Shown piece after piece: positions 1 to 44,649 of a stretch of 44,649 nt of DNA (the stretch's first letter is position 1; each line of letters begins with the position of its first letter). Location of the stretch: the IMG/VR virus record IMGVR_UViG_3300037461_001292, positions 1 to 44,649 of that record; one strand, 5' to 3'. Made by a program: the position numbers and the translations under genes. This DNA comes from a virus (taxonomy: Duplodnaviria > Caudoviricetes). The notes below the pieces were generated by a model. It had not been told where the DNA came from and ran no database searches. It saw nothing but the letters and a program-made list of their open reading frames with translations.

Positions 1-219
1 AAACTCCCTGTTGTCGGGGTCTGTCCGCCTGTTCTTGTGCTTCCAGATGAAGGTAATCTTGGTCAGTTTCAAAGCTGGTATCTCTTGCTTATGGCACTCC
101 CAAGCGACCAACTCCGTTTCCTTTTTCTTGATGGAAGCTGCTGCAAACTTGTTTGTCCTCTCAAGGTTGATGTAGGTATTAAGGTCGGTGAGGGGCGGTA
201 AGGTAAGGGTGTGGGTCAT
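1..219 (-). CDS. rusA: RusA-like Holliday junction resolvase (3' end runs off the window)
   Basis: Not in ORF track; hand translation MTHTLTLPPLTDLNTYINLERTNKFAAASIKKKETELVAW...ITFIWKHKNRRTDPDNREF contains the RusA-type RRxDxDN motif; ATG overlaps the upstream TGA (ATGA). Confidence 0.75.
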   Translation of the reverse strand, partial: MTHTLTLPPLTDLNTYINLERTNKFAAASIKKKETELVAWECHKQEIPALKLTKITFIWKHKNRRTDPDNREF

Positions 220-485
220 TTCCTCTCACTTTCTTTGATGAATTTACAAATTCTATTAGCACATTCAATACACCATTGTCTTTCACCTCTTGGAAACTTC
301 TTTTCTTTTATTTCTTTTATTGCCACTTGTCTGGCTCTGGCTATTTCTGAACGGATGATATCAGCTTGTTTTTCTGGTTCTGCTCCACAAACTTTACATT
401 TCCTTTCACCAAAACAAAGTTCAAGATTGTCTGCTAATTTCTTTGCTTTTTTCTTTAACTCCTTCTCCCATTTTGGCTTCTTCAT
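216..485 (-). CDS. Hypothetical protein with two CxxC pairs (possible Zn-binding)
   Basis: CKVC and CIEC; overlaps both neighbours in a coupled operon. Confidence 0.7.
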   Translation of the reverse strand: MKKPKWEKELKKKAKKLADNLELCFGERKCKVCGAEPEKQADIIRSEIARARQVAIKEIKEKKFPRGERQWCIECANRICKFIKESERK

Positions 486-790
486 TTCCCTGTCTCCTTT
501 TGTGTTAGAAAGTTTAGTGATTTAACAAACGCATTGTAATTTGGATGGTTTTTGCTAAAAGCCAGTAGTGCTAATGTAATTACATCTTCCTTTTCCACTC
601 TACTATCCGCTTCGGCTTTGAATCGTTTATTAAACCTCTTTTCCAAATCTCTAGGGTCATCGGGCGGGTTTATGTGGCAAGGAAAATCTTCAGGAAATCC
701 GCAAACACAAAGTTTTAAGCCTCTAAAATCCAATCCTTTTCCGTCATATTCAAATTCATGGGATAGTCTATAATTTGTTTTATCTCTCAT
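482..790 (-). CDS. Hypothetical protein (start moved from 877 to the ATG at 790)
   Basis: GGAGG upstream of MRDKTNY; avoids a long overlap with 807..995. Confidence 0.6.
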   Translation of the reverse strand: MRDKTNYRLSHEFEYDGKGLDFRGLKLCVCGFPEDFPCHINPPDDPRDLEKRFNKRFKAEADSRVEKEDVITLALLAFSKNHPNYNAFVKSLNFLTQKETGK

Positions 791-806
791 TTCCCTGCCT
801 CCTGGG

Positions 807-995
807 TTAACTTGTAAATATCTCCTCAATATCAGCTTCATCTTCCTTAACTTCCAGAGCTTTCTCAAAATCTTCAATCAAAGCTGCCGTTCTTAAAATG
901 TAGTTTCCGAACATTCCCCCCTTATCGGTCTTGAGGATAATGCTGTTGGTATATTTCCTCCAGGCTTCTGCCCTTTCTTTTAAGTCCTTGTTCAT
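807..995 (-). CDS. Hypothetical protein
   Basis: ATGA-coupled to 992..1318; GAGG upstream. Confidence 0.65.
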   Translation of the reverse strand: MNKDLKERAEAWRKYTNSIILKTDKGGMFGNYILRTAALIEDFEKALEVKEDEADIEEIFTS

Positions 996-1318
996 AAGAA
1001 ATACCTCTTAACTGGGTGCATGTAGATATTAAAGGTAGTGCCTGGTTTGATAATGCTGGGGTGTTGGTGAACCCAGCTGTCTTTCTTAAAGTCTGAAGCC
1101 AGGAGGTAAATCGTCCGCTTCATGCTTTTAATGTGGACAGCCAGCGTTACATCTCTCTTTAATGCTTCTTCAAGGAACCTTTCGTTAAGTCCTACTGACG
1201 CTGGCTGCCCTTTTTCGTAATGGATTTTGCCAATGGTCGTGAACCAGGTTTCCTGCTTACCCTCTTTATGGATACTTGCTTCCTGACCCCAAAACTTCAC
1301 GAAACCACCGCTCACCAT
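992..1318 (-). CDS. Hypothetical phage protein
   Basis: AGGAG SD; directly follows the SSB-like gene. Confidence 0.75.
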   Translation of the reverse strand: MVSGGFVKFWGQEASIHKEGKQETWFTTIGKIHYEKGQPASVGLNERFLEEALKRDVTLAVHIKSMKRTIYLLASDFKKDSWVHQHPSIIKPGTTFNIYMHPVKRYFL

Positions 1319-1319
1319 T

Positions 1320-1739
1320 TTATTTCTCCTTTTTAGTAGTAATCACTTTGTAAAATCCGGCAATCCTTGCCCTGGGAGTGCCTTCCTGGTCTTTCTTGTG
1401 GACAACTTCAAGACCGATAGGCTTGCCTATAATGGCATTTGGGTCTTCCGGCTCTACATTGTCTGTCCCCACCATCCCCACCGCCTTGTAAATCTTATAG
1501 AGCTTTGAAGGGGCTGGTTCTTTGAACCACCAGCTGTTCTTTGCCCAGGTTTTGAGGTTGTATTGCTGTCCTTCGTGGTCAACCACAAATGTAAACATTA
1601 TCTGGGTATAGCTGGGGGCAAACGGGCTCATTCCCGCATCTTCCAAGTCCAATACCTTGGCTTCGTATTCGCCTTCGGGAAGAAGAAACTTGGTCATATC
1701 TCCGTCCTGGGGCTTGTTTATCATAAAGTTAATCGGCAT
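1320..1739 (-). CDS. Putative single-stranded DNA-binding protein (DUF669-like OB fold)
   Basis: LLPEGEYEAKVLD...FTFVV...LYKIYKAVG...IIGKPIGLEVVHK...ARIAGF pattern; start moved to MPINF behind GGAGGTG. Confidence 0.65.
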   Translation of the reverse strand: MPINFMINKPQDGDMTKFLLPEGEYEAKVLDLEDAGMSPFAPSYTQIMFTFVVDHEGQQYNLKTWAKNSWWFKEPAPSKLYKIYKAVGMVGTDNVEPEDPNAIIGKPIGLEVVHKKDQEGTPRARIAGFYKVITTKKEK

Positions 1740-1902
1740 TTGGTTCACCTCCGTCCTCTCCAAACATCTTATCATCTAATAAATCCCTGAATAGGGAGCT
1801 CATGCTTTGCCTTGCTTTGAAGGCTGTTTCCCTCACCCAATCAAGCTGTTCTTTCGTGAGCCTGATGGTGGTAGTTACCATTTCCGGCTTATCTATCATC
1901 AT
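1729..1902 (-). CDS. Ribbon-helix-helix (CopG/Arc-like) DNA-binding protein, 57 aa
   Basis: Not in ORF track; MMIDKPEMVTTTIRLTKEQLDWVRETAFKARQSMSSLFRDLLDD fits the RHH pattern; AGGAG SD and ATGA overlap. Confidence 0.75.
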   Translation of the reverse strand: MMIDKPEMVTTTIRLTKEQLDWVRETAFKARQSMSSLFRDLLDDKMFGEDGGEPNAD

Positions 1903-2246
1903 TTTACACTCTCCTTTCTTGATAATGAGGTGGATATTTTTTCAATAATATATGAAACATTCCCCAAATCATTAAAAATCTCATTTATTCGTCCTTCCGT
2001 GATTATGTATTCCTTTCCAACATTATTTGGTTCTATTTTTGGTTCTTGCTTGCTTTTAATTTTCAGGGCTAACTGCCTGTTATATTCCTTATAAGCCTCG
2101 AATGTTTTACATTTCACCCACAGGTTGACTATTCCGGCACTATAACCCATCACCTTTGCGACCATGGCTTGGCTAATTCCCAGGTCTACCATTTTCATAG
2201 CTCTCCCAAAATTAGCTTTGTTGATATTTCTCTGGCGTTTTGCCAT
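1899..2246 (-). CDS. Helix-turn-helix DNA-binding protein
   Basis: MVDLGISQAMVAKVMGYSAGIVNLWVK HTH signature; AGGAG SD. Confidence 0.7.
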   Translation of the reverse strand: MAKRQRNINKANFGRAMKMVDLGISQAMVAKVMGYSAGIVNLWVKCKTFEAYKEYNRQLALKIKSKQEPKIEPNNVGKEYIITEGRINEIFNDLGNVSYIIEKISTSLSRKESVK

Positions 2247-2273
2247 ATTGTCTCCTTTTTTAATAATTTCTAA

Positions 2274-2537
2274 CTATTCCCCAAACCCTTTTTTAATCCA
2301 GTCGGGGTCGGGGTCTTTTGACTTCTCCATTAACTTTCCGTAGATATAGGTATATCCTAAGCGGTCTATCTCACTTTTAATCTTATCGTCTAAGAGGCTG
2401 TAAGCCTCCTTAAAGGCTTCCTGGTGGTCTTCCCCTACCTCCATAGTGATTGAAGCTCCTACCTGGTCGCTAGAGTAGTTAGGCAAGCTCAGCTTAATAT
2501 ACCTGCTCACCGAGATTTCGGTTATCTTATTTTTCAC
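2274..2537 (-). CDS. Hypothetical phage protein
   Basis: GTG start behind GGAGGT. Confidence 0.75.
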   Translation of the reverse strand: MKNKITEISVSRYIKLSLPNYSSDQVGASITMEVGEDHQEAFKEAYSLLDDKIKSEIDRLGYTYIYGKLMEKSKDPDPDWIKKGFGE

Positions 2538-2703
2538 TTTTACCTCCTCTCCATCTTTCCAAATCTTCTCCTAAAGCATCACAAGCTCCCTCTAAATAGG
2601 CAATAGTCAACAGGTTTTTGACAACTCCCATTTGAAAATCGGTAAGATTTAGACCCCTTATTTCCATTTCTCTTACATATTCATCAATTTTTTTATTTTT
2701 CAC
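2527..2703 (-). CDS. Small hypothetical protein, 58 aa
   Basis: Not in ORF track; GTG start behind AGGAG; MKNKKIDEYVREMEIRG...; fills an operon gap with short overlaps. Confidence 0.6.
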   Translation of the reverse strand: MKNKKIDEYVREMEIRGLNLTDFQMGVVKNLLTIAYLEGACDALGEDLERWRGGKSEK

Positions 2704-2830
2704 CTATTCTCCTTTCGGCTTCCAGCCATCTCTCGTATAACTTAGTATCAATATGACCTAGTAAGAGATACTTTGCGTATAATATCTCCTCTGCTAAGTC
2801 GGCAAATGCTATCTTTAATTCCTCAGTCAT
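2693..2830 (-). CDS. Small hypothetical protein, 45 aa
   Basis: Not in ORF track; MTEELKIAFADLAEEIL...; GGAGG SD and ATGA coupling to 2827..3030. Confidence 0.6.
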   Translation of the reverse strand: MTEELKIAFADLAEEILYAKYLLLGHIDTKLYERWLEAERRIGEK

Positions 2831-3030
2831 AAATCCCCTCCTGTTATATCTTTTATATTTACTTCCCTGACATATTGTTCCAATTCGTTGCCGTTGTACT
2901 GGTCAAGGTTGGGGTCTTCAAGAAAGTGATAGACTGCCAGCTTTTTATTGAAAGCCAGGCAAGTGCTGCTATACCCTCCGTCTTTATCTCCGATGAATAT
3001 GTCATATATTTTAAGGTCAGGATTTATCAC
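2827..3030 (-). CDS. Hypothetical protein
   Basis: Coupled overlaps on both sides. Confidence 0.65.
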   Translation of the reverse strand: MINPDLKIYDIFIGDKDGGYSSTCLAFNKKLAVYHFLEDPNLDQYNGNELEQYVREVNIKDITGGDL

Positions 3031-3233
3031 TCCATTACCTCCCTGTATTTATTGATAATCTCCTCGTCTCCAGCTTCCATGAGCCGTTTACAAATACTAC
3101 AAGCTGAATCTGGGTCTGACATCCGGCAATCGTGGTCGGCTTCCAAGAGCTCCCGCCTCATCTCCTTGACCGCTTCCCGCCTTTGCTGTTCCTCCACATC
3201 TCCTTGAACGTGGTCTGCCTGAAAATCAATCAT
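3027..3233 (-). CDS. Hypothetical protein (HDC...CSIC, possible metal binding)
   Basis: AAGGAG SD; first gene behind the promoter at 3258-3286. Confidence 0.7.
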   Translation of the reverse strand: MIDFQADHVQGDVEEQQRREAVKEMRRELLEADHDCRMSDPDSACSICKRLMEAGDEEIINKYREVME

Positions 3234-3257
3234 CTTGGCATCTCCTTTAATTAGCTA

Positions 3258-3286
3258 ATTATAGCATAGAATAATAAATAAATCAA
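3258..3286 (-). promoter_or_regulatory. Leftward sigma70-type promoter
   Basis: TTGATT-17 bp-TATAAT with extended -10 TG. Confidence 0.8.
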
Positions 3287-3498
3287 GCCAGTCTTCCTAA
3301 AACGTGCTTGCGGACAGCTTCCGGCAAGTCTTCCAACCCGATTTCCTTTCCAAGGTGGCTTCCGTCAACACAAGCTCCCCATTGGCTAAAATCACTTCCA
3401 TCAACTCCATCAACACTCAGACATTCTACGGGGCTTTTTAAGACTATGTATCTGTCAAGAGTTTTTCCGCCATTATCGTATATTTTATAGATTTTCAT
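3283..3498 (-). CDS. Conserved-looking small phage early protein
   Basis: YDNGGKTLDRY...HLGKEIGLEDLP pattern familiar from phage hypothetical proteins; AAGGA SD. Confidence 0.8.
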   Translation of the reverse strand: MKIYKIYDNGGKTLDRYIVLKSPVECLSVDGVDGSDFSQWGACVDGSHLGKEIGLEDLPEAVRKHVLGRLA

Positions 3499-3525
3499 AT
3501 TTCCTTTCTATTTACTAATATACTA

Positions 3526-3554
3526 ATTATATCATACTATCACTACTTATACAA
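3526..3554 (-). promoter_or_regulatory. Leftward sigma70-type promoter
   Basis: TTGTAT-17 bp-TATAAT with extended -10 TG. Confidence 0.8.
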
Positions 3555-3711
3555 GTGCCTTTCCTTCCTGCCTTTCCCTCTCCAGCTCCTGAAGGTATCT
3601 TCCATAAGCTTCCGCCGGACTTCCTAGGAGAGCAATCAAATGCTCAACTCCTAGGCTATCCCTTCCGGCTATCTTGAATTTCCCGTCTGCCAATTCTTCC
3701 ATTATAACCAT
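3547..3711 (-). CDS. Small hypothetical protein (start moved to MVIMEE)
   Basis: AAGGAGGT directly upstream of the ATG at 3711; the longer track start runs through a terminator hairpin. Confidence 0.7.
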   Translation of the reverse strand: MVIMEELADGKFKIAGRDSLGVEHLIALLGSPAEAYGRYLQELERERQEGKALV

Positions 3712-3739
3712 ATAACCTCCTTTCCTTTGGTTACCCATC

Positions 3740-3762
3740 AAAAACCCCGCATGGTAGCGGGG
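3740..3762 (-). terminator. Intrinsic terminator (leftward)
   Basis: CCCCGC-taccat-GCGGGG followed by TTTTT on the - strand. Confidence 0.7.
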
Positions 3763-4106
3763 CATTGACAACCCAGAAAACTAATAAATAATTATTAACT
3801 GTTCAAATCGACTAACTTATATTCTCCCGATTTGATTTTCTTTTCCGTTTCTTTTTTGCTTTCCCCTAAAAATATATTCCTATACTTTCCGGTAGTTACT
3901 GAATAATCCCACGTATTTTTGTCTAATATAATACCTTTAGGAGTCTTTCCGGCTATTATTGAGTAATAACTTTGAAAAAATGTTCCCACACTGTTTATTG
4001 TAATAATAAACTGATTAGCTACCTTATTGCCGTTCTTGCTTACCATATTTTCAACTCTTGGAATAATCATATCGTTATTCGCTTTCTGTTTTCCAGGTTG
4101 TCAATG
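3763..4106 (-). repeat. 19-bp inverted repeat (3763-3781 / 4088-4106) enclosing ORF 3795..4070
   Basis: cattgacaacccagaaaac versus the reverse complement of gttttccaggttgtcaatg, 17/19 identical; both differences are G-U pairs in - strand RNA. Confidence 0.8.
3795..4070 (-). CDS. Conserved-looking small phage protein
   Basis: GNKVANQFII...FQSY...WDYSVTTGKYRNIFLGE pattern seen in phage early regions. Confidence 0.85.
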   Translation of the reverse strand: MIIPRVENMVSKNGNKVANQFIITINSVGTFFQSYYSIIAGKTPKGIILDKNTWDYSVTTGKYRNIFLGESKKETEKKIKSGEYKLVDLNS

Positions 4107-4132
4107 TGCTAGTGTTATTTTAGCTTACTTTC

Positions 4133-4161
4133 AGAGGCTCAAAACCTAGCCTTGAGCCTCT
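4133..4161. other. Intergenic 10-bp hairpin
   Basis: agaggctcaa-(9 nt)-ttgagcctct just downstream of the 4170..4460 stop. Confidence 0.6.
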
Positions 4162-4169
4162 TAACTAGG

Positions 4170-4460
4170 CTAAATTAGCACTGGTGTTGATTGGATTTCG
4201 TAAGCATTTATCCAGTGTTGCTCATAATGCTTACAATCACCATCTGATTTAAAAGAATATATCCATCCAGTCTGCCCGTCTATCCCATCAGTGAAAGTTT
4301 TATGTCTGGTTTTACAATAAAAATACTCATCTTTTAACCATTTTTTCGCCTCTTTCAAGTTATTAAAATAATATGACTCTTTATCGTAACTACTCCAGTC
4401 ATTATTTCTGCCCATCTGCCTAGCTGTTTTGTTAACAGTTACTTTTATATACTTTTTCAT
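4170..4460 (-). CDS. Hypothetical early protein
   Basis: GGGGGTG SD-like sequence; 96-aa ORF. Confidence 0.8.
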   Translation of the reverse strand: MKKYIKVTVNKTARQMGRNNDWSSYDKESYYFNNLKEAKKWLKDEYFYCKTRHKTFTDGIDGQTGWIYSFKSDGDCKHYEQHWINAYEIQSTPVLI

Positions 4461-4607
4461 TTAATTATCACCCCCTTCTATCTTTACAAGTTTAGTAATT
4501 GCCTCAATTTCCCGCCGTTCCTGCTTCTTATCCCATTTATTGAAATATTGGACATCTTCCGGCTCTAAATCCAGCCTTATTTGTCTGGTGTGCGTGGATG
4601 ATTTCAT
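4461..4607 (-). CDS. Small hypothetical protein, 48 aa, first gene behind the consensus promoter
   Basis: Not in ORF track; AAGGAG SD; MKSSTHTRQIRLDLEPEDV...; its stop abuts the next ATG. Confidence 0.7.
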   Translation of the reverse strand: MKSSTHTRQIRLDLEPEDVQYFNKWDKKQERREIEAITKLVKIEGGDN

Positions 4608-4636
4608 AGCGTCTCCTTTTAATTGATAATACCCTC

Positions 4637-4665
4637 ATTATACCATTATTATAGTATTATGTCAA
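4637..4665 (-). promoter_or_regulatory. Perfect-consensus leftward sigma70 promoter
   Basis: TTGACA-17 bp-TATAAT with extended -10 TG. Confidence 0.9.
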
Positions 4666-4678
4666 GCCGTTCAGAGAA

Positions 4679-4689
4679 TATAATATAAT
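4679..4689 (+). promoter_or_regulatory. Overlapping TATAAT boxes upstream of terS (possibly leaderless)
   Basis: TATAAT at 4679-4684 and 4684-4689; ATG 6 nt after the second. Confidence 0.55.
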
Positions 4690-4695
4690 TAGGGA

Positions 4696-5166
4696 ATGAG
4701 CAGGAAAAAAACCCCACAGATACCTGAAATCAGGAAAGCTATCTTTGTCAAAGAATACCTGAAGACCAAGAACGCCACTGAAGCAACCCAAAGAGCTTAC
4801 CCTAATATGAAAAGACATTCTGCTAACCGATATGCTGTTGAATTAATGAAAAATGAAGATGTCCAGAAGGAAATAGAGATGTCTTTAAGAAGACAAGAGT
4901 TAACCCCAGAACACTTAGCAGAACATACCAAAGAGATATTGGAACAGGGTAAACAGCAACTAGGACAGCAGACGGTAACCCCAGAGTTATACAGCAAAAC
5001 GCTGTTTAATGTGTTTAGTGTTTATAGCAAACTTGGTGAGAGGGTTAAACTTTCACAAAATTTAAACATAAACATAGACACTGCTTCAACCCCTGATTTA
5101 TTGAGGAAAAGGCAAGAGTTTAACAGCTTCTTTAACAGCGTAATTGATGGTGAGACAGTTAAATAA
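4696..5166 (+). CDS. terS: Terminase small subunit
   Basis: IFVKEYLKTKNATEATQRAY...ANRYAVELMKNEDVQKEI, a Terminase_2-type N-terminal HTH. Confidence 0.85.
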   Translation: MSRKKTPQIPEIRKAIFVKEYLKTKNATEATQRAYPNMKRHSANRYAVELMKNEDVQKEIEMSLRRQELTPEHLAEHTKEILEQGKQQLGQQTVTPELYSKTLFNVFSVYSKLGERVKLSQNLNINIDTASTPDLLRKRQEFNSFFNSVIDGETVK

Positions 5167-5464
5167 CTGTATGTATATGCTACGTATTGACAGCTTCTAA
5201 GCACTCTTAGCCTCTAACTGCTACTAACCGTTGTAACAGCTACCCCCACCCACCCCTAACGGAAGTTTAAAAATTAAGTTAAAGCCCCCCAAAGGTACGG
5301 AATATATTTTCAATTCAGGATTACTATAGGATAACAGCCTAAGACTGTATTCTGCTTACCTTAAGTAGTCGTTAAGTGCCTTAGTACCATTTGGATACAG
5401 GGGGTCTATACCTTACAAAAAGAGGTTTTTTCAAAACAGAGATATTAAACTGGTATTGCTGCCT

Positions 5465-5731
5465 GACAAAGTAGGGTTGTTTTCAACGGTTGGGGGAAAT
5501 CTATGGCTTTCCCTTATCTGAAAACTCATTGCTTTGTCCCGATTGGGTGGTATGAGCACCTTGAGCCCCTTTTAGCTCCCGCAGGTTAGTGAACCGAGTT
5601 GGCGTACCATAGCACAACTTGGGTTTGTTCCTATGGGCGGACAATGCCCTGGGCGGCAATAAAATCTTTAGGTTGTTTAAGTGCTTTCAGCCTTTAGCTG
5701 TACCCTTCTTCCTCGCCGAAGGGCAGGCGAG
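5465..5731 (-). ncRNA. Candidate structured non-coding element (RNA or ssDNA)
   Basis: No tracked ORF; dense stems: ctcgcc/ggcgag, tacccttc/gaagggca, cagc/gctg, ccatag/ctatgg, gagc/gctc, ctcat/atgag, gggaaa/tttccc, gacaaag/ctttgtc. Confidence 0.4.
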
Positions 5732-5739
5732 CTTCCTTT

Positions 5740-5925
5740 CTATTTTTTTCTCCACAGTCGTCGTGGATATTTTCCGTTTTTGAAACAAACGCCGCATACC
5801 GGCTTTTTATCGTAGATTGGAGAATTGCATGAAGGACATTTATGGTGAGGTAACATATTACTTCTTAGTTTATCATCAAATACTTTCTGTTGTCTATTAG
5901 CTTTTTCCCAGTTAAGTCCTGCCAT
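5740..5925 (-). CDS. Small Zn-ribbon protein
   Basis: CPSC-x9-CGVC; lies behind the promoter at 6027-6055 and a structured leader. Confidence 0.7.
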   Translation of the reverse strand: MAGLNWEKANRQQKVFDDKLRSNMLPHHKCPSCNSPIYDKKPVCGVCFKNGKYPRRLWRKK

Positions 5926-5931
5926 AATTAA

Positions 5932-6012
5932 AGCCCCTTTGGTTAAAGCGGTTGCGGTTCAAGTTTGGCTAAAACCTAACCGCCTTACCCAAAGAGGCTC
6001 TGCCAAACTTGA
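5932..6012 (-). promoter_or_regulatory. Structured 5' leader (long hairpin plus competing or pseudoknot pairing)
   Basis: 22-nt arms 5932-5953/5978-5999; 11-bp inverted repeat 5959-5969/6002-6012. Confidence 0.65.
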
Positions 6013-6026
6013 TTCCAGCAATGAAT

Positions 6027-6068
6027 ACTTTACCACAGAAAAACCTGTTTGTCAAGCTGTGCTACAAT
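6027..6068. promoter_or_regulatory. Divergent promoter pair
   Basis: - strand TTGACA(6055-6050)-17-TAAAGT(6032-6027) with TG; + strand extended -10 TGcTACAAT (6060-6068). Confidence 0.65.
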
Positions 6069-6078
6069 GGGAGGGAAG

Positions 6079-6552
6079 ATGCCTAAATACAAACTCACTA
6101 AAAAGGAATTGGAGATAGGGAAAGCCAGGGATATCCTGGATACCATTGGGCAGGATAGTGAGAAGAAGGCGGCCAAATGGGTTATCTATTTCAACAGGTT
6201 GGCGGATAAAGAGGAGCTGGAGGAGAACCAGCTCAAAGAGGAGAAACTTAAAAGGAACAGGCGGAAGAAAAGTGACTATTTCAGGCTTCTGGCTGAGATG
6301 CTCAACGATTTGGCGGTAAAGGTGGAGAGGCCGATTGCCGGATATTCGGTAAAGGCTGGGTTTGACAACATCGGGGTTTGGGTGGAACTGAAAACCTATT
6401 GGGGGAAAACTTATAAACGGGCGGTGAAGCCTACGGGAGTTCCGAAGTATGACCTTCCGGCTATTCTGACCTTGGTGGGAAGCCTGGAGGACACGATGTG
6501 GAAGTTTGCCGAGGAAAAAACTACCGAGAAGGGGGTATGCTTACCTGATTGA
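6079..6552 (+). CDS. Hypothetical protein upstream of terL
   Basis: Likely start MPKYKL at 6079 behind GGAGG; stop is 1 nt before the terL ATG. Confidence 0.8.
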   Translation: MPKYKLTKKELEIGKARDILDTIGQDSEKKAAKWVIYFNRLADKEELEENQLKEEKLKRNRRKKSDYFRLLAEMLNDLAVKVERPIAGYSVKAGFDNIGVWVELKTYWGKTYKRAVKPTGVPKYDLPAILTLVGSLEDTMWKFAEEKTTEKGVCLPD

Positions 6553-6553
6553 T

Positions 6554-8815
6554 ATGAAAAAACGGCAGCGGCCTACCAAAGAGGAGATAGCCAAAAAGAT
6601 TGAGGAAGAGGTGGCGGTCAACATCCCGATTGCCAGGCAAGTCCTCGAGAATAACCTCTATAAGTTCAACAAGTTCGTTTTGAAGGTCGAGGAGGGCAAG
6701 GACAAGGTTCCCCTGGCTCCCTTCCACCAGGAACTCTGCACCTTCGTTGAGACCAACAAGCACAAGAAGAAACTCGTCCTGGTTCCCCGTGGACACCTGA
6801 AATCTACCCTGGTAACCGTCGGTTACAGCCTCCAGCAGCTTCTCAAAGACCCCTCCAGGCGTATCCTGATTGCCAACGCCACCTACAACCTTGCCTGCAA
6901 CTTTTTGACCGACATCAAAAGGCAGCTGAAGTTCAACGACAAGATACACCTTCTCTGGGGTGACCTGTCAAGAAATCCCGAACGCTGGAGCTCGAACGAA
7001 ATAGCCCTGGCAACCGCCAAGGGAATGCACGGCAAAAAGGAGCCGAACATCACCGCCATGGGCTTGGAGAGTAACCTGACTTCCCAGCACTACGATGTCA
7101 TTATCGGTGACGATTTGGTGAACAAGGATTATGTCAACACCGCCGACCAGATACAAAAAACGATAAACTTCTACAAGGAAGCCCTGAACCTCTTGGAACC
7201 GAACGGCGAATTTATCATTATCGGCACCCGCTGGCACGACTCCGACCTCTACGGCTGGATAATGGACAACGACAACAATGTGCTTTCCGATTTTGAGGTA
7301 ATGGTCAAGCAGGCTTACGAGGGCGACCTCTACGGAGAGGATTTTAAGCCGCTTTTTCCAGCAAAGTTCAAGCAATCCCACCTGAAAAGCCTGCGGGAAC
7401 AGCAAGGACCCTATTTTTTCTCCTGTACGCCAGCAGAAACACCAATCCTTATGGCTGATTTTACAGAGAAACCAATAAGTGAAATAAAAGCTGGAGATGA
7501 AATTATCGGTTTTGAGAGGGGGGTCGGAATAAAGAAAAATAATCGGATAAAAACTGTTGTTAAAAATGTTTTCCATAAAAGGGATATTGTTTATGACCTG
7601 AAAATGAAATCAGGGAGAATTGTCCGTTGCACGAAAGACCACCGTTGGTATACAGGCAGGAAAGATATAACTCACAATGAATATCTACCACCAAAAAAAG
7701 GGAGAAAACTATTGTTCGTCTGTCCTACCCAGTATATTTTATCTAAGAAAAAACTTGAAAAAAATAAAGACTGGGAAACTAAGTATTGGTCTTGGCTTGG
7801 AGGTATATTTGATGGTGACGGTTCGGCTAAAAGTGCGGCTTTGACGATTACCCAGGGAGTGAAAAATGTAGGTGTTTGTTCAAGAATAAGAAAAGTGCTT
7901 AGGGGGTTGGATATACCTTTTGAGGAGTTTAGGAAAGATAACAGCAACCACAGTAAGTGGAGTGATTCGATTATTTTTTCTCTTGGAGATAATTTCAATA
8001 CTTCGGTGAGGTTTATCAGGAACGCCGATTTTGCGAAGAAATGGCAGGTAGTAAAAAGGCTGTTGAGGATGGGTGGAAGATTTGGTAAGGGTAAGGATGA
8101 TATTATTTCGATGAAAAAAGGTAAGGAAGAAGATGTATATGCTTTGGAAACGGAAACTGGTAATTATGTAGCTTGGGGATATGCTTCCTCAAACAGTCAA
8201 TACATGAACGACCCGATTCCCGATGACGAGGCCGACTTTAAGCGGGATTGGTTCTCCTATTACGACTTCACCGACCTTAAAGGCAGGCCCCTGAACAAGT
8301 TTACGATGATTGACCCCGCTATTTCCACGGAAAAGGAGTCGGATTTCACCGCCATCGTCACCGCAGGGGTTGACGACCACAATAACATCTATATTTTGGA
8401 CATTAGGCGGATAAAAGCCAACCCGCAGGGGGTAATTGACGAGATTTTCAAGGTTTTTGAGCAATGGCACCCGATTTTAATGGGAATTGAGGAAGTAGCC
8501 TTCCAAAAAGCCCTCCGCTACTCTTTGCACCAGGAAATGAACAACCGCAACCTTTGGCTGCCTCTAAGGGAGGTTAAACCCCAGGCTAGAACCAAGGACC
8601 AAAGGATACGGGGATTACAGCCCCTTTACGCCAACAAAAAAGTGTATCATAATAAAGGCATTGACAATAATATGCACTTGGAAGACGAACTGTTGCGTTT
8701 TCCCCGTGGCAAGCACGATGATGTGGCTGATGCCCTTTCATACGGCTTGGATTTTTGGTATCCTGGTAAGAGAAAGGTAAGCCGCAGGAGCAAGCACAAG
8801 TACCTATATGCCTAG
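6554..8815 (+). CDS. terL: Terminase large subunit containing an intein
   Basis: Walker A-like VPRGHLKST, Walker B YDVIIGDD, IIGTRWH, nuclease IDPA and HDDVADALS; start moved to ATG 6554. Confidence 0.96.
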   Translation: MKKRQRPTKEEIAKKIEEEVAVNIPIARQVLENNLYKFNKFVLKVEEGKDKVPLAPFHQELCTFVETNKHKKKLVLVPRGHLKSTLVTVGYSLQQLLKDPSRRILIANATYNLACNFLTDIKRQLKFNDKIHLLWGDLSRNPERWSSNEIALATAKGMHGKKEPNITAMGLESNLTSQHYDVIIGDDLVNKDYVNTADQIQKTINFYKEALNLLEPNGEFIIIGTRWHDSDLYGWIMDNDNNVLSDFEVMVKQAYEGDLYGEDFKPLFPAKFKQSHLKSLREQQGPYFFSCTPAETPILMADFTEKPISEIKAGDEIIGFERGVGIKKNNRIKTVVKNVFHKRDIVYDLKMKSGRIVRCTKDHRWYTGRKDITHNEYLPPKKGRKLLFVCPTQYILSKKKLEKNKDWETKYWSWLGGIFDGDGSAKSAALTITQGVKNVGVCSRIRKVLRGLDIPFEEFRKDNSNHSKWSDSIIFSLGDNFNTSVRFIRNADFAKKWQVVKRLLRMGGRFGKGKDDIISMKKGKEEDVYALETETGNYVAWGYASSNSQYMNDPIPDDEADFKRDWFSYYDFTDLKGRPLNKFTMIDPAISTEKESDFTAIVTAGVDDHNNIYILDIRRIKANPQGVIDEIFKVFEQWHPILMGIEEVAFQKALRYSLHQEMNNRNLWLPLREVKPQARTKDQRIRGLQPLYANKKVYHNKGIDNNMHLEDELLRFPRGKHDDVADALSYGLDFWYPGKRKVSRRSKHKYLYA
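7424..8194 (+). mobile_element. Intein (257 aa) with LAGLIDADG-type endonuclease domain
   Basis: FFS|CTPAETPILMAD...CTKDHRWY...WLGGIFDGDGS...DVYALETETGNYVAWGYASSN|SQYMNDP; removal restores FFS-SQYMNDP; AT-richer than flanks. Confidence 0.92.
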
Positions 8816-11072
8816 TTTAGATATAAACAAGAACGCCAAGATAAACTCGCTTTACCACCCAGGCGATAAGGAACAGGAAATTAGGGAATGGGTTTATAAG
8901 CGTTATACAGACATGAAATACGCCCCGATGCGGGCGAGAATGGAAGCCAAGTGGGATTCGGGCGAGAAAGCCTGGGATTCCTACCGTAAGGAAAAAGATT
9001 TTGATGATTGGCAGTCCGACTACTATATTCCCCTGACCGCTTCGGTGGTTGAATCTATTTTGGCGGAAATCGTTGACCAGTCACCCCGTCCCCTAATCCT
9101 TCCCCGTTCCCCAGAAGATGCCCCCAAAGCGATGGTGATGAAGCACATTTTCGACTATACCTGGGATGTGGCTGATGGTGATTCGACCATGATGGATGTG
9201 TTCAAAGCCTCGCTTATCAGGGGTACGGCTATCGGGCAGGAATACTACTACCAGGACAAACGGATGGTCAGGGATATTACGGGAACTTCCAAGAATAAAC
9301 GCAAGACCGAGTTCAATACCGAGGAACGGGAGGTCATGGAATATGACGATGTGATGCTTGAGAATGTTTCACTTTATGATTTCTTCGTTGACGAAAAGGC
9401 GAGGGATATCAACAGGGGGAATTATAAAGCCCGTGACTGTATCCGCCGTTACATCATGAATTACCGTGATGCCAAGATTTTCTTTTCGGGAGACATCTGG
9501 AACCCGACGGGCAACTTCAGGTTTGTCAAGCCAGGAGGGGAAACCGATTACTACCAGTTCTACAAACCCCCTGAAGGGATAGACCGTGGTGAGGAAGTCG
9601 AGGTTCTCTGGTATTGGGCAAGGAAGCCGGAAGATTTGCTGGTGGTGATGATAAACGATGTGGTGGTGAGGATGGGGCCGAATCCATACAAGCACAAATG
9701 GCTTCCCTTTTCCCGTGCCGTGGACATTACCAGGCTTGACCAGTTTTACGGCAAGGGAGAGCCTGATATGCTTGAGTCGGTGCAGGAAGAACTGAATACG
9801 ATTAGGCGGATGAAGATTGACCGTCACCACCTGGATATTGACAAGACTTTCATCATGTCCCCAACCGTCAGCTTGGATGAGGAGGAATTGATTGCCAGAC
9901 CGCACGGGATAATCATTGCCGACAACCCCAAGGATGTCCAGGCACTCGAATACGGAGACATCGGCAATTCGGTGGCTTTGACCGAGAAATCAATCCAGGA
10001 GGATGCGGTCAGGGCAACTGGGGTTGATGATAGGATTCAGAGTTTGCAGAAAACTCCCTCAACCGCTACCGAGGCGGCTATCCTCAAGGAATCAACCCTG
10101 AAACGGATAAGGATGAAAATTAGGGGTATGGAGAACGGGTTTTTGACCGATGTCGCCAGGATGCGGGTCGCCAATATCCTCCAGTTCTATTCCCAGCCGA
10201 AACTTGAGAAGATTGTCGGTAAGGCGGGAAGCGAGGAATACCAGAGGGAAATCGCCAGGCTTGCCCGTGAGGGATTGATTGAAAATTACGGCGGAAAACT
10301 CTACAAGAAACAATACAGGCAGATACCGATTGAGGGCAAGGAGCTGGTTCCCAACGAACGGGGCATGCTTCAGGAAAAATCGGTTGACGGCTTTTCCTTC
10401 TTTGAGGCCAAACCTGAGTTCTTCATGCCCGTAGCCAGGGGCGGATATACCATCAAATTTGAGGCTGGGAGCGAACTTCCTATTTCCAAACCCCTGATGC
10501 AGAGCAAGAACCAGGAAATGTTCGACAGGCTTCTTCCAGTAGCGGTTGAGGGGATAACCAACTACGACCCTGAGAAACTCGCCGACATGCTGGTAAAGTC
10601 AATGGACCAGAACCCGATGGAACTCAAGAAAGAGGAGTCGGTTGAGGAAGCGGGTATTGAGGGTCAGCGTTTGGAGTTGTCATTAGACCTGGCAGGACAG
10701 GAAGACCAAGCTGTCATGGCAGGTAAGCCCATCCCTGCGATGGGCACGCCTTATGCACCCCCATCACACACGATGGTGCATATCGCCTTCCTCCGAAGTC
10801 CACAAATGAAGCAGTCACCTGAACAAATATACAAGGTACTCCTTCAACACATTGTGGGCGAGATGCAAGCTATAGCCATGCGTCAAGGCGGGAGTGCGAA
10901 CTTGATGGCAGGAGGACAAACATCCCAAATGACTTCTCCTAGGCCCCAAGCTGGCTCACCTGCCCCGCTTAGAGGAACCACACCCTCTGCTCCTGGCAGT
11001 ACGATGGATATAATGCCTGGTCTTGTCAGGGGAGGCAACGAAGTCCCGACAGGCAAGGTGTTGGGAGGATAA
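8808..11072 (+). CDS. Portal protein (P22/podovirus-like)
   Basis: 754 aa directly after terL; FYGKGEPDMLESVQEELN, TATEAAIL motifs; low-complexity C-terminal tail. Confidence 0.88.
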   Translation: MPSLDINKNAKINSLYHPGDKEQEIREWVYKRYTDMKYAPMRARMEAKWDSGEKAWDSYRKEKDFDDWQSDYYIPLTASVVESILAEIVDQSPRPLILPRSPEDAPKAMVMKHIFDYTWDVADGDSTMMDVFKASLIRGTAIGQEYYYQDKRMVRDITGTSKNKRKTEFNTEEREVMEYDDVMLENVSLYDFFVDEKARDINRGNYKARDCIRRYIMNYRDAKIFFSGDIWNPTGNFRFVKPGGETDYYQFYKPPEGIDRGEEVEVLWYWARKPEDLLVVMINDVVVRMGPNPYKHKWLPFSRAVDITRLDQFYGKGEPDMLESVQEELNTIRRMKIDRHHLDIDKTFIMSPTVSLDEEELIARPHGIIIADNPKDVQALEYGDIGNSVALTEKSIQEDAVRATGVDDRIQSLQKTPSTATEAAILKESTLKRIRMKIRGMENGFLTDVARMRVANILQFYSQPKLEKIVGKAGSEEYQREIARLAREGLIENYGGKLYKKQYRQIPIEGKELVPNERGMLQEKSVDGFSFFEAKPEFFMPVARGGYTIKFEAGSELPISKPLMQSKNQEMFDRLLPVAVEGITNYDPEKLADMLVKSMDQNPMELKKEESVEEAGIEGQRLELSLDLAGQEDQAVMAGKPIPAMGTPYAPPSHTMVHIAFLRSPQMKQSPEQIYKVLLQHIVGEMQAIAMRQGGSANLMAGGQTSQMTSPRPQAGSPAPLRGTTPSAPGSTMDIMPGLVRGGNEVPTGKVLGG

Positions 11073-11073
11073 G

Positions 11074-11391
11074 ATGTCTAGGTTGACTACCGAGGCGGAT
11101 AAGATAATCAGGACTATTACTCTTGACGGGCTGGTGGCTCTCCACAAAATAAACCAGGACCAGCAGTTGAAACCGCAGGTAATCTCACTTCTTTCCGATA
11201 TTCTCCACATTTCCGAGTCGCAGATAACCAGGTCGGCTGGCGGAGTGACCTCGATGGACTCGATGATTAACTCTGCCGTCAACCAGTCGTTCTACCGTGG
11301 CAGGATTTCGGTGGCGGCACTTCTTAACGCCCTTATCCAGAAATCATCTGCGGAACTGGAACGCAGGGAAGAAATGAAAAAGAGGAAGTAA
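11074..11391 (+). CDS. Small helical protein after portal
   Basis: Start moved to MSRLTTE behind GGAGG; typical post-portal position. Confidence 0.75.
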   Translation: MSRLTTEADKIIRTITLDGLVALHKINQDQQLKPQVISLLSDILHISESQITRSAGGVTSMDSMINSAVNQSFYRGRISVAALLNALIQKSSAELERREEMKKRK

Positions 11392-11392
11392 T

Positions 11393-12025
11393 ATGTTTGA
11401 GCAACTTGGTAGAAATGTCCGTGAGTGGTTTTCCAATGCTATAAGAAATTTAAGCGGTTATCTTCCGAACTCAGACCCATGGAAAAGTATGCGTATAGGA
11501 CCTGATGGAAGTATAGAGAAGACTTATGACAATCAGGATTTCCTTACTCCCCTTGCTGGTTCACAAGGCGTACCGACCCCTACTCCCACTCCTCCGCCAA
11601 AACCTAAACTTGATTTTCCTGCTTATGTTTCTGGGGCTGGAGTAGAGAATTTATCTCAACCTCCAGAAGATATGACCAAGATGTTTTTTGACGTATTTCC
11701 AAAGGAGGCTACTCAGGCTGCTGCTGTATCTGCTGCCGAACACCTGGAAAATCCATGGGCAACAAATTTAATTGGTGGACCAAATTCTAATGGAACTTAT
11801 GATTATGGCTTAATGCAAAATAACGAGGCTACATTTACCGATTTATTGAGAAGAAGATATGAACAAATGCAGGAAATAAAACGGAATATACAACTAAACG
11901 ATTTATTGGATGCAATCGTAAGCATGAAAGTCAGCAGGCTTAGCAGGCAGGATGAAGATTGGAGTGGGGTTAGTCCATGGAGTCAATGGTATGGTTGGCA
12001 AAATAAAGGTTGGGAAATGAAATAG
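11393..12025 (+). CDS. Lysozyme-like/transglycosylase-fold protein
   Basis: AVSAAE...NSNGTYDYGLMQNN...WSQW resembles the lysozyme-superfamily E...DYGLxQxN motif; PTPTPTPPP linker. Confidence 0.65.
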   Translation: MFEQLGRNVREWFSNAIRNLSGYLPNSDPWKSMRIGPDGSIEKTYDNQDFLTPLAGSQGVPTPTPTPPPKPKLDFPAYVSGAGVENLSQPPEDMTKMFFDVFPKEATQAAAVSAAEHLENPWATNLIGGPNSNGTYDYGLMQNNEATFTDLLRRRYEQMQEIKRNIQLNDLLDAIVSMKVSRLSRQDEDWSGVSPWSQWYGWQNKGWEMK

Positions 12026-12034
12026 GAGAGTGAT

Positions 12035-12154
12035 ATGCCTTTCAAATCGGTAAAGCAGAGGAAGTATATGTTTGCCAAACACCCAGCTATCGCAAAAAAG
12101 TGGGTTAAAAAGTATGGAAGCAAGGTTAGGAAAGGGAAAAAGAAAAAAAAGTAG
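12035..12154 (+). CDS. Small basic protein, 39 aa
   Basis: Not in ORF track; MPFKSVKQRKYMFAKHPAIAKKWVKKYGSKVRKGKKKKK; AGGAG SD. Confidence 0.8.
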   Translation: MPFKSVKQRKYMFAKHPAIAKKWVKKYGSKVRKGKKKKK

Positions 12155-12155
12155 C

Positions 12156-12212
12156 TTGACAACCGTGAGTTATTAGTTATATGCTTAGGTTGAGACGCAG
12201 TAAAATGCGTCT
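12156..12212 (+). promoter_or_regulatory. Promoter for the head operon followed by a short hairpin
   Basis: TTGACA-18-TATGCT, then agacgca-gtaaaa-tgcgtct (12193-12212). Confidence 0.6.
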
Positions 12213-12244
12213 TTATTATTAGGATAACCTTCAAAGGAGGCCCT

Positions 12245-13063
12245 ATGGCAGATAATGCTCCCGCAAAAGATGCGGAAAAAGCGAAAGATACTGGCTCTGC
12301 TCCCGTCCAGGCAGAACAACCAGCCCCAGACAAACCCGAAAAAGATGGCGGGGAACCTTTACAAGTTCCTGAGAAGTTGCAGAACAAATCCACCGAGGAT
12401 TTGGTCAAGATGTATGGCGAGCTTGAGAGAAAGCTCGGTGAACAATCGGGTGAGGTAAAACAAGCCCGTGATATTCAGGAAAAAATGAATATCGTCTTAA
12501 AAGCAATTTCTCAAGACCCCGAACTTTACAATCGGGTCGAGAAGGCGGTGCAGACCACGATAAGTGGCGAACAGCCTTTAAGTCCTGATGTCAAGCGTGG
12601 GGATATGGAGGCAGGGAAGGCTCAAGAGCCTCAAGGCAACGACCAACGCCGTTACCTTGAGAATCAGGCAATCGCTGATTTCCATAGAAAGTTTGGTGTA
12701 GACAGACTTCCGTCCGAGGAACGCCAGAAGCTCATGCAAGAAGTTTCGACAGCATGGGCTAACATGATAGACCCCAAAGGCAGGAAGACCAAACAGGAAC
12801 TCTTGTCCAGCGTCGAACTGGATGTCTTGCCACAGCAGTTAGAGAACGCCTATTGGCTTGCCAAGAAAGCGACCCTAATTGACAAGGGCAACCTTCCTAA
12901 TCAGGATTTTGCCTCTATTGGCTCGGTGCCAGGCAGTTCTGGGAAGGCAGAGGAAGGCGTAACCCTAACTCCCCAAGAACAGAAGATTGCTGAAAAGTTG
13001 GGCATAGACCCTGATAAGTATGCCAAACAAAAACAGCAAATTAGAAAAGAATTTACAGAATAG
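12245..13063 (+). CDS. Capsid scaffolding protein
   Basis: VPEKLQNKSTEDLVKMYGELERKLG and C-terminal LTPQEQKIAEKLGIDPDKYAK; position before the capsid genes. Confidence 0.82.
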   Translation: MADNAPAKDAEKAKDTGSAPVQAEQPAPDKPEKDGGEPLQVPEKLQNKSTEDLVKMYGELERKLGEQSGEVKQARDIQEKMNIVLKAISQDPELYNRVEKAVQTTISGEQPLSPDVKRGDMEAGKAQEPQGNDQRRYLENQAIADFHRKFGVDRLPSEERQKLMQEVSTAWANMIDPKGRKTKQELLSSVELDVLPQQLENAYWLAKKATLIDKGNLPNQDFASIGSVPGSSGKAEEGVTLTPQEQKIAEKLGIDPDKYAKQKQQIRKEFTE

Positions 13064-13081
13064 TAAAGGGGGTGAAAACCC

Positions 13082-13621
13082 ATGGCAGGATTTGAATACC
13101 GTGGTCAGTTAAACGGTGCCGATAACCCTGTTACCCTTGATTGTCCCATTAAAAACAGTGCGACAGTCAAAGTCGGTGACTTGGTTTACAACGATGGAAA
13201 CGGGATTACCCGTGCTACAAACTCTACTTTAGTCCTAGGAGTTGTTGTCGGTATTGTGAACAACGACGGTATAGATTTGGACAATGCCTCCGTTGATACC
13301 TATGACGGGACATGGACATCCAGTTCCAAGACCTATGTTGCCGGAGACGACAACATGACCGATAAAAAGGTCAGAGCCAAGGTAATTGCTGATGAAAATG
13401 CCCTTTGGTACAACGATGCTGATGGTGACTTCACTAATCCTGGTGATTTGCACATGTTTATTAAGTGTGCCGACCAAGACCAGATTGATGAGGATACGAC
13501 TTCGGCAACTGTCGGCCAATTTTTCGTAGTGAAACTTGACCCAGACGGTGATGCGGATGCGTCCAAATGTATCGTTAAAATTGCCCGCTCACAGCTTAAT
13601 GCTTACGAGCCTGAGACTTAA
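13082..13621 (+). CDS. Putative capsid decoration/cement protein
   Basis: TVKVGDLVY...VLGVVVG beta-rich protein between scaffold and MCP. Confidence 0.65.
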   Translation: MAGFEYRGQLNGADNPVTLDCPIKNSATVKVGDLVYNDGNGITRATNSTLVLGVVVGIVNNDGIDLDNASVDTYDGTWTSSSKTYVAGDDNMTDKKVRAKVIADENALWYNDADGDFTNPGDLHMFIKCADQDQIDEDTTSATVGQFFVVKLDPDGDADASKCIVKIARSQLNAYEPET

Positions 13622-13685
13622 AGCAGGCAATAGCGTGATTGTTGAAAGACAATAATTTATTAAAAAAAGCTAGAAGGAGAAACAC

Positions 13686-14606
13686 ATGGCTTCTTACCGC
13701 AGTACATTTGGGGATTTACTTGAACCAGGGTTCAGGGAAATCTTCAATGACGCTTTCAAAGAGATGCCTATGGTTTTTGAGCGTATCTTCAGAACCAACT
13801 CGTCCTCTAAACAGGATGAGAAGGACTCTGGGGTTACGGGTTTCGGTATGCTTCAGGAAACTGCCCAAGGTGCTTCGGTGGATTATGAGGACCCCATACA
13901 AATGTATGATGTTACTTATACCCACAAGAAATACACCAAAGGGTTTAAGGTTTCTGAGGAGTTAGTCGAAGATGACCAATACAATGTCATCAAAGGCAAA
14001 CCAGCTCAATTAGCCAGGGCAGCTCGGAGAACAGCCGAATACCACGGTGCCGAAGTGTTGAACAAAGCCTTCACGACCTCTGGTTACAACGGCGGAGATG
14101 CAAAACCTCTCTGTTCCGTTGGACATCCGAGGAGTGACGGGGGTACAGCCCAATCTAATGCCAGCTCTACTGGTATTACCTTGACTGAGGAAAACCTCGA
14201 AACGGCTAGAATAGCTTTCAGGCAACAGTTGGACGATAAAGGCATGAGGATTCAAGCTATGCCAGGCCGTCTGATTGTTCCGGTAGACCTTGAGAAAGAT
14301 GCGAAAATCATTGTCGGTTCCACGCTACGGCCTGGAACGGCTGATAATGATATGAACATCTACAAAGGGGCTTTGGATGTAATTGCCTGGGAGTATATTA
14401 CTGTCAACAACACTTGTTGGTTCCTTCAGGACATGGCTCAGCACCAGCTCAACTGGTTCTGGAGAGTCAGACCAGAGTTCAAGCAGGATGTCGCTTTCGA
14501 CACAGGCATGGCTCTGTTCAAATCTCGTACCAGATTCAGTAAAGGTTGGAGTGACTGGAGAGGGTTCTGGGGTTCAGCAGGTGACGGTAGTGCGTATGCA
14601 GGCTAG
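13686..14606 (+). CDS. Major capsid protein (HK97 fold, Mu gpT-like family)
   Basis: LLEPGFREIF...YTHKKYTKGFKVSEELVEDDQY...GGDAKPLCSVGHP...GWSDWRGFWGS; 306 aa; AAGGAG SD. Confidence 0.9.
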   Translation: MASYRSTFGDLLEPGFREIFNDAFKEMPMVFERIFRTNSSSKQDEKDSGVTGFGMLQETAQGASVDYEDPIQMYDVTYTHKKYTKGFKVSEELVEDDQYNVIKGKPAQLARAARRTAEYHGAEVLNKAFTTSGYNGGDAKPLCSVGHPRSDGGTAQSNASSTGITLTEENLETARIAFRQQLDDKGMRIQAMPGRLIVPVDLEKDAKIIVGSTLRPGTADNDMNIYKGALDVIAWEYITVNNTCWFLQDMAQHQLNWFWRVRPEFKQDVAFDTGMALFKSRTRFSKGWSDWRGFWGSAGDGSAYAG

Positions 14607-14618
14607 TTAGTAATCGTG

Positions 14619-14659
14619 AGGTGTGGGGGTTGACAAACAATCCCCACACCTACTAAAAT
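14619..14659 (+). promoter_or_regulatory. Post-capsid hairpin overlapping an internal promoter
   Basis: aggtgtgggg/ccccacacct stem with TTGACA (14630-14635) in the loop; TAAAAT 14654-14659; ATG at 14668. Confidence 0.6.
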
Positions 14660-14667
14660 TAAGTCAC

Positions 14668-15057
14668 ATGACAAAACATCTTAGTTGGGCAGGGAGAATA
14701 CAAACCCTAGCCACAGCACCATCAAACCCCATAACAGGGGAAATTTATTACAACACTACGGATACGAAGTTGTATTACTATGATGGCACACGCTGGAGAG
14801 CAACAAGTGCTTTCGGAACTACCTCTACTTCCACCTCGACCACTACCACATCTACATCTACTACCACGACTTCTACCTCAACCTCTACGACCACTTCCAC
14901 GAGCACTTCAAGCTCGACTTCTACCTCGACTACGACTACCAGCACCTCAACAACGACCACATCAACCTCAACAACGACCACATCAACCTCGACATCAACA
15001 ACGACCAGTACATCAACCAGCTCATCTACATCTAGTAGCACAACTACAACCGTATAA
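14668..15057 (+). CDS. Small putative virion protein with fibre-like motif and Ser/Thr tail (1 of 3)
   Basis: PSNPITGEIYYNTTDTKLYYYDGTRW followed by ~78 S/T residues; start moved to 14668. Confidence 0.8.
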   Translation: MTKHLSWAGRIQTLATAPSNPITGEIYYNTTDTKLYYYDGTRWRATSAFGTTSTSTSTTTTSTSTTTTSTSTSTTTSTSTSSSTSTSTTTTSTSTTTTSTSTTTTSTSTSTTTSTSTSSSTSSSTTTTV

Positions 15058-15060
15058 AAT

Positions 15061-15291
15061 ATGTCAAGCCAAAGCCTAAAAACACCAGGAACGCATGTAA
15101 CCAACCTAGAGGGCAGGATTTCGGTCAGGACTGTGGATATCGGAAACCCCAGGGATGGGGATATGTATTACGATAACGGAGATAATAAATGGTTTATTTA
15201 TGATGGAACTAACTGGAACGGGATAACGGGAACGACCACCTCTACATCCAGTTCTACCAGTACTTCCACGACTACAACTACATCAGCATAA
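15061..15291 (+). CDS. Small putative virion protein with Ser/Thr tail (2 of 3)
   Basis: NPRDGDMYYDNGDNKWFIYDGTNW plus ~18 S/T residues. Confidence 0.8.
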   Translation: MSSQSLKTPGTHVTNLEGRISVRTVDIGNPRDGDMYYDNGDNKWFIYDGTNWNGITGTTTSTSSSTSTSTTTTTSA

Positions 15292-15294
15292 AAT

Positions 15295-15582
15295 ATGGCA
15301 CACACAAGCTATTCTAAATTTAGAGGGGCAATCAAGAGAAAAACAGGGGCTTTCCCAGCCAATCCTACGGCTGGGGATATGTTCTACAACTCTACCCACA
15401 ACATCATGTATGTTTATGACGGGACTGGCTGGAGAGGCTGGACTTTCACTACCTCTACCTCTACCTCTACTACCACCACGAGTACCAGCACCTCTACCTC
15501 AACGACAACCACATCAACAAGTACTAGCAGCTCAACGAGCACTACTACTTCAACTAGCACCTCGACAACGACAACCGTATAA
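15295..15582 (+). CDS. Small putative virion protein with Ser/Thr tail (3 of 3)
   Basis: PANPTAGDMFYNSTHNIMYVYDGTGW plus ~43 S/T residues. Confidence 0.8.
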   Translation: MAHTSYSKFRGAIKRKTGAFPANPTAGDMFYNSTHNIMYVYDGTGWRGWTFTTSTSTSTTTTSTSTSTSTTTTSTSTSSSTSTTTSTSTSTTTTV

Positions 15583-15611
15583 TAATTAGACGATAACCAT
15601 AGGAGGTAATT

Positions 15612-16109
15612 ATGGCCGTCATTGTGTATAACCCGAAGCTGTTTGACGGGAAGCCGTCACAACCAGTCAGCTATTTATTCGAGAAGAAATACTGGAAACT
15701 GGGGGTGAACGAGATTAAGAAGTTCCCAGAAATGATAGCCGAGGGGATGTTAAGTACCTATGGGTTCCTGAGAAGGATAAACCCAGAGGACTTAGAGAAC
15801 GTTAAAAAAGATATGGAGGACAAGCCTTTTAAGTGCGAGCATTGCGGGGCGGAGTTCTCCAACGAGAAAGCCTTACAGGGGCACCTCATGGGCAAGCATA
15901 GGATGTCCAAAGAGTCAGAGGACTTCCTGAAGTCAATACCAGAGGTAGGTGCGGACGAGGAGTTTGTTCCTAATAAGAAACTTACTCCCGAAGAAACCGA
16001 AGGCATACCCCTTACGGGAACCGATAAAGATGGGGTAGAATGGTACGGAGAGGGCTTGGAAGATGATAATTTATCTGATATAAAGAAAGCAGGAGGAACT
16101 TTTAACTAA
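15612..16109 (+). CDS. Protein with a single C2H2 zinc finger
   Basis: KPFKCEHCGAEFSNEKALQGHLMGKH; AGGAGGT SD. Confidence 0.8.
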   Translation: MAVIVYNPKLFDGKPSQPVSYLFEKKYWKLGVNEIKKFPEMIAEGMLSTYGFLRRINPEDLENVKKDMEDKPFKCEHCGAEFSNEKALQGHLMGKHRMSKESEDFLKSIPEVGADEEFVPNKKLTPEETEGIPLTGTDKDGVEWYGEGLEDDNLSDIKKAGGTFN

Positions 16110-16110
16110 A

Positions 16111-16425
16111 ATGGCAACATCAGCGACAATGAGCAGGTATATCAGGCGGACAACGACTGGTTACTTTATTGAAAGACCTACACGCATATCCGCTATCTGC
16201 GTTACACCAGCAGGCGGAGATGTCCATGTGGACTTTTATGATGGCGGTGCAGGCGGTCAGGTAATCTGGTCTATGGAAGCTGATGCGGGTGCGGGTTCAA
16301 CAACCATCAATTTTAACCCACCTTTGAATTTCACCACCAAAATCTATGCCACTATCGAGGATGCCGACCCTGCCAATAACGGGAGTGTCCAGATAGCGGT
16401 GGTTGAACCAGCCCTGCATGTTTGA
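16111..16425 (+). CDS. Small beta-rich putative virion protein
   Basis: RISAICVT...VDFYDG...INFNPPLNFTTKIYATI; capsid-proximal position. Confidence 0.65.
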   Translation: MATSATMSRYIRRTTTGYFIERPTRISAICVTPAGGDVHVDFYDGGAGGQVIWSMEADAGAGSTTINFNPPLNFTTKIYATIEDADPANNGSVQIAVVEPALHV

Positions 16426-16450
16426 TTTTTGAGCCGTTTCGTGGTATAAT
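16422..16450 (+). promoter_or_regulatory. Promoter of the glycosylation operon
   Basis: TTGATT-17-TATAAT with extended -10 TG; AAGGAG at 16461-16466. Confidence 0.8.
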
Positions 16451-16466
16451 AAGCAAATAAAAGGAG

Positions 16467-17831
16467 ATGCCAATGGAAAGTTCTAAAAAGTCAGTTTGCA
16501 TTTTTACTAATTTCTTTGATTACGACCCCGTATATTCCCTAATTCATGTTACCGAAGACCAGATTAAGATGCTTAACCGTCATGGGTATAAGCCGAAAGT
16601 AATCGTTTCCGAGAGTTTCCAGGCTGGCGGTGCGTTCAAGGATGCGGAACTTTTGAGAGTTCCCAATGTTCCCTGCCACAACGAGGTCAAAAAGGATGAA
16701 AGTTTTGATAAGGATGTCAGCTCGATAGCAACGGCTTTGAGGGAACACCTCAAGGGTGTGGATGTCTGTATTACGCAGGACATCGTTTATAAGCCCTCTG
16801 AGCTGAAATACAATTTCGCAGCACGGCAGGTGGTGGGGGAGTTCCCGAATATCCGCTGGCTTCATTGGATAAACTCGGCAACTCCCCCAGTCCAACTGGG
16901 TCAGCTGATGAATGTCTTTACCGACGAGTATCTTAACCTGGTAGCAAAACCGTTCCCCAACTCTTATTATGTGTTTTTTAACGACATCTCCAAGCCGTTG
17001 GTGGCTAAAAACTTCGGGGTAACGGAGAAAGAGGTCAGGGTTGTCCACCACCCTTCGGACTTGGATGAGATTTATGGAGTGAAAGATGAAAACCTCAAGA
17101 GGTTCATTGAGAAGCGTGATTTCTATTCTGCGGATGCTATTTGCCTTTATCCGTGCCGATTGGATAGAGGAAAACAGGTCGAATACGCCATCAAAACAAT
17201 GGCGAAAGTCAAGGAACTCGGAATGAGCGTCAGGATGGTGGTTGCCGACTTCCACTCAACTGGAGGGGATAAAGTAACCTACCGTGATGAGCTGAAGCAG
17301 ATGGGTCTTGATTGGGGTCTGACACCGCAGGACTTGGCTTTCACTTCCGACTTCTGTGACGATTGGAAAGTATCGGTTCCTTATGAGAATATCGTTGCCC
17401 TGTTCAGGATGGGCAATGTTTTCATCATGCCGTCGGTCTCGGAAAGCTATTCCCTGGTGACTCAGGAGGCAGCCCTGACGAAGCATGTGGTAGTGTTGAA
17501 CCAGGATTTCCCCCCTTTCAGGGATATTTTCGGACCGACGGCTATCTTCAGGAAATACTCAAGTAACTGGGATGTTCTGGCTGGCTATGACGAGGCAATG
17601 GGAAGGGTAAGAGATGGTGGGGATAAGGGAACTTTCACCAAATACGGTCCGGCTAACCTATCCGACCAGGAGAGGAAACGCTCGGAAGCCAACTACCACA
17701 AGGACACCGCAGGAATGATTGTGGACAGGCTGAGGAACGATGTGGCTATGGCTTTACAGATAAAGATTAGGAAAGAACGGGGCTTGGACTTCGTATTTAA
17801 GCAGGAATTGGAGCCTTTATTATATGCTTGA
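16467..17831 (+). CDS. GT-B (GT4-like) glycosyltransferase
   Basis: YPCRLDRGKQVE and VFIMPSVSESYSLVTQEAA (E-x7-E); true start may be 16473. Confidence 0.85.
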   Translation: MPMESSKKSVCIFTNFFDYDPVYSLIHVTEDQIKMLNRHGYKPKVIVSESFQAGGAFKDAELLRVPNVPCHNEVKKDESFDKDVSSIATALREHLKGVDVCITQDIVYKPSELKYNFAARQVVGEFPNIRWLHWINSATPPVQLGQLMNVFTDEYLNLVAKPFPNSYYVFFNDISKPLVAKNFGVTEKEVRVVHHPSDLDEIYGVKDENLKRFIEKRDFYSADAICLYPCRLDRGKQVEYAIKTMAKVKELGMSVRMVVADFHSTGGDKVTYRDELKQMGLDWGLTPQDLAFTSDFCDDWKVSVPYENIVALFRMGNVFIMPSVSESYSLVTQEAALTKHVVVLNQDFPPFRDIFGPTAIFRKYSSNWDVLAGYDEAMGRVRDGGDKGTFTKYGPANLSDQERKRSEANYHKDTAGMIVDRLRNDVAMALQIKIRKERGLDFVFKQELEPLLYA

Positions 17832-18591
17832 CGCTTGTATTATCGGTATGGGGATGGTCGGTCAGGCTACTGACCACGCCTTCAATATCGGGAAGCATTT
17901 TGACCTGAAAGGTAGTAATATAACCTTAGAGGAAGCCGCTACCAAGCGGTATATCTTTATTTGCCTGCCCACCCCCGTTGTAGACGGGAAATACCAGACA
18001 GATGACATCATTAAAATCATCAAACAAATCAGGGATTACAGCCTGGGGCAGAATGTATTTATTATCAGGTCTACCGTATATCCTGGGTTTTGCCGTCATG
18101 TTATGGATATTCTCGGTATCTCTTGGGTTGTTCATGTGCCGGAATTTCTTACGGAAGCTACCTGGAGGGAAGATGCGGAAAACCCAGACATCATAGTAAT
18201 CGGGGCAGATGACCTAGTTTTCAGGGAAGATGTCGAGGGGGTTTTCAGGGCAAGATACCAGAGGAGTGTGGAGATATTCACCACCGATACGGTTACTTCC
18301 GAACTTACCAAGATGGCAATAAACGGCTTCTATACCACCAAAGTTACCTATGCCAATGAGATATACGAGGTTGCCAGGAAAGTTGATGCCAACTACGAAA
18401 CCCTGAAGAATATCATGTATAAGCGGAAATGGATTGGCAATAATCACCTGGATGTCTGGCACAACGGGAAACGGGGAGTATCAGGCAAGTGCCTGCCCAA
18501 AGACCTGGAAGCCCTGGTTTGTATAAGTGACAGTAAATTATTAAAAGTAGTCAAGGAGCTGAATGAACGAAACCTCGGAAGAAAAGAATAA
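17824..18591 (+). CDS. ugd: UDP-glucose/GDP-mannose dehydrogenase family (short form lacking the C-terminal domain)
   Basis: IIGMGMVG, FICLPTP, IRSTVYPG, PEFLTE, ELTKMAIN, GKCLPKD. Confidence 0.9.
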   Translation: MLDACIIGMGMVGQATDHAFNIGKHFDLKGSNITLEEAATKRYIFICLPTPVVDGKYQTDDIIKIIKQIRDYSLGQNVFIIRSTVYPGFCRHVMDILGISWVVHVPEFLTEATWREDAENPDIIVIGADDLVFREDVEGVFRARYQRSVEIFTTDTVTSELTKMAINGFYTTKVTYANEIYEVARKVDANYETLKNIMYKRKWIGNNHLDVWHNGKRGVSGKCLPKDLEALVCISDSKLLKVVKELNERNLGRKE

Positions 18592-19360
18592 CCTCACCTC
18601 AATAATTATCCCGATAGCCAACAACGACTATCCCCTCTGCCACTATACGGGCTTCTGTATCGGCAATATCAGGGAATACACCAATCCCGAAACCGACCCA
18701 TACGAGATAATCGTGGTGGACAACGCCTCAACTGTCGGTTTGGGAGGCTGGGAATGGGAAAAGGTAGTGGACAAGTATGTGAAGAATGACGACAACAGGG
18801 GGTTTGCCGCAGGCATGAACCAGGGGTTCAAGATGTCCAGCGGTCATTATATCTGCTTTTTGTCCAATGATGTCTTTGTCTTTGAGAACTGGCTCTCCGA
18901 CCTCAAGGAAGGCTTGAAATACACCGATGCCTCAAATGCTGTTCCGATGTATGGGAAGCCTTGGGGCAGGGCGGTTGAAGCCAGGCAGTTAAGGCAGGAG
19001 TGGCTGGACAAGACACCTGACCAGTATCTTTGCGACTTCATGGACTTTTCCTGCTTTATCACCACCAAAGACATTGTCAAGGAAATCGGGCTTCTTGATG
19101 AGGAGTTCGGGCTTGGCTACAGCGAGGATGTTGACTGGCGGTTCAGAATGGAACAGAAAGGCTATAAGGTCAAGGGTAACAAGCGGGTGAATACCCTGCA
19201 TATCGGTGGTGCTTCCCGTCATGTTCTTGAGGGAGTGGGCGTAAACTTCGGCGAGATAATGGACAAGAATAAGGAATATCTGGCAAAGAAATGGGGGCTT
19301 GACGAACATGGACAGCCCTTGTTCAGAAGGGAGAGGGAGAAAGATGTTGAAAAAGTTTAA
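18563..19360 (+). CDS. GT2-like glycosyltransferase
   Basis: TSIIIP, EIIVVDNAS, NRGFAAGMNQG, LLDEEF...EDVDW. Confidence 0.9.
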   Translation: MNETSEEKNNLTSIIIPIANNDYPLCHYTGFCIGNIREYTNPETDPYEIIVVDNASTVGLGGWEWEKVVDKYVKNDDNRGFAAGMNQGFKMSSGHYICFLSNDVFVFENWLSDLKEGLKYTDASNAVPMYGKPWGRAVEARQLRQEWLDKTPDQYLCDFMDFSCFITTKDIVKEIGLLDEEFGLGYSEDVDWRFRMEQKGYKVKGNKRVNTLHIGGASRHVLEGVGVNFGEIMDKNKEYLAKKWGLDEHGQPLFRREREKDVEKV

Positions 19361-19547
19361 ACAATGGCTCAGGTTTTCCAAGCTCGGAAACGAGTTTGAA
19401 CCCGTAGAGGCAATCGTGGTCTACTGTAACAAGGCAGGGAATTACACCATGTGTTTCAGGAAAAAGGATACGCCAATCAACTTTAAGTGTCCGCTTTGCG
19501 GAAGTTATGTGCCTAATGGAGAACACAGGGGATGCGTTTTAGTCTAG
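19344..19547 (+). CDS. Small Cys-containing protein
   Basis: Start moved to MLKKFK; FKCPLCG; overlaps both neighbours. Confidence 0.55.
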   Translation: MLKKFKQWLRFSKLGNEFEPVEAIVVYCNKAGNYTMCFRKKDTPINFKCPLCGSYVPNGEHRGCVLV

Positions 19548-20269
19548 TTACCAGTTACTATGCGGGAAGCGAATTACGAATCAAACAACTCAACAGGGCT
19601 GTCAGGTCAGTCCTCGGTAACACTTTTACCGACTTTGAATACATTATCTACGACGACGGCTCCCCGAACAAAGTGGATTTACCAAACGACGGGAGAATGG
19701 TTCGTCTGGAAGGTCCGCACCTTGAAAGAATAATCGCCATCAACCGAGGCTTGGAAAAAGCCCAGGGCGATTGGATTTGGCTTATAGACGCAGATGACGA
19801 GATATTTTCCTATTCTCTTGAGTGTTTGGTCAAGATGATAGAAAAATATCCCGATTACAAAGTATTTAATTTCTCATCATTACATGTCTTTACCGATTAC
19901 GGAACAACCATTAGGGGACCTTTTGAACCAGAACCGCAGGATGTTGGACACGCTGTTTTCGGTGGCGGAAATGTCGTTTCAGGAACATACATCTTTAAGC
20001 GAGAGTGTTTCCAGGCACTCGGAGGATTTCCAGAAATCTGGAACCCTTGGGACTTTAGCAAAATGGCTCAGGAGGAGTTTCCTGAAATTGAGCAGTATTT
20101 TCTCATTGATAAGGAGAATGAGCCTCAGAAGGTCATCAGGGAATTAGGCAATCCCTGGGGTCAGGACTACTATATGTTTTATAAACTAACCAGGAAATAC
20201 CACAGCAAACCGTTCAATATCCCTTTATACATGGTTCACCATGAGAAACAGGAGAGGTATGTCAGATAA
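19532..20269 (+). CDS. GT2-like glycosyltransferase
   Basis: FEYIIYDDGS, AINRGLEKAQGDWIWLIDADD, GQDY. Confidence 0.9.
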   Translation: MRFSLVTSYYAGSELRIKQLNRAVRSVLGNTFTDFEYIIYDDGSPNKVDLPNDGRMVRLEGPHLERIIAINRGLEKAQGDWIWLIDADDEIFSYSLECLVKMIEKYPDYKVFNFSSLHVFTDYGTTIRGPFEPEPQDVGHAVFGGGNVVSGTYIFKRECFQALGGFPEIWNPWDFSKMAQEEFPEIEQYFLIDKENEPQKVIRELGNPWGQDYYMFYKLTRKYHSKPFNIPLYMVHHEKQERYVR

Positions 20270-20435
20270 ACCGATAGATGCAAGAGAAGCCGAGATTTTA
20301 CGGGCAATTATACTCAATTTGGGGGTACTCCCTAATGAGTTTATTAAAAGAGAAAATGGGGATTGTCGGGTTACAGCCGAGTATTTGGCTTTTGATATAA
20401 ATGAAAGATTAAAGAAATGGAAAATAAACCGATAG
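20259..20435 (+). CDS. Small hypothetical protein
   Basis: Start moved to MSDKPID behind GGAGAGG; bridges two GT genes. Confidence 0.5.
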   Translation: MSDKPIDAREAEILRAIILNLGVLPNEFIKRENGDCRVTAEYLAFDINERLKKWKINR

Positions 20436-21148
20436 ATATTTTCATTACCGCTTACCTGAGGCAGTTCTATACCCAGGAAACTATCAGGTATCTGGAGGAA
20501 CGCACCAAATACCCTTATCGGTTATTCGTCATCAACAACGGAGGCAACAATGAAGTCTGCGAAGAAGCGACCCGACAGAATAAGCTGTTTCTTGAAATCC
20601 GCCCTAGCTATAACCTGGGCATACATGCTGCTTGGAATCTTGCCCTGGGGATTGCGGAGTCGGATTATTTCATTACTTCGGACAATGATATCTATGTTTC
20701 TCAACTTGACCCTGACTGGCTTACACAGCTTGTTTCCTTCATGGACGCACGACCCGATTACGGAGCAATTTCACTTTGTCCTCATATATTTATCGGGGCT
20801 GTCGGTATTGACCCTGATGACCCAGAAGATGTGAAGGAACGGAATATGTGCGGGGCGGTTATGCGGATAATGAGGCGGGAAGCCGTCTGGAAAGCAGGTG
20901 GCTGGGAAAAGGTAATCAGGACAGGCAGAAACCATGAGGAACGGACAATCTGCTCAAGGCTACAGACCGCAGGCTACAAGGTCGGTATCTGCTCAAGGCT
21001 TAGGGCTTTCCACCCATTTGGCGACAACTGGGGATACCCTGAAGACTTCACTCCCCAAATGCAGGGGCATAATCCAGAGCTGAAAGAATATGTCAAGAGT
21101 TTCGGAAATATACACGCTTATAACCAACTAACATGGATGCCGAAGTAA
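20417..21148 (+). CDS. GT2-like glycosyltransferase
   Basis: IFITAY, FVINNG, NLGIHAAWNLAL, YFITSDND. Confidence 0.85.
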   Translation: MENKPIDIFITAYLRQFYTQETIRYLEERTKYPYRLFVINNGGNNEVCEEATRQNKLFLEIRPSYNLGIHAAWNLALGIAESDYFITSDNDIYVSQLDPDWLTQLVSFMDARPDYGAISLCPHIFIGAVGIDPDDPEDVKERNMCGAVMRIMRREAVWKAGGWEKVIRTGRNHEERTICSRLQTAGYKVGICSRLRAFHPFGDNWGYPEDFTPQMQGHNPELKEYVKSFGNIHAYNQLTWMPK

Positions 21149-21990
21149 CAATCATCATACCCAGCCTTTCAAGGCTTGCCGAACCGCACGATAACCTGAG
21201 AATGAAAAATGCGGAAAGGGAGTGCCTGACCTCTATTTTGGAAACTGCCGAAGATATGCCTTTGCTGTTTGCCTCAAATGGGGGTGATTGTGAACCATTA
21301 CCGGCAATTACCGATGGGTTGTTACAGGATGTCAAGCGTATCCACATTTGGGAACAGGGTCAATGCAAGGCGGTCAATGCCGCAGTTGCCGCCACCGATA
21401 CGGAATATGTAATGGTAACCAATAACGATATGATTTACCCTCCTGGGTGGTTTGAGGAAGCTACCAGGTATTTGGAAGTCTATCCGTTTGTTTGTGCGAC
21501 CTTGGTTGAGCCCAATGCTGGTGCTTCTACATTTATCAAAATGCCATTCGGAGGGGCGGGGGGGGATTTCCGTAAAGCCGATTTCCTTAACTTCGTTTCC
21601 GAATACCAGAAACTCCCGTTTCCGATGATGACTGGGTTTAACCTGCCGTTTATCATTAAGCGGGAACTTTGGGATTTGGTGGGGGGATACGATATTAACT
21701 ACGACCCGTGGGGAAGTAATGGCGATAGCGATTTGGAATACAAGCTGAAGTTGGCTGGAGTCCAGCCGATGCAGAACCGCAACTGGCTGGTTTACCATTT
21801 CTCGCAGACTTCGGGAACTTTCCACGCTTCAAAAACTGCTTACTGGCAAAAGAACTTCGCTTACTTTGAAGAAAAGTGGGGATTTAAGCGGACTGATAAC
21901 GGGATTTGGGACGCAACTTTCAAAATTGACTACGAAAAGTTACAATTTAGACCAAAGTGGGCTAAAATCCCCTCTGGTGAAATCGTGTAG
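21133..21990 (+). CDS. GT2-like glycosyltransferase
   Basis: VTIIIP, KAVNAAV, YVMVTNND, VGGYD...DSDL, VYHF. Confidence 0.85.
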   Translation: MDAEVTIIIPSLSRLAEPHDNLRMKNAERECLTSILETAEDMPLLFASNGGDCEPLPAITDGLLQDVKRIHIWEQGQCKAVNAAVAATDTEYVMVTNNDMIYPPGWFEEATRYLEVYPFVCATLVEPNAGASTFIKMPFGGAGGDFRKADFLNFVSEYQKLPFPMMTGFNLPFIIKRELWDLVGGYDINYDPWGSNGDSDLEYKLKLAGVQPMQNRNWLVYHFSQTSGTFHASKTAYWQKNFAYFEEKWGFKRTDNGIWDATFKIDYEKLQFRPKWAKIPSGEIV

Positions 21991-22022
21991 TATGCCTAAA
22001 ACGGCTTCTGGAGTATGAACCT

Positions 22023-22595
22023 ATGATAAGAGACCTTTCAAGCGTCTATCAAATTGAAGATTACATGATTAAGTGCGAATTGCCACGGGGCGATTTCAGT
22101 TCGGTGGACATCCAAGCTATTTGGGAAGATATTAAGGCACTTGAAAAAGGTTCGGTGGTTGTGGAGATTGGAGTACGGTTCGGCTGTTCGCTGACCGCTA
22201 TCGCCATTTTAGCAAAAGAGGGGGTACAAATCACAGGCATTGATATTGAAGACCCCGAAGGCAGGAAAGAATACTGGGAGCGTTGCGGATTGGACAAGGT
22301 AGCTAAGTTCATCTGCGGGAAATCGGTTGAGGTGGCAAAGGATTGGAATACACCGATTGACTTCCTCCACATTGACGGCAACCACTTTTACGATGGCTGT
22401 AAGTCCGATATTGACGCTTGGCTTCCCCACATGAAGAAAGGCGGGGTAATGGCTTTCCACGACTTTGACGAGTCAAGCCCTGGGGTAATGCACGCCGTTA
22501 CCGAGCTGGTGGATACCAGGGGCAGGGGACTTAGGCAGTTTATCCAGATGAAGAAACTGATACCAGGAACAAGCATAGCTAAAGTATATGTATGA
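22023..22595 (+). CDS. Class I SAM-dependent methyltransferase (Methyltransf_24-like)
   Basis: VVEIGVRFGCS, IDFLHIDGNH, GGVMAFHD. Confidence 0.9.
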   Translation: MIRDLSSVYQIEDYMIKCELPRGDFSSVDIQAIWEDIKALEKGSVVVEIGVRFGCSLTAIAILAKEGVQITGIDIEDPEGRKEYWERCGLDKVAKFICGKSVEVAKDWNTPIDFLHIDGNHFYDGCKSDIDAWLPHMKKGGVMAFHDFDESSPGVMHAVTELVDTRGRGLRQFIQMKKLIPGTSIAKVYV

Positions 22596-23566
22596 AAATA
22601 AATTTCGTTGGGTTATTTTCTGCACCAAGCGTTACTGGGGAGGTAAGCGATGAAACACATCTCGCTGAAGAAATGGAAAACTTGGGTCACGAGGTCAAGA
22701 GGATTCCGAGGGATATTTGGAAAGCCTACGTTGAAGGAAGAAATGAGTGGCCTGAAATTACTGATGACCTGTCTGCTGATGTCAACATTATTGCTAAGTG
22801 GCATCATTTTACTTCTAGCGATATCATTGGAAAACTTCGTGAAAAATCCTCCGGAGCCCCAGTTATGTACTGGGTATGGGATTATATGTTTAGCGAAGGA
22901 TTCCCAGACTGGCATCTTAAAATGTGCCATAGTGCCGACAGATACCTTTCAAATGAAGGAGGGCTTTCTCAAGAATACGCAAAGCTCGGAATAAACCATT
23001 ATTATTTCCCGTTTGATGTATCAGACAAAGTATATGACAAAATTGAACAGGACAAAATCTACGATGTTGCCTTTTTCGGTTCCTGCATTGGGCAGGGACA
23101 GCGAAGGGAGTGGTTGCCCCAAATTGACAAAGCCCACAGGCTCAAGGTCTTTAGCTGGAACTGGCAGGAGTGGCAGAAGCTCGGTCTTGATGCGGAACCT
23201 GCAGTCTATGGAGAAGACTTTGCTAAACGAGTGGCACAGGCAAGAATTATCCTCCAGTTCTCTGTTAATGATGGATGTTGGGGATATTGGTCTAACAGGG
23301 TTGGAAAAGTCCTTACAGTTGGGGGTTTCCTTTTGGCAAGGTATGCTCCAGGTATGGAACTGTTCCTCAGAGACGGATGTGACTACTTCTCATCAGTTGG
23401 CGAAGCGGTTGACAAGATTGGCTATTATCTGGAGCATGATGAGGAAAGAGAGCGAATTAGTGAGCGTGGGTATGAACTTGGCAGGGACAGGTTTACCAGT
23501 CATGCGAGAGTGAAAGAGTTACTAATTATGATGGAGAGGTATGTCAAGGAAAATCCTGTACGGTGA
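22592..23566 (+). CDS. GT-B glycosyltransferase (CgeB/Glyco_trans_1_2-like)
   Basis: YDVAFFGS, YWSNRVGKVLTVGGFLL, YYLEHDEERERISERG. Confidence 0.85.
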   Translation: MKINFVGLFSAPSVTGEVSDETHLAEEMENLGHEVKRIPRDIWKAYVEGRNEWPEITDDLSADVNIIAKWHHFTSSDIIGKLREKSSGAPVMYWVWDYMFSEGFPDWHLKMCHSADRYLSNEGGLSQEYAKLGINHYYFPFDVSDKVYDKIEQDKIYDVAFFGSCIGQGQRREWLPQIDKAHRLKVFSWNWQEWQKLGLDAEPAVYGEDFAKRVAQARIILQFSVNDGCWGYWSNRVGKVLTVGGFLLARYAPGMELFLRDGCDYFSSVGEAVDKIGYYLEHDEERERISERGYELGRDRFTSHARVKELLIMMERYVKENPVR

Positions 23567-24878
23567 GTGCACCTTCGGGAAGCCGGAAATAAAAGCGGTA
23601 AACAGGGTACTTAAAAACGGTTGGCTTTCAGGCGGGGTGGAAACCGCAGCTTTTGAAAAGGAATTGGCGGAGTGGTTCGGGGTGAAGTACGCCATAGCTA
23701 CCAATTCAGGTTCTTGCTCTAACTTCATTTCCGTACAGGCTCTTGGTCTGCCAGCAGGTTCGGAAGTGATTACCACCGCCGTGGCTTTCCCGACTACTGT
23801 TTCCCCGATGTACTACCACAACCTCGTTCCCGTCTATGTAGATGTGGAAAGCTACCTGAGCTTGGTGATTGACTTAAACGAGGTTGAGGAAGCAATTACC
23901 GAGAAAACCAAGGCTATCATGTTTGCCCATACCCTCGGAAATGTCTGCGATATGGAACGGCTGATGTACCTGGTCAAGAAGTACAAGCTCAAGCTGGTGG
24001 AGGATTGCTGTGATGCGGTAGGTTCAAAGTTTGATGGGAAGAAGGTCGGGACTTTCGGTGATTTGGCTACGGTTTCTTTCTATCCTTCCCACCACCTGAC
24101 CACGGGCGGTGAAGGCGGGGCAATCTTGACCAACGACCCTGGGCTGAACCGCACCTGCCGTTCAATCAGGGATTGGGGCAGGGCTTGTTTCTGTGCTTTT
24201 GACGAGAAGAACCCCTTGGGTGCGTGCGGACACCGTTTTTCCAACCCGCCTTTCGACCACCGCTATTTCTATACCAGCTTGGGGCTGAATATGAAGATGA
24301 CCGAAATTCAGGCGGCTTTTGGCAGGGAACAGATAAAGAGGCTTGACGGGTTTATCAGTAAGAGGAAAAGCAATTTCGATTACCTTTACGGTAAGTTGAG
24401 GTTCGGTAACCCTGGGATGAACTTGGTAATCCCCGATTGGGGAAACAAATGGAAACCCAGACCGTTGCCTTATCTTAAAGGCGGAAGCAAGTTATCCAGC
24501 AAGCCTGACGACAAAGACTACCGCAACCCAGACAGGTACAAGAAAAATGATGTGGATATTTCCTGGTTTGCCTTCCCCCTGACTTTCTATAACCTAGACA
24601 GGGGAAATCTGGTAAAGTATCTTGAGGAAAACGGTATCCAGGTACGGACTTTGTTTGCGGGAAACCTAACCGAACATCCTGCCTACAAACTCCGCAAGCA
24701 CAGGATTGCCAGTAAGCTGGAGAATACCGATATAGTCCTGAAAAACACGATATTTGTCGGTATCGGACCGAAAATCACCCACAAGGACATGGATTATGTT
24801 GCCGAGAAACTTATCAGTTATTTCAAGGAGTGCAGGAAGTTTTATCCTTATCCTTATATTGATACCTACGACCCATGA
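23541..24878 (+). CDS. rfbH: RfbH/DdhC-like NDP-4-keto-6-deoxyhexose 3-dehydrase (DegT/DnrJ fold)
   Basis: SFYPSHHLTTGGEGG with His at the Schiff-base Lys position; EDCCDA; RDWGRACFC...CGHRF Cys cluster. Confidence 0.85.
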   Translation: MSRKILYGECTFGKPEIKAVNRVLKNGWLSGGVETAAFEKELAEWFGVKYAIATNSGSCSNFISVQALGLPAGSEVITTAVAFPTTVSPMYYHNLVPVYVDVESYLSLVIDLNEVEEAITEKTKAIMFAHTLGNVCDMERLMYLVKKYKLKLVEDCCDAVGSKFDGKKVGTFGDLATVSFYPSHHLTTGGEGGAILTNDPGLNRTCRSIRDWGRACFCAFDEKNPLGACGHRFSNPPFDHRYFYTSLGLNMKMTEIQAAFGREQIKRLDGFISKRKSNFDYLYGKLRFGNPGMNLVIPDWGNKWKPRPLPYLKGGSKLSSKPDDKDYRNPDRYKKNDVDISWFAFPLTFYNLDRGNLVKYLEENGIQVRTLFAGNLTEHPAYKLRKHRIASKLENTDIVLKNTIFVGIGPKITHKDMDYVAEKLISYFKECRKFYPYPYIDTYDP

Positions 24879-25870
24879 AAAAAATACTGTTCATGCCCCC
24901 AGAACCCTGGTATGTTGAGGTACACATGGAGTACCTTATCAGGTACTTGGGTGGGGAATACTTAATGGAACAGGGAAACCCAGGCAACCCCAAGGAAAAT
25001 CCGCTTTACAAAAACCCAGACGATTACGACCTGCTGGTGCCTTTGTTGGCGACCCACCACCGCTTACCCTGGCAACAGTATGGAAAGAAAATGGCAACTA
25101 TCCTCTGGGAACCGAGGGAAGGTTGCTGGAGTAATACCGTATATTGTGCGGCTACCACTCCGTTGGTTGTCAGGGCTATGGAGAACGACAACTACGACAG
25201 GTTCATTGAAGTGACCCCAGGAATAGATACCCAGTTATTCCAGCCATTTCCACAAGCTAGGGCAGATAGCTTACTGCGTGTTGGAGTAATCGGCTGTATG
25301 CACAATGTAAGGCACAGGGTAAAAGAAATAGTCCTACCCTTGCTCGATATTCCTGGGGTAAAGTTTGACTTCTATACCAGAAACTTCTTTGCCGACAGGC
25401 AGAACGATACCGAGGAAGCCGGAGGGGAGAAGTTTACCGCCAATGTGGTTGACGGGAACAAACGCTGGGTGGGGATACCAAACCTCTACAACCGCATGGA
25501 TGTCCTCTTAAAAGTTGATGCCGACCCAGGGCTGACTTTCCCAGTCATGGAAGCCGCCGCCTGCGGAGTTCCGGTTATCGCTACCGATATCGGGATTGAG
25601 GAAGTCTTTGCCCGCAAGGGTGCTCTCTGGCTTATTGATGCAGATGAAGTTGACAATGACGGGAACGGCAGGAGTTGGTATTTGGGAAACACCGCCAGGG
25701 TAATAGAGAGGTGCAGGAAGGCTATTGAGTGGATGCGGGATAACCCTGAGAAGCGTAAGGAAATGGGAAAGCTCGGCAGGCAGGCAGTCCTTGACCTTTA
25801 CACCTGGGAAAAGCAGTTACCTAAATGGAGGGAGTTCTTTGATAAGGCTCTAAGTTATGTTCAAGAATAA
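24875..25870 (+). CDS. GT-B (GT4-like) glycosyltransferase
   Basis: PGIDTQLFQP, PVMEAAACGVPVIATDIG, EMGKLGR...YTWE. Confidence 0.88.
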   Translation: MKKILFMPPEPWYVEVHMEYLIRYLGGEYLMEQGNPGNPKENPLYKNPDDYDLLVPLLATHHRLPWQQYGKKMATILWEPREGCWSNTVYCAATTPLVVRAMENDNYDRFIEVTPGIDTQLFQPFPQARADSLLRVGVIGCMHNVRHRVKEIVLPLLDIPGVKFDFYTRNFFADRQNDTEEAGGEKFTANVVDGNKRWVGIPNLYNRMDVLLKVDADPGLTFPVMEAAACGVPVIATDIGIEEVFARKGALWLIDADEVDNDGNGRSWYLGNTARVIERCRKAIEWMRDNPEKRKEMGKLGRQAVLDLYTWEKQLPKWREFFDKALSYVQE

Positions 25871-26603
25871 ACCATTAACCTCAATAATCTTTACCAGCTA
25901 CGACCAGACCCAGGTAATGCGGAACATTACCAAGACCTCGCTGGAGAGTATCTGTAAATATACGGACGATGAAGACTACGAGCTTATCTGGGTGGATACG
26001 GTTCCCCAGGGTGCGGAAGGTCTTTGGTTCAATAAGGCTTACCTGGACAATGTTTTCAAGTTCGGGGAGAGGGAGGACAGGATACTTATAAGGCAATACC
26101 TAAGCGAAATGAAAGACCCAGGCCAGTATGCCTGCTACAATATCGGGGCTAAAAAAGCTAAAGGCGATTACTTCTGTTTTTTCCAGAACGATGTCTTTGT
26201 CGGAGAAGATTGGCTTACCCACCTGAAATACCACCTGGACAAGAAACTTGCCGATGCCATAGTTCCCGACCAGTCACCCAGGGACAGGGCTTTCGTCAAG
26301 GAGTCCTATGCTACCAAATACGGGGAGGATAACCAGGGCAACAGGGACGCTGGGCTTCTGCTGATGACCAGGGAAATCTATGACAAGGTGGGCGGTTGGG
26401 ACGAAGCCATGCGTATCCACTACGGGGAAAAGATAATGTATTTCAAACTCGGCTCGGCAGGAACATTTATCCTTACCAGGAAAACCATGATACTCCACCT
26501 TGAACACGCAGGAGGCTGGGAAAAGCATAGCCTGGACAAAGCCAAATACGACCAGGATTGTGAAGTTTCAGGAGAACACTTGAGGATTTATGAAGGCAGA
26601 TAA
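25857..26603 (+). CDS. GT2-like glycosyltransferase
   Basis: TSIIF, YELIWVD, YNIGAKKAKGDYFCFFQND, VGGWDE. Confidence 0.85.
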   Translation: MFKNKPLTSIIFTSYDQTQVMRNITKTSLESICKYTDDEDYELIWVDTVPQGAEGLWFNKAYLDNVFKFGEREDRILIRQYLSEMKDPGQYACYNIGAKKAKGDYFCFFQNDVFVGEDWLTHLKYHLDKKLADAIVPDQSPRDRAFVKESYATKYGEDNQGNRDAGLLLMTREIYDKVGGWDEAMRIHYGEKIMYFKLGSAGTFILTRKTMILHLEHAGGWEKHSLDKAKYDQDCEVSGEHLRIYEGR

Positions 26604-27111
26604 AGACATCATTATCCATGAGAGTGCGGTAATCAAACGCCCTGACCTGGTGGTAATGGGAAACCATATCGCCATTGACCCGTTCTTCTATATGAGCACG
26701 GGCGGTAAACTCGGCAGTTATATCCACATCAGTTCCCATGTGTCGGTAATCGGGGGAGAACAGGGTTTGCTGGTAATGGAAGATTTCACCACCATAGCGG
26801 CAGGTTGCCGGATTGTCTGCGTATCCAACAACTTCGCAGACGGGTCTGGTTTCATCAACCCTTTCGTGGAGTTCAAATACAGGTCTAACCTGATAGGTAA
26901 TACTGTCATCATGCGGAAGCACTCGGCTTTGGGAACCAATGTGGTTGTCCACCCGACAGTCACTATCGGTGAGGGTTCGGTGGTCGGTTCCAATTCCCTT
27001 GTCCTCAAGTCAACCGAACCTTGGGGAATATACGCAGGAACTCCAGCAGTTAAAATAGGTGAAAGACCAAGGGAGGTGCTCTTAAAATATGAAAACGATT
27101 TCACAATGTGA
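26590..27111 (+). CDS. Left-handed beta-helix acyl/acetyltransferase
   Basis: Hexapeptide repeats, VTIGEGSVVGSNSLV, IYAGTPAVKIGER. Confidence 0.9.
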   Translation: MKADKDIIIHESAVIKRPDLVVMGNHIAIDPFFYMSTGGKLGSYIHISSHVSVIGGEQGLLVMEDFTTIAAGCRIVCVSNNFADGSGFINPFVEFKYRSNLIGNTVIMRKHSALGTNVVVHPTVTIGEGSVVGSNSLVLKSTEPWGIYAGTPAVKIGERPREVLLKYENDFTM

Positions 27112-28126
27112 ACCACTAATAGGTAAAGCTGAACGGGAAGCGGTAAACCGCTACATGGAAAGCGGTGGTTTTATCGTTGAATACCAGGAAACAGAGAAGC
27201 TCGAAAAGATGTTGGCAGAGTATCTTGATGTGCCGTTCGTATCAATGGTTCCTAACGGAACGATTGCCCTTTACCTTTGCCTAATGGCTACCGAGCTGAC
27301 AATGATTGACGAGGTATTGGTTCCTGATTACACCATGATTGCCACCCCCAATGCGGTGGTTATGGCTCACAAGCGGTTGAAGCTCGCCGATATTTACCCC
27401 TCCAGCCTTTGCCTGGATATGAAATCGGTTGACAGTTTTTACAGGATAAAGGCGGCAATTTATGTGGACATCAATGGCAGGGGTGGCGACCTGGAAGCGG
27501 TTGTTAAGTTCTGTAAACGCCAGGGGATTGTCCTGATTGAAGATGCCTGCCAAGCCTTCGGTTCAAAGCTGAACGGGAAGCACCTGGGAACTTTCGGCAG
27601 GTTCGGCTGTTTCTCCCTGAGCTTCCACAAGATAATCACCGCAGGGCAGGGGGGCTTTATCGTCACCCACAACCAGCGTGACTACAACACCATTGAAAGG
27701 CTCAAGGATTACGGCAGGCTGTCCGGCGGTGGCGACCACCACCCCTACATGGGATTTAACTTCAAATATACCGACCTGCAATCGGTGATTGCCATTGAAC
27801 AGCTGAAGACCATTGAAAAGCGGATAGCCAAGAAACGGAAGATTTACGAGTGGTATGTCGGGGAAAAACCCAGCAAGGACTATGTTCCCTGGTTTATAGA
27901 ATACAAGACCGACCACCGCAAGAGGTTGGTTGACAGGCTTACCGAGAAGGGAATTGGCTCACGCCCGTTCTATCCGCCTATCCACAGCCAGCCGATTTAT
28001 AAGGACTATCCCAAGTTCCCGATTGCCGAGCTGGTATCAAGGAAAGGGTTGTGGTTGCCCTCGGCTTTAACGCTTACTAAAAAAGATGTAGACTACATCA
28101 AGGAGGTATTAGATGAGAAACTTTAA
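27089..28126 (+). CDS. DegT/DnrJ/EryC1/StrS sugar aminotransferase (perosamine-synthase-like)
   Basis: NGTIAL, IEDACQAFGS, SLSFHKIITAGQGG with catalytic Lys, GFNFK, GLWLPS. Confidence 0.92.
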   Translation: MKTISQCEPLIGKAEREAVNRYMESGGFIVEYQETEKLEKMLAEYLDVPFVSMVPNGTIALYLCLMATELTMIDEVLVPDYTMIATPNAVVMAHKRLKLADIYPSSLCLDMKSVDSFYRIKAAIYVDINGRGGDLEAVVKFCKRQGIVLIEDACQAFGSKLNGKHLGTFGRFGCFSLSFHKIITAGQGGFIVTHNQRDYNTIERLKDYGRLSGGGDHHPYMGFNFKYTDLQSVIAIEQLKTIEKRIAKKRKIYEWYVGEKPSKDYVPWFIEYKTDHRKRLVDRLTEKGIGSRPFYPPIHSQPIYKDYPKFPIAELVSRKGLWLPSALTLTKKDVDYIKEVLDEKL

Positions 28127-28493
28127 GGATACCAGGGGTAAGTCCTGGTTTGACATTGTTCCCGATATGGACGGGCAGGTGGATATTACCGTTACCTACC
28201 CTGGCGGTATCAGGGCGTTCCACCACCATAATATCAAGACTGAGCTTTTCTTCGTGGTTGAGGGTGATTATAAGCTGGTGTTGTCTAGTGAGGTTACAGG
28301 CAATGAAATTGTCTATCTTTCCCAGGGTGACGATTACAGGATAAAGCCTGGGGTTTGGCATGGCTACCAGGTGCTTGGGAATAAGCCTGGTATAATCATG
28401 GAGTGGTCAAGCCATAAGCACGACCAGGACAATCCAGATGATGACAGGAAACCGTATAACGAGTTTGACGATTGGAAAAAGGAGAAGAAATGA
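28113..28493 (+). CDS. Cupin-fold NDP-sugar epimerase/isomerase (RmlC- or FdtA-like)
   Basis: FKDTRG, GIRAFHHH, IKPGVWHGY. Confidence 0.8.
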   Translation: MRNFKDTRGKSWFDIVPDMDGQVDITVTYPGGIRAFHHHNIKTELFFVVEGDYKLVLSSEVTGNEIVYLSQGDDYRIKPGVWHGYQVLGNKPGIIMEWSSHKHDQDNPDDDRKPYNEFDDWKKEKK

Positions 28494-29116
28494 GCGAGTC
28501 GTATTTTAACACCATAGATACGGGGGCGTTGTGCAGGGGCGGTGGGAACGGACCAGACCACCCTTCCCAGATAGAAGGAATGTCTTATGTCAAGGATGGG
28601 GAAAGTTTGCTTGATGTCGGGTGCGGTAGTGCTACCAGCCTGGAAGCCCTGTTAAAGCATTTTCCCGATAAGAAGGTTGACTATACTGGAGTTGATAAAG
28701 TTCCCCGCCATGTCGAGTGGTGTAGCCAGAACTTTCCTGCCCAGAAGTTCCAGGTAGAGGAAGGAACGAAGATGAGCTTTCCCGACAACTCCTTTGATGT
28801 TGTCTGGTCAAGGCATGTCGTTGACCACATGCCCTCTTTGGAAATGGCTCTGGACGAACACACCAGGATAGCCAGGAAACGGGTAATCTGTATCCTCTGG
28901 TTTTCTTGGACTACCACCAACGAACACCTGATTAAGAAAGTGGAGATGGGTGGGAAGCAGTATGAGGACGACTACCTGAACTGTTACAGCCTGGCAGCTA
29001 CTTTCAGGTATCTGGAAACCAAAAAGCCTGAGTGGGATTATAAAGTTATTATCGGGGTGGGATTTCCCCACAGCAGGCAGGATAGCCTGATAATTCTGGA
29101 AAGGACGGATAAGTGA
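28490..29116 (+). CDS. Class I SAM-dependent methyltransferase
   Basis: LLDVGCGS, YTGVD, FPDNSFDVVWSRHVVDH; start moved to ATG 28490. Confidence 0.9.
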   Translation: MSESYFNTIDTGALCRGGGNGPDHPSQIEGMSYVKDGESLLDVGCGSATSLEALLKHFPDKKVDYTGVDKVPRHVEWCSQNFPAQKFQVEEGTKMSFPDNSFDVVWSRHVVDHMPSLEMALDEHTRIARKRVICILWFSWTTTNEHLIKKVEMGGKQYEDDYLNCYSLAATFRYLETKKPEWDYKVIIGVGFPHSRQDSLIILERTDK

Positions 29117-29796
29117 AAATAACCGCCATAATCCTAGCCCACTTCAAGGAAAGGGAAAACAACCTGAAAAGGATTGTTGATGACCTTCTGGCTGGAACGG
29201 TGAAGCCTGACGAGATAGTGGTGTTTATTGATAACCAGGAGATAAACTTCACCGACAGCAGGGTTACGGTTGTCCGTTCTTCAAAGCTTTTTCTTCCCAG
29301 GGTACGCTTTGCTCTCGGCTCTTACTTTGACGGCGACTATTGTTTCTTTATAGATGACGACCTAAGTGTCAGGGAAAAAACCCTGGAGAACTTTGCCAAA
29401 CACGCCGAGGAACACCCTAACGCAATCCTGGGCTTGGAGGGAAGTATCCTTGGCGATACCCCGACCCCATACTCAAACGACACCTGCATTACCAGGGGCG
29501 GAAGGCTACTCCAGGTGGATATTGTCATCAGGACTTATTTTGTTCCTAGAATAGCAGTTGCCGTAGGGCTGGAGTTACAATCCATGTATCCCGATTTTCC
29601 CAGCGAGTCCTTAGATGATGTCTACCTTTGCTTGGGGAATAAATACCTGCACGGTGAAACTAACTGGGTAATCCCGATTGATAAAACTTCCGACCTTATT
29701 GAACTTGATGACGGCGGAGTGGGGCAATCAAGGGGCGGTGACCATTACAAGAACAGGAACCTGGTTTGCAGAAAGTTGAAGGATATTCATGAGTAG
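29113..29796 (+). CDS. GT-A fold glycosyltransferase (divergent GT2-like)
   Basis: ITAIIL, PDEIVVFID, YCFFIDDDL, DDVYL. Confidence 0.75.
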   Translation: MKITAIILAHFKERENNLKRIVDDLLAGTVKPDEIVVFIDNQEINFTDSRVTVVRSSKLFLPRVRFALGSYFDGDYCFFIDDDLSVREKTLENFAKHAEEHPNAILGLEGSILGDTPTPYSNDTCITRGGRLLQVDIVIRTYFVPRIAVAVGLELQSMYPDFPSESLDDVYLCLGNKYLHGETNWVIPIDKTSDLIELDDGGVGQSRGGDHYKNRNLVCRKLKDIHE

Positions 29797-30427
29797 ACCA
29801 TTCTTTACCAAAGCCGATTACCTGCCTGATGTTGTCTGTGACCTTGATGATTTCGCCCAGAACCCAGGCAATAACTGCATAGCCGACCTAATGGACTTGA
29901 AACTGAAATACCCGAAGTTCAAGGTGACTTTGTTTGCTATACCCTTTTTCCAGGGATATGATAACTCGCCTTTCTTCAAGATGATAAAAGAGAAGTTCGG
30001 GGATTGGATTGAACTGGCTATCCACGGGTTCAAGCATGACACCCCAGCCGAGTGTATGCATTGGAATTACAATACCGCCTACCGCCTGGCACTCCAGGCT
30101 TACGACATGGGCTGTTTCGTTAAGGGCTTCAAAGCCCCTGGCTGGCAGTTATCCAGGGAAGCCTACCAGGCACTTGATAAGCTTGGGTTCTGGGTAGCCG
30201 ACCACACTTCCTCGGAATACACCGAGAAAGGGGTCTTGAACAAAGACAGGCGACCTGAAACCCTGAAAGTTTATTCGGTGGAACACCCCTGGATTGTCCA
30301 CGGACACACCTGGAGTGTGGATAACCTTGACCCGCCTTACAGAAACGGAATAAGGCAGATTGTCGAGGAACACGGAGTACCCTGGGATACCAACAGCAAT
30401 TTTCACTTTATAAGCGAGGTTATATGA
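29789..30427 (+). CDS. Polysaccharide deacetylase (CE4/NodB-like)
   Basis: DLDD, VTLFAIP, ELAIHGFKH, FKAPGW, HGH. Confidence 0.82.
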   Translation: MSRPFFTKADYLPDVVCDLDDFAQNPGNNCIADLMDLKLKYPKFKVTLFAIPFFQGYDNSPFFKMIKEKFGDWIELAIHGFKHDTPAECMHWNYNTAYRLALQAYDMGCFVKGFKAPGWQLSREAYQALDKLGFWVADHTSSEYTEKGVLNKDRRPETLKVYSVEHPWIVHGHTWSVDNLDPPYRNGIRQIVEEHGVPWDTNSNFHFISEVI

Positions 30428-31353
30428 TAAACAACACTTTCGTTTTTAATCCCGTCAGGACTAACTTTATCCGCCCAGCCATTGAAACCCTCTACAAATA
30501 CACAGAAATGGGCGGAAACAGGGTTGTTGTGGTTGACCAGACGCTTGACGGAATTGGCAAGATTGACGGGGTGCATTTGGTAATCAAGCCCCACCGCAAC
30601 CTTGGGTTCGCCAAATCCATGAACGAGGGGATAATCCACGGCAGGCATTGGGGCAGTAAATACATTACCTGCTGTAATGACGACATCGAGTTCATCAACA
30701 AACGCTGGTGGGATGGGATACTGGAAACCTTCAACCAAGACGAAAAGATACTGGCAGTCAACCCGATGTCACCGAGGGAACCTGGGTGGGGTTACGGGCT
30801 TGAGCACGGGAAGTATATTGACCTGATTGACTACAAAGAAACCTATACCGAGGAAGACTATGATTACCTACTGGAAGGCGATTTTAGTGCCATACAGGGG
30901 CTTCCAGATACCTTCCCTAAGAAGAAGGTTGGGGTGATAGACGCTATCGCTACCTGGTGCACGGTCTTTAAGCGTGAGTTCTTTGATAAGTTCGGAATGT
31001 ATGATGAGAGGTTTTACCCAGGAGGTTCTGAAGATTATGACTTGGATGCTAGATGTTATTCTTGTGCTTGGCCGGAATGGAGAGATGAATGTAATCCAGA
31101 ATACCATTCTCGTATGGTCGGAACCACCCGTTCCTGGGTTTGGCATCATTGGGGGTCCTCAAAGGACAAGCAGGGTGAGCTTGGAAAAGGCTTACCGATA
31201 ATTGATGAACTGCGGTGGAATAATACTGATGAGATATGGAAACCAGAATTGAATGAGGGTACAAAATACGACCCATGGGGTCATTACCATGATAAAAATG
31301 GCATAAGGAAACCATCAAAAAGAATTAAGGAGGTGACGGTAATTGACATATAA
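30424..31353 (+). CDS. GT2-like glycosyltransferase
   Basis: VVVVD, NLGFAKSMNEGI, CCNDD, YDERFYPGGSEDYD. Confidence 0.88.
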   Translation: MINNTFVFNPVRTNFIRPAIETLYKYTEMGGNRVVVVDQTLDGIGKIDGVHLVIKPHRNLGFAKSMNEGIIHGRHWGSKYITCCNDDIEFINKRWWDGILETFNQDEKILAVNPMSPREPGWGYGLEHGKYIDLIDYKETYTEEDYDYLLEGDFSAIQGLPDTFPKKKVGVIDAIATWCTVFKREFFDKFGMYDERFYPGGSEDYDLDARCYSCAWPEWRDECNPEYHSRMVGTTRSWVWHHWGSSKDKQGELGKGLPIIDELRWNNTDEIWKPELNEGTKYDPWGHYHDKNGIRKPSKRIKEVTVIDI

Positions 31354-31930
31354 ACATACTATAGAAGCGAAGAAAAAAATTAGTGAGAACAATGCTAGAT
31401 ATTGGCTTGGTAAGAAAAGAAGTAAAGAAACGATAGAAAAAGTCAGGTTAGCCAATACTGGTAGAGTTTACAAAAATAGAAGAAGACCAAACTTTAATAA
31501 ACCAAATATAGGGTGGTTTAGAAAAGGTTTATTACCATGGAATAAGGGAACTAAAGGTCTAGTTAAGCGAAACTCTGGGTGCTTTACTAGTAAAAGAATG
31601 TCTGGAAAAAATAATCCAAGTTGGAAGGGCGGAATTACTCCATTTATGCACTTACTTAGGAAATCAGATGCTTATAAATTATGGAGAAAATCTGTATTGA
31701 GTAGGTGTAATTACACTTGCTACGATTGTGGAGTAAGAGGCGGAAAATTGGAGGCACATCATATTATGTCATTTAGAAAGTATCCGTTATTAAGGTTTAG
31801 TGTAGAAAATGGTGTAGCTTTATGTGTCAGTTGCCATGCTAAAATAAAAAGACCAGACAAGGAAATTGAATGGTTTAACAATTATGTTGATAAGCGACTT
31901 GAGTTTGGTATTCATGTCGTTGACATATAG
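31343..31930 (+). CDS. Free-standing NUMOD3-HNH homing endonuclease
   Basis: HTIEAKKKIS and GKKRSKETIEKVR NUMOD3 repeats, GKNNPSWKGG, CYDC...LEAHH...NGVALCVSCH; AT-rich; TTG start behind AAGGAGGTG. Confidence 0.9.
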   Translation: MTYKHTIEAKKKISENNARYWLGKKRSKETIEKVRLANTGRVYKNRRRPNFNKPNIGWFRKGLLPWNKGTKGLVKRNSGCFTSKRMSGKNNPSWKGGITPFMHLLRKSDAYKLWRKSVLSRCNYTCYDCGVRGGKLEAHHIMSFRKYPLLRFSVENGVALCVSCHAKIKRPDKEIEWFNNYVDKRLEFGIHVVDI

Positions 31931-31933
31931 GGT

Positions 31934-31981
31934 ACTGTGGGGGTGAGGTTCGCTTCGGCGTCTCCGCCTCGCCCTCACAGT
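31934..31981 (+). terminator. Long GC hairpin with a cUUCGg cap ending the glycosylation operon
   Basis: actgtgggggtgagg/cctcgccctcacagt (2 G-U pairs) enclosing cgc-TTCG-gcg; short T-run follows. Confidence 0.6.
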
Positions 31982-32029
31982 TTCCTCTATGTCTTGTATT
32001 TTCCATTTGCTAAGTGTTAAACTTAAAGC

Positions 32030-33271
32030 ATGTGGAAAAAGAACCCACGCTTGGGCATTTACTTTACCAGTAAAACCGATACCGCTTCCGTTCCTAAAGG
32101 GGAACTTTGCTATGCCAATAACCCAGACAGCCTGTTTAGAAAATACAGGCATTTAGTTACCGAGTTTGCCAATCACGGGGCTGGAGCTGATTTTCTTCAC
32201 CTTCCCAGAGAGGAATATCACCTTATCCTTCCCAACGGCTTCCAGCTCCGTGAGGGCAACAACTACTACCTTGAAGTAACTACCAGACCTGTATTGGCTT
32301 ACAGGCTTTATCCGGCTTTAGTTGGTCTGGATAACTGCCTGGAGTATATCGAGTCTGCTGAAGATGCCATGAAGTTCCTGTTTTCGGCAACGGGAGTATC
32401 AAGAGAGATACACCCGCTTGAGTATGCTTTCATGGCTGACAGCTCTACCTTCAACCCCAATGCCAACCCTGAAACTACCTCGGTTGACGGATATGTTTAT
32501 GCTTCCAATGAAAATTGGAATACATTAAGGTCTGCTTCATCCGGTAATGCTTTAGATAGCGGTACTACCTTTGGGACTTATTCAGGTATTAAAAGCAGTA
32601 TTTATAATATAGCCAGGGGATTTACCCTGTTCGATACCTCGGCTTTGGGAAGCAGTGTCGGGATAACCAGTTCCACTATCGCTTTATACGCTGAAGCCAA
32701 CCCACAGGGATATGTTTGTTTGGTTACTTCCACCCCTGCCTCAAATACTGGACTGATAAGTGATGATTTCGACCAGGTAGGTTCAAGCGAAATGGCAGAC
32801 AGGGTTTTGATGGGAGGTATCGAAGGAACTAAGACCTGGACTTTAAGCACTACAGGCATGGCACAGATTAGTAAAACAGGGATAACCAAGTTCGGGTTCA
32901 GGTTTGAAAAAGATTTTGACAATGTCGCACCCACGACTGATACAAGTTCCGAGCCAAGGTTCAGGGCTGCTGATTATGGTTCAAGCAAACCTACCTTGAC
33001 AGTAAATTACACCACCACCTCTACCTCAACCACCACCACCTCTACCTCTACCTCAACAACCACCTCAAGTTCTACCTCAAGTTCTACAACCACCACCTCT
33101 ACCTCAACTACTACTACCATAACAACCTCTACCTCAACTTCAACCACCACTACCTCAACCTCAACAAGTACCACCACCACCTCAACTTCAACCACCACTA
33201 CTTCTACTTCTTCCTCGACTACCACCGTTACCGTACCCCGTGAGTTTGTTATAGACAACCCAGCTTCATAG
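32030..33271 (+). CDS. Putative virion protein: beta-sandwich (DNRLRE-like) domain plus Ser/Thr tract
   Basis: ARGFTLFDTS...ITSSTIALY...KPTLTVNY followed by ~73 S/T residues. Confidence 0.8.
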   Translation: MWKKNPRLGIYFTSKTDTASVPKGELCYANNPDSLFRKYRHLVTEFANHGAGADFLHLPREEYHLILPNGFQLREGNNYYLEVTTRPVLAYRLYPALVGLDNCLEYIESAEDAMKFLFSATGVSREIHPLEYAFMADSSTFNPNANPETTSVDGYVYASNENWNTLRSASSGNALDSGTTFGTYSGIKSSIYNIARGFTLFDTSALGSSVGITSSTIALYAEANPQGYVCLVTSTPASNTGLISDDFDQVGSSEMADRVLMGGIEGTKTWTLSTTGMAQISKTGITKFGFRFEKDFDNVAPTTDTSSEPRFRAADYGSSKPTLTVNYTTTSTSTTTTSTSTSTTTSSSTSSSTTTTSTSTTTTITTSTSTSTTTTSTSTSTTTTSTSTTTTSTSSSTTTVTVPREFVIDNPAS

Positions 33272-33338
33272 TTGCCTTAGTTCCCCTAAAAGTGGTTAAA
33301 TAGAGTTGGAGACGCATTAAGCGTCTTTTTTATTAACT

Positions 33339-35231
33339 ATGGATTACACCAAACTAAACAACACCTACTTCGCCACACCTAAAGACGACCCAAAAGACCG
33401 TATTCAAGTCGAGGTGGGCGATAGCAAGGAGTTGACCTTCAAGCCCCAAGTTAAGGTGATGCGGTGGGATAACGAGTGTAATGTGTCAATTAGGTTGGTT
33501 AGTGACGACCTCAAAGACAAGAAACCCAAACTTGAAGACGGCAAGATTAAAGTCAAAGGAGATAAAACCGAAGCTCACTTTTACGAGATAACCGAAGGTG
33601 AGGGGGGAACGGAGTTTGAGGTAATCCTAAAGGAAAAGCCCGATACCAATATCCTTTCTTTTACCCTTGAAGATAAAGATGTCAGCTACTTCTACCAGCC
33701 AGCCCTTACCCAAGAAGAAATAGATGAGGGTGCAAAAAGACCTGAAAATGTAGAGGGAAGTTATGCGGTATATGCCAAAACCCCAAAGACCAACTGGACA
33801 GGGGGAAAAGAATACAAAGTTGGTAAAGTCGGACACATCTACCGCCCGAAGATAATTGACTCTGTGGGAAAAGAGGTTTGGGGAGAGCTTCACATAGAAA
33901 ACAAGGTTTTAACAGTTATCATTCCGCAGGAGTTTCTTGATAGTGCGATTTATCCGATAAGACATGCTGCGGGGTTGACGTTTGGATATACAACAATAGG
34001 GGGAAGTAATGGCTATGTTTGGTTCAGTAGTGCATGTCAAGGTTCTGTATTTGCGGGAGCGGCGGGTACTGGAAACAGTATGACCGTTTATTGTCAACGC
34101 ACAGGAAGTGGTTCACCGAATACAACTGTTACTATGTGCCTATATGATAGTAGTAGAAACAAAGTAACTAATGGACAAACGCAAACATCCTCATCTGGGA
34201 TTGATGCTTCGCCTGCATGGATGACATTAAATTTTATTTCGTCTCCCACCTTGACCGCTCAAGATTATTGGCTTGTAGGTTCTAATTCAGGGAGCGGACC
34301 TCCTTTTGGGGGATATGCACAGGTTTGGCATGATACTGGAAGCACAAATCAATACAATACTACATCAATGACTTATCCAACATTTCCTAGTTCGGTAAAT
34401 GCTGGAAGTCAGGTATATAAATACTCCATCTACGCCACCTATACGGCGGGGGGGACAACCACCTCCACCTCTACTACCACCTCAACATCTACCAGTACCA
34501 CAACTACCTCTACTTCCTCAAGTACCTCAACCACAACTACTTCTACATCAAGTAGCACTTCCAGCTCTACCTCAACAACTACAACCTCAACAACTACAAC
34601 CTCAACTTCTACAACTACCTCAACTTCAACGACCACCACTTCGACATCTTCTAGTACCTCAACTTCAACTACGACAACTTCCACCAGCACCTCAACTTCA
34701 AGCTCTACCTCAACCACCACCACCAGCACCTCAAGTTCTACGAGTACCTCAACTACCACTACTTCAACTTCCTCATCTACAAGTAGTTCAACCTCAACCA
34801 CCACAACTTCCACAAGTTCCTCAACTTCAACCAGCACCACTACCACAACTACCCTAAACCAAACCGAGGGGGGAATGGCTTTCGGTGAGGAAAATCCTAC
34901 CGAAGGGGAAACTCCAAGTAGCTGGGCTTTGTGGAGTGATGGGGCAGGGGGAAACCCTACAATTATCGGAGATGCTGATTGGGGAAAACTGGAAATAGAC
35001 ATCAACGAGCAAGGCAGGAGCAGGGTTTACGATTTGGGTAGTGCTTCGGATAGGACACACAGCCTTACCAGAAACCGTTACGGAACTGGTCAGGGAACTT
35101 CCACTTTACAGATAAGGGGAAGTGATACATTGTTTGCTCAAGATGATGAATTACCAGAGTGGGTTAATTATTCAGCACCTACTTCCCAAAACTGGAGGTA
35201 TGTGCAGGTAAGGGAGATAAAGACAGGATAA
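33339..35231 (+). CDS. Multi-domain mucin-like putative virion protein
   Basis: Two N-terminal globular regions, 133-codon S/T tract (34455-34853), C-terminal domain shared with 38138..39595. Confidence 0.85.
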   Translation: MDYTKLNNTYFATPKDDPKDRIQVEVGDSKELTFKPQVKVMRWDNECNVSIRLVSDDLKDKKPKLEDGKIKVKGDKTEAHFYEITEGEGGTEFEVILKEKPDTNILSFTLEDKDVSYFYQPALTQEEIDEGAKRPENVEGSYAVYAKTPKTNWTGGKEYKVGKVGHIYRPKIIDSVGKEVWGELHIENKVLTVIIPQEFLDSAIYPIRHAAGLTFGYTTIGGSNGYVWFSSACQGSVFAGAAGTGNSMTVYCQRTGSGSPNTTVTMCLYDSSRNKVTNGQTQTSSSGIDASPAWMTLNFISSPTLTAQDYWLVGSNSGSGPPFGGYAQVWHDTGSTNQYNTTSMTYPTFPSSVNAGSQVYKYSIYATYTAGGTTTSTSTTTSTSTSTTTTSTSSSTSTTTTSTSSSTSSSTSTTTTSTTTTSTSTTTSTSTTTTSTSSSTSTSTTTTSTSTSTSSSTSTTTTSTSSSTSTSTTTTSTSSSTSSSTSTTTTSTSSSTSTSTTTTTTLNQTEGGMAFGEENPTEGETPSSWALWSDGAGGNPTIIGDADWGKLEIDINEQGRSRVYDLGSASDRTHSLTRNRYGTGQGTSTLQIRGSDTLFAQDDELPEWVNYSAPTSQNWRYVQVREIKTG

Positions 35232-35232
35232 T

Positions 35233-38136
35233 ATGGCTGAAGTAACCCTTTACCCCTCCGCCAACAACGGCGGTTGGGACGCAGACGAAGCTAACGCCTA
35301 TGCCGATGACGGTGCGTACGCTACAACCGCACCAGGCATAAACTCTACCGATAGCGTGGAGTATGGTAACTTTGGTTTTGACGCCCAAATCCCCGCAGGT
35401 TCAACAATCAATTCGGTAACTCTTAACGCTCAATGGCTTGTATCTACCACCGCTTCCTCCGCCACCTTCCGTTTGGCAGGGCTTATCAGTAATGTGGTAG
35501 AGGGTACGGAACATACAGACGCTACCGAACCCACCAGCGACAAGACCACCAACTTTGCCATGACCTCCCTCCCGACCAGAGATGAACTCCTTGACGGGGT
35601 GTTTGAGGTCAGGGTGGGAGCACAACGGGGAGCAGGTGCGACAGGCTACACCATGAGCTTGGATTATGTAAGTGTAACGGTGGATTATACTTCGGCAACA
35701 ACTACTTCCACTTCGACAACTACCTCAACTTCTACCTCTACCTCTACCACAACTACCTCTACCTCAAGCTCTACTTCAACAACCACAACCAGTACCTCAA
35801 GCTCAACTTCCTCAAGCACCTCAACAACAACAACCTCTACTTCCTCAAGTACCAGTACCTCTACCACGACTACTTCTACCAGTTCCTCGACCTCAACCAG
35901 TACGACAACCACATCTACCAGTTCGTCAACCTCCACTTCAACAACGACAACTTCCACTTCATCAAGCACCTCTACTTCAACTTCAACCACCACTACCTCA
36001 ACAAGTTCCTCAACTTCAACGACCACTACTTCAACCAGTAGCTCAACCAGTAGTTCAACCTCAACCACAACTACCTCGACTTCATCATCTACTACCACAA
36101 CCTCAACCTCTACTTCCAGTTCAACGAGTTCGTCAACCACGACTACTTCCACCAGTAGTTCTACCTCAACAACTACAACTTCAACCAGCACATCATCAAG
36201 TACATCAAGCTCGACCACAACTACCTCTACCTCGTCAAGCACTTCTACAACGACAACTTCCACTTCAACCTCGTCATCAACAAGTACCTCAACGACCACA
36301 ACTTCTACCTCAAGTTCAACCTCTACTACCACAACCTCAACTTCCAGTAGCACTTCCTCAAGTACATCAACTACTACCACCTCAACTTCAAGCTCTACAT
36401 CTACGACAACTACCAGTACCAGCTCAAGTACTTCCACCTCTACAACAACCACTTCTACCAGCACCAGCACCTCAACGACCACGACAAGTACGAGCAGTTC
36501 TACTTCAACCTCAACTTCGACAACAACCAGTTTGCCTTACCAAGTAGATGACATTATTTGGGAGTGGTCGGGAACAAGCACCTCCACCTCAACCTCGACC
36601 ACTACTACCTCTACTTCCACCACCACAACCACCAGTACCAGTACAACAACCACCTCAACTTCTACTTCGTCTAGTACCTCAACCTCAACAACCACAACCA
36701 GTACCAGTAGCTCGACATCTACCTCAAGCTCTACTACCACAACTTCTACCTCCAGCTCAACTTCGACAACCACAACCTCTACCAGCAGTTCTACCTCAAC
36801 CAGCAGTTCGACAACCACTACTTCAACCTCAACAACCACTACCTCAACTTCAAGCTCAACTACGACCAGCTCAAGTACCAGCACTACCCTTTCCTCAACG
36901 ACTTCAACTTCAACCACCACCACCTCTACCTCGTCATCTACCTCAACAACCACAACCTCTACTTCAACCAGCAGTTCGACTTCCTCATCAACTACGACAA
37001 CTTCAACCTCAACTTCAACAACAACCAGCACTTCTACCTCTACAACAACCACCTCGACCTCAACTTCAACAAGTTCCAGTACCTCAACTACGACTACCAG
37101 TACTTCTTCAAGCACCTCTACCACGACAACCTCTACCAGTTCGTCAACTTCCAGCTCTACCTCAACGACAACTACCTCAACCTCAACCAGCACCACCACT
37201 ACTTCAACCTCAAGTTCTACCAGCAGTAGCAGTTCAACAACTACTACTTCAACTTCCAGTTCCACTTCAACAACGACTACCTCAACCTCAAGCTCTACTT
37301 CAAGCTCGACAAGTACCACTACCACCTCTACCTCGACAACAACAACCTCGACCTCCAGCTCAACCAGCTCGTCTACTTCTACAACTACAACAAGTACCAG
37401 CACCAGCTCATCAACCACAACCACCTCTACTTCAAGCTCGTCATCAACCAGTACCACCCTGACTATAACGACAACCTCTACTTCGTCATCTACAACTACC
37501 TCCACTACGACCACCAGCACCAGTTCCTCAACATCTACAACCACTACTTCAACCAGCTCAAGCACGAGTTCGTCAACCTCAACTACGACCACCTCTACCT
37601 CAACTTCAACAACAACGAGTACCTCAAGCTCAACCACTACCACCTCTACCAGTAGCTCAACTACTACGACCTCAACTTCAAGTTCAACCTCAACGACAAC
37701 GAGTACCTCTACCTCGACAACCACTACCTCTACCTCGACATCAAGCTCGACATCTACCACCACCACTTCAACTTCCTCCAGCACATCTTCGAGTACCTCA
37801 ACGACAACTACCTCAACCTCTACCTCATCAAGTACCTCAACCTCTACAACCACCACCTCGACCTCAACGAGTTCTTCAAGCTCAACCTCAACCACCACCA
37901 CCACCACCTCTACCAGTTCTTCAACTTCAACCACGACCTCAACCTCGTCAAGTTCGTCAACCACCACCTCAACTACCACCACTTTCCCGTTCATGTGGAC
38001 AGTTGAGGAAGTGGGGGTTCAGGCAGGTGGGCTACCCTCACCTGTTAAAATGGAGATACAGGTAGAAGACCCTGCCAAACAGCAGGGAGGACTGGCTGGA
38101 ACAGACGATTACCAAAAAACAGAGGATTACTTCTAA
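35233..38136 (+). CDS. Giant mucin-like Ser/Thr protein (967 aa)
   Basis: ~150-aa beta-rich head, then tracts of 281 codons (35689-36531) and 470 codons (36574-37983). Confidence 0.85.
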   Translation: MAEVTLYPSANNGGWDADEANAYADDGAYATTAPGINSTDSVEYGNFGFDAQIPAGSTINSVTLNAQWLVSTTASSATFRLAGLISNVVEGTEHTDATEPTSDKTTNFAMTSLPTRDELLDGVFEVRVGAQRGAGATGYTMSLDYVSVTVDYTSATTTSTSTTTSTSTSTSTTTTSTSSSTSTTTTSTSSSTSSSTSTTTTSTSSSTSTSTTTTSTSSSTSTSTTTTSTSSSTSTSTTTTSTSSSTSTSTSTTTTSTSSSTSTTTTSTSSSTSSSTSTTTTSTSSSTTTTSTSTSSSTSSSTTTTSTSSSTSTTTTSTSTSSSTSSSTTTTSTSSSTSTTTTSTSTSSSTSTSTTTTSTSSSTSTTTTSTSSSTSSSTSTTTTSTSSSTSTTTTSTSSSTSTSTTTTSTSTSTSTTTTSTSSSTSTSTSTTTSLPYQVDDIIWEWSGTSTSTSTSTTTTSTSTTTTTSTSTTTTSTSTSSSTSTSTTTTSTSSSTSTSSSTTTTSTSSSTSTTTTSTSSSTSTSSSTTTTSTSTTTTSTSSSTTTSSSTSTTLSSTTSTSTTTTSTSSSTSTTTTSTSTSSSTSSSTTTTSTSTSTTTSTSTSTTTTSTSTSTSSSTSTTTTSTSSSTSTTTTSTSSSTSSSTSTTTTSTSTSTTTTSTSSSTSSSSSTTTTSTSSSTSTTTTSTSSSTSSSTSTTTTSTSTTTTSTSSSTSSSTSTTTTSTSTSSSTTTTSTSSSSSTSTTLTITTTSTSSSTTTSTTTTSTSSSTSTTTTSTSSSTSSSTSTTTTSTSTSTTTSTSSSTTTTSTSSSTTTTSTSSSTSTTTSTSTSTTTTSTSTSSSTSTTTTSTSSSTSSSTSTTTTSTSTSSSTSTSTTTTSTSTSSSSSTSTTTTTTSTSSSTSTTTSTSSSSSTTTSTTTTFPFMWTVEEVGVQAGGLPSPVKMEIQVEDPAKQQGGLAGTDDYQKTEDYF

Positions 38137-38137
38137 T

Positions 38138-39595
38138 ATGGCAGATACTCACTCACTCGACCTAGAGTTAAGCAGTAGCCAATACGCAAAAATTACCGAT
38201 GCCGCCCAAACCGGACTGGACATTACCGGAGATTTGAGTTTTGAGGCATGGATAAAACTTGAGCAACTTCCGTCAACCGCCACTTCCGATTTCATGCTGG
38301 GGGCAAAGACTGATGGTTCAACTTTTTCCTACCAGCTTTATATCCAAGCTGGTGACAACAAGATGTTGTTCTATTACAGCAACAATGGCTCAACTGATGT
38401 TGCCAATACCACCTACGGAACTTGCGATACCGCTTTTGATGCGGGAAATGTCGGGGTTTGGACTCATGTGGCAGTTGTTTTGGATGCTTCGGAAGCCAGT
38501 ATCACTTTCTACATCAATAATGTAGCCAAAACTACTACCTATGCTAGGCAGAACGCAACCTCTATTTACAATAGTGCGGTGGATTTTTCGATAGGCTCAA
38601 GGGCAGGGGGGGGTTCCTACTTTGATGGGAAGATGGATGAGGTCAGGGTTTGGAACGACATCAGGACATCTGGTGAAATATCTGATAATTACCAGAGAGA
38701 GTTGGTTGGTAATGAAGCTGGACTGGTTGGGTATTGGAAACTGAACAATGACTATTTAGACGAAACTGCCAATAATAATGACTTGACTGGGGTAAACTCT
38801 CCAGTATTTTCCGCAGATGTTCCAGCTTCAATTACTACTACTTCAACTTCTACTACCAGCTCAACCTCAACAACTACTACCTCTACCTCAAGCTCAACCT
38901 CAAGCTCAACAACGACTACTTCTACTTCAAGTAGCACTTCTACCAGTACAACAACAACCTCTACTTCCAGCTCTACCTCCTCATCAACCAGCACTACACT
39001 TTCGTCAACGACTTCCACTTCCACCACGACAACCTCTACCAGTACCTCAACCACCACAACCAGTACCAGCTCATCTACCAGCAGTTCTACAAGCACCACA
39101 ACCACCTCAACCTCAAGCTCAACCTCTACAACTACCTCTACTTCGACATCAATAACAACAACCTCTACCTCTACGACCACGACTTCTACTTCCTCATCAA
39201 CCTCAACTACAACCACCCTGCCTTTCGTTACTGGAAGCCTTGTATTCGGTGAGGAGAACCCAACCGAAGGGGAAACTGCTGTCAGTTGGCAGACATTCTC
39301 AGACGGTGCTGGAGGCACTCCTACCATTATCGGTGATGCGGAGTGGGGTAAGCTGGAAGTTGATATAACCGAGCAGGGAAGAAGCGGTGTATACAATTTC
39401 GGAAACGCCAATCCCAGGAATTATACGGTTACCAGGAATTATTACGGAACTGGTCAGGGTACTGCTACCTTGCAGATAAGGGGAAGTGCCGATGCCTTTG
39501 ACCAGGACGATGAACTCCCTGAGTGGAATACCTACATAGCAACAACTGGACAATCATGGCGGTATATCCAAATAAGGGAAATAAAGGAAAGCTGA
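38138..39595 (+). CDS. LamG/ConA-like domain, Ser/Thr tract and conserved C-terminal domain
   Basis: SFEAWIK...WTHVAVV...YFDGKMDEVRVWN...GLVGYWKLN; 128-codon S/T tract. Confidence 0.88.
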   Translation: MADTHSLDLELSSSQYAKITDAAQTGLDITGDLSFEAWIKLEQLPSTATSDFMLGAKTDGSTFSYQLYIQAGDNKMLFYYSNNGSTDVANTTYGTCDTAFDAGNVGVWTHVAVVLDASEASITFYINNVAKTTTYARQNATSIYNSAVDFSIGSRAGGGSYFDGKMDEVRVWNDIRTSGEISDNYQRELVGNEAGLVGYWKLNNDYLDETANNNDLTGVNSPVFSADVPASITTTSTSTTSSTSTTTTSTSSSTSSSTTTTSTSSSTSTSTTTTSTSSSTSSSTSTTLSSTTSTSTTTTSTSTSTTTTSTSSSTSSSTSTTTTSTSSSTSTTTSTSTSITTTSTSTTTTSTSSSTSTTTTLPFVTGSLVFGEENPTEGETAVSWQTFSDGAGGTPTIIGDAEWGKLEVDITEQGRSGVYNFGNANPRNYTVTRNYYGTGQGTATLQIRGSADAFDQDDELPEWNTYIATTGQSWRYIQIREIKES

Positions 39596-39596
39596 T

Positions 39597-40535
39597 ATGG
39601 CAACAATCGTAGATAGTTATAGTGAGGCAAATTATAACGGGTCATCAAATGTTGTTTACTACTATTTAGGGCTAGGACAATCATTTACTGGGAATGGTTA
39701 CTTATTAAATAAGGCAACCTTTTATATCCAGAACTATGAAGGGACAGCTACTGGTAATATTGATTGTGCAATATATGCCCATACTGGAACTTACGGAACA
39801 ACATCACTCCCAACAGGAAGTGCATTAGCAATATCTTCTCAAGTTGATGTTTCAACAATCGGTTCTTCCTACGAATTGATAGATTTCACTTTTACTGGTG
39901 TAAACAAAATATCATTAACTAATGGAACTTATTATGTCGTTGTTGTTAGAAATGTTGATGCTTCTGGTACTGTTCTCATTGGACATGATAGTAGCTCACC
40001 TACACATTCTGGTAATAAGTCAAGAAATAGTGGTGGTGGATGGGTTTACATTTCTAGTGATGATTGTATCTTTTATGTTTATTCCGATGACCCACCAACC
40101 ACCACCTCAACCACAACTACCAGTACCAGTACCAGCACCACGACTACTTCCACCAGCAGTTCTACATCAAGTTCAACCACCACCTCCACCACAACTTCCG
40201 TTCCTTACCAAGTAGATGATATTGTCATCTTCTGGGAAGGAACAACAACTTCTACTTCTACTTCGTCATCAACCACCACCACCTCAACCTCAACCACCAC
40301 CACCTCGACCTCTACCTCGACAACTACCTCTACCTCAACGAGCAGTTCAACCACCACCACCTCTACCTCAACCTCTACAACAACTACTTCAACTTCTACC
40401 ACCACTACCTCGACCTCATCATCAACCAGCTCATCTACTTCCTCATCAACCAGCAGTTCCACCACCACCTCATCAAGCTCATCTACCTCAACCACCATAA
40501 CCCTGCCATATAAGTTCAGAGTTGAAATGGTTTAA
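39597..40535 (+). CDS. Beta-sandwich head with two Ser/Thr tracts
   Basis: LGQSFTG...ATFYI...LTNGTYYVVVV head; tracts separated by VPYQVDDIVIFWEG. Confidence 0.82.
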   Translation: MATIVDSYSEANYNGSSNVVYYYLGLGQSFTGNGYLLNKATFYIQNYEGTATGNIDCAIYAHTGTYGTTSLPTGSALAISSQVDVSTIGSSYELIDFTFTGVNKISLTNGTYYVVVVRNVDASGTVLIGHDSSSPTHSGNKSRNSGGGWVYISSDDCIFYVYSDDPPTTTSTTTTSTSTSTTTTSTSSSTSSSTTTSTTTSVPYQVDDIVIFWEGTTTSTSTSSSTTTTSTSTTTTSTSTSTTTSTSTSSSTTTTSTSTSTTTTSTSTTTTSTSSSTSSSTSSSTSSSTTTSSSSSTSTTITLPYKFRVEMV

Positions 40536-40557
40536 CAATTAGTTATAGAATAGAAGT

Positions 40558-41862
40558 ATGACACAAACGTCAGCCCGAAGGCTCAGGATAAACAACCCAG
40601 ACCTCGCCAACAGCGAGAAAACCTACCTTGATGCCGACTACGCATCGGGAACTACCATTACCGTGCAGTCAAATGTTTCCTTTGCGGAAAACGACATTAT
40701 CGTTATCGGTGAGGTTGGACAGGAAAAGACCGAGGGCGGTATCGTATCTTCTGTATCTTCCGACAAGAAAACAATCACTTTGGATGCGGCTTTGAACTTT
40801 TCCCACACCAAAGGCATTGTCGTTTACAGGGCGGAATATAACTTCGTTGATATTGATGTGGACATGGTAGCAGGGAGTACAGTCTGGGCAGCCCTTTCCC
40901 AATCGCCTATCCAATGGGATAGGAAAGAAACCATTTATATCCACCAGGGAGGGGTATCGGGTTACAATTACAGGTTCAAGTTCAGAAACTCGGCAACAGG
41001 TAACTACTCTGAATACTCACCGACAATTACTGGTGCTGGGTTTGCCAAGAATACCATAGGCTACATGATACAGGAAGTCCGCAAGTCCATCATTGACCCA
41101 GACGGGAATATCGTCAGCAATTCCGACATCATCAGGTACTTCAACGCCGCCAAAGACATCATCAACGGAACCAGGAACGATTGGTGGTTCTGGCTCAAGG
41201 AAGATACCAGCTCTATCACCACGGTTGACGGGCAGAAGGAATACAACCTTGACGACATCTCCACCCATATCGAGTACATCAAGTACATTAAGTACAACTA
41301 CAATGACGGAACCAGGAACGAAACCTGGCACCTAAGGCACCTGTCCGACATTGAATACGACTACGAGTCAATGGACGGTAACGCCTCGGAAGATGATGAG
41401 GTTGCCTACTACAACCTAAAGCCAGGCGACAGCAATTCAACCTCTGGGTACTTCAGGGTTTGGCCTGTTCCGGCAACTGACGACTATGGAACTTTCCATG
41501 TCAGGTATTACGAGCCTGACGCCGACTACTCCGATATTGCCGACACCACCGCTATTCCCATGCCTGAACTTTTAATCAACTACGCCATTTTCCTTTGCGA
41601 ACAGCTGAAAGGAAACAATAGCAAAGCCAAGATACACTTTGAGCTGTTCTTCGGTGCCCAGGATAAGGAAAAGGGCAGGAAAGTGCAGACTGGGATTGCC
41701 GCTTTGGAGGCTATGCAGAGGGGAAAGCTCAGGCCTTTAGGCCAGCCCCGTTCCTTAAAGACCTTCAGGGGCAGGAGAGCCATGCAGAGGTTCTTTGGCG
41801 ACCATGCGGTTGATGCCGATAAGATAAGGGAAGACTGGTTCGATTATCCGAGGACGAAATGA
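40558..41862 (+). CDS. Putative head-tail adaptor/tail tubular A-like protein with N-terminal extension
   Basis: DIIRYFNAA...WWFWL...ITTVDGQKEYNL...FRVWPVP...VRYY...LLINYA pattern typical of podovirus adaptors. Confidence 0.7.
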   Translation: MTQTSARRLRINNPDLANSEKTYLDADYASGTTITVQSNVSFAENDIIVIGEVGQEKTEGGIVSSVSSDKKTITLDAALNFSHTKGIVVYRAEYNFVDIDVDMVAGSTVWAALSQSPIQWDRKETIYIHQGGVSGYNYRFKFRNSATGNYSEYSPTITGAGFAKNTIGYMIQEVRKSIIDPDGNIVSNSDIIRYFNAAKDIINGTRNDWWFWLKEDTSSITTVDGQKEYNLDDISTHIEYIKYIKYNYNDGTRNETWHLRHLSDIEYDYESMDGNASEDDEVAYYNLKPGDSNSTSGYFRVWPVPATDDYGTFHVRYYEPDADYSDIADTTAIPMPELLINYAIFLCEQLKGNNSKAKIHFELFFGAQDKEKGRKVQTGIAALEAMQRGKLRPLGQPRSLKTFRGRRAMQRFFGDHAVDADKIREDWFDYPRTK

Positions 41863-41863
41863 A

Positions 41864-42181
41864 ATGGCAGATAAAGTTGAGGAAACCACTACCAGAGATG
41901 ACTTTTCAGGAGGGGTGCAGGTAAAGACCAGCCGTTTCCTGAAAAAAGCAAACGAGCTTGATGACGGGCAGAATGTTTCCTATGCGGAAGTAGGCTCTCT
42001 CGGTAAGAGCCAGGGTTATATCCAAAGGGGAAGCGACCTGACTTCCACAACCACCACTTCCACCTCTACTTCCACGACTACTACTTCCACCTCGACCTCT
42101 ACTTCCACGACGACAACTTCCACATCTACCACAACTACCTCAACATCCAGCTCTACCTCTACATCAACCAGCACAAGCTAA
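41864..42181 (+). CDS. N-terminal fragment of a tail nozzle-like protein with a Ser/Thr tail
   Basis: DDFSGGVQ...ANELDDGQNVSY...GSLGKSQGY then 46 S/T residues and TAA. Confidence 0.7.
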   Translation: MADKVEETTTRDDFSGGVQVKTSRFLKKANELDDGQNVSYAEVGSLGKSQGYIQRGSDLTSTTTTSTSTSTTTTSTSTSTSTTTTSTSTTTTSTSSSTSTSTSTS

Positions 42182-42184
42182 ACT

Positions 42185-43681
42185 ATGGCAAATATAACAG
42201 GTATCAAGGGCTTCAATTCGGAAACCATCTCGGCTTTGATAGCCGCTTACGGCAACGATGTGGTAAATGTTGATACTGGTAAAGGCTACAGCCTTAACCT
42301 CAACCCCAGCTACAAGGTGGAGTTTGAGGTGTTCCTTGACTACCTGTTTTTGCAGAACTTCAATGCCACTCCCGTAACTTTTGATGGCTTGAACTGGGGC
42401 AGGACAAATGTTGCCAGAACCCCTAAAGCCAAATACATCAAGGAGTTTGGTTCAAGGGTTTACCTGGGGTATGTGGAAATAAACGGAACCAACTTCCCCT
42501 CAAGGGTTATCTACTCCGACCTGCCTAAGAACAACACTATCCAATGGGGTATAGAGTGGGGAACCAACGGGGCTTGCACCGCAGGAACCAGCCGTTTCAC
42601 TTCCGCCAACTCAGGCTTCTCCACCTACGGGATAAAAGTAGGCGACCCATTGATGATTACTTCGGGAGCCAATATCGGGGAATACACGGTGTCTGAGATA
42701 GTTTCCGACATGGACATCAGGGTAGAGGAAACCTTCAAGGCAACAGCTACCAGCCAGAGCTTCTGGGTGGGAAGCAACTGGTTTGATGTGCGGACTGACA
42801 ACAACGACTTCATCACCTGGATTACCGAGAACAATGACAGGCTTCTTATCTTTAAGCAGGACAGCCTGCACCGCTATGACGGGTCGGCTCTGCGGACAAT
42901 CAAAGACGCACCTGGAACCACTTCCGGAAGGAGTGTGGTCAACCTACGGGGAGTGTCCGTCTATTACCATAAAGGGGTAGCCGACAGGTCTGGCTTTTAT
43001 GCCTGTGACGGCACCAAGTCGGTGAAGCTATCCAATAGTATCCAGCCCTACATTGACGGGATTTCAGACAGCATGAGTTCAGAGGTGGTCGGCTGGCGTG
43101 AGGGAAACACTTACAGGGCTTATGTCGGGGATATTACCAACGACGACCACGACATCAGTATCAGCAAAGCCGTGGTCAGCTATGACTTCGGCATTGACGC
43201 TTGGAGTATTGACCCGATTTCCGATACCATAACCTGTGCTACGGAAATCAGGGAAGCCAATACCCAAAGGGTGATACTGGGGAATAGCGAAAGCCAGGCT
43301 TTGCTTACCCCGTCAGGCTACGACCACAACGGAGAACCGATACATTGGTCGGCAGAAACTTCGGCTATTTATCCGAGGGGATTGACCACGATGAACATTT
43401 TTACCAAAGCCATAATAACCGCCAAAAAAGCGGGGGGAATAAATGTAAGCTATTTACTATGGGATAGTCCTGCCGAGATAGACGATAACTGGCACCCCTT
43501 AGGCGACCTGGAACACGACAGGACGGAGTTCCTGATACCCACAAGGCACGCCAACGCTTTCGGGATAAGCTACCGCTTTGAGGAAGCTGGCAAGACCAAC
43601 CCCAACTTCAGGATAGAGTCGGTAACTACGGTCAGCTACCCCCAAAGAACCAATATACCTGAGATAAGGAAAACTATATGA
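42185..43681 (+). CDS. Tail nozzle/stabilisation protein (P22 gp10 or tail tubular B-like beta-propeller)
   Basis: AKYIKEFGSRVYLG...SRVIYSD...ITWIT...LLIFKQDSLHRY...GFYACDG...KLSNSIQ repeats; position after the adaptor. Confidence 0.7.
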   Translation: MANITGIKGFNSETISALIAAYGNDVVNVDTGKGYSLNLNPSYKVEFEVFLDYLFLQNFNATPVTFDGLNWGRTNVARTPKAKYIKEFGSRVYLGYVEINGTNFPSRVIYSDLPKNNTIQWGIEWGTNGACTAGTSRFTSANSGFSTYGIKVGDPLMITSGANIGEYTVSEIVSDMDIRVEETFKATATSQSFWVGSNWFDVRTDNNDFITWITENNDRLLIFKQDSLHRYDGSALRTIKDAPGTTSGRSVVNLRGVSVYYHKGVADRSGFYACDGTKSVKLSNSIQPYIDGISDSMSSEVVGWREGNTYRAYVGDITNDDHDISISKAVVSYDFGIDAWSIDPISDTITCATEIREANTQRVILGNSESQALLTPSGYDHNGEPIHWSAETSAIYPRGLTTMNIFTKAIITAKKAGGINVSYLLWDSPAEIDDNWHPLGDLEHDRTEFLIPTRHANAFGISYRFEEAGKTNPNFRIESVTTVSYPQRTNIPEIRKTI

Positions 43682-43845
43682 CGCAGAGAAGCTACATTGA
43701 CAGGGGCTTTGACAAATACATTGAGAAACCGCTGGTGAAGATACCCGAAACCGAGGAAATTAGCAGTTTGGACTTTGAGAGCATGGTAGAGTCAATCCCA
43801 GCCTCGATGATTGTTCCGCCCGTCCAGTTGCAAAGCAATAGTTAA
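43678..43845 (+). CDS. Small hypothetical protein, 55 aa
   Basis: Not in ORF track; ATGA-coupled; MTQRSYIDRGFDKYIEKPL... Confidence 0.6.
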   Translation: MTQRSYIDRGFDKYIEKPLVKIPETEEISSLDFESMVESIPASMIVPPVQLQSNS

Positions 43846-43864
43846 AAGTTATATCATAGAAACA

Positions 43865-44649
43865 ATGGCAATCCAAAAGACCGACATCAATCCAGCCACA
43901 GGACAACCCTACGCAGTCAACCCCGCTACTGGAGTTTGGGATGACACGTATTGGTCTGAGGTGGTAGAACCCAGCTTGGGCATGGGCGGGGGAAGCCCTG
44001 AACAGATGGCTCAGCAGATGATTGACGCTATGATGGCTCCCTATAAGGAAGCATTGGACAGGGCAAGCCAGTTTGAAAAGGACAATCCTTTCTTCTTTGA
44101 TGAGGAAATGGCAAGGGCTTCGGCTTCGGAAAGGTTTGACCCCTACTACAACGCCGAGCTTAACGATTTCATTTCTGGAATAGAAAGAACCAGGCAGAGA
44201 AGCGTTCAGGACGAACAGAAGGTATTGACCGAACTGACCGCCCAAACAGAAGATTATCTGGGAAGAACCAAACGCCAGCTTGACCAGGCAATCAGGGCAA
44301 GCGAGGAAGGCATGGCTGGAGCGGGACTGTTCTTTTCAGGTGACAGGCTAAGGCGGACAGGGGAAAAGGAAGTAGAGGCAGGACAGCAAAGGCGGACTTT
44401 CCTAAGAGGACAGGAACTCTCGGAAGGCGAGGCAAGGCTCGGCAGGTTAAGGACAGAGGAAGATTTGGGGGCACAGGAAAGGACTTATAGGAGGCAATGG
44501 GGTGCGGAACGGGAAACCGCCCTGCAGACCGATACCGAAAAGCAGAAGCAGGAAGAAAAAACCCGTTACGAGCTTGAACGCCAGCAATTTATAGGTTATC
44601 CTTTAAGTGGAGGGTCAGATAGCTTCCTGAACATGGCAAGCTACTTGTA
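43865..44649 (+). CDS. Putative internal virion/ejection protein (runs to the window edge)
   Basis: Not in ORF track; open from MAIQKTDINPATGQPY to the end; helical, Q/E/R-rich, with a GMAGAGLFFSG motif; preceded by TTGCAA-18-TATCAT. Confidence 0.7.
   Translation, partial: MAIQKTDINPATGQPYAVNPATGVWDDTYWSEVVEPSLGMGGGSPEQMAQQMIDAMMAPYKEALDRASQFEKDNPFFFDEEMARASASERFDPYYNAELNDFISGIERTRQRSVQDEQKVLTELTAQTEDYLGRTKRQLDQAIRASEEGMAGAGLFFSGDRLRRTGEKEVEAGQQRRTFLRGQELSEGEARLGRLRTEEDLGAQERTYRRQWGAERETALQTDTEKQKQEEKTRYELERQQFIGYPLSGGSDSFLNMASYL

Follow-up and report, generated by a model that had tools for sequence, protein, structure and literature searches.

A phage gene cluster predicted to support O-glycosylation of Ser/Thr-tagged virion proteins in an uncultured podovirus-like phage

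We here asked what purpose a large set of glycosyltransferase (GT) genes may serve when located in the middle of the particle genes of an uncultured, podovirus-like (short-tailed) phage. The window, i.e. the whole stretch of DNA analyzed (44,649 nucleotides), is a linear record ending within a gene, with complete relatives being about 46.5–51 kb. All features discussed below lie on its + strand. Landmarks of the structural module were the major capsid protein (13686–14606; Pfam PF10124/PF25209, PHROG 371), itself having no Ser/Thr (S/T) tract, and an SU10-like head–tail adaptor (40558–41862; PF24175). A predicted P22 gp10-like tail hub (42185–43681) was recognized through its ESM Atlas match (score 0.96) to a cluster in which 84% of members carry PF11134. 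A predicted capsid cement/decoration protein (13082–13621) is an ESM Atlas lead only, with Phage_cement families found on 15–33% of members in the nearest named clusters at scores of 0.89–0.91.

The nine open reading frames with nearly pure S/T tracts that the original prediction had listed were all recovered. Counting as a tract any pure Ser/Thr run of 8 or more residues, they contained 1,378 such residues in total, with runs far above the longest obtained when the concatenated proteins were shuffled 200 times (9 residues; mean 5.8). All ten Ser and Thr codons were used within the tracts and adjacent codons for the same residue were identical in 137 of 579 pairs, which is below all of 500 shuffles (range 142–194), so that the tracts do not seem to derive from recent DNA slippage. 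Single interruptions were Pro in 0 of 222 cases and Ala in 2 of 222, while point mutation would be expected to give about 18–24% of each; those tolerated were Ile, Gln, Leu, Val, Arg and Lys. A mucin PTS domain is a Pro-, Thr- and Ser-rich tandem region, and the exclusion of Pro and Ala from the tracts fits neither that composition nor the Ser–Ala composition of serine-rich repeat proteins, making the proposed term ‘mucin-like’ an analogy only.

Closest to the capsid gene is ST1 (14668–15057), having a beta-rich head domain of about 50 residues followed by a 78-residue S/T tail. It is preceded by a sigma70-like promoter consensus (14630–14659; 11/12 match), with 8 of 68 relatives having a promoter score of at least 10 behind their capsid gene. 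Its paralogues ST2 (15061–15291) and ST3 (15295–15582) have a head domain with tails of 18 and 43 residues, respectively. ST2 gave a weak PHROG tail-fibre match (E 1e-5). The tail of ST3 is conserved in length (38–44 residues in 20 of 26 relatives at this slot) and its predicted model (pLDDT 79) gave weak matches to trimerization domains (Z ~4). Between these genes and the GT island are found a conserved protein with a C2H2-like zinc finger (15612–16109) and a conserved 104-residue protein (16111–16425), the homologues of which in L286 and L293 carry an S/T tail. On the far side of the island, ST4 (32030–33271; 413 residues) has a C-terminal tract with runs of 36 and 35 residues, ST5 (33339–35231; 630 residues) has an interdomain tract of 133 residues and a likewise tract-bearing homologue in G076, and ST6 (35233–38136; 967 residues) has runs of 278, 105, 189 and 172 residues, amounting to 744. 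These are followed by ST7 (38138–39595), which combines a LamG/ConA-like domain (PF13385, E 3e-23) with runs of 55, 50 and 21 residues, and by ST8 (39597–40535), with an N-terminal domain and two tracts (34 and 85 residues). The predicted flanking of the island by S/T genes within the structural module thereby held, except that ST9 (41864–42181; 46-residue tract) lies beyond the adaptor and is a split-off tail hub N-terminus, its residues 13–58 matching the fused G056 hub at the N-terminal end (E 3e-7).

For ST4, ST5, ST6 and ST8, neither Pfam nor PHROG gave a match to virion proteins, and the number and size of the large S/T genes differ widely. Both observations would suit an explanation where the island does glycosylate the tracts but most of the resulting proteins end up as released decoys or intracellular scaffolds, not as parts of the particle. 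We consider this very unlikely, because the S/T genes lie within the morphogenesis operon, no export signal is apparent, and in relatives the tracts are fused to a Phage_cement_2 protein (Pfam; L373) and are found internally in the tail hub (G056 and G077).

The island itself, about 15 kb (16467–31353) between the capsid and adaptor genes, encodes ten GTs and eight sugar-tailoring enzymes as judged by Pfam and related profiles, in agreement with the approximately ten GTs plus sugar-modifying enzymes originally noted. Three of the GTs are GT-B/GT4-like, namely GT4a (16467–17831; PF00534), a GT-B glycosyltransferase (22592–23566; PF13524) and GT4b (24875–25870; PF13524/PF13692). The other seven are of GT2 type (PF00535), these being GT2a (18563–19360), the core enzymes GT2b (19532–20269) and GT2c (20417–21148), each in 40 of 44 loci, GT2d (21133–21990), GT2e (25857–26603), GT2f (29113–29796) and GT2g (30424–31353). 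The Pfam cut-off was passed by nine of the ten, with GT2g, the final enzyme of the island, slightly below (21.2 versus 23.3 bits) and its G076 orthologue above. Interspersed are a short NDP-sugar dehydrogenase-like protein (17824–18591; in 36 of 44 GT4a loci), methyltransferases (22023–22595, PF13578; 28472–29116, PF08241), an RfbH-like PLP enzyme resembling deoxysugar 3-dehydrases (23541–24878; NF011936 at 409.7 bits versus a cut-off of 423) and, from family profile matches, a hexapeptide sugar acetyltransferase-like protein (26590–27111), a DegT-family sugar aminotransferase (27089–28126) and a sugar epimerase/isomerase-like cupin (28113–28493). A polysaccharide deacetylase-like protein (29789–30427) gave weak matches only. 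Two of the ten GTs, GT4a and GT2b, were compared with GenBank phages with a view to homology to Che8 gp110 and Corndog gp38; GT4a gave no match and GT2b only partial, generic GT2 matches, with no mycobacteriophage among the best 15 of 30.

Could the island instead change glycans of the host surface, be they LPS, capsule or S-layer, with the help of the flippase and polymerase of the host, the S/T proteins being unrelated stalks? Its accessory enzymes do resemble O-antigen genes (RfbH-, DegT- and WcaF-like), and it has its own sigma70-like promoter consensus before GT4a (16422–16450; 10/12 match, extended −10), with scores of at least 10 in 23 of 68 relatives against 3% of shuffles; the scaffold gene, however, shares this promoter type (25 of 56). 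In the excerpted text of PMC7029224, pelagimyophage (SAR11 phage) host-recognition clusters with LPS-type GTs, mostly GT8, are read as modifying the host O-chain; those clusters also have a variable region where GT and deoxysugar genes lie amid fibre genes, but the same excerpts mention no S/T acceptor. For the present phage we judge such a function very unlikely. As had been anticipated, neither multi-membrane-spanning proteins nor export signals were apparent: among the 66 window ORFs, three had a single 19-residue hydropathy window of at least 1.9 and none had two, no S/T protein had any hydrophobic segment, and the same scan found no multi-membrane-spanning protein in G070, G076 or G084. 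No flippase, polymerase or priming-transferase family was detected among 86 of 110 listed ORFs of two complete relatives, the scanned ORFs of which also gave no serine recombinase match, and tyrosine integrase (PF00589) was absent from all five complete relatives, with 14 of 14 controls being positive. Gtr-type serotype conversion involves a membrane flippase and a membrane transferase in temperate phages with an integrase, and was rejected on these grounds. A role at the host surface would, furthermore, leave unexplained why the tracts follow GT4a between phage backbones.

Among capsid relatives of at least 53% identity, tracts were found in 72 of 72 loci with at least 450 bases downstream and GT4a in 43 of 44 loci with at least 4 kb downstream, in both cases counting loci without de-duplication. 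In sister phages, with about 29–43% capsid identity, the tract pattern as well as GT2 above cut-off was found in 0 of 21, two of these records being complete, and in L471, L474 and L477 the capsid gene and hub lie within 10 kb. Over 95 distinct capsid rows, 73 had both tracts and GTs, 19 had neither and 3 were discordant. A 40% complete contig, L325, has tracts without any GT. The clade thus has tracts and the GT island together while its sisters have neither, and a random retention of one without the other, which would have spoken against the original prediction, was not seen. Most of this joint presence represents one clade, with starred branches forcing only 1–2 changes, and tract amount did not correlate significantly with the number of GT2 enzymes (rho 0.35, p 0.17, n=17).

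Dominance of one clade would also be compatible with mere hitch-hiking of neighbour genes in one module, having no functional link. This we hold to be extremely unlikely, as the pairing is kept where tracts and GT4a are more than 10 kb apart (G050/G051) or inverted (G060 and the L268/L517 contig), and as the tract-bearing proteins are non-homologous between backbones. GT4a together with tracts was found in differing backbones, including G050/G051 with siphovirus-type tail genes, G060, G062, G063, G016 and G049, and the GT4a tree needed 5 changes of backbone label. Among records picked solely by an S/T-coding DNA pattern, GT4a was found in 9 of 50 versus 0 of 50 controls, being absent from the other 41, including 8 of 12 near-complete ones. 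Enrichment of GT2 over collagen-repeat controls was modest (31 of 89 versus 7 of 47, p 0.016; 9 of 15 versus 2 of 10 using near-complete records only, p 0.10).

GT4a is the signature enzyme of the system and a candidate for its priming step. It has invariant residues E326 and E334 and a predicted GT-B fold (pLDDT 82). Its fold search placed pneumococcal GtfA at rank 23 (Z 12.5), with small-molecule and lipid enzymes above, so the fold is that of a generic GT-B enzyme. No relative was found among 50,697 GenBank phage records, nor any GtfA/GtfB model match in NCBIfam. Of the cellular proteins found, those closest to GT4a (22% identity) look like mannosylglucosylglycerate synthase (NF041101), which uses a sugar acceptor, and the priming role could therefore belong to a GT2. 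These kin adjoin the compatible-solute genes GpgS and MpgP and are without an S/T tract. GT4a differs in having no NF041101 match at E 0.001 and, in the window and two complete relatives, no GpgS/MpgP neighbours, and that identity was rejected.

The gene neighbours of these kin, together with a phage glycosyltransferase (9iqz) that ranked 28th in the fold search and tract interruptions that without Pro or Ala would fit extended strands, might suggest that the tracts form beta-structured stalks with no modification (or with a different one), the enzymes hypermodifying phage DNA or making a small glycoside. Phage DNA glycosylation, whether T4-type or Tet/JBP-linked, needs an enzyme that produces a hydroxymethylated base. 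In the window and two complete relatives, Pfam scans detected none of the base hydroxymethylase, Tet/JBP, GpgS and MpgP families, with the PF12851 search matching nowhere, controls included. With the island sitting in the structural operon and its co-inheritance with tracts left unexplained, this alternative appears highly improbable.

Taken from sequence comparisons, the probable explanation is thus that the phage itself encodes the O-glycosylation of Ser/Thr tags on its virion, with GT4a as the likely priming enzyme; this is supported by the joint presence and absence, the recurrence across backbones and the tracts on cement and hub proteins in relatives. We infer both that the tracts are glycosylated and that the five large S/T proteins are displayed on the virion. 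In the host cytoplasm, the nine particle-operon proteins would be O-glycosylated on their pure Ser/Thr tags, with GT4a adding the first sugar, the conserved GT2b, GT2c and GT2g lengthening the glycan, and the variable GTs with methyl-, acetyl- and aminotransferases making phage-specific outer sugars, before the tags are built into a sugar-coated head and tail. Through the beta-rich heads, ST1–ST3 are predicted to form trimers that stand on the capsid, and ST4–ST9 are predicted to be stalks around neck and tail. The coat may serve as a hydrated, protease-resistant, non-sticky or mineral-repelling shield, and the stalks might keep binding domains such as the LamG of ST7 distant from the particle.

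To our knowledge, tailed phages are generally considered to be unglycosylated, the demonstrated exception being a few mycobacteriophages; virion glycosylation in Che8, Corndog and Myrna was reportedly described by Freeman et al. 2023. Giant viruses (Mimiviridae fibrils, chlorovirus capsid) likewise encode their own sugar synthesis and transfer onto the particle, but infect eukaryotes, whereas the present phage is a bacterial podovirus of about 48 kb. In the excerpts of PMC11256854, PMC12363180 and PMC12619734, capsid and tail-tube proteins of mycobacteriophages are glycosylated and few enzymes are named. Those phages are alike in having their own GTs, and their glycans are on virion proteins; in contrast, the present capsid protein lacks a tract, and nine genes for dedicated acceptors together with 18 enzymes occupy over half of the window. 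Serine-rich repeats are, according to the portions of PMC6973325 at hand, glycosylated in the cytoplasm by GtfA/B, with long Ser/Thr-rich regions encoded next to a GT cluster, and with a conserved priming GT followed by variable extending GTs, of which the arrangement proposed here would be a counterpart. The present genes share the Ser/Thr-rich regions and GT cluster but lack a long signal peptide, a wall anchor, SecA2/Y2 and a GtfA/GtfB pair (no Pfam family for SecA2/SecY2/Asp export or wall anchor among 51 window ORFs), their tracts are Ala-free and the carrier would be a virion. The literature searched gave no description of such a system, in line with the original claim that no tailed phage is known with paired acceptors and enzymes on this scale, and we regard it as a putative new variant of phage virion glycosylation.

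If so, an uncultured lineage devotes a third of its genome to glycan enzymes and about a fifth more to acceptor proteins, the module has moved among podovirus-like, siphovirus-like and large phages, and phage GT clusters currently taken as host-surface conversion genes have an alternative reading; protein engineering, too, could gain a glycosylation tag that needs no signal peptide. With about even confidence, we propose a widespread mobile phage glycocalyx, where a GT4 family mostly confined to phages (417 clusters at 50% identity, E 1e-30 or better) would prime a portable Ser/Thr tag, free of Pro and Ala, which any capsid or tail protein could acquire, and where a swappable O-antigen-like island sets the glycan type of each phage. 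GT4a and the tag would then suffice, as a minimal system, for densely O-glycosylating proteins in the cytoplasm. In the complete G035, GT4a adjoins a tract gene and no PF00535 match is present, which fits GT4a as the minimal enzyme. Finally, GT4a was found fused with GT2b, GT2g or GT2a in five database proteins, including GT4a–GT2b in P0131 and P0153 and GT4a–GT2g in P0125, and in P0263 it is fused with several GT domains.

Nine ORFs of the window (ST1–ST9) had been predicted to carry Ser/Thr (S/T) tracts, and nine were indeed found, with 1,378 residues in pure Ser/Thr runs spread over them; the longest S/T run in shuffled window proteins was 9. All ten Ser/Thr codons are in use within the tracts, neighbouring codons are repeated in 137 of 579 cases, which is more rarely than in shuffles (142–194), and the tandem repeats within the tracts are degenerate. 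DNA slippage or an assembly artefact was ruled out by this codon non-repetition and repeat degeneracy, together with the conservation of the tracts in relatives. The longest tract of the window has 278 residues, compared to a maximum of 115 aa for phage low-complexity regions in 102 proteomes, as reported in PMC6821194.

Single interruptions of the tracts were counted in 212 distinct S/T proteins and numbered 222, these events not being independent: Ile 114, Gln 37, Leu 25, Val 18, Arg 10, Lys 10, Ala 2, Pro 0 and other residues 6, whereas point mutation would be expected to yield about a fifth each of Ala and Pro. The nature of the interrupting residues suggests that an extended strand is needed, by either the enzyme or the stalk. 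The original prediction had called the glycocalyx mucin-like, which is only an analogy, since the near-absence of Pro and Ala sets the tracts apart from mucin PTS domains and likewise from the repeats of serine-rich repeat proteins (SRRPs). The tract grammar also differs by lineage, with Q/K/R-interrupted repeats in two genomes (G050, G051) versus Ile-interrupted ones in three others (G049, G056, G077), while tracts in the clade of the window are pure S/T, unlike the interrupted ones of other lineages. Such lineage-specific grammar may track enzyme specificity.

The structural genes of the window, a linear virus record of 44,649 bases, are all on the plus strand and include the small and large terminase subunits, an SU10-like portal, a putative scaffold, a predicted cement protein, the major capsid protein (MCP, at 13686), an SU10-like adaptor (at 40558) and a predicted P22 gp10-like tail hub (at 42185). 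Because no tape-measure family was matched in the window, the phage was read as podovirus-like; its closest MCP among GenBank phages was at 42%. Among its relatives, the complete ones with terminal repeats span about 46.5–51 kb, and therefore a few kb are probably absent from the window record.

Several of the tract proteins could be linked to virion parts. In G056 the hub is fused and carries the tract as an internal insert, and its start is matched by the N-terminus of ST9. At the related locus L373 the tract is carried by a Phage_cement_2 protein. ST7 has a LamG-like domain, and ST4, ST5, ST6 and ST8 would be virion components as judged solely from gene position. ST1–ST3 share a head of about 50 aa, modelled as four strands, for which a sequence-profile search of solved structures gave a best E of 0.24 and Foldseek of the model nothing at E 0.001; the top VIA rows for the model were the collagen XV trimerization domain, the Mtd N-terminus and CBA120 TSP3, with Z of 3.9–4.1, under the trust level. 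The modelled head bears a weak but consistent resemblance to trimerization domains (collagen XV/XVIII, Mtd, tailspikes) and to phage fibre proteins. The tail in the ST3 slot is 38–44 aa in 20 of 26 relatives and that in the ST1 slot is variable (18–105 aa). In complete phages of 97–110 kb, cysteine-rich proteins with S/T tracts were seen near a GT4a relative (L050, 9677–10435; L068, 9595–10380).

The 14.9 kb separating ST1–ST3 from ST4–ST8 (island, 16467–31353) contain ten glycosyltransferases (GTs) and eight other genes, in agreement with the roughly ten GTs and accompanying sugar-modifying enzymes that had been claimed. The others are a short NDP-sugar dehydrogenase, RfbH-like and DegT-like PLP enzymes, two methyltransferases, an acetyltransferase, a cupin and a deacetylase-like protein. 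The dehydrogenase-like protein (17824–18591, 255 aa), in which Pfam detected no C-terminal UDP-binding domain, keeps its short form in most relatives. A scan found the [DN]xD motif in five of the seven GT2s; its GT2a matches lay elsewhere than expected and it gave none for GT2e, though by eye both have xND where the motif should lie. Accessory genes differ between relatives, some of which add epimerases, a C-methyltransferase, a GT47 or a sulfotransferase.

GT4a (16467–17831) is a GT-B enzyme with the EX7E acids retained, and its family comprises 982 proteins at 90% clustering and 417 clusters at 50%. We infer that it would be the priming enzyme, because it is the most constant module gene, stands first in the island, has a conserved sigma70-like promoter (as does the scaffold gene), is fused with core GT2s in some proteins and occurs without GT2 in genome G035, its structure being no proof of that role. 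An assignment of its acceptor from the fold was abandoned, as this fold does not discriminate acceptors. GT4a had no match among GenBank phages, and its closest cellular kin, in the 401 genomes sampled, were two MggS-like proteins adjoining GpgS/MpgP. The GpgS, MpgP and MggS-like compatible-solute genes were seen in two small genomes (L582, 2942–7388; L583, 7973–11081) of the phylum from which the 401 were drawn.

With regards to other substrates, the island could convert the host surface by borrowing host machinery, and against this stands the lack of membrane proteins and of an integrase; the predicted absence of multi-TM proteins was borne out. The enzymes might instead modify phage DNA, for which no base-activating enzyme turned up in the scans made (Tet/JBP aside). 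Gtr systems and giant-virus glycosylation serve as comparisons here.

Within the capsid lineage, the best 80 of 228 loci found with an MCP profile had an S/T run of at least 10 in 72 of 72 cases with at least 450 bases downstream, and GT4a in 43 of 44 with at least 4 kb. A second profile was centred on a distant MCP, and among its best 80 of at least 547 loci those with distant MCPs (about 29–43% identity) were mostly without tracts and without the GT island. When 21 tract-less distant loci were extended to whole records, of which only two were complete, neither the 13-codon tract pattern (0/21) nor a GT2 above cut-off (0/21, one weak match) was found. The co-occurrence that the original prediction had proposed to follow on an MCP tree was traced on a quick tree that retained 95 of the 133 distinct rows (those with <5 kb downstream and no GT4a, 38 in all, were excluded), giving 73 rows with both parts, 19 with neither and 3 discordant. 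L373 is discordant through a weak capsid label only, its record having 1,072 pattern matches, and L473 has one local GT4b match and no tract in a record that is 26% complete. The label "both" needs four changes on this tree, of which only two are forced by starred branches, and the MCP lineage therefore holds few independent events.

Across backbones, GT4a, GT2b, GT2c and GT2g occur together with S/T proteins in phages of about 85–95 kb with siphovirus-type tail genes, in a phage of 47 kb whose MCP belongs to a different family and in a 74-kb phage; in a 119-kb record, GT4a and two GT2s adjoin a tract gene. The GT4a tree mixes backbones, with five changes, four of them forced, its label "other" including loci with an MCP beyond the flank. 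The best 80 metagenome GT4a loci lay on contigs of ≤94 kb and had the same neighbours. One 35.5-kb contig (L268/L517) and G060 keep both parts even though the GT island, or just GT4a, has been inverted or displaced from the S/T genes. Hitch-hiking of neighbours, as an explanation of the tract/GT pairing, fails on the persistence of the pairing where tracts and GTs are far apart or inverted.

Among the best 80 of 132 viral loci from a GT4a profile, 14 had no S/T run of at least 15 in their flanks; further such cases were L024, whose contig (= L268) has tracts 3′ of its MCP, and the borderline L356 (run of 12). The 14 were rejected as counterexamples, since tracts lie elsewhere in the four largest of these records and the remaining ten are short and incomplete (≤37 kb and ≤40% complete). 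In the GT4a tree, nine of the 14 fall in one clade that includes two tract-bearing genomes. A whole-record search found tracts in 32 of 44 records and 17 of 17 near-complete ones, these being hand-chosen and many known to bear tracts; what is informative is that the four largest flank-tract-less records do bear them.

For a blind test, records were selected by the S/T-coding DNA pattern alone (at least 122 loci, about 610 stretches estimated). PF00535 was present in 31 of 89 such records searched, in 7 of 47 selected by a collagen-type repeat and in 0 of 49 selected by an arbitrary 14-mer (50 larger of 80 loci), a modest general GT2–tract link. GT4a was found in 9 of 50 tract records versus 0 of 50 controls, both sets hand-picked in favour of larger records; two of the nine were near-identical jumbo phages (224 and 277 kb). 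The GT4a–tract link is specific but one-way: GT4a is nearly always found with tracts, and most tracts occur without GT4a.

The module is real, conserved and mobile, and we consider its glycosylation of the phage virion probable. By analogy, it most likely works like an SRRP glycosylation locus (PMC6973325) placed on the virion, yet it is no member of the SRRP family. It differs from known phage virion glycosylation, such as that of mycobacteriophages (Freeman et al. 2023, as outlined in PMC11256854, PMC12363180 and PMC12619734), in its unusual scale and dedicated acceptor tags; pelagimyophage glycosyltransferases are described in PMC7029224. That no tailed phage with such paired acceptors and enzymes had been described agrees with the literature searched, which included few subscription papers and gave no account of virion proteins bearing S/T tracts in combination with an island of GTs.

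As for the host, a 4.1-kb contig (L020) in a Ca. Zambryskiibacteriota MAG has the capsid gene of the clade (63%), which either hints weakly at the host or reflects an error in binning. This host was not adopted, as the MAG has no GT4a and only distant GT4a kin were found, in just 2 of the 401 genomes sampled from its phylum.

No tRNA was found in the window, none of the sequencing runs listed as containing it was of RNA, and promoter and terminator counts across the whole region were no better than chance. The large terminase (6506–8815, 769 aa) has an intein-like insert (PF14890, below cut-off), its counterparts in close relatives being about 498 aa, with a few also long. An HNH endonuclease-like gene (31343–31930) is inserted between the island and ST4, and the product of 11393–12025, between portal and scaffold, has a PTPTP linker and what we take to be a lysozyme/transglycosylase-like motif (no Pfam match).
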